From positions 14,057,432 to 14,121,431 of the forward strand of contig NC_092679.1 in the NCBI RefSeq assembly GCF_964355755.1: a DNA stretch of 64,000 nt, given 5' to 3'. Below are positions 1 through 64,000 of the stretch, in pieces. Origin of the DNA: Antedon mediterranea (lineage: Eukaryota > Animalia > Echinodermata). The notes under the pieces were generated by a model that did no database searches, was not told the DNA's origin, and saw nothing but the letters and a program-made list of their open reading frames with translations. Positions within the stretch are counted from its first letter, which is position 1. Each line of letters begins with the position of its first letter. A program made the translations under genes and the position numbers.

Positions 1-415
1 AATGCATTTTTTTGGGGGATTTTTATATTCAAGTGCACCTTTTGTCATAAAAAGACGAGAATAGGCCTACTCGTGAATTATGGCCACAAAATTGACGTCG
101 CTGACACTACATCCATGTTGAACAAATTATTTTCATCTTCATCTGACAGATGACATCACACATAGCCCGACGATCCTTGTGATTTGATTGATCAAATTGA
201 AGCGAACAGTGCAGGCGAAAACGAAAAAGTTCCCATGGAGAAACTCTAGCGAATTCACGGGCGGAGCCTTACTAGTTCCGAATTCAACGCGTTCAAGTTT
301 GATTTGATGTTCACATTGAAATCGTCTGTCGCGGCAAAAGTACGGTTCGATTTTACGCTTGACGCGTGTCGCTTCGCATATAATTTGTTTAGTGTGTATG
401 CCTATCGGCCTTTAA
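1..415. mobile_element. Possible right end of a Kolobok-like non-autonomous DNA transposon
   Basis: Relatively GC-rich block ending in ...GGCCT|TTAA at 407-415, the same terminus as the TTAA-inserted element at 60105-60685. The left end is outside the window. Confidence 0.3.
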
Positions 416-791
416 TATTTATAGTTTGAGGATAATTAAACGAAGGCTTCTAATCAATGTTTTTAAACAATTAAAATTTACTAATAAGTTAAATAATGTT
501 TCTCGGTAATATTATTTTAGCATAAAAGACAACTATTTAGTTATTATCTAGGCTTGTATATCACTAATTGTCTATTTGATACTATTTCCATTGGGTTAGC
601 ATGTAGTAGTCAATACAAATACCCTTTAACAAACTCTCATTCCATTCATGGATTCATAACAAAGTAGACTAACAGGATTGATATTATCAATAATAAAGAA
701 TATAATTCTTTTAATTTATCACTATCATTTCGATAATGTTTATTAGTGAATGATGTAGGCCTAGATACAAAACAAAAAATAAAACACTCAC

Positions 792-3700
792 AGTGTACCA
801 TATATGTTTCCACGAAATATTGGAATTTCCGTAAGTCTATTATAAGCAAGATGTCTAAATAAGAATAAATAAAACATGCCATAACTATAATCATCTACGA
901 TTAAAGCAATTGCAAATTAAAGATATTATGTTATAGTGAGCATGTTAATTGTAGGCCTAATTAGCAAACAAACTGTTCTTTTTGTAAAATAACATATTAT
1001 TTAAGGTGAAGAAGACCCGTGTTACACAATAATGTTTAAAATCGAAAGTTCGAAATCTGAAAATAACAGTAGTGTAAGGTATAAATACTGACAACAATGT
1101 CTAGGCTGACTAGGCAAAGCTGCAGTTCATGTCACATGATTTATAAATAAAAGCTAGTTAGGCCCATGACAAACTGCCGTACATGGTAAGTTATTTAAGC
1201 TATATTCACTATCATTTATTTACAAAACAACGAAGTGGCATTGATTAATATGTAGAAGGATGCTCATTTTTTTTTTAACTGAAAATTACTTACAGAAGAA
1301 AAATACTATCCAATGCGACGAAGGCGTCTTTGTGTATAAAGCTAATATTGTTGTCTGCAAGTTTACTGAAAACAACAAAACAGACGTGCAATATTCTATA
1401 TATTATGTAACTACTTTTACGCTTAAAAGCATTGCTTTATGCAAACGCGACTCTATAGTTCACTATGTCGGTCGGTCGGTAGGTCCGTTGGTCGGTCTGT
1501 CGGCAGGTCGGTCGGTCGGTAAACACTAACTCAAATTTGCGCACGTGACTGGGCCAGCCATATATATGGCCTTGTTTCTCATAGTGACTGATCATCACGG
1601 TTGTGTTTTATTGAGGTTCAGTAATATCTTGTGGTTAGAGATCAGATAACAATTATGACGTAGAGGTTGTCTTTCGCTTAAAATATGTAATAATAATTAT
1701 AATATTAATCTAGTTTAATAATTCAATTACGTAGTAGTTTTGCTCATAAATGTCATAAATAGTGAAGTATTTAAATAACCCAAAATATAAAATAAAATGT
1801 TGACAAAAATCAGATATTCATTCTTCGAACCATGGTTCTTTTTTACAGAGGAGCGTGACCAAATTGTGCATTTTGCCATTTCAAGAACCATTAAATTTTC
1901 CACAATTTATTTTTCTATAAGCCAGCAGCAGATGCCCACCAGATAGACATTATGCAAGGTAATGAAATCCTGAATATAATATAATTGAATGCCATAAAGA
2001 AATAACATTTATGCAATTGTAATCCAGCTACATGGCCATTCTCCATAATCTTAAGAAGAATTTAAGGTTATTTGGTTTAAAAAATAGGCCGTTGGTGGTA
2101 TGCCCATCTATGGGAATGTTCGCTTCTTTTGTACATAATACTTACAGCATCAATATGTCGCCGCCTTGAAATGCTTTTGATGGGATACTTCGTAGTTTGT
2201 TATTAGCAAGATATCTATGGTATGGTATTGAGAAAATAACAGATTAGTCTTAAATATGACCCGAAGTTACTTTAGAGATGCAACCTTCAATCACCACAAA
2301 AAACTGGATAATACCAATGAGCACCATTTTACAAAAATTATAGATATCATCGAGTTAAATTAAAAAGATATTGACATTATAATAATTTAACATCTATCCG
2401 GGGGTTGTTTTATAGCATTTTTAAATATGACCCTGAAGTTACTTTAGAGATGCAACCTTCAATCACCACAAAAAACTGGATAATACCAATGAGCACCATA
2501 TTACAAAAATTATAGATATCATCGAGTTACATTAAAAAGATATTGACATTATAATAATTTAACATCTATCCGGGGGTTGTTTTATAGCATTTTTTAATGA
2601 ATTGTTTTCAATTATATTAATTATGATATAAAAATAAATTAAACATTTGCTTATAATGTAGTAATGTAGTATATAAAAGCCCATATATTTTACAATTTTT
2701 TATATTTTGTGGCCAGTAAAAATCGTAATTTATATAATATAGATCGGTGCCTTAAAAATATATATATGTCACATACATTTACAGATTTTAGTAAATCACG
2801 TGTAAATTCTAGAATTTTACTCAATAGTAAGCTGGTGGTAAATACTTTCGGTACAGTTTTTTCCACATAATGAAAAAATACTACATGAATGAACATTAGT
2901 TACTGATGATTAAAACGAATTTATTTTGTTCATTTGGCACAAATATTTGTCGATGCTGAAATATATCCACACACAACAATGCAACGATGCTTCGTTACGA
3001 GCTGTCTTCGTCTAACATTAGAATTCGCTAAAATTCGGCACCGCAATAACACTGTAATGGTAACTGGCAAACAATGTTTTTATATTTTTAAAATGTAATT
3101 TGACTATGTAGAATATACATTTGTTCAATTGATTAATAGCAGTGGATTGATAAAAGTCCTCTTCCATCCATCCATCCGTTACGCTATTCGTTTTGGGTAG
3201 ACAATAGCCACGTTCACATAAGATTTTATCGTGCTCTCGTATCGTGATATTGAATATCACGTTAGCAGGAAGAGCGTTCACATTCAATTCAATTCAATTC
3301 AATTTATTTTCATAAGATACATCATTGTGAAATAATATTACAGTGTTTTTTTTTTATAATTAGAATGCACTTATGCTGGAGAAACTTAAATAAGCCCGGA
3401 GGGCTTTATGGCTAGTTCCACCAGAAAAAAAAAATATAATTCAAAAAGTATATATAATAAATGTTTCAAAAGTAGTCAATAAATAAATAAATGAAAATAA
3501 AATATGAATAAATAAATAACAAGAATAAAGAAAAAAATAATAAACAATTTAAGCTACATACACAAGCACAACAAGACACAGGACAAAAACACGTGACAGA
3601 ACGAGGACAGAAGGGACGAAGACGCTGGACAAGAGTTAAAAAACTGGGTTAGAGAATAACGACTGAATTCTTAGGGGAGATCGATTGAATACTTTGATAC

Positions 3701-6700
3701 CAACGATGATTTGTAGCTAAACTTGAAGGATTCGAAAGAGCGGTTAGTTAGGGAGGTGTGAAAAGAATTCCATAAAATAGGGCCAGTGGATTTAATTGAG
3801 TTTCTTGCTGTGGAATGGTTATTGATTGGGATATATTTATTAGAGTTGCGGGTGTTATAATTGTGAACTTCGTTGTTTTTTGTAAAGAATCGGTTAAATG
3901 TGATAGGAAGTTTCTGATTACTAAATTTGTGCATGAACAAAGCAGTCTGTAAATTATTTATGTCGAAGATGTTAAGAGTTTTTACTTTGTAGAAAAGGGG
4001 TTTGGAATGAGTGAGGTGTTGGGAATGGGTACAGATGCGGATCGCCTTTTTTTGTAGTTTAAAAAGTTTGTCAAGTCTTGTTGTTTCTGTGCTAGTCCAT
4101 GGACAAAGTGTTTGGTGTTTTGAATGTGTGGCAGCCCAAGCAATGTTGCAATAATTAAGATGTGGCAGGATAAGGGTATTATAAAGGGAAAGTAAAATGT
4201 TTTGTGGGAAAGTGAATTTGAGTTTGTTTATTATACCTATAGATCGAGAGATTGTGTTGGAAATTGTATTAATGTGACGCTTCCAGTTCAGTTTGTTGTC
4301 AATTGTCACTCCAAGGAATTGAGTATGATCAACTTGTTTAATTAAAACATCGTCTATGAATATTTCGATGGGGTTTTCTTTAGATTTTTTACTATTTGAG
4401 AAGTGAATAAAGTTAGTTTTATCAATGTTTAATGAGAGTTTGTTAGTTTTGAACCAGTTTGAGACGTGGTGAATTTCGGAATTAAAAGTTGAAATTAATT
4501 GGTTAAGGTCGGGATGAGAAAGGAAAATATTGGAATCGTCGGCAAAAAGAACATAAGAAAAAGAACTTGAGGCTTGTTGGATATCATTGATGTAAATGAG
4601 GAAAAGGAGAGGTCCAAGTATAGATCCTTGGGGGACGCCACAAGTCATAGGAAGGCAGCACGAGGAGTGAGAATTAAAGGATGTGATTTGGGTTCGGTTG
4701 TGGAGGTAGTCAGAGAGTAGAGAGTAGGGAGTCCCACAGATGCCATAGTGGTAAAGTTTAGATAGTAAGATGGAATGATCAATTGTGTCGAAGGCTTTAG
4801 AAAGGTCAAGGAATAAGCCGATTGTGTGATGATGTTCAGAGAGGGCAGAGGAGATTTTGTTAAAGATATCGAGAACGGCAAGATCAGTGGAGTAGTTTGG
4901 TCTGAAGCCATATTGGTTGTCTTGAAGAATATTTTGATAAGAAAAAAAGTTAAAAAGTCTATTATATATAAGACGTTCGATTATTTTTGAAAAACACGAT
5001 AGAAGAGAGATGGGACGATAGTTTGCAAAAGAGTGAGGGTTTCCTTTTTTATAAATTGGGATAAGTTTTTAAGGCTGTAGGGAATTTTCCGGTAGACAAG
5101 CACAGATTGAAGATGTATGTTAACGGTTCCGAAATTAGAGGTGCAATGTCTTTAACTACTTTTGGAGAAATATCGTCAAGGCCCGGACTTTTACCGTTTT
5201 TGAATTTTGAGGTTATGTCAATAATTTCTTTTTTAGAAGTAGGAACGAAAAAGATAGAGTTTTTAATAGGGTCTTTTAGAATTGGATATCATGAGGTGCA
5301 ATGTTGCGTGACAGAGGTCAAACGTTGAGAACATGGTGTGTGACGCGGTGCGGTAGCTTGTTTGTTGGTTTGTTGTTGTTTGCGTTGCGCGAGTTCAGTT
5401 TTATACAGCAATTATCCGAAGATTTAAAAAAAAATTGAACGAAAGATTGCGATAACATCAAGCAGCTTGATTGGTTGAAAGATGGAGACGTCAAAAAGAA
5501 TATAACGCGCTGTCAAAATTATTGTTGTTGTTGTTGTTGTTGTTGGAGTCGTTGGCTTCCGGTTGGGTCGATGACCCATACATCACCCGATTAGCAACCG
5601 AGCGCTGATTGGTTGAATTTCGTCTCTTATAATGATAACTTCGTAAGATCATGATAATTAACGTGCTCTCCGAGAGCACGTTAGCCGGACTTAACGTGAT
5701 ATCCATGGATCACGTTAACGACTTCCTGCAGGTTCATATTGAACATCATGATAAAGAAACTCACGATCATTTCTGAATGTGAACCTAGCTATTGCGTACG
5801 CCAATTTTTTCCATGATAATAACTTAAAATAAATAAGTGCATCAACCTAGCAACGTGACCGATAAATACAAATAGCCAATAAATAGAAAAAGGTAAGTAG
5901 TACAAGGCTATGTATCTTTTTTACGGAATAAGAGCTAGACTTTCGATCGCCCTCTAGTGAGATTGTATAAACAGAAACAGTTATATTTACTAGATGGTAC
6001 GCTCGCTTCGCTCGCGTACCATCTAGGTCGTGCCCACAGATGGTTCTCGAATACATAATAATTTCAGCGTAAAAAAACTGGCGATTTCAAATGTACGTAC
6101 CGCAGGACAATAATACATGTCGTGTACAGGAACGAATAAATAGACACTGTGATTTATGTACTCAACTAAAATTAGCACCCTATTACTTCCGAAAGAGAAA
6201 CTTGTCACAAAATAAGACCAATTGTTTAAGTCAAATTTAAACAAACTTAATTTGTGTTTTGTATGTAACATTAGGGTTGAGGGATGGGGAAGAGGATGGG
6301 TGCAAAGAGGAACAATGTTAAAATATATTCTTTATCCATTTAGTAACGAAATATTAATTGCTTTCATGTTTTACAAATAATATACCACTAAACACAGTAA
6401 AACATTGCGATGTAATACTTTGTTGAAACTATCACCGTCCTAGTCGATTGAAATAGTACAGCACATGTAACGATACATCACTACGACGTGTATATGTTTA
6501 TAATATAATGTAAAACAATTTGTGAAAACCACCTCTATTCGGGGAAAATCATAAATTCGATTTAATCGTCAATAAATATTAAATTATCTAACTCAACTTA
6601 ATTAGTAGGCCTAATGGTTTTCAATTGTTTCTTAGAGCCAATTCATACTTAAGTTGGTTCCTACCCTACACAGCAAAATTTGAAATTCTAAGCAAGAAAA

Positions 6701-9700
6701 AAAAATCTTGTTTTAAGAAAAAATTCTTAAAATAAGTATTTTTTTTCTTGTCAAGATTTAAAATTACTTAAAACAAGAAATAATTTTCTAGAAAAGACAC
6801 ATTTTCTTAAATTAAGTTTTGCAATATTCTTGAAAATGCTTATTACAAGAAATATTTTACTTAAAATAAGAAGTCAATATCATTCTCTTCTTATTAAGAA
6901 TAGTTTTGCTTAAAACAAGATTTGAAAATACTTAATTTGAAAAGTATTTTACTTAAAATAAGAAATCTATATTATATTTATCCCTATCAAGAATAATTTT
7001 TCTTAAATCAAGATTGATGAATTTTAAAAATTACTTAAAACAATCAATATTTTTCTAGGTAAGACAAAGTTTCTTAAATTAGGTTTCGCAATAGTCTTGA
7101 AAATACTTGTTTTGAGAAATATTTTACTTAAAATAAGAAGTCAATTTCACACTACCCTTATCAAGATTATTTTTACTTGAATCAAGATTCGCAATATTCT
7201 TGAAAATGCTTATTACAAGAAATATTTTACTTAAAATAAGAAGTCAATATCATTCTCTTCTTATTAAGAATAGTTTTGCTTAAAACAAGATTTGAAAATA
7301 CTTAATTTGAAAAGTATTTTACTTAAAATAAGAAATCAATATTATATTTATCCCTATCAAGAATAATTTTTCTTAAATCAAGATTGATGAATTCTAAAAA
7401 TTACTTAAAACAATAAATATTTTTCTAGGTAAGACAAAGTTTCTTAAATTAGGTTTCGCAATATTCTTAAAAATACTTATTTTGAGAAATGTTTTACTTA
7501 AAATAAGAAGTCAATATCATACTATCTTATCAAGACTATTTTTGCTTAAATTGAGATTCGCAATATTTTAAAAAATACTTATTTTGAGAAATGTTTTACT
7601 TAAAATAAGAAGTCAATATCATACTATCTTATCAAGACTATTTTTACTTGAATCAAGATTCGCAATATTCTTAAAAATACTTATTTCGAGAAATGTTTTA
7701 CTTAAAATAAGAAGTCAATATCATACTATCTTATCAAGACTATTTTTGCTTAAATTGAGATTCGCAATATTTTAAAAAATACTTATTTTGAAAAATGTTT
7801 TACTTAAAATAAGAAGTCAATATCATACTATCCTATCAAGACTATTTTTGCTTGAATTCAGATTCGCAATATTCTGATTTTGAGAAATGTTTTACTTAAA
7901 ATAAGAAGTCAATATCATACTATCTTATCAAGACTATTTTTACTTGAATCAAGATTCGCAATATTCTTTAAAATACTTATTTTGAGAAATGTTTTACTTA
8001 AAATAAGAAGTCAATATCATACTATCTTATCAAGACTATTTTTGCTTAAATTGAGATTCGCAATATTTTAAAAAATACTTATTTTGAGAAATGTTTTACT
8101 TAAGATAAGAAGTCAATATCATACTATATCCTATCAAGACTATTTTTGCTTGAATTGAAGTCAATTCTATTTTAATATTCTGAAAAATACTTATTTTGAG
8201 AAATGTTTTACTTAAAATAGATTGTCATCCTTATATTCACACAACGGTAGAGCAGTTAGCACTTCAGTTTCAACTGATGAAAGAATCTGGGTAATCAAAC
8301 TGTTTGTGCTTTGAATAATCGATTGCACTGCAACCTAAAGAAAATAATATTGATTTAATATTTTTTATATTCAAGTTTTAATATGTTTAAAAACTAAGTT
8401 GTGCTTTAGTTGGGGAGCTATGCAGCCTAACAAAAAAAATGTTATTTGTAACAATGAAATTGGTCACAAAAAAATGCAACATAAACTTAGAGTGTATAAT
8501 GCCTAGGCCTAGGCCTAGTACCCAAGTCCTATAGTTACTATAGCTAATAGTCCTGTATAATAACAGTACCAGCAAGGCCTAGGAAATAGACGTATTTCTC
8601 TAATAAAAAATAGTTTAAAATGCATAATTGTTGTAATTTTAAAGCAAAATGGCTTACCTGTGGAATCTTGTTTCTCTCCTTTAATTTTAGTAGAAAGAAA
8701 TCAGCATTTTTTATACTATTATCTGCTTGTTCATCCTCTAGTTAGTAGGCCTTCTTGCTGAGCATCAACAAGATAATTAATATTAAACAATCATTAACAG
8801 TATAACAATACTAGAATTATCACTACTACTATCGTCAGTTGATAAATCATCCCCGTTATAATAGTTTTTTTCTTCATTAACTTCGTCAGTCTCCTAGTCT
8901 AGGCCTAGTTCTACTTCATCCTCAATTGGCATCCTCGTTTTCTCCAGGCATACTTATATACTGATGTTTCCATCGTCAACTGCAGGAGGTTGCCGATTGT
9001 TATACTCGTCCTTAAAATGGCGTCTTATGACATGCTTGTAAAACGAATTGTAAATTCCAAAGCTTGCCGGGCAGCGAACCACCAATTCCACATGTTACTC
9101 GAAAATTCGGAGTATTTCCATGAATTGAATTATAATGCCTTAGCAAATAGGGTAGCAAATACTGTACCTACTTCAGTTTACTGGCACCAACTTATCGCTT
9201 TTTTTCGGACTGCAACAAACATGTGTCATTATTATTGTCTGTCGTATTACTGTTGGTCCAGACGTTTTATAGATTTGCTTTAACCACCATGGAGGTTTAT
9301 ACCTCCATGCTTTAACGTTAAGCAGTATAATGACCTTATACATTCTGGGTAAAAGGCCAGCGATAATAGTTGAAAAACAACACTGTGTGTGGTCGATGAC
9401 CTAGCTCCCGGCGGGATCATGGCCAACGGTTTTTTAAAGTAATCATTCAAAATCTAGAGTTTGTAAGTACTGTAAAAGACACCTTTCATCGCAATTTATA
9501 TATTAAATGCTTCAATAGGCCTAGTAAGATTAGTCTAATATAATGTCGAAGGAAGACGCTTTGTTGAAGATCCGAGAAATAGATGAAGAAGTGGCCAACA
9601 TTTTAACAGGTTCGTAGGCCTAATAATTATATTTTAATCTACCAGCAGTCTAGGCCTAGCCTAGGCTCCTTCCTATTTAGTAATACTGTAGGCCTGGAAC

Positions 9701-12700
9701 TAGTAGGTCTAGGCTAGCCTACTATGCCTGTACTGACGGACAGGTGTATAGGTTTAGCTTAGCATTTTAGTTCAGACATTGACAGAGGGGACAAATATTG
9801 TCGGACCTATTTCAGCTAGGTATAAGGAAGGCCTAATAATAGATAATACAATTATAATGTAACAGTAATATTTTGCAATGTAGCCATGAAATATCTACGA
9901 AGGATTATATTATATACACATATTCCAATGAGAAATATAATGACATTTAAAAACACTTCTTTATATTTAATTAATTGTACACACTAAGTAATCCCCGAAG
10001 TGATCACATCGATATTGAAACTTAATGTTTTTAACTCTAAATTTTTAAAAAAACATACTAAAAAAACAAACAAAAAACATACGTACTGCATAACTAAAAT
10101 TGTTATATTAAATTTCTTTTTTTATCTTAAATTATTTGTTAGGTAATTGAAGAAGTTCGAAGGATACTAATTATTACTAGGCAAAGAGGAATGAAATACA
10201 AAAGAAAGCTTTTTAAAAAAGTGCTTAGCAAATTTTTCCAAAGAAGAGTATAATATAGTTTATTTTGGTATTTTAAAGAGAAACACCAGTCCTCCATCTG
10301 GTAAGTACAGTGTATGTTTTTGTACTTTTATCTATTCATAAATATTTTTATAATGGACCAATGGTAGTGAGGAAAATACGTGTACATATTGTGTACGTAT
10401 TTTTAACAGCTTGGTTCGACTCAAGCTAGTGTCATGCACTCCTCCCTTTGACAACTAAAATTAAATAAATGACTTATGAATATTAATTTTTGACATATTA
10501 ATGCTCTCCTGGCCAGCCCACCCTTTCCCCTTCCTTTTACATTGACCACCTACAAAACTGTAGGCTACATTATTAAAAATTTGAGCTACAGTATATCAAG
10601 TTTATGTCCATACATTATTCCACTCATTTAAATAAATTTATATAATATAATGTTTTCAATTTGTTATTTTTGGTTAGGTTCAAAGATAACCCATATGTTG
10701 TCAAATCTGTCAAACATATTTGTTGGGAAAAACTCATCAAAAAAAGTCTGCCGACCTTGAAGGTATTTAGTGTTTTTTAAAATTTAAAATACAAGTAACA
10801 TTATGTACATTAAAAAAAAATATCTTAAAGTGTTTTTTTTAAATCAAATTTATCTTAGCTTAAAATTCGAGGTATATACTATGTTTACAATAATTTATTA
10901 AAATCAAACAATTAAACAAAATTTACATTTAATTGTATGATTGTTATTATAAACATTGATACAGAATAAAAACATCAATCAGGATTGAGCACCGTTTTGC
11001 CTAAATAGTAATATTAAAAATAAATTTAGACCCTAATAATTTAACTAAAAATAATAGATACAGCCAGGCCTGTCTTTGGGATCGGTATAAACAGGGCAAA
11101 GTTTGTGATTAAAAAGTTCAAATGCATATTCCACCCACCCTTATGTCTTATAATGTAAAATTATTCTTACCACCGTTCTAATATTGCGTCATGTTTTTGT
11201 GTTTACCGCCCCAGATATAGGACTCTAAAACCACACCGTACCCAATTAGTTGATGATGTTACACATATTTTAAATACAGTAATAACTAAAACTATATTAA
11301 TCTCTTTTCATTTTTAGGAACATGAATAAAGATCCAGAATCCTGGTCTTCACGCCGATCAGGTAATATGCCGGTATTGCTTTTGGACACAGAAATGGCCT
11401 ACATTAAAGTTTAGCAAACAATTCTAACTACAAAGAAAGCAAAATTAGATGAGGCTCTAGTTACTCTCCTCTCCACTTTTTACCTTCTGGATTTCGATTA
11501 TCCAAAATGAAAAGAAGTAGGCCTCACTATCCTTTAACAGTTAGTGATTTGTGATGAAAACACACCTGTACACTTGACAAAGGCTGTTGAATCATCATTA
11601 GTATACTACATTAATAAATTTAAAGACACCTAATAGTTTAAAGCCCAGGTGCGGGAGAAGAATTTTACGAAATTTGTATTTTACCATTTTAATGTTTTTA
11701 AGTTTTCTTTTGATGGCATTTTATTATTAATAAAAACAAGTTTGTTTTAAAGAAGTTGTATATATTATTGTACCTAATGTCATGTAAATTGTAGTTCTTA
11801 ATGAAAATAACAGTATTGTTAATATTATGTTTTATAACATTCTTGAATTTATTTGTTTAAGTAAAATATTACTTAAAATGAGTATTCATTTATCGTTCTT
11901 AAAATAAATTTTTAGTGATTTATATTTTATAGAATTCTTGTTTCAAGCAATTTTTTTCCCAATATAAGTAAGAATTTACGAATTTTAATTTGATAGAATT
12001 CTTGTTTCAAGCAATACTTTTCTTAAAATAAGTAAACATTTACTGGTTTTTATTTGATAGACTTCTTGTTTACTTATTTTAAAAAAAGTTTTGCTTGAAA
12101 CAAGAATTCTACAAATAAAAATCGGAATATTCTTACTTATTTTAAGAAATATATTGCTTGAAACAAGAAAACTAAAAATATAAATCGGAATATTCTTACT
12201 TATTTTAAGAAAAATATTGCTTAAAACAAGAATTCTAAAAAATACAAACCGGAATATTCTTACTTATTTTAAGAAAAATATTGCTTGAAACAAGAATTCT
12301 ACAAATAAAAATCGGAATATTCTTACTTATTTTAAGAAATATATTGCTTGAAACAAGAATTCAAAAAATACAAATCGGAATATTCTTACTTATTTTAAGA
12401 AAAATATTGCTTGAAACAAGAATTCAAAAAATACAAATCGGAATATTCTTACTTATTTTAAGAAAAATATTGCTTGAAACAAGAATTCAAAAAATACAAA
12501 TCGGAATATTCTTACTTATTTTAAGAAATATATTGCTTGAAACAAGAATATTAAAATTAAAAATCGGAATATTCTTACTTATTTTAAGAAAAATATTGCT
12601 TAAAACAAGAATTCTAAAAAATACAAATCGGAATATTCTTACTTATTTTAAGAAAAATATTGCTTGAAACAAGAATTCTACAAATAAAAATCGGAATATT

Positions 12701-15700
12701 CTTACTTATTTTAAGAAATATTTTGCTTGAAACAAGAATTCAAAAAATACAAATCGGAATATTCTTACTTATTTTAAGAAAAAAATTGCTTGAAACAAGA
12801 ATTCAAAAAATACAAATCGGAATATTCTTACTTATTTTAAGAAAAATATTGCTTGAAACAAGAATTCAAAAAATACAAATCGGAATATTCTTACTTATTT
12901 TAAGAAAAATATTGCTTGAAACAAGAATTCAAAAAATAAAAATCGGAATATTCTTACTTATTTTAAGAAATATCTTGCTTGAAACAAGAATTAAAAAAAA
13001 TACAAATCGGAATATTCTTACTTATTTTAAGAAATATATTGCTTGAAACAAGAATTCTATAAAATACAAATCGGAATATTCTTACTTATTTTAAGAAATA
13101 TCTTGCTTGAAACAAGAATTCAAAAAAATACAAATCGGAATATTCTTACTTATTTTAAGAAATATATTGCTTGAAACAAGAATTCTATAAAATACAAATC
13201 GGAATATTCTTACTTATTTTAAGAAATATATTGCTTGAAACAAGAAAACTAAAAATATAAATCGGAATATTCTTACTTATTTTAAGAAAAATATTGCTTG
13301 AAACAAGAATTCTATTTTAAAAAATCGATAAATTGTTACTTATTTTAAGGCAGATACTGCTTAAAACAAGAATGAAAAAAGCAATTAAATTCTTGGTAAG
13401 AATATTGTTCTTAAAGTATTATTTCTTGGTAAGAATAATTTTCTTGATAAGAATTTGTGTGATTCTTGTTAAGAATTTTACGATTCTTGGTAAGCCAAAA
13501 AGTATTGAAATACGGACAAGTCAAAATTTACTTGTTTCAAGAAATATTTTGCTTGAAACAAGTTTTTTTTTTCTTAAAACAAGAATCAGAATTTTGCTGT
13601 GTACCAACCAAAGTTGTTCTGCGTTTAGGGCATGTGATGTACCGTAGGCCTATTCTCTACTGGTTTTACAACGCTACTCATGCCAGTGAGGGAAAGGTGA
13701 TGATGTGGGTGGTTTAACTGCAATAATAAAGATTTGTACATAATATACGACGAGTGAAAACGCTAGCTCATTATCCGTTTAAAAAAAAATTATATCCAAC
13801 CTCTGCAGCACAGATTGAAAACAAAAATGGATCGAATTTCGAGTATACAGTACTGTACTTGCCTTTACGACGCCTGAGGGAATAGACACTTGTGAAACAG
13901 AGATTGGAATGTTCCATTCATCGCAAATCAATACATTTGTATAATCGTATATTAAATCTATCAAAATAGTATTTTTTAAAGAAAATCGGCCTGTCTTCAA
14001 CATTATGATTCTGTACTCTAGCTGTTCAACCAGTTTTCAGCTATTAAAAACAATTATCGTAGGAGGAGATAGGAAAATGCGAAGCCTCCTCGTATTTTTG
14101 TGGCGGGTATTTTTCAAGATTGACATCCATTAGACAGTGTATACCACGATCGGAAAACTCCCCTATTTGGGGCAAATCGTTGAACCTAAATTCGTTTTAA
14201 TCGTCAATAACTAATTACCTAACTCAATTTAATTAGTAAACAGGGTTACATCAGATGGTTAAAATCAGTACCGAAAGTATGAACCAACTTTATATACCAT
14301 CGAGTAGACATTCTAGAAATAAACCGAGATTTACCGAATTTTGCCCTTACGTAAATTTATATATAGATTACTCACATGCTACTTCCGGTTGAGAGTTTGA
14401 AAGTTCCAGTAGATAGTTCTACGACAGATGGTGAAATAAGGCTAAAAAGAATAGAACACAACTTACATCATTAATATTTATTCTAAATTTAAATTGGCCA
14501 TATCAAAGTAATATTAAAGTTATTCACTTTAAGTAAAAAATTCGAGGCAAAAACAACAAGTTTACGTAATTAACAGGTAAATTAATTTGTTTACATTTCG
14601 TCTGGAAAATCTTTACGAGCGAAAGTAAACAAAGATTTCAAACCACGAGTATACATTATGCATGATGCTAATTAGGATTGTTTACAACTCATCGCGGTTG
14701 AGAAGGAGTTTTTACACAGATTGCGAGGAAGTTTTATGATTATGCATACAGAGTAGCCAAACAAGCGCGTTGCATTAATTAGATATGTTTTGATCAAAAA
14801 CTTTGATTGGAAGTCAAAGTTATTTTTTGAACCAAAAAACGTCCGTATTTTGGTTAAATTATTTTTTTTTCAACTCATTTTTGGTGAAAGTTAATAACTA
14901 TTATGATACTTCACTTTTTTTCGAAATACTGTATTAAAAAAATGTTTTGAATTAGTCAAAGGGACAATACATCTTTAATAATAAAGTATTGTGTGTATAG
15001 TTTGGTTTCGCCGAACAACGCCGATATATACTGTACTAGATGGTACGCGAGCGAACTTCATTGGTAATCGTAAAGAGAATACAAATGACGTTTAACTATA
15101 TTATCACAAGTTAATTAAGTTTGTTAGTCTGTAATACTATTCTGCGACTTGTTTACACTTGTGGGTTCACAGAATATAATTTATCATAATAATCTTAAGG
15201 ATATTGTTTAACAACGGCACACTTACTCTTACATGTCAACAGATCGACCATTTGTAAATGCAAACGCATTTTCACCAAGCATTTGAAGTTTCTTGTTATA
15301 CAAAATTCGCCTGAAAAAAAATAGAGGTACTAGTTCGTAGTTCCTTATTAAATTCAAGTAACGGGCAGTCACCATATTTTTTAGATATTTTATTACTTAA
15401 TAACTGTCTAATTGTCTTGACCTCTTCTATTTCTTCTGGTCAAAGTTTAATTTAAGCATTTACGTCCTCTATGGTGAATAAGTAACTAGCTTTACAAAGA
15501 CAAAACACACATGACCTACCTAATGTTTCAAAATATGTTGGTATGGATCGATGAACCTTGACCTACTCTACCTTTGCTACCCTAATTCCGCAAACTTTTT
15601 TTTGCATCTAACCACCTCCCCCCCCCCCCCCACACCCGCCCACACGAATAATTAATTAGCTTTACGAAGGTTATAACAGTTGACCTACTTCTTTATTTCA

Positions 15701-18700
15701 AAATTGTAAAAGTTTAAAATTAGATTGCGCATCTTTTACCATAATATGTTTCATATCTTTGACTTTATTATTCCATATTTTGTCCCATACCATAGTCTTA
15801 TTTAAAAACTCTGTTTCCCATTTTACTTGGGAGACTGGCACTGTCGTGACCTTTGACTTACTCTAGTATTTGCTATCCTATTTCCGCATAGTTGTTTGCT
15901 ACGCCCTCTACGCCGAATAAGTAGCTAGCCTTTACGAACGTTATAACACTTGATCTACTTAAGTGTAATATTGTAACAAAAATTTAAAACTTACAAAGCT
16001 GATAATTCGCTGTTGTTTGCAAAAGTAAAAGGTTCAATGATATTTATATCATTAGATGACAGGTCTCTGAAAAAAAAATCATCATTAGTTTTAGAATAAA
16101 TATCTCAAATTATAGAAATTGTTAAATAAGAGTGTGGTAGTCGTGGTAGTGACAGGTGGTACCATAGCAGCAGCAGCGGCGGCAGCAGGAGCAGCAGCAG
16201 AAACAGTACAACAAAGTGACTAGAACGATCGTCAACGTGTATTTTCAGTAACTAAACATGCAGTACATTATTTATCTTATTCATTCGTGTTGTAAAGAAA
16301 AATCACTTAGAGACGCTATAAAATAACACCTGATGATCATCTATATCAAATCAAATATTCTTTTTCATCATCATCGTTATCATCAAAATATAAAGAAAGA
16401 TCAAATAAAGTAAAACATCTCTATGAAGAGATAAAACGGAAACACATCAAAATTCTAAATGATCTTGATACCCCAATAACAAGAAATTATTCAAGCTGTT
16501 GCCGATTATGGTTATAGAAACTGCGCTTAATTATTATATAACTTAAATTTGCATTTAGAAATTAATAATACTTAGTAATCAAATATCGGATTTAAATTCT
16601 CTCATAAATTTGCTAGTGTAATGCTAATAAATTATAAAACAAGCAATAATTTAAATGATTTTGTCATCGTTAAGTTTTGTCACTAAAATGATCGACTATT
16701 AACTGCTTTTGTTGAATATGTTTCTGAAACATGGCTAAAACTATAAAGACATTTTACTATATTCAGTCGGTGAAACAACAATGTCTTTTCAGGTTTAAGT
16801 GTATCATGCAGGAATTGCATTCTTTGACTATAATGGTATAAAAGTTGCTCGGACACGTGCATTAACAGAACCGTATAATCATCAAATAAGCACATGTTTC
16901 GTCATCAAGGGTGATTTCAACCAAATAATTACTGTTTTGTAATAACTGTATAAATAATTATATTATAACAATGTAATTGGTGGTTTCATTTAGCAACAAA
17001 TAAACAGAACAAAACGCAATGACCAATTTGGATGATCCAAAGACGTATACACTGCTGATGCATTTGTACCACTCTTACATACAGCAGCAGCAATGGCAGC
17101 AAAAAACAACAGAAGAAACAGAAGTTGCAGCATCGGCAAGAGAAGCATCGGCAGCAGCAGAAAAAGTTTTTAAGGTAACAATTGAACTTACAAGTTAGTT
17201 ATCACGGTGGATCCTTGAAATGTGGTATTTCTCAGTATAGTTATTTTGTTGTTGGTCAGGCTTCTATTATGAAAACAAAAATGATGTCACTACTTAGGAT
17301 ACTTTATTAAATGCGATTGTATAATAGTAACTTCGTTTTATCATTTTCTATGCTTTATTCATTGACTGTTAAATCTTCAGAAATACGTTTTATTGTTGTT
17401 ATTGTTTTAAACCGCAGTGCCGTCCAGTTGTAATAATAGTGAGACTTTTCATCGCGACGGTAAAAGAAAAGAGACGGTAATTTAATTTATAGAGTCTGGT
17501 GCTAAATGCCTTCGAAACAAAAGCAACAACGGTTAGCCTCCTCTAGGCTTAGGCCCCTGATCCTATGCATGCAAGCTCGGTTGAGCAGGTTCTGCGTTAG
17601 TCAGGCTAGGTATTCGATTAGCAAATTTAAAAATATGAACTAAAAAACACATAATCAAAAACGGAGTTTAAAAAAAAATAAATCTAGAAGAATCAAAATG
17701 AATTTACATCCTACACATACTATATATACACATATGATGTTTTTGTTATGAAAATAAACAACTTGTGCCTATCATGTATACATTTGCTTTGCTTATGGTT
17801 TAACAGTTTCAGAAATACGTCAACTGTGCTTCGTCTGGTTGAATTTTAAGACCGATCTTTAGATCGGCTAAATACAATGAACGGAATGTATGCCACCTAC
17901 TTTCGTTAATTTACCGTCTCGAAGCAAAAGCTCACTACTAAAAGTTAGTTCTACACACGTAAAAGAACATTTTCAAATTATATTGTCAACTTACAAAATA
18001 CGAAGAAATGGAAGATCATTAAAAACTGTTGATATGTCTGTCAGCAAATTTTTGTCTGCATGTCTGAAATGTTTAGATAAATTAAAATTATTATTTATAA
18101 CTAAATATAACTCAATACATTACATAGTGTATCTTTTAATGTATGCGTATCATTGCTATTGAGTTCTGCGTTGCTGACGTCACGACGGTAGATGGCGCTG
18201 CGTGGACGGTATGTACAGAGCCATATACTGTATATAAAGAGTTACGACATTGGATTATAGTCACGTGATATGCAGATCAATTTGTCTCCGTTAATTCATG
18301 TAAAGTATAGGAGCAAGAAAATACTTTAAACATTTTCTTATATTTAAAAAAAAAATGTAATTGCACATTTTACGGTGAAATATCGATGTGCACAGCGTAC
18401 AGAAGTACTTGCGGCAAAGAATATTGCGCGCGCGTGCGCTAGTACATTATAAAGATCGATTGATTGATTTTGGAACGAAACATCCCATAACTACGTCCTA
18501 TTAATAACAATTATGTAATATTTTCAATTCATAATGCATGATTTGATGACTAAATAAAATAATAAAGTATCGTGGATATATTTGTTAATATATTGAATAG
18601 GGTATGAACAATATTAAAATAATAAAGGCAAATTATTACAAATGAAATAATGAACGAGTCTCTGAAAGTTAGTATTAAAACACACGGAGAGCATATACTG

Positions 18701-21700
18701 TATAAAAAGAGGGGTGAATTTGTATTGGTTCATGCTTTGATGTATCCTGACTTGCATGTAGGCCCTAGCATATATTATTTTGTTATTATAGACACAATAT
18801 ATATATGTTAGCAAATTAATACCATTAATAAAATTAATTACTAAAACAAAAAAGGAATATAAGCGTTATTTCATAGACAAAAAAATCTAAAAATAATGCA
18901 TGAACTACAGGAAAACGCTATACAAAATAGACGCGCGCGCCCTCAGCGTGCGAATTCTTTGACACAAAAATGGCTTCTAATTTTCAATGTCGTAACTCTT
19001 TATATATATGGCTCTGGGTATGTAGCGCTGCGTAGTTGCTAGCCAAACAAAAAATGCGTTCAACCTGCCTGAGTGACTCCAACGTCACCAACGGTTGGAA
19101 TAGGCTTCAAAAGATCACTAATTATTTGTAATAATAATAATAATAATAATCTATTTATTCTTCAACTAAAGTTTAAGTCTAAAAAAGTCAAGCAAGATAC
19201 ATAATTTGATAGAAATACAGATATCTATAGTTTATGAACATAGTAGCGGTGAACGCATTTTTGGTTGCGCTTGCAACCACGGAGCCATCTATCGTTGTGA
19301 CGTCACACCGCAGAACTCTATTACCTGCTTGCAAATCACACTTAATAATTTGGAATCTGGATGGATTAGAATAAACGTTCACATCCTAAAACAGAGAGTA
19401 GGCCTAATAGTAATAGGGAATATTTAACCCGAAGTGTTGCAACAAAATACGAGTATTATTTCAAAAGAAATAGAAAAGAAGGTTTTGCAGGGCTGTGGTG
19501 TAACTATTGTATTTTGAATGAATATTGTAAAACGGACATAACGTCAACTAATTTGATATAATATGACAGTGATCATATGATTAAACTAATTAGTAACAGT
19601 AAGAATTTAATAAACATAACAGACTTACATATTACCAATTGTCTTCGGCAAGCTTGGTAATTTACTAAGTAAATTGTTATTAACATTTCTGTCAACAATT
19701 AAGATATAAATAAACAAAATGTAATGAAGATCAATGCAATGCAACATCTTTATAGCAATACTTTAATTTAGTTACGTCTTGCCACATGACAAAGTTATTT
19801 TCACCAATAGGCCTACAATTATGTCGCCTTTTATATCGGTGAAATATAAGATGGTGATTCGCGAACATATAATCCTTCGGGAATGTTAAATCTCAAATTA
19901 GCCTAGGCCTATATTAATACTAAATGTTAATATACATTTTATACACTTCTTTAAGTTGCATATGTTGTGTGAAGACCGGCTTACTCCGTATAGATCATAC
20001 ATAGCATGAGTTGTTAGTATAAGGCTAGTCTATAGCCATAGAACAAGACCATAATACATGGCTGCAGTTGCGTGCTCAAGTTAGTGTTTACCGATCAACC
20101 GACCGACATAGTGAGCCAAAAGGATGTCTTTTCTAATTGTTGTGAAATATGAGATTTTGGTATTATATTTGAAATAAATTTTAAAACCTATCCATAACCA
20201 AAATCCGGATAAAAAAATTATTTAATGTATAAGTGAATAACTTTATCATAAGTACAAATTGGCCTATTCAAAATGTGATGACATTCATCTGCATTTTGTT
20301 CATGTTTGGAGAACAATACATGTTCAAAGTTTTGCCTTATCATTCTTAAGCCTACTTTCAACAATTTATCGAATGATATTTCATTTTAACCCAAATTAAT
20401 ATTATCATCTGTACTGTAGCTTGCTTGCATTTATGTAAAAGATTACTTACATGGTGCCAAGTTTATGTAGCTTTGACAAAGCATCTTCGTCGATTTCCTT
20501 CAGGTTATTATTGTTCATGTAACTATAAAAAAAATTGTGCTATGGTGAACAAAACATTGTAAACATACTAAACAACGTAAGGAATTTGCACGTAAAATGC
20601 TAGTTTTTATTCCTTAAACACAACATCATCTAGCTAGTTAATCTATATTGATCGTTCGTATTGCTAAATTCGAAAATACTGCTTTGTTCTGCATGCACAC
20701 ATTATTAATACTAGAGCGTGAACTCGCTTCGCTCGCTCCCTCTCTAGGACTGTAGACGATGGTCCTCGGAATGATAATGACTCGGTAAAGAGGTTTCAGA
20801 AGGACATTCTTGCCTGAACGTTTTCGGTCGGTTACCATTATTGAAATGCTTGATATTCGTAAAACTAAACCTACTTAGTCACCAACCTGTTTCACAGTGT
20901 CGTAGATGATTAATAGCGTTTTACGTATAGTGTTAATTGTTTGGTAGGGCCCTTATAGTGTGGATGTGGGGAGGCGGAGTTAATTTGAGGGAGGTACTTA
21001 TTTGAGGGATACGTAAATTTTTTTAGTTTTAATAATATGGTACATTTACAAATAAAATCCTCTAGTAAATATGAAAAGTGGTAAAAAGGAATTACAAATG
21101 CTTGGTAAATTGTAGATAACAGTCCAATGAAATCTACTAAAAATAGTATAATTGTGTTATAAATATAATACAATATAATGTGTATAAATGTGGATGGGCG
21201 TTTATTAGATGGTAGTTGGGGGTGGGGGTGTTGCGGCGTGGTAATTATCAATTGATGTTTTATTGGGGAGGTGTTCCGGGCGTTTATTTAAATAAATACC
21301 ATCCTAATTGGTATAATCAATACATTATTCCGCGATAGTGAGCCGTTTTGGCCTAAGAATGCAGACGTTTTAGACGGCTTGCAACATGGGCATAAGTATC
21401 CCAGGATCCTAACGGGACACAGATAGCGCACAGTATTTATAAAGTCTTGGCAGGTTACTCAAAAACTCGGCTATCGGGGTTTCATTCGATTTCAAACGTA
21501 GCTTTAACATTGCAATGTGAAACTTACAGAATGATTATGTCTAATGGAATTCCAACCGGCCATTCATTGAGTCCACGGTTTGCACAGTCGACGGTTATTT
21601 CTGTACATTCACAAACTGCATTCACATTAGTATCATTACTACATGCAACTTCAATACCGATTGATAAATCCACCGATAAAAACAACAGGCAGCATATCAA

Positions 21701-21724
21701 GGATGTAGAGTCCATTTTCAACAT
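792..21724 (-). CDS. Multi-exon leucine-rich-repeat protein (signal peptide, LRRNT, >=10 LRRs); secreted or receptor ectodomain; 3' end not found in window
   Basis: Exons with GT/AG ends, all phase 2, internal ones multiples of 3: 21724-21528 (MLKMDSTSLICCLLFLSVDLSIG..CECTEITVDCANRGLNEWPVGIP), 20522-20451 (YMNNNNLKEIDEDALSKLHKLGT), 19688-19629 (NVNNNLLSKLPSLPKTIGN), 18063-17995 (HADKNLLTDISTVFNDLPFLRI), 17263-17192 (SLTNNKITILRNTTFQGSTVITN), 16066-15995 (DLSSNDINIIEPFTFANNSELSA), 15310-15233 (RILYNKKLQMLGENAFAFTNGRSVD), 14441-14376 (LISPSVVELSTGTFKLSTGSS), 2214-2146 (YLANNKLRSIPSKAFQGGDILM), 1365-1294 (KLADNNISFIHKDAFVALDSIFL), 854-792 (HLAYNRLTEIPIFRGNIYGT). One LRR per 60-78-nt phase-2 exon is the classic animal extracellular LRR layout. 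Confidence 0.88.
1437..1578 (+). mobile_element. Short Helentron/DINE-1-like (HINE) element
   Basis: ACGCGACTCTATAGTTCACTATGTCGG + (GTCG/GTCT)n microsatellite + ATATGGCCTTGTT end, shared with the longer copies at 23338 and in the array. Confidence 0.7.
2251..2597. repeat. Direct tandem duplication, 2 x ~172 bp
   Basis: TAAATATGACCC(T)GAAGTTACTTTAGAGATG... starts at 2251 and again at ~2423, near identical. Confidence 0.9.
3285..5285 (-). mobile_element. 5'-truncated, frameshifted CR1/L2-group LINE (reverse transcriptase and C-terminal region)
   Basis: ORF 3671-4648 has GVPQGSILGPLLFLIYIND and FADDS motifs. Upstream frames give KSPGLDDIS and NYRPISLL. A 3' UTR stem-loop (~3390-3408) and a (TTGAA)n tail lie at 3285-3305. 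Confidence 0.93.
5989..6026 (+). repeat. Hairpin terminus of a putative Helitron-type non-autonomous repeat
   Basis: CTAGATGGTACGC-TCGCTTCGCTC-GCGTACCATCTAG perfect 13-bp stem. Related starts occur at ~15036 (ACTAGATGGTACGCGAGCGAA) and ~20710 (ACTAGAGCGTGAACTCGCTTCGCTCGC). Confidence 0.4.
6700..8220. repeat. Left subterminal tandem array (~102-bp unit in 7480-8220, longer composite units before)
   Basis: TTTGAGAAATGTTTTACTTAAAATAAGAAGTCAATATC... recurs at 7481, 7583, 7685 etc. Rich in CTTAAAATAAG/CTTGAATCAAG-type motifs. Confidence 0.9.
8222..9229 (-). pseudogene. 5' remnant of an EnSpm/CMC-type transposase (C2H2 zinc finger N-terminus), frameshifted and truncated
   Basis: Reverse strand reads YLLRHYNSIHGNTPNFRVTCGIGG/(frameshift)CPASFGIYNSFYKHVIRRH (C..C-x12-H-x4-H), then ADFFLLKLKERNKIPQ|intron 8657-8335 (GT..AG)|VAVQSIIQSTNSLI. 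From recall this resembles the N-terminus of animal EnSpm transposases. No catalytic domain remains. Confidence 0.7.
9543..11633 (+). pseudogene. Decayed spliced accessory gene of the transposon (SAMD3-C-terminus-like motif)
   Basis: Exon-like blocks 9543-9609 (MSKEDALLKIREIDEEVANILT), 10143-10300, ~10678-10762 and 11318-11633. The last reads MPVLLLDTEMAYIKV*QTILTTKKAKLDEALVTLLSTFYLLDFDYPK*KEVGLTIL*QLVICDE with in-frame stops. The A..LL..FY..D..YP...L..LQ pattern resembles, from recall, accessory ORFs of animal CMC elements and SAMD3-like proteins. Confidence 0.55.
12071..13330. repeat. Right subterminal minisatellite, ~20 x 63 bp
   Basis: Unit TTGCTTGAAACAAGAATTCAAAAAATACAAATCGGAATATTCTTACTTATTTTAAGAAAAATA, seen as a 21-aa periodicity in the spurious ORFs. 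Confidence 0.95.
18216..19016. mobile_element. ~800-bp MITE with 8-bp TSD (hAT or P superfamily)
   Basis: TIRs CAGAGCCATATA(CTGTA)TATAAAGAGTTACGACATTG and CAATGTCGTAACTCTTTATATATATGGCTCTG. Exact TSD GGTATGTA at 18208-18215 and 19017-19024. Confidence 0.9.
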
Positions 21725-22414
21725 GTTTGCAAAATAAATGTGACAACCTAACCTATTAAATATTGCGTTTATTTTAGAAACGTCACTGTGATGCAAAATC
21801 TGGTTTGATATTGAAATAAAATCATGATTGTTTCGTAAATTCTACAGATTGTATAAGCATTTCCAACTGAGTTGGTATCAACAAAAGAAGTTCCGGATTC
21901 GGGTCGTGACATTAGTGTTCTTTCACTTTACTTCTTTTCATTATACAGTACCTGTTTTGTCATAACATCCTTAGTATGTATATCATTTTTTATTTCCTTG
22001 TGGTTGTCAAGTTTTAAATATATCTATCGATTTTATTGCTTACAATCGATGACATCTTGCCCACATCTGCAAAAAAAGTCTTATCATTTGCTCACCAAGG
22101 TCGCCTTTTCCATTAGACACAACTAGAATTTACGAACAAAATTGTATTTTAACCCTTTGAAGACGCAATATTTCTATCCCAAGTGACTGAGCTTAAATAA
22201 GGTATTAAGTTTCGTCGGTAAAAGATTAGTAAAAGCTAGTAGATTCCGAAAATTCCCTGTTAATGGCTCTTCCAACAAACTTTCTTACTCTTACTTCTTG
22301 AATCGGAGGTATCTCTGGCGGGAATTTAATAAGTCATAGAGAATGATATAAACCATAACACGATTGGTTAATTAATAGCGTGACAATCGTTTCCTGGTTA
22401 TGACGTGATACTTA

Positions 22415-22601
22415 AGCCTGTTTTCCTGTCGAAGTTATTCGACGCTATCGTCGTTGATCGTTAAAAGTTCAACGACGAAGTTGAAATGATGACAATAGCG
22501 AGTACCATTTCCTGTAAATCGTTAACATTTCAATTTTTACGTAGAAGATCACCGATTATTGTTAACGATAGCGTCGAATAACGTCGACAGGAAAACAAGC
22601 T
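22415..22601. mobile_element. Small palindromic MITE (possibly PIF/Harbinger-like)
   Basis: ~35-bp imperfect TIR: AGCCTGTTTTCCTGTCGAAGTTATTCGACGCTATCGT and ACGATAGCGTCGAATAACGTCGACAGGAAAACAAGCT. TSD not clean. Confidence 0.65.
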
Positions 22602-23245
22602 TTGGTTGTCTTGGTTTATCAGGGTTTATGTATGGATTATTAATTTTGTTTGTCTTTTATTAATTTACAAATCATTTATACAACCACATATCATGTATGG
22701 CATTGAGATTTGGGAAGCACTTATTCATCGTATTTACAACCTATCTTTTTACTTCAGAAAATGGCAGTGAGAGCAATTTCTTTTAGTGACTTTACCTCCC
22801 ATTCTCAACCTTTATTTAAACAATTTAATTTGCTAGATGTATTTAAGTTAAACAAATTATGTATTTCCTTATTCATGTTTGATCTGTATCACGATAAATT
22901 GCCTCATGATCTAAACGAATATGTAACACTTATCACCCATTCACATGAAACTAGACAAAAATGTAAGAGAAATCTATACAAACCTAAGGCAAATAGTACA
23001 TCCGGCCAATTTTCCATTACCTGTATAGGCACGAAAATATGGAACGAAATACCAATACAAGTCCGTGAAATTAAATATAGGAAACATTTTAAAACCAAAG
23101 TCATAGAACTCCTGTTCATACAATTTATGAGTAAATGTATGGCATTAATATATACATGTGTGTATGTGGACGTGTATGTATATATAATTGAAACGGAATG
23201 ATGTATGTGTGTATGTATGTATATATATATATAATTTACAGTATG

Positions 23246-23248
<3 letters not shown>

Positions 23249-23328
<80 letters not shown>
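23249..23328. repeat. (TA)n microsatellite
   Basis: ~40 uninterrupted TA units. Confidence 0.98.
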
Positions 23329-23332
<4 letters not shown>

Positions 23333-23337
23333 TATTA

Positions 23338-23383
23338 TTAGTCGCGTGGAAGCGACTCTATAGTTCACTATGTCGGTCGGTCG

Positions 23384-23414
<31 letters not shown>

Positions 23415-24168
23415 GGTCTGTCTGTCTGTCGGTCTGTCTGTCGGTCTGTCTGTCTGTCGGTCCGGTATCACTATGCGTTTTATCGCTTTATGACCTTATC
23501 TTGATATCAGTTTAATCTAGCTAAGTCAATTTTTCACAGAATATTCCTTATGGCCAGGAATCGATGTGGTTATGTTTTCACGGTGCGCAATAAAAAATTA
23601 CGCGGTCTACGCACGATTTAACGAAATCACGTTTGTAATCATATCTTAACAACCATGAATCACAATTAAATAAAATTTGGTACTCATAAATTTCAGGGCA
23701 TAAATCATCATATGGCAATACAATTACGTGCGTAGCGCATGTAACGCATGCGTAAGCGCGCTTAAAATTTTCAAAATTTATTTTCGATGAAATAAGAGTA
23801 CGTTTCAGGCAATTTTAAGCGTTTACAAAATTGCCATGAGTGCGCAGATTTTTGCGCGCGCACTGCGCGTTAAATGTTCTTCCGCACTCTTTTTGCCCGA
23901 TTTCTGTTTTCTTGACTTACTTTTCAACTCGAAATTACGTTATACGAGCACGTCAAAAGTGACAGGCTACGCACGTGTAAATTAAAAAAATATAAATGTT
24001 TTTAAACATTTCAACATTTTTAAACATGTTCAGTAATTTCGGTCAGTATAGTTCACTATGTCGGTCGATCCGTCTGTCTGTCGGTCTGTCTGTCTGTCGG
24101 TCTGTTTGTCTGTCGGTCCGGTATCACTATGCATTGTAGCACGCGACTTAATGGCTGTTGGCCTTGTT
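23338..24168 (+). mobile_element. Full-length Helentron/DINE-1-like non-autonomous element (~830 bp)
   Basis: 5' TTAGTCGCGTGGAAGCGACT hairpin, two (GTCT/GTCG)n tracts, conserved core and GGCCTTGTT 3' end in a T-rich site. This is the architecture of DINE-1/HINE elements. Confidence 0.8.
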
Positions 24169-25198
24169 TTTATTACTAATATACTATTATTTATTAGTAA
24201 TTAAATTCTATCATAATATGATTTGTTTGATTTGAATAAAATTGAAATCTTTTAGTTATACAGGGAGTAGAGCTAGATAGGCATGAAGTTGCCTTTTCTC
24301 TTCTTCCTTTTTATCAAATTTTTTTAACGTTTTATATTATAATGTTATGTTTATGTATTTTTTGGATGAATAAAGAAAGAAATGATAAAAAAAAATCTGT
24401 TAAATGTTTAAAATAGTCGAACTTTATGAGTGTTTTTATTATTTTGAACATACTGTATAACGATGTCTTTCGATAATGTTTATATAATAATAAAGGGTTA
24501 TTTTGTGAAAATAACTGTAGGTTGACAGTGGGAATCCTTTTAATATTGCATAGGTATAATAAGTTCAGTTTATTTAATGACTAAACATTTTAGTTAGACT
24601 AGGTAGGTCCAGTTATCCTTTTTATGTTATGTCTAATTTTACGGAACAATATCGATAAAGTTACCTCAACACCAATCGATGAATCCATTATTACACAGCA
24701 AGAACAGTAGAGACATCATTGCTACAGGCCATTACGAAAATATCACAATGTAATACACACTGTGTACACATAGTGGCATTTTGCGTTCACATAATTGACA
24801 CCGCGTTTATACATTTTTATGAACACATATTGGTTTAACATAGTATACGGTCTGACACGCATTGTCGGAAGAACACAGAGTGTGAAACACATCATCGAAG
24901 AGAGAAACACCGTATATGAAGAAAATCACAGTGTTGGAAGGAACCAGACATAAAAAACAAGAAAACCTTTTCCCATTAGTTTGTTTTTATGGCAGCTATT
25001 AATACATTATTATACAGATATTTCCTGCTTAGAGGTGAAATATAAGATTTGACATCCCCAAGGGAATGATATTATGTTCGAGGGAAAATATATTTCCCGA
25101 AGCGCAGCTGAGGTAAATATATAATTCCCCGAGAACATAATATCATCCCGAGGGGATATTAAATCTAATATTTTACCGATATAAAAGGCGATATCTCT

Positions 25199-26063
25199 TA
25201 TTACATAGCCAACAACAAGTAAAATATCTGCTGGGTCGGGTGAAGCTAGGCCTAGGCTATTGTAATGTATGTTCGTTCGTTCGTTCGTTTTTATTTCACA
25301 ATGCATCAAACTGAATATTTTTACAGAAAAATTCTAAGTATTAAATTTCAAAAAATGCAAAGCCTGGAAAAGTATGTAAACAAGCCTGCCTAGACACCTT
25401 ACCTTGCGAAGAAAAATATACAGATAATTACTAATTATATATTCCATGGCAATAAAATATTCACTTAGGCCTAGGTCGTTTAAATTAACAGCAGAATTTC
25501 CATCAATAAGCCTACATTAATAATAATAATAATAATATTATAATCAGGTAGGCCGAATAAACAATTCGTCTTCTTCTTCGAGCCGAATCACCGGATGTTC
25601 AGCGCGTACCAGTTACTAGGTTACTACCGTGAGTATTGACCAATCACAAACGGTGTTTCATCTCATCTAGAGGGAGGACTAATAACAAATGAGGGCGCTA
25701 TGTATGTATGCATAGCTTAAACAGTTTAGTTTATTAATTTCTTCAAGCAAGTGGCGTATTGGTTGAAGCGTTGTCTTGTGATGGAGTGACAATTTCATCG
25801 CGAGTTCAAGACCCACTAGATGACTTTGTTTATTTATCGGCAAACGCGAGTGTTCCACACGAAAATTACACAGTCAATATCATCGTACTCGAGAATTTGC
25901 TGGATTTCATATGTTTAATGACAGGGACACGATAATTACGCGAAAATAATTCAGTCAATATCATCGTACTCGAGGATATATACGATTTACGATCCTCGCA
26001 GCGGTAGTCATGTGATGCAGTTTCAACCAATCACGTACACGTATTTACATAGGCTATGTAATA
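25199..26063. mobile_element. Putative non-autonomous element with 12-bp inverted ends, containing a degenerate Pol III A/B-box segment
   Basis: TATTACATAGCC (25199) and GGCTATGTAATA (26052-26063). Internal TGGCGTATTGG..GAGTTCAAGAC at ~25752-25812 and a duplicated CAGTCAATATCATCGTACTCGAG. Confidence 0.45.
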
Positions 26064-27193
26064 TAAAATTATGTTCGCAGATCTTGGAAATTTAGCTTTG
26101 ACATTGAATGAAATTATTATTATGATATAATGCGGATGAATATCTATAGAAGAAAAGTGCGCACTTTTTCATTTATTTGAAACCTGTTTAAATTGTCCGT
26201 GGATGCATTGTTTGCATCGTTAACCCGGTTAGCCTCATAGCTAGGAGGCCCACCACTGTCTTTCTGTTCAGATCGGTCTGCATCCATTTATTTATTGGTA
26301 CATACTAGCGTTATTAGGAGTAATAAGAGAGGCGTAGTCTAGAATACAGTAGTAAAATACTAGGTTTGCTAGCCTAGTATGCTTTTATTAAGTACTTAGC
26401 TGTAGATAAGATCATTCAATTACACAACGTGGCAAGCCATGATCTCTACTAGCTGGACTACCCTAACGCTGTTTCTTGTTGTGATATGTGCTAGGCCTAG
26501 GCCATCCAATCAGTCACGATTTGTTCTCCTTTTATTAACTTTCCTTTTTGCAAATGTAACATCGCCTGTCACTGATCTACATGAATTGAGAAATCAGTTT
26601 CCATATTGCAATAATAACAATGTATCCTAAATAAAAGCTGATTTCTTAACCTACTCTTAATAATTACACAGATACTGTACTGTATGTTGTTGTTAATTAC
26701 TTAAGGTGTATTAGTTAGGGACCACAGAGTGATAAAATAACTAAATACTATTGTAAAATGAACAACATATAAACAAGTAGAGTGAATCTTCCCTGATATA
26801 AAGCGGTTTCTATTTTTATTTTTATTTGTATTTTGAAAACAATTTAATATGTGTTTTAATATGTTATTTTAAATTAACTTTTCTTGATTTGATCTCTGAG
26901 TTCACAATTACAACCATTATTATGTTGGGAAATGGTGTGAACAAACAGTGCATGCCACTGTGCAAACCTCACAAATTACATAGTGTTCAATTCGGTGAAA
27001 GGTATCAATACCATCAATGGAATCTTCTAAAAAATGTATATCTAGTTTAAAATAAATCGAAATAGTGTTTGTATGTCTGTAATACACACAAATACATAAT
27101 TGGACATACATAGAAAATCCCTATCCACCAAAAATGAACTGATAACAAATTAATACGCTTTAATTGATAACGGTTTGTAAAAATGTCTGAGTC

Positions 27194-27373
27194 ATAAGGT
27201 TTATCGCAAATACCTTGATTTCGCGAGACACGTCATTGCACAATGCATGATGGGAAGGGTTTGGGAGCAATAGCGCCAACCGTATAATACAAACTTTATA
27301 TACTGGTGGTGGCGCTATTGCTCCCAAACCCTTCCCATTATGCATCGCTCACGCAATTTGTGATAAACCTTAT
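27194..27373. mobile_element. 180-bp fold-back MITE
   Basis: Ends ATAAGGTTTATCGCAAAT and ATTTGTGATAAACCTTAT. Internal ~35-bp stem TGCATGATGGGAAGGGTTTGGGAGCAATAGCGCCA / TGGCGCTATTGCTCCCAAACCCTTCCCATTATGCA. Confidence 0.75.
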
Positions 27374-28441
27374 TGTATATAGATATAAAATTAACACAAC
27401 AAATACAAACAGTACAGTACAGCTATGACTAATGCAAACACTTTTTTTAAATGTTTTAAGAATTATCGCAGTTAGGTAACTATATATTTTATTAAATCAA
27501 TCATTTCATCATTAATTAACATCTTGTAAGCAATATTAGTAATATGGAATATAAAGTGAATTTACAATATTTAAAAATGTTAATGAATGAAGTTTAAAAA
27601 GAAAAAAAATGTGATAAGAATGATAATAATAAAGATTTTAAGGTGATGACATGAAAGATGATATTATTGTGGTGTTTACGCCACAAAAGAGAGAAAAACA
27701 AGCTCTCATTTATGCGTATTGTTCTTTAAAAATAGGTCTAATTTACAATGGTATTTCGTAAGTACAAGATCAATACTTATTGATGTATTGTATATGTCAG
27801 TAAAATTTACAGATTACAAAATGGTTCTTTCTATAATCTGAATCTGACTACAGTAATATCATACAGTGTATGACCTTCTTATACATACAAAATATTCTAT
27901 AGTCTATACATACATACATTATACACAATGGCAATGATATACGACTATTTTTACCCTACGTATCAACATGTTGTTTTCTCTTTTTTCACATTCTTTGATA
28001 TTCTTTTTAACACTAAAATTTGATAATTCCGTCATGACACAGTAATAATGGTAATAATATAAACATTCTAGACACAACCAGGTGATACTTTCCACACTGG
28101 AATAATTTAATCAGATTTATAATTCTCAAAGATTTTTAGACTTACTTAAAACAAGCATATTTTATTCCTCTTTAATTACTATATTAAAACAAATTGAATA
28201 TGTAAAGTTACAATGGAAAAATTAACAAAACTGGCTATTACATCTGAAAAGTTAAAAATGTTATTTTTTCTTTTTTTTTAATCTTATACTATACAATAAC
28301 AAGATTTATGGTATAAATATTACCTCATTATAAAAATAAAGCTATATTATAATATTATTTTTCTCAATGTGTGATTCTTCAATGTGATCTTCATCGATTT
28401 GAAGAAGCAGTGCTCCACTCGCTTGACGACAACAGTCTGTT

Positions 28442-30050
28442 TTGAATTTCTTCAAAAAATCAACTGAAAATAGGTCTGATAAATCTGTTTTTACGATTAA
28501 AAACCTAATGAAAAATTTAAATTTAAATGATATTTGGAGATCCAAAAACATGAATAAGCGACAATTTACGTGGCGTAAGAGATTTAACAACATTTTCCGT
28601 AGGCTGGATTACTGGTTGATATCAGAAGATCTCTTTTCAAATGGAGATGTTTTAGCCTGTGACATTCGTCCAGCTATTCTCACAGATCACCAGGCGGTAT
28701 AAATTAAAATAGATTTGCATGAAAAAAAACGCGGTCCTGGCTTATGGATGTTCAACAATAGCTTTCTGAAAGATGAAACATTTACAAAATTAGTAATTAA
28801 AATAATTGATGTTTCAATACTAAAAAATAATAGAGAACCTGTAAGTGCAAGTTGTTTATGGGAGCTTGTAAAAACAAAAATAAAAGAATTTTCAATTGCA
28901 TACGGAAAACAAAAAAATAAAACCCAGAATAAAAAGAAAGAAAAATTACAAAAACAAATAAAAAACTTAAATGAAACAATTATGAATACTCAAAATTGTG
29001 ATATAACCATTGAAAATAAAATTGAAAACAAAAAAATAGAGCTTGAAAACATTTATAATGTAGAAGCAAAAGGCGCGCAAATTAGGTCCAGAGTAAAATG
29101 GATAGAGGAAGGCGAGCGGAATACAAAATACTTTCTTGGGTTAGAAAGATCCAAAAGTAAAAAGAAACACATAAAAAGTTTAATTACTAAAGATGGGAGC
29201 TTAGCAACAAGCCCAATTGATATTTTAAAGGAACAAATACAACATTTCGAAGGTTTATACGCAAAAAATGTTATAAACCCTGGAAAAATTAATAAATACC
29301 TTTGTAATTCTATTATAAACAAGCTTTCAGAAATAGAAAAAGAAATTTGTGAAGGTTACGTCACTATTGATGAATGTAAAAAGGCCATTTCAATGATGGA
29401 AAAAAATAAAACACCTGGATCGGATGGTCTAAGTGTTGAATTTTATGTGCTCTTTTGGAATAATATTAAACATTTAATTTGCGATGCGTTAAATGAAAGT
29501 TATAATTCTCAAGAATTATCCTTTTCGCAAAAACGAGGTGTAATCACCCTTTTGTTCAAGGATGGAGAAAAAGAAAATTGAATAATTGGCGTCTCATTAC
29601 CCTCTTAAACACCGATTACAAAATTCTTGCACATGTATTAAGTAACATACTTAAAATGGTTATTAAATCAATAGTAAGTTCAGACCAAAAAGGTTATATA
29701 AAAGGCCGTTTCGCTGGTGAAAACATTCGGTTAATAGAAGACCTGCTTTATTATACAGAGTGTAATGATATCGAAGGGGCAATAATTACCGTAGATTTTA
29801 AGAAGGCTTTTGACTCTATTAGTAGAGATTTTATGTTCAATGTTCTAGAAAAGTTTAACTTTGGAATTTTCTTTTGTAACTGGGTAAAAGTATTATACAA
29901 TAACGTTGAATGTGTCACAGTTAACAATGGTTGGGTTTCAAACAATTTTAAAATGGAAAGAGGTATTAGAAAAGGTTGTCCTCTATCTGCTCTGTTATTC
30001 ATTTTAGTGGTTGAAGTAATGGCATCTAGAATAAAAAACAAAGATGACTA
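28442..30050 (+). mobile_element. L1/Tx1-clade LINE internal fragment (endonuclease C-terminus to RT N-half), disrupted
   Basis: DIWR..FTW..RLDYWLIS..TDH, GPGLWMFNNSFL, GAQIRSRVKWIEEGERNTKYF, KTPGSDG, NWRLITLLNTDYKI, VDFKKAFD, RGIRKGCPLS. Stop at ~28700, frameshift at ~29578. Confidence 0.92.
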
Positions 30051-30052
30051 TA

Positions 30053-30340
30053 AGCAGGGAAGATTTAACTCTTCCCTGGTCAATCATAGTCTTTAATTAA
30101 CCTTGTTTTTTATATTACTGTTTTTGTTATATTTGCGTGTTTAATGCTATACTTTGTAATGTTTATATTTTTTATTTTAGATTGTAAAAGGATCCCAATG
30201 GAAATAAGCTGATAAGCTTTTTGGACTATCCTGGAAAATCTTTTATAAATGTATTATTTGTAATGTCCGTAATTTATGTTATCACTTTGTATGTATTTTT
30301 TATGATGATTTTCCAAATAAATTCAATTCAATTAAATTCA
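30053..30340 (+). mobile_element. 3' UTR/tail of another LINE forming the left boundary of the tandem array
   Basis: Stem-loop GGATCCCAATGGAAATAAGCTGATAAGCTTTTTGGACTATCC, then AATAAA and an (ATTCA)n tail abutting MDH1-intron-derived sequence at ~30343. Confidence 0.55.
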
Positions 30341-30804
30341 TACCCTATCCGGCGGAAAATTTTAATGTTTCATACTTTTACATTGTTTATCTAAATAGGC
30401 ATTGGTGTATTTAAAAAACTGCAAAATTTGTCCTGATATTCTTCAAATTTTCAATACCTCTTCTACTAAAAAAAATGCATTAATATTAAAATGTATATTT
30501 TGAGGTGGTCGAAAACGTAAAAAAAGATGAAAATGAGTTAGTGTTTCCGACCGAGGCGACCGACCAACCGAAATTGCTGAAAATGTTTAAAAAAATGTTG
30601 AACACAATTTTAAAAACATTTATAATTGCCCCCAAGTATTAATATCCACTGTCAAAATAATATGAATATGAGTTTTTTGTTTACACCGACCCACGCGACT
30701 AAAAACTTGATTTGTATGTTATTTCAAATTTACATATAACAGGCTACAGACAGGTGTACTCAGCTTAATTACCTTTACAACAAAAACCAAAGCGCAGCAG
30801 AAGA

Positions 30805-32208
30805 AAACAAGGCCATATAGATGGCTGCAGTCGCGTGCTCATTAGTGTTTACCGACCGACCGACCAACCTACCAACTGACCGAAATTACTGAACATGTTT
30901 AAAAATGTTGAAAAGTTTAAAAACATTTATATTTTTTTAATTTACACGTGCGTAGCCTGTCACTTTTGACGTGCTCGTATAACGTAATTTCGAGTTGAAA
31001 AGTATGTCAAGAAAACAGAAATCGGGCAAAAAGAGTGGGCAATAACATTTAACGCGCAGTGCGCGCGCAAAAATCTGTGCACTCATGGCAATTGTGTAAA
31101 CGCTTAAAATTGCCTGAAACGTACTCTTATTTCATCGAAAATAAATTTTGACAATTTTAGGCGCGCGTACGCATGCGTTACATGCGCTACGTACGTAATT
31201 GTATTGCCATAATATGATGATTTATGCCCTGAAATTTATGAGTACCAAATTTTATTTAATTGTGATTCATGTTTGTGAAGATATGATTACAAACGTGATT
31301 TCGTTAAATCGTGCGTATACCGCGTAATTATTGCGCACCGTGAAAACGTAATCACATCGCTTCCTGGCCATAAAGAATATACTGTGAAAAAATTGACTTA
31401 GCTAGATTAAACTGATATCAAGATAAGGTCAGAAAGCGATTAAACGCATAGTGATACCGGACCGACCGACACACCGACCGACCGACCGACCGACATAGTG
31501 AACTATAGAGTCGCGTCCACGCGACTAAAAACAACAAGGCCCTATTATGTGGCTGCAGTCGCGTGCTTAAGGTAGTGTTTACCGACCGACCAACCGACTA
31601 AAATTGCTGAACATGTTTAAAAATGTTTAATTTACACGTGCGTAGCCTGTCACTTTTGACGTGCTCGTATAACGTAATTTTGAGTTGAAAAGTGAATCAA
31701 ATAATGATGATATTATTAAAGAAAGGTTGTAAAACAGAAATCGGGCACAAAAAAGTGCATATTAACATTTAACGCACGTGCACAAATCTGCGCACTCATG
31801 GCAATTTTTTAAACGCTTAAAATTGCCAATTTTGAAAATTTTAAGCGCGCATATGCATGTGTTACATGCGCTACGCACGTAATTGTAATGCCATGATGAT
31901 TTATGGCTTGAAATTTATGAGTACCAAATTTGATTTCATTGTGATTCATGCTTGTGAAGATATGATTACAAACATGATTTCGTTAAATCGTCCGGTAGTA
32001 GACCGCGTAATTTTTGATTGCGCACCGTGAAAACATAACCACATCGATTCCTGGCCATAAGGAATATACTGTGAAAAATTGACTTAGCTAGATGAAACTG
32101 ATATCAAGACAAGGCCAATACAAGTTAGTGCTTACAGACCGACCGACCGACCAACCAACCAACCAACCGATATAGTGAGCTATAAAGTCGCGTTGCATGC
32201 GACTAAAA
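30805..32208 (-). mobile_element. Two head-to-tail Helentron/DINE-1-like elements (also 34920-35620, 44461-45890 x2, 48617-49166, 56842-57546, 61625-62314)
   Basis: Each runs AACAAGGCC...(CCGA)n...core...ATAGTGARCTATARAGTCGCGT..CGCGACTAAAA, the reverse complement of the element at 23338-24168. Confidence 0.8.
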
Positions 32209-32938
32209 ATGTGTAGCATTATTTTCATGTTGTATAATCGTTTAGTCAAATCTACTTAGTGTATACATCAATGTGTATATATTATACCCTTTCTACCATA
32301 ATCATGAAAGAATAGAAATCTTTATTTCAGTCTTTTGCAAATTGTTATTGGAGAGGACGATAAATGTATCTACTGCAGTTTATTAGAGGCAGAGCTGACT
32401 GTTGCGCAAAGACGGCTCTGGGTGGAACAACCGGCCAACTACTAGGGAGGTCATAATGCAGCGAGTTGAATTATCTATATACAAAAAAGTTACTCAACAA
32501 ACACAAGAGATTGACCATTGAGAATGTAGTTTATCTTGTGTATAACATTTTATTTTCAAATCATTTCATATTAATTCAGACGTTTAAAAAGTATGCAATT
32601 ATGTGTCTTGAAAATTTATTTTGATCACGTGGTGCCCATGCAGGTTTCCTTTCATTCGGATCATCAAACGGTCGCTTTCATCCACTATCATCATGCGAAG
32701 TTAGACTATGGTTAATTAGGAATTGAGATACACTCTCATATGAATACATTTAGTTTATTCTGTGACATTACTCAGTTCGCTGCCATGATCATTAGAACGA
32801 AACATGGCTCTGGGTTTCACCACGTTCTCGGAGTACATACTTCTTGAGAGTAGTACAGTAACTTTAAATAAATTAAATTTAAATCATTAAAACAGTCTCT
32901 GATACTATGAATTCCTATACCACTGTTGTATGGTTTGT

Positions 32939-34024
32939 CTATTGCCTAGGTCCTTTGTAATTTCGACGTAAACTGCTGCTCTGATTTTGAGGTCGTGTCA
33001 GGTCTGGTGGTCTTGGTGCTACTTTTGAGGGTTTTGACATTTTTCCTGTGGCATTTATTGATGGTAATGTCAAATGGGTATCTTCGTCACTGGGAAGACA
33101 AGTTTCAATCAGCCGTGGTGGGCTCAGTTGTGGCCTGTTCGTTAGTCGCCCATTTGGTGGTTGCTTCCTCGCAGCTTTCTTGTCTGTTGCTGTCTGACGA
33201 CCAATGCTATTCGAGGATCTTCTTCCAATAGCAGCATTATCAAGCGATGGCCTACTTCCTGATTGGATAGTTGGAAATAAGTTAGTAGTACGTCCGACGC
33301 TTCCATCTGAAAGTTTTTGTCTTGTGTCAGAAGTGTAGTGGTTGCCCATCTTTTGACAGCTTGCAGTCGTTGAGCTAGAGTTGCCTCTATGGAGTCTTTT
33401 AAATAAAGGACTAGATTTACCAGCAAGATCAACCATATCCAGAAGACTTCTTTCGTGCTGCTTCTTTCTTTGAGGCTTTCTTGTGTCCTTGATTGAGTCT
33501 GCAAAGTGAAATATAAGTTACACTTTTAATTAGATTAAATTAAAAATTAAAATTAAACTAAAGCATGGTAGACTGGTTTGACTCCATCTCCTATCCCATC
33601 AGTGGTAGCCTATGTGGTTCTTAATTGGGAGACATGTGTTTTACCTTCATGGTTATAGAATCCTATTTTAGATGACATCAAGTCAGACCCAGAAGCGACA
33701 TCTGAAGAATGCACATCAAAGATCTGAAAATCCATGTTTGATCTATATCTACGATCGTCAGATAATCTATATAAGACATGGATTTATAAACAATAATGTT
33801 GTTCTAAATGATTTCGGTACAAATAACTAAATACGGTTATGTATGTAGGCCTATATATTGAATTGGCATGTGGTGTGTACCTAGGCTAAAAAAACATTGA
33901 TACAAAAAAATCGTTCAAAAAATGTTTCAAAACACAAATCTTTTATCTATTTATTATACATGCGATTGAAATTTCATTTAGACTATAATTTAGTAACTTA
34001 CCGTTTGTTTTTTCGTGAAGCCAT
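32939..34024 (-). CDS. Uncharacterised 234-aa basic S/R/K/P-rich protein, copy 1 (type A, MASRKNKR...)
   Basis: Exons 34024-34002 (23 nt, GTAAG donor), 33766-33645 (122 nt) and 33498-32939 (560 nt) splice in frame: MASRKNKRLSDDRRYRSNMDFQIFDVHSSDVASGSDLMSSKIGFYNHEDSIKDTRKPQRKKQHERSLLD + the 165-aa ORF. Confidence 0.8.
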
Positions 34025-34104
34025 TAGTAAATTATGCTGAAATATTTTCGGAGAAATTGTAAGACAGTATAAGCTTGTTTGCTTTTAGACGTTTGTATGT
34101 TGTA

Positions 34105-34190
34105 GTTACTATACTAACGCGATACGTATACAATGGCAACAATCACGCGCTGCGCGCGTTACCATAGCTTGAAGTTAGAGCATGCGCATT
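34105..34190 (-). promoter_or_regulatory. Cluster of RFX X-box-like motifs and an NRF1-like GCATGCGCA upstream of the orphan gene (present before copies 1-5)
   Basis: GTTACTATACTAAC (34105-34118; 13/14 match to GTTNCYATRGNAAC), ATGGCAAC half-site (34133-34140), GTTACCATAGC (34158) and GCATGCGCA (~34180). These lie 80-165 bp upstream of the ATG. Confidence 0.45.
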
Positions 34191-36322
34191 AATGCACTGT
34201 AATCTGCAGCTGTGTGGCAAACAAGTATGACATGAACTTACATTGTTATAAATTAACAAGACCATATATATGGCTGCAGTTGCGTGCGCAAATTTGAGTT
34301 AGTGTCAGACCGACCGACCTACAGACCGATCGACATAGTGAGCTGTAGAGTCGCGTTTGCACGCGATTAAAAATGTTGAACAATTGTTAAAACATTTATA
34401 TTTGCCTCCAAGTATTAATATCGAGTGTCAAAATAATAAAGAAATATGAATATGAGTTAGTGTTTACCGACCGACTAACAGACCGAAATTGCTGAACATG
34501 TTAACCGACTAACAGACCGAAATTGCTGAGCAAGTTAAAAAATGTTGAAAACATTTTTTAAACATTTATATTTGCCTCCAAATATTAATATCCAGTGTCA
34601 AAATAACGAAAAAAAGATGAAGATGAGTTAGTGTTTACACCGACCGACCGAGGGGCGACCGACCAACCGAAATGGTTGAAAATGATAAAAAAAAATGTTG
34701 AACACATTTTAAAAACATTTATATTTGCCGCGCCTCCAAGTATTAATATCCACTGTCAAAATAATGAACAAATATGAATATGAGTTTGTGTTTACACCGA
34801 CCGACTGAGATATAGAGTCGCGTTTGCACGCGACTAAAAACTTGATTTGCATGTTATTTCAAATTTACATATAACAGGCTACAGGTGTGCTAAAAAACCA
34901 AAGCGCAGCAGAAGAAAAAACAACAAGGCCATATAGATGGCTGCAGTCACGTGCTCTATTTAGTGATTACCGACCGACCAACCGACCGACCCACCCACCA
35001 ACCGACCGAAATTGCTGAACATGTTTAAAAATGTTTAAATCTGCGCACTCATGGCAATTTTTTAAACGCTTAAAATTGCCTGAAACGTACTCTTATTTCA
35101 TCGAAAATAAATTTTGACAATTTTTAAAATTTTAAGAGCACATATGCATGCGTTACATGCGCTACGCACGTATTATTATTATTTTAGGGGTCAATGTGAG
35201 ACAAGTTCTACTTCTGATTTTGATCCCTGAGATGGTCTTATATAAATTGTTTATTATTGTTTATTGTAATATTGTTTGCTATATTATATTGTGACCATCT
35301 TAAATAAATGTATTATTAAACTGAATTGTATTGCCATGATGATCTATGAGTACCAAATTTTATTAAATTGTGATTCATGCTTGTGAAGATAATATGATGT
35401 GCAAACATGATTTCCTTAAATCGTGCGTAGACCGCATAATTGTTGATTGCGCACTGTGAAAACATAACCACATCGATTCCTGGCCATAAGGAATATACTG
35501 TGAAAAATTGACATAGCTAGATTAAACTGATATCAAGACAAGGCCTTATACAAGTTAGTGCTTACCGACCGACCGATATAGTGAGCTGTAGAGTAGTCGC
35601 GTTGTTGCACGCGACTAAAAATGTGTAGCATTATTTTCATTGTATAATCGTTTAGTCTAATCTACTTAGTGTATACAGCAATGTGTATCTATACCCTTTC
35701 TACCATAATCATAAAAGAATACAAATCTTTATTTCAGTCTTTTGCAAATTGTTATTGGAGAGGACGATAAATGTATCTACTGCAGTTTATTAGAGGCAGA
35801 GCTGACAGTTGCGCAAAGACGGCTCTGGATAGAGAGGTCATAATGCAGCGAGTTGATTTATCTATATACAAAAAAGTTACTCAACAAACACAAGAGATTG
35901 ACCATCGAGAATGTAGTTTATCTTGTGTATAACATTTTATATTCAATTCATTTCATATTAATTCAGACGTTTAAAAAGTATGCAATTATGTGTCTTGAAC
36001 ATTTATTTTGATCACGTGGTGCCCATGCAGGTTTCCTTTCTTTCGGATCATCAAACGATCGCTTTCATCCACTGTCATCATGCGAAGTTAGACTATGGTT
36101 AATTAGGAATTGAGATACACTCTCATATGAATACATTTAGTTTATTCTGTGACAGTACTCAGTTCGCTGCCATGATCATTGGAACGAAACATGCCTCTGG
36201 GTTTTACCACGTTCTCGTAGTACATACATCTTGAGAGTACAGTAACTTTAAATAAATTAAATTTAAATCATTAAAACAGTCTCTGATACTATGAATTCCT
36301 ATACCAATGTTGTATGGTTTGT

Positions 36323-37402
36323 CTATTGCCTAGGTCCTTTGTAATTTCGACGTAAACTGCTGCTCTGATTTTGAGGTCGTGTCAGGTCTGGTGGTTTTGG
36401 TGCTACTTTTGAGGGTTTTGATATTTTTCCTGTGGCATTTATTGATGGTAATGTCAAATGGGTATCTTCGTCACTGGGAAGACAAGTTTCAATCAGCCGT
36501 GGTGGGCTCAGTTGTGGCCTGTTCGTTAGTCGCCCATTTGGTGGTTGCTTCCTCGCAGCTTTCTTGTCTGTTGCTGTCTTACGACCAATGCTATTCGAGG
36601 ATCGTCTTCCAATAGCAGCATTATCAAGCGATGGCCTACTTCCTGATTGGATGGTTGGAAATAAGTTAGTAGTACGTCCGACGCTTCCATCTGAACGTTT
36701 TTGTCTTGTGTCAGAAGTGTAGTGGTTGCCCATCTTTTGACAGCTTGCATTCGTTGGGCTAGAGTTGCCTCTATGGAGTCTTTTAAATAGAGGACTAGAT
36801 TTACCAGCAAGATCAACCATATCCAGAAGACTTCTTTCGTGCTGCTTCTTTTTTTTAGGTATTCTTGTGTCCTTGATTGAGTCTGCAAAGTGAAATATAA
36901 GTTACACTTTTAATTAGGTCTTCTTTAATTTTAATCCAGTTAAACTAAAGCATGGTAGACTGGTTTTTGACTCCATCTCCTACCCCATCAGTCGTAGCCT
37001 ACATGGTTCTTAATTGGGAGACATGTGTTTTACCTTCGTGGCGGGAGAATCCTATTTTAGATGACATCAAGTCAGACCCAGAAGCGACATCACAAGGATG
37101 CACATCAAAGATCTGAAAATCCGTGTTTGATCTATATCTACGATCGTCAGATAATCTATATAAGACATGGATTTATGAAACAATGATATGATAAATTATT
37201 TCTGTACAAATAACTAATACGCTTATGTATGTAGGCCTATATTATATTGGCGTGTGGTGTACCTAGCTATAAGTATAAAACATTGATACAAAACATCGTT
37301 TAAAAAATGTTTCAAAACACAAATCTATTATCTTTAAATGCGATTGAAAATTCATTTAGACTATAATTTAGTAACTTACCGTTTGTTTTTTCGTGAATCC
37401 AT
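36323..37402 (-). CDS. Uncharacterised 234-aa protein, copy 2 (type B, MDSRKNKR...)
   Basis: Exons 37402-37380, 37155-37034, 36882-36323. Same lengths (23/122/560), intact splice sites and frame. Confidence 0.8.
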
Positions 37403-38922
37403 TACGAATTTTGCTGAAATAATTTCGGAGAAACTGTAAGACAGTGCAAGTTTGTTTGCTTTAGGAGTTTGTATGCTGTGGTTACTATACTAACGCGATA
37501 CGTATACAATGGAAACAATTGCGCACTGCGCGCGTTACCATGGCTAGATGTTGGAGCATGCGCATTAATGCACTGTAAACTGCTGTGTGGAAAAATTTAC
37601 ATATAATAGGCTTCAGGCGTGGTCAGCTTTACCTTTACAGTAACAAACACCGAAGCAGAAGAAAACAACAAAAATGAGTAGCATTATTTTCATTCTTTTA
37701 TTTTAATAATAGATCAGGCACACAGCAGGCTACTTAGTGTATACAGTAGTGTGTTACCCTTTTACCATAATCATGAAAGCATACAAATCTAAATTTCAGT
37801 ATTTTTAATGATCTCTTTGAGAGACAAATTTTGTAAATTATTATCTGAGGATGGTGTAAATGCATCTACTGCAGTTTAGCATAGAAGGCTCCTGGCATTT
37901 AACTGCTGCCCAAAGACTGTTCTGGGGGGCGGAACCAACTACTGGAAAGGTTATAATGCTGTGAGTAAATTTTCTGTACAAAAAAGTTAACTCAACAAAC
38001 ACAAGAGGTTCATCTTTACAGCACTGCAGTAGACTCATTTCACATGTTATTTAAATTGAATACAGTATCCAGAAACTCAACAAGCCAATACATCAATAAC
38101 TCACAGAGCCATTTAACAATTTCACAGCAAAATCAACATAACTTCACACATATGATTTTAATTGAATTGAATAATCAATGAAATAATTTTTACTTTAGTA
38201 AATGGTTATATTTACAACAAAGGAATTGTTTATTGCATTTCAATGGAATACCTAAGAATGAAATGAGGTACTGGTATATGTCATTAGAAAACTAGCTTAT
38301 TACAGAAATATGTATAAATTAGTGTTGAATTGTTGAAAATGTTGAATTGAAAAGTAAAAGTTGACATAATGTATTATAACATTTTGTGAGCTTAAAAATG
38401 GAAATACCTTTACCAAAAACATTTAGTTAAACGTCAAAGTAAAACATTTTAAGAGTAAATGAACAAATTCTGATATGAAATTGTACATAAAGTGGTGGAT
38501 TTAATAAAGAAGAAATAAATGCCAATTTCTGTTGTTTACTTTAATCTACAATCAACAAATAATGAAAATATAATCTATGGAATTACAATAATATATTTGA
38601 ATAAATGATTTATATGATCTGGTGCACATTAGACATTATTACACATTTGCTTCAAGTAAACTTTAAAAAGATTTTATGTTTCAAACAACAGCTGCAATCC
38701 TATAGAATGTAATGAATATTTACCAATGCTTTACATATCAGTGTTGTGTTTGTATAGTCATGAAAGCCTTCACAACACCTTATTTATTTGTAAGAATGAA
38801 GTTTATTATGCTTGTTGATATGCCAAAGTTTACAAAGTAAAGGTGTATAAATGTCTAATTTGCACCATTCCTTACAATGGATGATTGAGTGGTTATAACT
38901 TGGCTTGCTGAGGTCCAAATTG

Positions 38923-39909
38923 TCAAGCGCTGCTTAGAAACTTAATGGCCATGTCTTTCTCCTCCAAAAGCTCCTTTGCGGTTATGTCCATTTTTTCCCG
39001 GGCAAAGTCACTAATGCTCAGGCCGTCTACAACACTCCAGCTTTTGTCAGCTCCAATTTTAACAGGCATACTATACACAATGTCTTTTGGGATACCATAC
39101 TTTGTTCCATCGGAGAGAACACCCATCGACACCCATTCATTCTGAGAAAATGCAAAGTTAACAAAGATGTACAAAAATTAGTCAAGCGGTAAATCAACAA
39201 TATTAATGGTCTTATTTTTATACAAATGTACATACAGAATCATTTTTTTTAAATTTATATTTTACACTTAATAATGGGCAAATTTTTGTTTTACAATTGC
39301 ATATAAATATAAAGCTAAGCTTATGCAATGCTGGTCAGAAAATATGTCCGAGCGGTAAACCAACAATATTAATGGTCCTATTTTTATAAAAATGTATATA
39401 AAGAGCCAGACACACAGAATCATTTTTTTTTCAATTATATTTTACACATAATTATGGGCACATTTTTGTTTTACAATTGCATATAAATATAATAAAGTTA
39501 GGTTATGCAATGCTGGCCAGTGCCGTAATGGCTATGAGCGCTTACTGGCTAAAGGGAAGCCGCCCACCCAGCGTTAGAAGGCCCCTTATTTTCCTCCAAG
39601 CCACTGATATTGTCTATGCTGAGAAATGTGTTTGTATGCTTTCATTTATATAGTTTTGACGTCCAATCTCGTCCTAATACTACTAATTATTAAATTATTA
39701 TCTTCCATACCAACCTCAACTCCCAGCAAACAAAATAAGGAAAACAAATATTTCATCTTTATAAGTTTATTTCATTAATTATATATAGAAAATACCTCTT
39801 TGGTTCCAAACCACCAATCCCTCATGTGATCACCAATAGCCTTTGCTGCTGACATGGCACTGGATAGCTTACGGGCCTTGATCACTGCACAGCCACGTGT
39901 TTGTACCGT
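38923..39909 (-). pseudogene. MDH1: Cytosolic malate dehydrogenase, last two exons only (5'-truncated duplicate)
   Basis: Exon 39909-39796 (114 nt): [38 protein letters not shown]. Exon 39141-38923: [27 protein letters not shown]...[18 protein letters not shown]...SSA*. These are typical MDH1 C-terminal motifs. No upstream MDH1 exons were found in the window. Confidence 0.9.
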
Positions 39910-40490
39910 CTAGAGAAAAAAAATAGAAAGTTAACAATAAATGATTGTATGTATCATTACCTATCCGGCGGAAAATTTTAATGTTTCATATTTTTACATT
40001 GTTTATCTAAATATGCATTTGTGTATTTAAAAAACTGCAGAATTTGTCCTGATATTCTTCAAATTTTCAATACCTCTTCTACTAAAAACAAGGCCAACAG
40101 CCATTAAGTCGCGTGCTACAATGCATAGTGATACCGGACCGACAGACAGACCGACAGACCGACAGACCGACAGACAGACCGACAGACAGACCGACAGACA
40201 GACAGACAGACAGACAGACCGACAGACCGACCGACCGACCGACATAGTGAACTATACTGACCAAAATTACTGAACATGTTTAAAAATGTACGCGCAACAG
40301 AGATCAAATTGATGCGCCCTCATCTTTCAGTATTTTTATTCACGAGGCGGGATCTCCGAAGAGATACTTTTATATATATAAACACAATAGGCAAAGAACA
40401 TTAATTCTAAACCGCCCGGTGATATACTGAAATTTAATTAATTAATTTGAAACGATAAAGATGAGGAAATCTGTGAGAATGAGAAAAAGT

Positions 40491-40563
40491 CGCCCCAACC
40501 GAGACTCGAACTCGGACCGCCCTGCTTGATATGCAGATGTCCTAACCATTAGACCACTGGGGC
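40491..40563 (-). tRNA. tRNA-like cloverleaf, anticodon ATC (nominally Asp); gene or repeat-borne pseudogene
   Basis: GCCCCAG TG GTCTAATGGTTAGGAC A TCTGC ATATCAA GCAGG GCGGT CCGAG TTCGAGT CTCGG TTGGGGC G. Full 7-bp acceptor, D, anticodon and T stems; A and B boxes; TTTTT two bases downstream. Confidence 0.55.
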
Positions 40564-40855
40564 TTTCATGGTATTGTTCGAACTCGATTGGATAACGACT
40601 CTTTAACATTCTCGGCGTGGTACGGCGGAACAGCACTAGTCCGCAGTTGTACGCACGCGCAACAGAGATCAAATTGATGCGCCCTCATCTTTCAGTATTT
40701 TTATTCACGAGGCGGGATCTCCGAAGAGATACTTTTATATATATAAACACAATAGGCAAAGAACATTAATTCTAAACCGCCCGGTGATATACTGAAATTT
40801 AATTAATTAATTTGAAACGATAAAGATGAGGAAATCTGTGAGAATGAGAAAAAGT

Positions 40856-40927
40856 CGCCCCAACTGAGACTCGAACTCGGACCGCCTGCTTGATATGCAG
40901 ATGTCCTAACCATTAGACCACTGGGGC
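40856..40927 (-). tRNA. tRNA-like copy 2 (ATC), one T-stem mismatch
   Basis: Same sequence, 72 nt, T stem CCGAG/CTCAG. Confidence 0.4.
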
Positions 40928-40997
40928 TTTCATGGTATTGTTCGAACTCGATTGGATAACGACTCTTTAACATCCGATTTCCTCATCTTTATCGTTT

Positions 40998-41064
<67 letters not shown>

Positions 41065-41171
41065 AAATCAGGCAAAGAACATTAATTCTAAACCGCCCGG
41101 TGATATACTGAAATTTAATTAATTAATTTGAAACGATAAAGATGAGGAAATCTGTGAGAATGAGAAAAAGT

Positions 41172-41243
41172 CGCCCCAACCGAGACTCGAACTCGTACCG
41201 CCTGCTTGATATGCAGATGTCCTAACCATTAGACCACTGGGGC
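41172..41243 (-). tRNA. tRNA-like copy 3 (ATC), one T-stem mismatch
   Basis: Same sequence, 72 nt, T stem ACGAG/CTCGG. Confidence 0.4.
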
Positions 41244-41379
41244 TTTCATGGTATTGTTCGAACTCGATTGGATAGCGACTCTTTAACATTCTCGGCGTGG
41301 TACGGCGGAACAGCACTAGTCCTCAGTTGTACGCACGCGCACCAGAGATCAAATTGATACATATATATATATATATATT

Positions 41380-43640
41380 TTTAAATACACAATTACGCTA
41401 CAGGACAACACAAACACAACAAAAGGACAAACGTAAAGGGTATAGTATAATGTACTTACATACATATAATTACATATATACTTGCAGGAGGTAAGAAAAA
41501 AAAGTTTGATGAAAAAGTTTTATTAATACGATCTGTATTGTGATAAAAGGAATTGTTTATAATTGGATTTGAATGTATTTAAGTTATTAGTATTTAGTAA
41601 GGATTGACTTAAATTATTCCATACTAGAGGACCATGGTATTTGATAGAATTCCGGATTGTGTTATGGGTTAAATTTATTGTGGCGTAATTGTTGGCGTTT
41701 CTTGTATTGTAGTTGTGAAATTCATTATTTTTGATGAAGAAATGTTTGAAAATATTTGGAAGTTGATTGTTTGAATATCTGTGCATAAGTGTGGCGATTT
41801 GTAATTTGTTAATATCGAAGATGTTTAGGGTATTAAGTTTAAAGAAAAGGGACTTTGTGTGGGCTATATAGTGAGAATTGGTACAAATGCGAATAGCCCG
41901 TTTTTGGAGTTTAAAGAGTTTGTCTAATTTAGAAATATGTGTGGAAGCCCATGGACAGAGAGTTTTATTTTTAGTATCTGTAATTCCCCAAGCAATGTTA
42001 CAATAGGATAGATAAGGTAAAATTAATGTGTTATATAAAGAAAAGAGGATATTAGAGGGTAGAATATAATTATTTAAGTTTTTTTAGACACCGATGTTTT
42101 TTGAAATTTTATTAGTTATATTTGTTATATGGGTTTTCCAGTTTAAGTTATCATCTATAGTTACACCAAGGAACTGAGAATAAGTAACCCTTTTGATAGG
42201 AGTGTTTTCTATATGGATTGTGTTTTGATTGTCATTCCGTGTTCTATTTGGAGAAAAGTGTATATATTCAGTTTTGTTCAGTGAGAGTCTATTAAGTTTA
42301 AGCCAGTGAGATATATGTTTTATTTCCTTATTAAAAATTCTGGTTAAGGTGTTGTAGTCAGGATGGGAGGAAAAAATGTTCGTGTCGTCGGCAAACAGGA
42401 CGTATTCAAAAGAGTTGGAAGCGTTGATGATGTCGTTGACATAAATGAGAAAAAGTAGAGGACCAAGAATTGATCCTTGGGGCACATCGCAGGTTATAGG
42501 AAGAACTTCTGAGGAGTAGGAGCCGAAAGAGGTGATTTTTTTAAGATAGTTAGAAAGTAGAGATAGAGGAGTTCCGCGGATACCATAGTGACTTAGTTTA
42601 GTTAAAAGAATTGTGTGGTTAATAGTGTCAAATGCTTTAGACAAGTCCAAAAATAAGCCAATAGTATGGTGGTTTTTAGATAAGGCGTTAGAGATTTTAC
42701 TTTGAATGTCAAGGATTGCAAGATCGGTAGAATGTTTTGGTCTGAAGCCATATTGGTTATCATGAAAAGATGTATGTGAAGAAAGAAAGTTGTAAAGTCT
42801 ATTGTATATAAGGCGTTCGAGTATTTTAGAAAAGCAAGGCAAAATTGAGATTGGACGGTAGTTTTCAAAGGAATGGGAATAATTTTTTTTATGAATAGGA
42901 ATTACTTTGGCGATTTTTAAGGATGATGGAAATACACCATTAGTTAGTGATAGATTAAAGATGTGGGTAAGGGGTCTGGTAATAAAAGGTCCAATTTCTT
43001 TAATAATCGTGGGTTCAATATCATCAAGGCCAGCACTTTTACTGTTTTTTAGATTAGAAATTATTTCAAGAATCTCTTTACCAGATGTAGGTTGGAAGAA
43101 AATTGAATTTTGAGTGGGTTTCCTTAGATAATCAGTAAAGTTGCCATAAGTAGCCGAAATTTTAGAAGAAAGTTTAGGTCCAATATCAGTAAAATAGCGA
43201 TTGAATTTATTGGCAATTTGAGATGGGTCAGTAATGTTTGTACCATTATCTGTAAAATAACTAGGAAGCGTCTTTGTGGTGTTTTTACAGAGAATGTTAT
43301 TAATTATATTCCAGGTTTTTTTAATGTTATTTTTATAGTCGTTAAACTTATTTGTATAGTGTTGCTTACATGATGTTCTTATTAATCGTGTGAGTTTATT
43401 TCTGTAAGTAATGTAATTGGTTTTATTAATCATATTTGGTGTTTTTATATATTTTTTATATAATTTATTTCTATTGTTTATAGATTTGATTATACCTTTT
43501 GTTATCCATGGTTTACAAAGTTTACGTTTGTTAATTTTAGTTCTTGTCTTTGGGAGGTGAGTATCGTATAGTGAAGAAAATCTGTCGAGAAAAATATTGT
43601 AGGATTCATTTGCAGAGTTATTTTGGTAGAGTTGAAAAAG
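41380..43640 (-). mobile_element. 5'-truncated CR1/L2-group LINE related to the one at 3285-5285
   Basis: ORF 42084-43724 has KPWITKGI, NYRPISILPCFSKILER, FLDLSKAFDT, VPQGSILGPLLF and FADDT. A frameshifted C-terminus continues to 41523. Shares the CPW insertion with the element at ~4100. Confidence 0.93.
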
Positions 43641-46624
43641 TAAGTCAAGAAAACAGAAATCGGGCAAAAAGAGTGCGCAATAACATTTGACGCGCAGTGC
43701 GCGCGCAAAAATATGCGCACTCATGGCAATTTTGTAAACGCATGAAATTGCCTGAAACGTACTCTTATTTCATCGAAAATAAATTTTGAAAATTTTAAGC
43801 GCGCGTACGCATGCGTTACATGCGCTACGCACGTAATTGTATTGCCATATGATGATTTATGCCCTGAAATTTATGAGTACCAAATTGGTTGTGAAGATAT
43901 GATTACAAACGTGATTTCGTTAAATCGTGCGTAGACCGCGTAATTTTTTATTGCGCACCGTTAAAACATAACCACATCGATTCCTGGCCATAAGGAATAT
44001 ACTGTGAAAAATTAACCTAGCTAGATTAAACTGATATCAAGATAAGGTCAGAAAGCGATAAAACGCATAGTGACCGACCGACCGACATAGTGAACTATAG
44101 AGTCGCTTCAACGCGACTAAAAATGCATTAATATTAAAATGTATATTTTGAGGTGGTCGAAAACGTAAAAAAAGATGAAAACGAGTTAGTGTTTACACCG
44201 CCCGACCGACGCGACCGACCAACCGAAATTGCTGAAAATGTTTAAAAAAATGTTGAACACAATTTTAAAAACATTTATAATTGCCCCCAAGTATTAATAT
44301 CCACTGTCAAAATAATATGAATACTGTATGAGTTTTTGTTTACACCGACCCACGCGACTAAAAACTTGATTTGTATGTTATTTCAAATTTACATATAACA
44401 GGCTACAGGTGTACTCAGCTTAATTACCTTTACAACAAAAACCAAAGCGCAGCAGAAGAAAACAAGGCCATATAGATGGCTGCAGTCGCGTGCTCATTAG
44501 TGTTTACCGACCGACCGACCAACCTACCAACTGACCGAAATTACTGAACATGTTTAAAAATGTTGAAATGTTTAAAAACATTTATATTTTTTTAATTTAA
44601 ACGTGCGTAGCCTGTCACTTTTTACGTGCTCGTATAACGTAATTTCGAGTTGAAAAGTATGTCAAGAAAACAGAAATCGGGCAAAAAGAGTGGGCAATAA
44701 CATTTAACGCGCAGTACGCGCGCCAAAATCTGTGCACTCATGGCAATTGTGTAAACGCTTAAAATTGCCTGAAACGTACTCTTATTTCATCGAAAATAAA
44801 TTTTGAAAATTTTAAGCGCGCGTACGCATGCGTTTATGCGCTACGTACGTAATTGTATTGCCATATGATGATTTATGCCCTGAAATTTATGAGTACCAAA
44901 TTTTATTTAATTGTGATTCATGTTTGTGAAGATATGATTACAAACGTGATTTCGTTAAATCGTGCGTATACCGCGTAATTTTTTATTGCGCACCGTGAAA
45001 ACATAACCACATCGCTTCCTGGCCATAAAGAATATACTGTGAAAAAATTTACTTAGCTAGATTAAACTGATATCAGGATAAGGTCAGAAAGCGATAAAAC
45101 ACATAGTGATACCGGACCGACAGACAGACCGACAGACCGACAGACCGACCGACCGACCGACATAGTGAACTATAGAGTCGCGTCCACGCGACTAAAAACA
45201 ACAACAAGGCCCTATTATGTGGCTGCAGTCGCGTGCTCAAGGTATTGTTTACCGACCGACCAACCGGCTGAAATTGCTGAACATGTTTAAAAATGTTGAA
45301 AATGTTTAAAAACATTTATATTTTTTTAATTTACACGTGCGTAGCCTGTCACTTTTAACGTGCTCGTATAACGTAATTTTGAGTTAAAAAGTGAATCGAT
45401 ATTATTAAAGAAAGGTTGTAAAACAGAAATCGGGCACAAAAAGAGTGCATATTAACATTTAACGCACGTGCACAAATCTGCGCACTCATGGCAATTTTTT
45501 AAACGCTTAAAATTGCCAATTTGAAAATTTTAAGCGTGCATATGCATGTGTTACATGCGCTACGCACGTAATTGTATTGCCATGATGATTTATGCCTTGA
45601 AATTTATGAGTACCAAATTTGATTTCATTGTGATTCATGCTTGTGAAGATATGATTACAAACATGATTTCGTTAAATCGTCCGTAGACCGCGTAACTTTT
45701 GATTGCGCACCGTGAAAACATAACCACATCGATTCCTGGCCATAAGGAATATACTGTGAAAAATTGACTTAGCTAGATGAAACTGATATCAAGACAAGGC
45801 CAATAAAAGTTAGTGCTTACAGACCGACCGACCGACCAACCAACCAACCGATATAGTGAGCTATAAAGTCGCGTTGCACGCGACTAAAAATGTGTAGCAT
45901 TATTTTCATTGTATAATCGTTTAGTCTAATCTACTTAGTGTATACATCAATGTGTATATATTATACCCTTTCTACCATAATCATGAAAGAATAGAAATCT
46001 TTATTTCAGTCTTTTGCAAATTGTTATTGGAGAGGACGATAAATGTATCTACTGCAGTTTATTAGAGGCAGAGCTGACTGTTGCGCAAAGACGGCTCTGG
46101 GTGGAACAACCGGCCAACTACTAGGGAGGTCATAATGCAGCGAGTTGAATTATCTATATACAAAAAAGTTACTCAACAAACACAAGAGATTGACCATTGA
46201 GAATGTAGTTTATCTTGTGTATAACATTTTATTTTCAAATCATTTCATATTAATTAAGACGTTTAAAAAGTATGCAAATATGTGTCTTGAAAATTTATTT
46301 TGATCACGTGGTGCCCATGCAGGTTTCCTTTCATTCGGATCATCAAACGGTCGCTTTCATCTACTGTCATCATGCGAAGTTAGACTATGGGTAATTAGGA
46401 ATTGAGATACACTCTCATATACATACATACATTTAGTTTATTCTGTGACAGTACTCAGTTCGCTGCCATGAACATGATCATTGGAACGAAACATGCCTCT
46501 GGGTTTTACCACGTTCTCGGAGTACATACATCTTGAGAGTACAGTAACTTTAAATAAATTAAATTTAAATCATTAAAACAGTCTCTGATACTATGAATTC
46601 CTATACCAATGTTGTATGGTTTGT

Positions 46625-47711
46625 CTATTGCCTAGGTCCTTTGTAATCTCGACGTAAACTGCTGCTCTGATTTTGAGGTCGTGTCAGGTCTGGTGGTCTT
46701 GGTGCTACTTTTGAGTGTTTTGACATTTTTCCTGTGGCATTTATTGATGGTAATGTCAAATGGGTATCTTCGTCACTGGGAAGACAAGTTTCAATCAGTC
46801 GTGGTGGGCTCAGTTGTGGCCTGTTCGTTAGTCGCCCATTTGGTGGTTGCTTCCTCGCAGCTTTCTTGTCTGTTGCTGTCTGACGACCAATGCTATTCGA
46901 GGATCGTCTTCCAATAGCAGCATTATCAAGCGATGGCCTACTTCCTGATTGGATGGTTGGAAATAAGTTAGTAGTACGTCCGACGCTTCCATCTGAAAGT
47001 TTTTGTCTTGTGTCAGAAGTGTAGTGGTTGCCCATCTTTTGACAGCTTGCAGTCGTTGAGCTAGAGTTGCCTCTATGGAGTCTTTTAAATAAAGGACTAG
47101 ATTTACCAGCAAGATCAACCATATCCAGAAGACTTCTTTCGTGCTGCTTCTTTCTTTGAGGCTTTCTTGTGTCCTTGATTGAGTCTGCAAAGTGAATATA
47201 AGTTACACTTTTAATTAGGTCTTGTTTAATTTCAATCCATTTAAACTAAAGCATGGTAGACTGGTTTGACTCCATCTCCTATCCCATCAGTGGTAGCCTA
47301 TGTGGTTCTTAATTGGGAGACATGTGTTTTACCTTCATGGTTAGAGAATCCTATTTTCGATGACATCAAGTCAGACCCAGAAGCGACATCTGAAGAATGC
47401 ACATCAAAGATCTGAAAATCCATGTTTGATCTATATCTACGATCGTCAGATAATCTATATAAGACATGGATTTATAAACAATAATGTTGTTCTAAATGAT
47501 TTCGGTACAAATAACTAAATACGGTTATGTATGTAGGCCTATATATTGAATTGGCGTGTGGTGTGTACCTAGGCTAAAAAAACATTGATACAAAAAATCG
47601 TTCAAAAAATGTTTCAAAACACAAATCTTTTATCTATTTATTAAACATGCGATTGAAATTTCATTTAGACTATAATTTAGTAACTTACCGTTTGTTTTTT
47701 CGTGAAGCCAT
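46625..47711 (-). CDS. Uncharacterised 234-aa protein, copy 3 (type A)
   Basis: Exons 47711-47689, 47454-47333, 47184-46625; intact. Confidence 0.8.
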
Positions 47712-49396
47712 TAGTAAATTATGCTGAAGTATTTTCGGAGAAATTGTAAGACAGTGTAGTAAGCTTGTTTGCTTTTAGACGTTTGTATGCTGTAGTTACT
47801 ATACTAACGCGATACGTATACGTGGCAACAATCACGCGCTGCGCCCGTTACCATGGCTTGAAGTTAGAGCATGCGCATTAATGCACTGTAATCTGCAGCT
47901 GTGATGTGTGGCAAACAAGTATGACATGAACTTACATTGTTATAAATTAACACGACCATTATTATATATGGCTGCAGTTGCGTGCGAAAATTTGAGTTAG
48001 TGTCAGACCGACTGACCTACAGACCGATCGACATAGTGAGGTATAGATTTGCGTTTGCACGCGATTAAAAATGTTGAACAATTGTTAAAACATTTATATT
48101 TGCCTCCAAGTATTAATATCGAGTGTCAAATAATAAAGAAATATGAATATGAGTTAGTGTTTACCGACCGACTAACAGACCGAAATTGCTGAACATGTTA
48201 ACCGACTAACAGACCGAAATTGCTGAACAAGTTAAAAAATGTTGAAAACATTTTTTAAACATTTATATTTGCCTCCAAGTATTAATATCCAGTGTCAAAA
48301 TAACGAAAAAAAGATGAAGATGAGTTAGTGTTTACACCGACCGACCGAGGGGCGACCGACCAACCGAAATTGTTGAAAATGATAAAAAAATGTTAAACAC
48401 ATTTTAAAAACATTTATATTTGCCGCACCTCCAAGTATTAATATCCACTGTCAAAATAATGAACAAATATGAATATGAGTTTGTGTTTACAGCGACCGAC
48501 TGAGATATAGAGTCGCGTTTGCACGCGACTAAAAACTTGATTTGCATGTTATTCTAAATTTACATATAACAGGCTACAGGTGTGCTCAAAAACCAAAGCG
48601 CAACAGAAGAAAAAACAACAAGGCCATATAGATGGCTGCAGTCACGTGCTCAATTTAGTGATTACCGACCGACCAACCGACCGACCCACCCACCAACCGA
48701 CCGAAATTGCTGAACATGTTTAAAAATGTTTAAATCTGCGCACTCATGGCAATTTTTTAAACGCTTAAAATTGCCTGAAACGTACTCTTATTTCATCGAA
48801 AATAAATTTTGACAATTTTTAAAATTTTAAGCGCGCATATGCATGCGTTACAAGCGCTACGCACGTAATTGTATTGCCATGATGATGAGTATCAAATTTT
48901 ATTAAATTGTGATTCATGCTTGTGAAGATATGATGTGCAAACATGATTTCCTTAAATCGTGCGTAGACCTCGTAATTGTTGATTGCGCACTGTGAAAACA
49001 TAACCTCATCGATTCCTGGCCATAAGGAATATACTGTGAAAAATTGACACATAGCTAGATTAAACTGATATCAAGGACAAGGCCTTATACAAGTTAGTGC
49101 TTACCGACCGACCGACCGACCGATATAGTGAGCTGTAGAGTAGTCGCGTTGTTGCACGCGACTAAAGTGTAGCATTATTTTCATTGTATAATCGTTTAGT
49201 CTAATCTACGTAGTGTATACAGCAATGTGTATATATTATACCCTTTCTACCATAATCATGAAAGAATACAAATCTTTATTACAGTCTTTTGCAAATTGCT
49301 ATTCGAGAGGATGATGAATGTATCTACTGCAGTTTATTAGAGGCAGAGCTGACTGTTGCGCAAAGACGGCTCTGGGTGGAACAACCGGCCAACTAC

Positions 49397-52300
49397 ATTG
49401 TTCAGCGTCGTGAGCGGACGTGTTAAATCTGCCGCTCCTGGATAATGTTAAGTCATACGATTTTACCTATGGCTACCACTATTATTTGCCTAGCACTGAT
49501 ATGTTTATGCGTTGTGGATGATTATGCGGTTCGAGCCCAATACTTATCATCATATGTTGTCCATCCTAACTCATCTAGTCGCAGCAGAGATTGTTGGTAT
49601 GAATCACCACTACAATTTCGATCTAGGCCAAGATTGTTACGGCGTACCAAGCATGGCCCGGATTACTCTGCACCGTATAGGAGGTATGATAATTCCACTT
49701 CTTCATTTCAAACATCTTACGGGAAATTCTACTTTAACAATCTATACTTATGTGGAGATATTGAAGAAAACCCTGGACCACAAAATGAGCAACATGTTGG
49801 AGACGAAGGTATGCGACCCGATGGTTACGTAACCAACTATGCACTTCAAGGTGGCGTTAATTGTTTAAATATCAACGCTCACAGCATTGTAAACAAGTCA
49901 TTGTGTTTACAATCAGTGCTTGTAACCGAAACAATTGACATCGTTTTCATGACTGAATCATGGCTAGATGGTCATATAAATTCCACTGAAATATTCCCCA
50001 AAGAATATGCTGTTTTTAGAAAGGATCGCAATCGTCATGGAGGTGGTGTTGTTGTTGCGGTACATGAGGATTTGCGTGCGACACCATGTCTTAATTATTC
50101 CTGTCCTGGAATCGAGCTAATATGGTGTACAATTGAAAGCAAACACGGGAACATTTTAGCAGGGACACTGTACAGACCTCCGGGTAGCAGAGTGGATTTC
50201 TTCGAAAAACTCCAGGAATGTGTCGATCAAGTGTTAGTGGACGCCCATTTGTACAGTTTAATAATTATTGCAGGTGACCTTAGCATTAACTTTAAATCTA
50301 CTGGTACAATTTCAACGGAACAACGAAATATGCAAAACACAGTAGACGTCTTAAATCTAAGGCAATGTGTTAATTTTTACACGCATTACAATAAGAATTC
50401 GGCTAATACAATTATCGATCATGTTTACTCTAGTAGTACTGACATGGTAGCTGAAATTCAACCTCACCCAGGTGTCGACAGTGATCATGAAGGAGTTTCC
50501 TTCAAACTTCGTATCTCAAAGGAGAACATTTCAAGACCAGCGGGTACTTTTTATGATTATTCTAAAATTTGTCCCCAACGTTTTATTGACAAATTCGCAA
50601 ATATTAACTGGAACTGTGATTCCACTGACGTGAATGAGTTATGGTTAAACTTTAAATGTAAATTTATTGCAGCTATTAATGATGTTGTACCCCTAAGGTC
50701 GGCCAAAAGGCGCCCTAAAAAACCTTGGATCTCAAGGGAGATTCTTAGTTTAATTAGAAAAAAGAATAGATTTTATAAAGCAGCTATTAGGTCTGTAAAT
50801 AAGGACAAGTGGGATAGATACAAACGTAGTCGTAATGACTTGAAATCTAAAATTAAAAAATCATATAAAAGTTATCTAAAGAACCTTTCCTTAAAAAACG
50901 ACCATTGTAAACAGTTCTGGTCCTTCGTTAGAAGCTCCAGAGCTAAACCCGGCACTGATACCTTTGTCATTGAGGGTAATCGTGTCAACAACCCAAAGAT
51001 CATAGCTGAGGCCTTCAATAAAAGATTCTCAGCTAATTTTTCTCATGACTACCCTGACCACCTTTTAAATAATTCTTGTATTTTGCATGCTGGCTGCCCC
51101 AAATTCACTGATATCCAAATCACTAGTGCTGAGATATTATCTGTTATTAACAAACTGAAAACAGGTAAATCTCCTGGACCTGATGGAATAACCACAACTA
51201 TGATTAAAGTTGCTGCTATTTACATAACTGAACCATTATGTAAAATATTTAATCTATCTCTCAGCTCTGGTGTGTTTCCCATTGAAATGAAGGCAGCCAA
51301 CATCATTCCAATCCATAAGTACAGTCAGGTGACTATAGTGATGTTTCTAATTATAGACCGATTTCCTTATGTTCTACAATTGGTAAATTGCTTGAGAGAG
51401 TTGTTGGTCAAAAGTTACTATCTTTTCTTGAAGAAAATACACTTCTCTCCGAGAAACAACATGGCTTCTTGAGGGGTAGGTCTTGTACCACCTTTACTTA
51501 CAGATGTTACAACTGATTGGTCTAAAATACTTAATGAGCGTTCTCCGCCCCATATCGATGCGATTTTTCTCGATTGGCGGAAAGCTTTTGATAAAATTAG
51601 CCATAAGATTCTGTTAAGTATATTACATAATTTTGGTATCTGTGATTCAATGCTGGACTGGTTTAAATCCTACCTATCCTGTAGATCTCAAAGAGTTACA
51701 TTTAGGGGCTCCACTTCCGAGAATATATTGGTAAAATCCGGGGTTCCTCAGGGATCAGTGATTGGGCCAATCCTCTTTAATCTCTTTGTATCCGATCTCC
51801 CCTCCTGCATTGAATCACAGATACAACAATATGCTGATGATACTCTCATATACAGAGCCATCAGAAACAAAAACAAAGATAAAGATAACCATAATGATAA
51901 TGATGAAATGATCTTGCAGTCGGATCTTCGTGCTATTAACAACTGGTGTGTGACGAACAAAATGCTACTAAATACTGACAAATGTTTTGTAATGCACATA
52001 ACTAGATCTAACAGTCTAACAAGCATGTGATTATTTTATTGGAGATGATAGATTGCCCGTTACGAATTCCATTAAATATCTTGGAATTCACCTGAATCGC
52101 AAACTCACTTGGGCTGATCATGTCCAATATGTTAAATCCAAATCTAATCGCATGTTTGGTTTTGTGAGACGTATTGTCAAATGTCGTGATAAAGCTATTA
52201 TATTGCGACTATATATATCGTTAGTTAGACCATATATTGATTACGGTTTACCTGCCTGGATCCCCTTTCTTAAAAAAGACATCGCTGCTCTTGAAGCTGT

Positions 52301-52939
52301 CCAAAGGAGGGTCACCCGCACATGCTTCCCAAGATCAGCCAGTCTCTCTTACCCTGAACGTTTGAAACGCCTTAATCTGATGTCCATTAACAATCGCATT
52401 AGGTATTTATGTATTAATTTTGTTACCAAATGTATGTACAAATTATATGATGTTAATGTTTTTAAATATTTATCTATTAATTGCAGACATGTTAATAACC
52501 TTAAGTTGCGCAATAATTTTATAGCCCGGACTGATTTATTTCATAACTCTGTCTTTAATTTTTTTGTTAGACATTTTAGAGATCTGCCTGCGGATCTCTG
52601 CGACCAACTTTTAATTAATATAAACTGTTTTAAGCATATTTTAACAATCTGTTTTAATCTGAACATATGTATATTTTAAAGATATTTTCTTAATTCTATC
52701 TTTTTAAATTAACAATTTTTTATAAAAACACATTGCTGAATTTTATAGTTTTATCTAAATTTTAATAGAATCCATGTATTATTCATTTTATGTAAGTATT
52801 TCGATGTGGAGAGCCTCTCGACGGTTATTTTTATTTGTAACTTTTAGGTTATCCGGCCTCATTGACTTACTTTTGTATTGTTTTTTTGTACTGTTCTGTA
52901 TATTGGCGAAATAAATGATATGATATGATATGATATGAT
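49397..52939 (+). mobile_element. Near full-length single-ORF CR1/L2-group LINE (leader-2A-APE endonuclease-RT), frameshifted
   Basis: TSD AACTAC (49391-49396, 52940-52945; empty site CCAACTACTAG in paralogous spacers) and (ATGAT)n tail. Motifs NINAHSI, MTESWL, RKDRNRHGGGV, YRPP, AGD, SDH, KSPGPDGI, GVPQGSVIGP, YADDT. Disruptions at ~51320, ~51490 and ~52025. Confidence 0.95.
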
Positions 52940-53432
52940 AACTACTAGAGAGGTCATAATGCAGCGAGTTGAATTATCTATATACAAAAAAGTTACTCAA
53001 CAAACACAAGAGATTGACCATTGAGAATGTAGTTTATCTTGTGTATAACCTTTTATTTTCAAATAATTTCATATTAATTCAGACGTTTAAAAAGTATGCA
53101 ATTATGTGTCTTGAAAATTTATTTTGATCACGTGGTGCCCATGCAGGTTTCCTTTCATTCGTATCATCAAACGGTCGCTTTCATGCACTGTCATCATGCG
53201 AAGTTAGACTATGGTTAATTAGGAATAATTGAGATACACTCTCATATGGATACATTTAGTTTATTCTGTGACAGTACTCAGTTCGCTGCCATGATCATTA
53301 GAACGAAACATGGCTCTGGGTTTTACCACGTTCTCGTAGTACATACATCTTGAGAGTACAGTAACTTTAAATAAATTAAATTTAAATCATTAAAACAGTC
53401 TCTGATACTATGACAACTGTTGTATGGTTTGT

Positions 53433-54459
53433 CTATTGCCTAGGTCCTTTGTAATTTCGACGTAAACTGCTGCTCTGATTTTGAGGTCGTGTCAGGTCTG
53501 GTGGTCTTGGTTCTACTTTTGAGGGTTTTGAAATTTTTCCTGTGGCATTTATTGATGGTAATGTCAAATGGGTATCTTCGTCACTGGGAAGACAAGTTTC
53601 AATCAGCCGTGGTGGGCTCAGTTGTGGCCTGTTCGTTAGTCGCCCATTTGGTGGTTGCTTCCTCGCAGCTTTCTTTTCTGTTGCTGTCTGACGACCAATG
53701 CTATTCGAGGATCGTCTTCCAATAGCAGCATTATCAAGCGATGGCCTACTTCCTGATTGGATGGTTGGAAATAAGTTAGTAGTACGTCCGACGCTTCCAT
53801 CTGAAAGTTTTTGTCTTGTGTCAGAAGTGTAGTGGTTGCCCATCTTTTGACAGCTTGCAGTCGTTGAGCTAGAGTTGCCTCTATGGAGTCTTTTAAATAG
53901 AGGACTAGATTTACCAGCAAGATCAACCATATCCAGAAGACTTCTTTCGTGCTGCTTCTTTCTTTGAGGCTTTCTTGTGTCCTTGATTGAGTCTGCAAAG
54001 TGAAATATAAGTTGCACTTTTAATTAGGTCTTCTTTAATTTCAATCCATTTAAACTAAAGCATGGTAGGCCTAGACATGTGTTTTACCTTCGTGGCGGGA
54101 GAATCCTATTTTAGATGACATCAAGTCAGACCCAGAAGCGATATCTGAAGGATGCACATCAAAGATCTGAAAATCCATGTTTGATCTATATCTACGATCG
54201 TCAGATAATCTATATAAGACATAGATTTATAAAACAATGATATGATAAATTATTTCTGTAAAAATAACTAATACGGTTATGTATGTAGGCCTATATTATA
54301 CTGGCATGTGGTGTACCTAGCTATAAGTATAAAACATTGATACAAAACATCGTTTAAAAAATCTTTCAAAACACATTCTATTTTCTATCTTTAAATGCGA
54401 TTGAAAATTCATTCAGAATATAATTTAGTAACTTACCGTTTGTTTTTTCGTGAATCCAT
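53433..54459 (-). CDS. Uncharacterised 234-aa protein, copy 4 (type B; shortened intron 2)
   Basis: Exons 54459-54437, 54209-54088, 53992-53433; intact. Confidence 0.8.
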
Positions 54460-56056
54460 TACGAATTTTGCTGAAATAATTTCGGAGAAACTGTAAGACA
54501 ATGCAAGTTTGTTTGCTTTAGGAGTTTGTATGCTGTGGTTACTATACTAACGCGATACGTATACAATGGCAACAATCGCGCACTGCGCGCGTTACCATGG
54601 CTATATATTGGAGCATGCGCATTAATGCACTGTAAACTGCTGTGTGGCAGCAAAAAACGACATGAAATTACCGTACAAAAAAAATTTGATTATTTCAAAT
54701 TTACTTATAATAGTCTACAGGCGTGGTCAGCTTTACCTTTACAGTAACAAACACCGAAGCAGAAGAAAACAACAAAAATGAGTAGCATTATTTTCATTTT
54801 ATAATTATTCTTTTATTTTAATAATAGATCAGGCACACAGCAGGCTACTTAGTCTACAGTAGTGTGTATTTATACCCTTTTACCATAATTATGAAAGCAT
54901 ACAAATCTAAATTTCAATCATTTTAATGATCTCTTTGATTGACAAATTTTGTAAATTATTATCTGAGGATGGTGTAAATGCATCTACTGCAGTTTAGCAT
55001 AGAAGGCTCCTGGCATTTAACTGCTGCCCAATGACTGTTCTGGGGGGCGGAAACAACTACTGGAAAGGTTATAATGCAGTGAGTAAATTTCCTGTACAAA
55101 CACAAGAGGTTCATCTTTACAGCACCGCAGTAGATTCATTTCACATGTTATATAAATTGAATACAGTATCCCGAAACTCAACAGGCCAATACATCAATAA
55201 CTCACAGAGCCATTTAACAATTTCACAGCAAAATCAACAGAACTTCACACATATGATTTTGAGTGAATTGAATAATCAATGAAATAATTTTTACTTTAGT
55301 AAATGGTTATATTTACAACAAAGGAATTGTTTATTGCATTTCAATGGAATACCTAAGAATGAAATGAGGTACTGGTATATGTCATTAGAAAACTAGCTTA
55401 TTACGGAAATATGTAAATTAGTGTTTTTAGAACAACAAAAGAAAACGTTGAATTGAAAAGTAAAAGTTGACATAATGTATTATAACATTTTGTGAGCTTA
55501 AAAATGGAAATACCTTTACCAAAAACATTTAGTTAAACGTCAAAGTAAAACATTTTAAGAGTGAATGAACAAATTCTGATATGAAATTGTACATAAAGTG
55601 GTGGATTTAACATAGAAGAAATAAATGCCAATTCCTGTTGTTTACTTTAATCTACAATCAACAAATAATGAAAATATAATCTATGGATCAATAATATATT
55701 TGAATAAATGATTTATTTAATATGGTGCACATTAGACATTATAACACATTTTGCTTCATGTAAACTATAAATAGATTTTATGTTTCAAACAACAGCTGCA
55801 ATCCTATAGAATGTAATGAATATTTACCAATGCTTTACATATCAGTGTTGTGATAGCTTCTGCAACTACCCCAATGTTTTTATAGTTATGAAAGCCTTCA
55901 CAACAGCTATTTATTTGTAAGAATGGAGTAAAGTTTATTATGCTTGTTGATGTTCCAAAGTTTACAAAGTAAAAGTGTATAATTATGTCTAATTTGCACC
56001 ATTCCTTACAATAGATGATTGAGTGGTTATAACTTGGATTGCTGAGGTCCAAATTG

Positions 56057-56305
56057 TCAAGCGCTGCTTAGAAACTTAATGGCCATGTCTTTCTCCTCCA
56101 ACAGCTCCTTTGCGGTTATGTCCATTTTTTCCCGGGCAAAGTCACTAATGCTCTGGCCGTCGACAACACTCCAGCTTGTGTCAGCATACTACACACAATG
56201 TTTTTTGCAATCCCTCATGTGATCACCAATAGCCTTTGCTGCTGACATGGCACTGGACAGCTTACGGGCCTTCATCACTGCACTGCCACGTGTTTGGTAT
56301 ACCGT
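56057..56305 (-). pseudogene. MDH1: Deleted/fused remnant of the same two MDH1 exons
   Basis: Same sequence with a 16-bp deletion and a ~0.7-kb deletion joining the interior of the last exon to the interior of the previous exon at ~56208. Confidence 0.9.
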
Positions 56306-58256
56306 CTAGAGAAAAAAAATAGAAAGTTAACAAAAAAATGATTGTATGTCTCATTACCCTATCCGGCGGAAAATTTTAATGTTTTATACTTTTACATTGT
56401 TTATCTAAATAGGCATTGGTGTATTTAAAAAACAGCAGAATTTGTCCTGATATTCTTCAAATTTTCAATAGCTCTTCTACTAAAAAAATGCATTAATATT
56501 AAAAAGTATATTTTGAGGTGGTCGAAAACGTAAAAAAAGATGAAAATGAGTTAGTGTTTACACCGACCGACCAACCGAAATTGCTGAAAATGTTTAAAAA
56601 AATGTTGAACACATTTAAAAAACATTTATAATTGCCCCCAAGTATTAATATCCACTGTCAAAATAATGAAAAAATATGAATATGAGTTTTTGTTTACACC
56701 GACCGACTGAGATATAGAGTCGCGTTTGCACGCGACTAAAAACTTGATTTGTATGTTATTTCAAATTTACATATAACAGGCTACAGGTGTACTCAGCTTA
56801 ATTACCTTTACAACAAAAACCAAAGCGCAGCAGAAGAAAAAACAACAAGGCCCTACTATGTGGCTGCAGTCGCGTGCTCAAGTTAGTGTTTACCGACCGA
56901 CAAACCGACCGAAATTGCTGAACATGTTGAAAATGTTTAAAAACATTTATATATTTTTAATTTACACGTGTGTAGCCTGTCACATTTGACGTGCTCGTAT
57001 AACGTAATGTTGAGTTGAAAAGTGAATCAAATAATGATGATATTATTAAAGAAAGGTTGTAAAACAGAAATCGGGCACAAACAGAGTGCATATTAACATT
57101 TAACGCGCAGTGCGCGTACACAAATCTGCGCACTCATGGAAATTTTTTAAACGCTTAAAATTGCCAATTTGGAAAATGTTAAGCGCGCATATGCATGTGT
57201 TACATGCGCTACGCACGTAATTGTATTGCCATGATGATTTATGCCTTGAAATTTAGGACTACCAAATTTGATTTAATTGTGATTCATGCTTCTGAAGATA
57301 TGATTACAAACATGATTTCGTTAAATCGTCCGTAGACCGCGTAATTTTTGATTGCGCACCGTGAAAACAAAACCACATCGATTCATGGCCATAAGGAATA
57401 TACTGTGAAAAATTGACTTAGCTAGATGAAACTGATATCAAGACAAAGCCAATACAAGTTAGTGCTTACAGACCGACCGACCGACCGACCAACCAACCAA
57501 CCGACCGATATAGTGAGCTATAAAGTCGCGTTGCACGCGACTAAAAATGTGTAGCATTATTTTCATTGTATAATTAATCGTTTAGTCTAATCTACTTAGT
57601 GTATACAGCAATGTGTATCTATACCCTTTCTACCATACTCATGAAAGAATACAAATCTTTATTTCAGTCTTTTGCAAATTCTTATTGGAGAGGACGATAA
57701 ATGTATCTACTGCAGTTTATTAGAGGCAGAGCTGACTGTTGCGCAAAGACGGCTCTGGGTGGAACAACCGGCCAACTACTAGAGAGGTCATAATGCAGCG
57801 AGTTGTCTATATATACAGAAGTTACTCAACAAACACAAGAGATTGACCATTGAGAATGTAGTTTATCTTGTGTATAACATTTTATTTTCAAATCATTTCA
57901 TATTAATTCAGACGTTTAAAAAGTATGCAATTATGTGTCTTGAAAATTTATTTTGATCACGTGGTGCCCATGCAGGTTTCCTTTCATTCGGATCATCAAA
58001 CGGTCGCTTTCATCCACTATCATCATGCGAAGTTAGACTATGGTTAATTAGGAATTGGGATACACTCTCACATGAATACATTTAGTTTATTCTGTGAAAA
58101 TACTCAGTTCGCTGCCATGATCATTGGAACGAAACTTGGCTCTGGGTTTTACCACGTTCTCGGAGTACATACATCTTGAGAGTTCAGCAACTTAATAAAT
58201 TAAATTTAAATCATTAAAAGAGTCTCTGATACTATGACAACTGTTGTATGGTTTGT

Positions 58257-59337
58257 CTATTGCCTAGGTCCTTTGTAATTTCGACGTAAACTGCTGCTCT
58301 GATTTTGAGGTCGTGTCAGGTCTGGTGGTCTTGGTGCTACTTTTGAGGGTTTTGAAATTTTTCCTGTGGCATTTATTGATGGTAATGTCAAATGGGTATC
58401 TTCGTCACTGGGAAGACAAGTTTCAATCAGCCGTGGTGGGCTCAGTTGTGGCCTGTTCGTTAGTCGCCCATTTGGTGGTTGCTTCCTCGCAGCTTTCTTG
58501 TCTGTTGCTGTCTGACGACCAATGCTATTCGAGGATCGTCTTCCAATAGCAGCATTATCAAGCGATGGCCTACTTCCTGATTGGATGGTTGGAAATAAGT
58601 TAGTAGTACGTCCGACGCTTCCATCTGAAAGTTTTTGTATTGTGTCAGAAGTGTAGTGGTTGCCCATCTTTTGACAGCTTGCATTCGTTGGGCTAGAGTT
58701 GCCTCTATGGAGTCTTTTAAATAGAGGACTAGATTTACCAGCAAGATCAACCATATCCAGAAGACTTCTTTCGTGATGCTTCTTTCTTTGAGGCTTTCTT
58801 GTGTCCTTGATTGAGTCTGCAAAGTGAAATATAAGTTACACTTTTAATTAGGTCTTCTTTAATGTCAATCCATTTAAACTAAAGCATGGTAGACTTGTTT
58901 GACTCCATCTCCTACCCCATCAGTGGTAGCCTACATGGTTCTTAGTTGGGAGACATGTGTTTTACCTTCGTGGCGGGAGAATCCTATTTTAGATGACATC
59001 AAGTCAGACCCAGAAGCGACATCTGAAGGATGCACATCAAAGATCTGAAAATTCGTGTTTGATCTATATCTACGATCGTCAGATAATCTATATAAGACAT
59101 GGATTTATAAAACAATGATATGATAAATTATTTCTGTATAAATAACTAATACGGTTATGTATGTAGGCCTATATTATACTGGCATGTGGTGTACCTAGCT
59201 ATAAGTATAAAACATTGATACAAAACATCGTTTAAAAAATCTTTCAAAACACATTCTATTTTCTATCTTTAAATGCGATTGAAAATTCATTCAGAATATA
59301 ATTTAGTAACTTACCGTTTGTTTTTTCGAGAATCCAT
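58257..59337 (-). CDS. Uncharacterised 234-aa protein, copy 5 (type B)
   Basis: Exons 59337-59315, 59087-58966, 58816-58257; intact. Confidence 0.8.
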
Positions 59338-60104
59338 TACGAATTTTGCTGAAATAATTTCTTTTCGGAGAAACTGTAAGACAGTGCAAGTTTGTTTGCT
59401 TTAGGAGTTTGTATGCTGTGTGGTTACTATACTAACGCGATACGTATACAATGACAACAATCGCGCACTGCGCGCGTTACCATGGCCAGATGTAGGAGCA
59501 TGCGCATTAATGCACTGTAATCTGCTGTGTGGCAGCAAAAAACGACATGAAATTACCGTATTAAAAAAAAATTGTTGATTATTTCAAATTTAAATATAAT
59601 AGGCTACAGGCGTGGTCAGCTTTACCTTTACAGTAACAAACACCGAAGCAGAAGAAAACAACAAAAATGAGTAGCATTATTTTCATTTTATAATCATTCT
59701 TTTATTTTAATAATAGATCAGGCACACAGCAGGCTACTTAGTGTATACAGTAGTGTGTATCTATACCCTTTTACCATAATCATGAAAGCATACAAACAAA
59801 TCTAAATTTCAGTATTTTTAATGATCTCTTTGATTGACAAATTTTGTAAATTATTATCTGAGGATGGTGTAAATGCATCTACTGCAGTTTAGCGTAGAAG
59901 GCTCCTGGCATTTAACTGCTGAAAAAAGACTTCTCTGGGCAGAGCCAACTACTGGAAAGGTTATAATGCAGTGAGTAAATTGTCTATACTAAAAAGTTAC
60001 TCAACAATCACAAAAGGTTCATCATCTTTTCAGCACTGCAGTAGACTCATTTCACATGTTATATAAATTGAATACAGTATCCAGTAACTCAACAGGCCAA
60101 TACA

Positions 60105-60685
60105 TGCATGAATTTTAAATATAATATCTGATTAATTGTACATAAATCAAATATTTGTAACAGAAATCAAGAAAACATGAAATTCCGCTAATATGGTCAA
60201 ATACAAAATTTGGCAAAATTCTGCCAAAAAAACTAGGAAGGCTTTTTTTCAGTAGTTAGGTAGTTAACATAATGTAATAACATGTCTGGTGATTCCCTAG
60301 AAGGTGAAAAAAGATAGTGGATATACGGTGGATAATTTTTGCTATAGCATGAAAATAAAATTCTGAAGTTGAATAAAAATACCACAAATGTAAAATTTAA
60401 GTTATATTACCTATATTTAGTCATCTGATAACATTTTTTACCACACCGTTTATTTTTCATAGCTTTTTAAAATGCCTCTCTATTTTCAAAATGTGTGTAC
60501 AAAAGAATAGAGATTTTACTGTGTAATTTGAACTATCCTCCCACTGATAAGAAAGTGCTAATTTTCAAAAAGCTCGTGTAACACAAATAAAATCCCAAAA
60601 ATTATGAAACATAGGGGAAACTATAGATCGATAATTATTAGAATGTATGATCAATAGAAATTGTTTGCCCACACCTGGCCTTTAA
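60105..60685. mobile_element. One-ended Kolobok-like insertion at a TTAA site with adjacent deletion
   Basis: Block absent from paralogous spacers (38090-38450, 55190-55555). It ends ...CCTGGCCT|TTAAGAGTG where paralogs read TTTTAAGAGT. About 360 bp of spacer is missing on the left. Confidence 0.55.
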
Positions 60686-61279
60686 GAGTGAATGAACAAA
60701 TTCTGATATGAAATTGTACATAAAGTGGTAGATTTAACATAGAAGAAATAAATGCCAATTCCTGTTGTTTACTTTAATCTACAATCAACAAATAATGAAA
60801 ACATAATCTATGGAATTACAATAATATATTTGAATAAATGATTTATAAGATCTGGTGCACATTAGACATTATTACACATTTGCTTCAAGTAAACTTTAAA
60901 AAGATTTTATGTTTCAAACAACAGCTGCAATCCTATAGAATGTAATGAATATTTACCAATGCTTTACATATCAGTGTTGTGTTTGTATAGTCATGAAAGC
61001 CTTCACAACACCTATTTATTTGTAAGAATGAAGTTTATTATGCTTGTTGATGCGCTAGAAGGCCCCTTATTTTCCTCCAAGCCACTGATATTGTCTATGC
61101 TGAGAAATTTGTTTGTATGCTTTCATTTATACAGCTTTGACGTCCTATCTCGTCCTAATACTACTAATTATTAAATTATTATCTTACATACCAAAGCTCC
61201 CAACTCCCAGCAAACAAAATAAGGAAAACAAATATTTCATCTTTATAAGTTTATTTCATTAATTATATATAGAAAATAC

Positions 61280-61316
61280 CTCTTTGGTTCCAGACCACCA
61301 ATCCCTCGTGTACCGT
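61280..61316 (-). pseudogene. MDH1: 37-bp relic of the penultimate MDH1 exon; last exon deleted entirely
   Basis: CTCTTTGGTTCCAGACCACCAATCCCTC|GTGTACCGT with flanking intron sequence as at 39580-40080. The junction at ~61051 removes the terminal exon. Confidence 0.8.
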
Positions 61317-63037
61317 CTGGAGAAAAAAAATAGAAAGTTAACAATAAATGATTGTATCATTACCTATCCGGCGGAAAATTTTAATGTTTCATACTTTTAC
61401 ATTGTTTATCTAAATAGGCATTGGTGTATTTAAAAAACTGCAGAATTTGTCCTGATATTCTTCAAATTTTCAATAGCTCTTCTACTTAAAAAATGCATTA
61501 ATATTAAAAAGTATATTTTGAGGTGGTCGAAAACGTAACATACATACATGCATATAACAGGCTACAGGTGTACTCAGCTTAATTAATTACAACAAAAATC
61601 AAAGCGTAGCAGAAGAAAAAAACAAGAAGGCCCTACTATGTGGCTGTAGTCGCGTTCTCAAGTTAGTGTTTACCGACCGACCAACCGACCGAAATTGCTG
61701 AACATGTTTAAAAATGTTGAAAATGTTTAGAAACATTTATATTTTTTAAATTTACACGTGCGTAGCCTGTCACTTTTGACGTGCCCGTATAACGTAATTT
61801 TGAATTGAAAAGTGAATCAAATAATGATGATATTATTAAAGAAAGGTTGTAAAACAGAAATCGGGCACAAAAAGAGTGCATATTAACATTAACGCGCAGT
61901 GCGCGTGCACAAATCTGCGCACTCATGGCAATTTTTTTTTAACTCTTAAAATTGCCAATTTAGAACATTTTAAGCGCGCATATGCATGTGTTACATGCGC
62001 TACGCACGTAATTATATTGCCATGATGATTTATGCCCTGAAATTTATGAGTACCAAATTTGATTTAATTGTGATTCATGCTTGTGAAGTTATGATTACAA
62101 ACATGATTTCGTTAAATCGTCCGTAGACCGCGTAATTTTTGATTGCGCACCGTGAAAACATAACAACATCGATCCCTGGCCATAAGAAATATACTGTGAA
62201 AAATTGACTTAGCTAGATGAAACTGATATCAAGACAAGGCCTTATACAAGTTAGTGCTTACCGACCGACCGATATAGTGAGCTGTAGAGTCGCGTTGTTG
62301 CACGCGACTAAAAATGTGTAGCATTATTTTCATTGTATAATTGTTTAGTCTAATCTACTTAGTGTATACATCAATGTGTATCTATACCCTTTCTACCATA
62401 ATCATGAAAGAATACAAATCTTTATTTCAGTCTTTTGCAAATTGTTATTGGAGAGGATGATGAATGTATCTACTGCAGTTTATTAGAGGCAGAGCTGACA
62501 GTTGCGCAAAGACGGCTCTGGGTGGAACAACCGGCCAACTACCAGAGAGAGGTCATAATGCAGCGAGTTGAATTATCTATATACAAAAAAGTTACTCAAC
62601 AAACACATGAGATTGACCATCGAGAATGTAGTTTATCTTGTGTATAACATTTTATTTTCAAATCATTTCATATTAATTCAGACGTTTAAAAAGTATGCAA
62701 TTATGTGTCTTGAAAATTTATTTTGATCACGTGGTTCCCATGCAGGTTTCCTTTCATTCGAATCATCAAACGGTCGCTTTCACCCACTGTCATCATGCGA
62801 AGTTAGACTATGGTTAATTAGGAATTGGGATACACTCTCACATTAATACATTTAGTTTATTCTGTGACAGTACTCAGTTCGCTGCCATGATCATTGGAAC
62901 GAAACATGGCTCTGGGTTTTACCACGTTCTCGGAGTACATACATCTTGAGAGTACAGTAACTTTAAATAAATTAAATTTAAATCATTAAAACAGTCTCTG
63001 ATACTATGAATTCCTATACCACTGTTGTATGGTTTGT

Positions 63038-63863
63038 CTATTGCCTAGGTCCTTTGTAATTTCGACGTAAACTGCTGCTCTGATTTTGAGGTCGTGTCAG
63101 GTCTGGTGGTCTTGGTGCTACTTTTGAGGGTTTTGACATTTTTCCTGTGGCATTTATTGATGGTAATGTCAAATGGGTATCTTCGTCACTGGGAAGACAA
63201 GTTTCAATCAGCCGTGGTGGGCTCAGTTGTGGCCTGTTCGTTAGTCGCCCATTTGGTGGTTGCTTCCTCGCAGCTTTCTTGTCTGTTGCTGTCTGACGAC
63301 CAATGCTATTCGTGGATCGTCTTCCAATAGCAGCATTATCAAGCGATGGCCTACTTCCTGATTGGATGGTTGGAAATAAGTTAGTAGTACATCCGACGCT
63401 TCCATCTGAAAGTTTTTGTCTTGTCTCAGAAGTGTAGTGGTTGCCCATCTTTTGACAGCTTGCAGTCGTTGAGCTAGAGTTGCCTCTATGGAGTCTTTTA
63501 AATAAAGGACTAGATTTACCAGCAAGATCAACCATATCCAGAAGACTTCTTTCGTGCTGCTTCTTTCTTTGAGGCTTTCTTGTGTCCTTGATTGAGTCTG
63601 CAAAGTGAAATATAAGTTACACTTTTAATTAGGTCTTGTTTAATTTCAATCCATTTAAAGCATGGTAGACTGGTTTGACTCCATCTCCTATCCCATCAGT
63701 GGTAGCCTATGTGGTTCTTAATTGGGAGACATGTGTTTTACCTTCATGGTTAGAGAATCCTATTTTCGATGACATCAAGTCAGACCCAGAAGCGACATCT
63801 GAAGAATGCACATCAAAGATCTGAAAATCCATGTTTGATCTATATCTACGATCGTCAGATAAT
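63038..63863 (-). CDS. Uncharacterised protein, copy 6 (type A introns; exon 1 beyond window)
   Basis: Exons 63863-63742 and 63597-63038 intact. The window ends in intron 1. Confidence 0.75.
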
Positions 63864-64000
63864 CTATATAAGACATGGATTTATAAACAATAATGTTGTT
63901 CTAAATGATTTCGGTACAAATAACTAAATACGGTTATGTATGTAGGCCTATATATTGAATTGGCGTGTGGTGTGTAGGTGTGTGTAGCCTACCTAGGCTA

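What the first reader, a model, noticed from the sequence alone, without database searches (positions are those of the whole stretch)
32939..64000. Ampliconic family of an unrecognised three-exon gene encoding a 234-aa basic, disordered protein
Seen: the repeated 165-aa ORF is only part of exon 3. Two small upstream exons (23 and 122 nt, canonical GT/AG, phases 2 and 1) splice in frame to give a 234-aa protein. Five complete copies and one edge-cut copy keep exact exon lengths, splice sites and open frames, while introns, UTRs and the neighbouring MDH1 fragments have gathered many indels. The protein is S/R/K/P/T-rich with no hydrophobic core or domain I recognise, and ends ..LTLPSIN..VAPRPP..RRNYKGPRQ. 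Inference: a functional, recently amplified, possibly lineage-specific gene. Tandemly amplified, fast-changing basic orphans are typical of germline/sperm genes or genetic-conflict loci, but nothing here proves that.
Basis: partly seen in the sequence, partly recalled or inferred. Interest (0 to 1): 0.8.

Follow-up and report, generated by a model that had tools for sequence, protein, structure and literature searches.

The report
Feather-star orphan gene with cilia-type promoter
A feather star carries at least seven near-identical tandem copies of a three-exon gene with no detectable relative outside the species; it would encode a disordered basic protein, and conserved RFX-like promoter motifs suggest it is likely switched on in sperm or other ciliated cells, although its expression is untested.

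Summary
Five full copies and one cut copy keep 23+122+560-nt exons, GT/AG sites and a 234-codon frame. The organism is Antedon mediterranea. RefSeq already lists three in-window copies letter for letter as 'uncharacterized protein', plus a seventh copy and a diverged paralogue. No relative outside the species was found.

The coding sequence has 0 indels against about 6 expected (P 0.002-0.009), yet dN/dS is about 1.2. The frame is kept; the amino acids are not visibly constrained.

The gene sits just past the 3' end of MDH1. An older A/B duplication was re-copied in blocks of about 10 kb together with MDH1 3' exons, and the 3' halves are mosaic.

New here: a conserved cluster of RFX X-box-like motifs 80-145 nt upstream of the ATG, pointing to spermatids or ciliated cells. 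In the one run that shows splicing, this gene appears only as intron-retaining contigs. Expression, function, sex linkage and genetic conflict are untested. A real but fairly ordinary amplified orphan, with one testable clue.

The parts
32939..34024 (-). Copy 1 (class A): exon 1 34024-34002, exon 2 33766-33645, exon 3 33498-32939; 234 aa; not among the 4 RefSeq cluster members
36323..37402 (-). Copy 2 (class B): exon 1 37402-37380, exon 2 37155-37034, exon 3 36882-36323; identical to XP_071963668.1
46625..47711 (-). Copy 3 (class A): exon 1 47711-47689, exon 2 47454-47333, exon 3 47184-46625; not among the RefSeq cluster members
53433..54459 (-). Copy 4 (class B): exon 1 54459-54437, exon 2 54209-54088, exon 3 53992-53433; identical to XP_071963877.1; 56-nt deletion in intron 2
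58257..59337 (-). Copy 5 (class B): exon 1 59337-59315, exon 2 59087-58966, exon 3 58816-58257; its last 197 aa are identical to XP_071963548.1
63038..63863 (-). Copy 6 (class A by exon 2), cut by the window edge: exon 2 63863-63742, exon 3 63597-63038
37534..37547 (-). X-box-like site, 1 mismatch to GTNRCCNNRGYAAC, 145-132 nt upstream of the copy 2 ATG; also 54591-54604 (copy 4) and 59476-59489 (copy 5); weaker in class A (47847-47860, 2 mismatches; copy 1 not matched at 2 mismatches)
   Evidence: consensus from PMC10530576
37481..37494 (.). Near-palindromic X-box-like 14-mer, invariant in 5 of 5 copies (also 34105-34118, 47795-47808, 54538-54551, 59423-59436); a monomer site GTTGYCA lies between the two boxes in 4 of 5 copies
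39796..39909 (-). MDH1 penultimate exon, intact in the copy 2 block; truncated or internally deleted near 56208-56306 and 61290-61317
38926..39141 (-). MDH1 last coding exon, intact; partial copy at 56059-56185; absent from the copy 5 block
37480..38925 (-). MDH1 3' UTR region running into the promoter of copy 2; contigs of run X1 cover 37915-39141 and 37593-37876
30338..40094 (.). Higher-order block of about 10 kb (MDH1 3' exons + class B copy + class A copy), repeated at 44119-56486 with a LINE inserted; the left edge of the array is an MDH1 intron remnant at about 30338-30480
30471..32200 (.). Very high-copy interspersed repeats at block junctions and between copies (also 34250-35600, 43629-45890, 56500-57500, 61551-62240)

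Best explanation
This is a lineage-restricted three-exon gene of the feather star Antedon mediterranea, copied in tandem together with the 3' end of the neighbouring MDH1 gene, whose predicted product is a disordered basic protein that is likely switched on by RFX-type transcription factors in flagellated cells, most likely spermatids. Shown: the exon structure, seven or more copies, the missing indels, the two promoter/intron classes, the mosaic 3' halves and the conserved X-box-like motifs. Inferred history: one gene lay just past MDH1; an older tandem duplication made classes A and B; unequal crossing-over, probably helped by the very abundant repeats at the block edges, then multiplied an MDH1-3'-end + B + A block; conversion or crossing-over keeps exon 3 uniform. 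Inferred function: a short-motif, charge-driven accessory protein of the ciliary or spermiogenesis programme, in which length, frame and composition matter more than individual residues. Whether it acts in the flagellum or the spermatid nucleus cannot be told from sequence.
For: Gene model; RefSeq proteins equal copies 2, 4 and 5 with 0 differences. Frame constraint: 0 coding indels against 6.3 expected; codon-position GC periodicity P=0.0003; the two indels in the shared-frame part of paralogue P0004 are in frame (4 aa and 1 aa). Disorder: mean pLDDT 50, pTM 0.12, 1 of 234 residues at 70 or above (single-sequence model); pI 10.6, FoldIndex -0.22. History: 15 informative sites group copies 2/4/5 against 1/3/6 from intron 1 to early exon 3, while 0 of 9 do so in the 3' flank; A-B divergence falls from about 15% in intron 1 to 1-2% in exon 3. 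Promoter: 3 of the 4 window sites within 1 mismatch of the X-box consensus lie about 140 nt upstream of class B ATGs; background is 1 site in 30.3 kb (nominal P about 0.007 per 200 bp); a second X-box-like 14-mer and a 25-nt block are invariant in 5 of 5 copies. RFX motifs mark ciliary promoters in choanoflagellates (21.9% against 2.0%; PMC10530576, passages) and RFX2 drives spermiogenesis and flagellum genes in mouse (PMC4498915, passages).
Against: No spliced contig of this gene was seen: one search lists no joint in 4 of 4 runs, and run X1, which does splice MDH1 (joint 39141-39796), holds intron-retaining contigs over the gene; its tissue is unknown. omega is 1.18 overall (8 S, 30 N; P=0.85 against neutrality), and 0 nonsense changes against 1.9 expected is not significant. 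The indel contrast is weak against the 3' flank alone (P=0.085), and AT-rich non-coding DNA is more indel-prone (own knowledge). The X-box was noticed by eye and tested afterwards; no site is a perfect match; the copies are not independent observations; RFX also regulates non-ciliary genes such as MHC class II. No known microtubule-inner-protein signature is present. The only named Atlas neighbour, TEX33/CIMIP4, scores 0.75, within chance.
Confidence: 0.4

Rival explanations
1. The gene is real, but the extra copies are passengers in an unstable, repeat-rich segment. Only one or two copies matter and the amplification is a near-neutral copy-number variant, not a dosage or conflict adaptation. 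This is compatible with the best explanation's view of the gene itself.
For: MDH1 3' pieces were co-amplified and block edges lie in very high-copy repeats. omega is about 1.2. The three class A copies have weaker X-box-like sites and are not among the RefSeq cluster members. Contig depth over exon 3 is only about 1.5-2.2 times that of single-copy-looking contigs in runs X2 and X5 but about 5-13 times in X3, a rough hint of variable copy number; the tool warns that such depth is no copy number.
Against: All six copies, class A included, are free of coding indels, whereas the MDH1 coding pieces in two of three blocks are truncated or deleted. Conversion from functional copies could, however, produce that pattern without selection on each copy.
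Confidence: 0.3
2. The product is a sperm nuclear basic or transition-type chromatin protein like Drosophila Atlas, amplified by sexual selection or genetic conflict.
For: pI 10.6, about 26 kDa, and a K-K-K-K nuclear-import-like run in copy 2 resemble Atlas (about 20 kDa, pI 10.7, no HMG box; PMC8445463, passages). Sperm nuclear basic protein genes amplify in tandem repeatedly in Drosophila (PMC9917458, passages). An RFX-type promoter would also fit spermatids.
Against: K+R is only 19-20% with 9-10% D+E, far from protamine-like (own knowledge). No HMG or histone-type domain in Pfam. No evidence of sex linkage or of omega significantly above 1 (exon 3 omega 1.62, P=0.48).
Confidence: 0.15
3. 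There is no protein-coding gene: the region is read-through or background transcription behind MDH1, and the three-exon frame is a prediction that survives because the copies are young.
For: Only intron-retaining contigs in run X1; no homologue; omega near 1; an alternative frame of 124-127 codons and an antisense frame of 93 codons also stay open in all six copies, so open frames alone prove little.
Against: 0 of 20,000 shuffles give a stop-free exon 3, and three-base periodicity fits this frame. Coding indels are absent. Splice sites and promoter blocks are invariant across 15%-diverged classes. RefSeq independently gives the same 234-aa product; whether those models rest on RNA reads I could not see.
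Confidence: 0.07
4. The array is largely an assembly artefact of merged haplotypes.
For: Depth in runs X2 and X5 suggests only about two copies per single-copy equivalent (rough). Blocks 1 and 2 are about 95% identical over 4.8 kb.
Against: There are three A and three B copies in the window plus a further RefSeq copy (5 or more differences from each) and three differently broken or intact MDH1 3' sets, more than two haplotypes can supply. A LINE is private to the copy 4 block. The public runs hold only 34-50% of the stretch's words, so they are probably not the assembled individual and cannot test this assembly.
Confidence: 0.06

Closest known systems
RefSeq Antedon mediterranea uncharacterized proteins XP_071963668.1, XP_071963877.1, XP_071963548.1, XP_071963378.1 and XP_071963771.1
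   Same: The first three equal copies 2, 4 and 5 (0 differences; copy 5 over its last 197 aa). The fourth is a 234-aa copy outside the window. The fifth is a 169-aa paralogue, 76% identical in the alignment, on a contig of the same length.
   Different: They carry no function. Class A copies 1, 3 and 6 are not among the cluster members. The N-terminus of the 169-aa model matches the alternative frame of exon 3, which suggests a frameshift in that copy (inference).
Drosophila atlas (orphan basic spermatid protein; PMC8445463, passages read)
   Same: Small, basic (pI 10.7 against 10.6), no recognised domain, nuclear-import-like motif, lineage-restricted.
   Different: Atlas is shown to act in spermatid chromatin condensation; nothing is shown here. 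No sequence relationship was tested or is claimed.
Amplified sperm nuclear basic protein genes of Drosophila (PMC9917458, passages read)
   Same: Young tandem amplifications of basic-protein genes, with copy number differing between strains.
   Different: Those carry HMG boxes, are testis-expressed and mostly sex-linked. Here there is no HMG box, and expression and linkage are unknown.
RFX target genes of the cilia/flagellum programme (PMC10530576, PMC4498915, PMC3245922; passages read)
   Same: X-box-like motifs close to the start, more than one per promoter, at distances like the C. elegans two-box example (-149 and -199).
   Different: Sites here are imperfect, binding is untested, and the protein has none of the described microtubule-inner-protein signatures I could test (PMC10973386, passages).

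Membership tests
Lineage-restricted (orphan) protein-coding gene family | No detectable homologue outside the lineage | tested here: met
   Only A. mediterranea hits; none. Whether other crinoid proteomes are fully held, and synteny, could not be checked, so fast divergence of an old gene is not excluded.
Lineage-restricted (orphan) protein-coding gene family | Coding signature: frame, splice sites, periodicity, indel avoidance | tested here: met
Lineage-restricted (orphan) protein-coding gene family | Spliced mRNA and translation | tested here: inconclusive
   No joint for this gene; intron-retaining contigs in X1, tissue unknown; translation not testable
Lineage-restricted (orphan) protein-coding gene family | Purifying selection on amino acids | tested here: not met
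   omega 1.18 among six copies, 38 changes only, so low power
RFX target gene (cilia/flagellum programme) | X-box near the start, conserved | tested here: met
   1-mismatch sites in 3 of 3 class B copies, invariant second site in 5 of 5 copies; post hoc, imperfect matches
RFX target gene (cilia/flagellum programme) | RFX binding and RFX-dependent expression in ciliated cells | not testable with these tools
   needs ChIP, reporter or knock-down
Microtubule inner proteins (Mn, PYG, GFG, NWE, SNYG, ELLEn, DM10 modules) | Signature module present | tested here: not met
   No PYG, GFG, NWE, SNYG or ELLE string and no aromatic-spaced Mn-like pattern (my own recalled pattern) in 3 of 3 proteins; no Pfam or PDB hit at E 10
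Sperm nuclear basic proteins (protamine-like, HMG-box type) | HMG box or histone-H1-type domain, or very high R/K content | tested here: not met
   No Pfam domain; K+R 19-20%, D+E 9-10%; pI above 10 is met
Sex-linked ampliconic testis genes | Multicopy at 97% identity or more | tested here: met
   Exon 3 is 97.7-99.1% identical to copy 1; introns are less alike
Sex-linked ampliconic testis genes | Sex-chromosome linkage and testis-specific expression | not testable with these tools
   No genome held; sex and tissue of runs not given
Transposon-encoded ORF | Transposase, reverse transcriptase or other element domain | tested here: not met
   No Pfam hit; no homologue in 1.84 billion representatives beyond the paralogue

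The most novel reading that the evidence does not exclude
A crinoid-specific, RFX-driven spermatid gene whose promoter lies inside the 3' UTR region of MDH1 and whose copy number differs several-fold between individuals or sexes: an ampliconic germline locus under sexual or genetic conflict in an echinoderm, which could mark a sex-linked region in crinoids.
Probability: 0.12. Interest if true: 0.65.

Novelty: new member of a known kind. Interest (0 to 1): 0.33.

Why it matters
Amplified, fast-changing, disordered orphan genes are well described in flies and mammals, so the kind of thing is not new, and RefSeq already predicts the protein. What is added is the structure and history of the array, the contrast between a kept frame and free amino acids, and a conserved RFX-like promoter that turns 'uncharacterized' into a direct test: look in spermatids and ciliated larval cells. 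If it proved sperm-specific with sex-dependent copy number, it would give an entry into germline gene amplification and possibly sex linkage in crinoids, for which my searches listed no paper.

Tried and rejected
No whole genome is held for this window, so copies outside it, the rest of MDH1 and synteny could not be examined.

Sequencing-run search: no RNA holder listed on record; this is not used as evidence. Laying later showed that X1 contains a spliced MDH1 contig. In one search, 382 joint rows were not shown, so absence of a joint for this gene rests only. Depth figures were not used to rank expression.

Copy number from contig depth is inconsistent between libraries of one sample code and may reflect GC or library bias; kept only as a hint.

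Homology searches without an outside hit: exon 3 at 101-324 aa; full protein against longer proteins, 0 of 1207 candidates; residues 1-95, only itself among 13 candidates; phmmer over 1.84 billion representatives with exon 3 only; metagenome contigs, 0 of 241 pattern hits confirmed; Pfam; PDB profile; Atlas, best score 0.79 and no usable named hit for residues 150-234. Proteins shorter than 101 aa and of 325-410 aa were not covered for exon 3 in the word-indexed search.

The alternative 118-codon frame of exon 3 was considered as the true product and rejected: exon 2 has a stop in that frame (read), periodicity favours the main frame, and its only Pfam hit is E 0.027, below cut-off. No fold search was run because the model has pTM 0.12. 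A conserved 'LPxI' ciliary motif, recalled from memory, found 0 papers as LPPI + motif + cilia and was dropped. Rfam finds no RNA family in the gene or promoter. The five accession numbers appear in 0 papers. No supplements were read.


Full report
What was checked. Five complete copies (ATG at 34024, 37402, 47711, 54459, 59337) and one copy cut by the window edge have exons of identical length, no gap and no internal stop. Donor and acceptor sequences are identical in every copy present. Exon 3 is 97.7-99.1% identical to copy 1.

Organism and annotation. A search with exon 3 returned 2 of 104 candidates, both 'uncharacterized protein' of the feather star Antedon mediterranea. The first cluster has four members, all read. 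Three of them equal my translations of copies 2, 4 and 5 with 0 differences (copy 5 over its last 197 residues). The fourth differs from every in-window copy by 5 or more residues and so is a seventh copy. A 169-aa paralogue is 76% identical in the alignment; its N-terminus follows the alternative frame of exon 3, which suggests a frameshift in that copy (inference). Copies 1, 3 and 6 are not among the cluster members. I could not see whether the RefSeq models rest on RNA reads.

Is it a gene? The coding sequence has 0 indel events and 35 substitutions; flanks and introns have 24 and 134. Scaled by substitutions, 6.3 indels were expected (Poisson P=0.002; Fisher P=0.009). Against the 3' flank alone P=0.085. 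GC at codon positions 1/2/3 is 45/50/32% (P=0.0003) and 0 of 20,000 shuffles of exon 3 are stop-free. Against this, the six copies differ by 8 synonymous and 30 non-synonymous changes (omega 1.18, not different from 1), and 0 nonsense changes against 1.9 expected is not significant. Two other frames over exon 3 also stay open in all copies, so open frames alone are weak evidence. Overall the frame is kept while residues drift, as expected of a weakly constrained disordered protein or of copies homogenised by conversion.

The protein. pI 10.6, 26 kDa, 20% K+R, 9% D+E, FoldIndex -0.22. The single-sequence AlphaFold model has mean pLDDT 50 and pTM 0.12, which fits disorder but also the lack of an alignment. 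No Pfam family at E up to 10 in 4 of 4 proteins and no PDB match. No relative outside the species in any search; Atlas neighbours score below 0.8. Identity to the paralogue rises from 38 of 50 to 39 of 45 residues toward the C-terminus, a mild hint that the tail matters most.

How the array arose. The gene lies on the same strand directly behind MDH1 (cytosolic malate dehydrogenase, E 1.6e-24). Copies fall into class A (1, 3, 6) and class B (2, 4, 5): 15 informative sites from intron 1 to early exon 3 support this split and 0 of 9 in the 3' flank do. A-B divergence is about 15% in intron 1 and 1-2% in exon 3. This pattern is what conversion or unequal crossing-over in the 3' half would leave (inference). 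Class B copies keep the MDH1 3' UTR upstream; class A copies keep only about 200 nt before interspersed repeats. A block of about 10 kb (MDH1 last two exons, UTR, B copy, A copy) at 30338-40094 recurs at 44119-56486 with a LINE inserted, and a rearranged block follows. Block edges lie beside very abundant repeats. The MDH1 exons are intact only in the copy 2 block. Whether that set is the functional one, which would place the rest of the array inside an MDH1 intron, cannot be told from the window.

Public runs. Five runs of one coded organism hold 34-50% of the sampled words, so they are probably other individuals (inference). The gene is therefore present beyond this assembly, with exon 3 contigs carrying 0-2 differences in X1 and X2. 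Run X1 holds a 1354-nt contig that joins MDH1 exons across 39141-39796 at a canonical intron, absent from the three other runs laid, so it contains spliced RNA. Over this gene X1 has contigs that run through intron 1 and into intron 2, and one search lists no joint in 4 of 4 runs. The tissue is unknown, so this neither shows nor excludes expression elsewhere. Depth over exon 3 relative to single-copy-looking contigs is about 1.5-2.2 in X2 and X5 and 5-13 in X3; the tool warns that this is no copy number, and I treat it as a hint only.

The promoter clue. Reading upstream of the ATG I noticed RFX X-box-like motifs and then tested them. With the consensus GTNRCC-N-RGYAAC given in PMC10530576 (passages) at a 2-nt spacer, the window has 4 sites within one mismatch. 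Three lie about 140 nt upstream of the class B ATGs, and one lies in the first 30.3 kb (nominal P about 0.007 for a 200-nt window). A second, near-palindromic X-box-like 14-mer at about -90 and a 25-nt block further upstream are invariant in 5 of 5 copies, and the monomer site GTTGYCA lies between the boxes in 4 of 5. Class A copies have a weaker first box. RFX motifs mark ciliary promoters in choanoflagellates, RFX2 controls spermiogenesis and flagellum genes in mouse (PMC4498915, passages), and paired boxes at similar distances occur in C. elegans (PMC3245922, passages). The test was post hoc, the matches are imperfect, the copies count as one observation, and binding is untested.

Comparison with known kinds. 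It is not a member of the described microtubule-inner-protein module families on the signatures I could test (PMC10973386, passages), nor an HMG-box or protamine-like protein. In size, charge and orphan status it resembles Drosophila Atlas (PMC8445463, passages), and in tandem amplification the fly sperm nuclear basic protein genes (PMC9917458, passages), but sex linkage and testis expression are unknown. The five accessions appear in 0 papers; listings for Antedon genomics and crinoid sperm or testis showed nothing on this locus. Earlier scan findings gave nothing near this place or by sequence; those listed concern other loci and did not bear on the reading.

Verdict. A real, lineage-restricted, tandemly amplified gene already predicted by RefSeq; a new member of a known kind. 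The most likely role is in the RFX-driven sperm or cilia programme (confidence 0.4). The extra copies may well be passengers (0.3). Conflict or sex linkage remains possible but has no support here. Interest 0.33.

Noticed in passing
window 40290-41377: A 316-bp unit in three copies, each with a tRNA-like sequence called tRNA-Asp with the unusual anticodon ATC (40491-40563, 40856-40927, 41172-41243; Rfam 51-54 bits); possibly a tRNA-derived repeat or pseudogenes.
   Followed up: partly
window 49395-52946: A LINE-like element with endonuclease and reverse-transcriptase-like frames (49427-52679, interrupted by stops) inserted in the 3' flank of copy 4 only, with an AACTAC target-site duplication and an (ATGAT)n tail.
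   Followed up: partly
window 38926-39909: The only intact MDH1 3' exon pair is the most downstream one; the two upstream sets are broken. If the set beyond the window is also broken, MDH1 would splice across the whole array.
   Followed up: no
window 37480-37876: An X1 contig continues the MDH1 3' UTR region across the orphan's promoter to about 75 nt before the copy 2 ATG (placed by analogy with copy 1); its strand is unknown, so it may be a long MDH1 UTR or an antisense transcript.
   Followed up: partly
window 37670-38010 and 32205-32512: The distal MDH1 3' UTR region and the orphan's 3' flank share about 340 bp at 67-68% identity, a trace of an older duplication.
   Followed up: partly
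window 33001-33038: Runs X3 and X4 carry substitutions here that match the diverged paralogue P0004 as their main contig path, unlike X2 (except 33001), hinting at a second subfamily of variable abundance.
   Followed up: no
window 21288-21841 (minus strand): Frames that look like a signal peptide plus a cysteine-rich LRR N-terminal cap, possibly the start of an LRR receptor gene (recalled resemblance).
   Followed up: no
window 12070-13373 and 6752-8219: AT-rich satellites: a 63-bp unit in about 21 copies and a related 92-103-bp unit array.
   Followed up: no
window 3671-5068, 28427-30096, 41523-43769: Further LINE reverse-transcriptase-like remnants.
   Followed up: no
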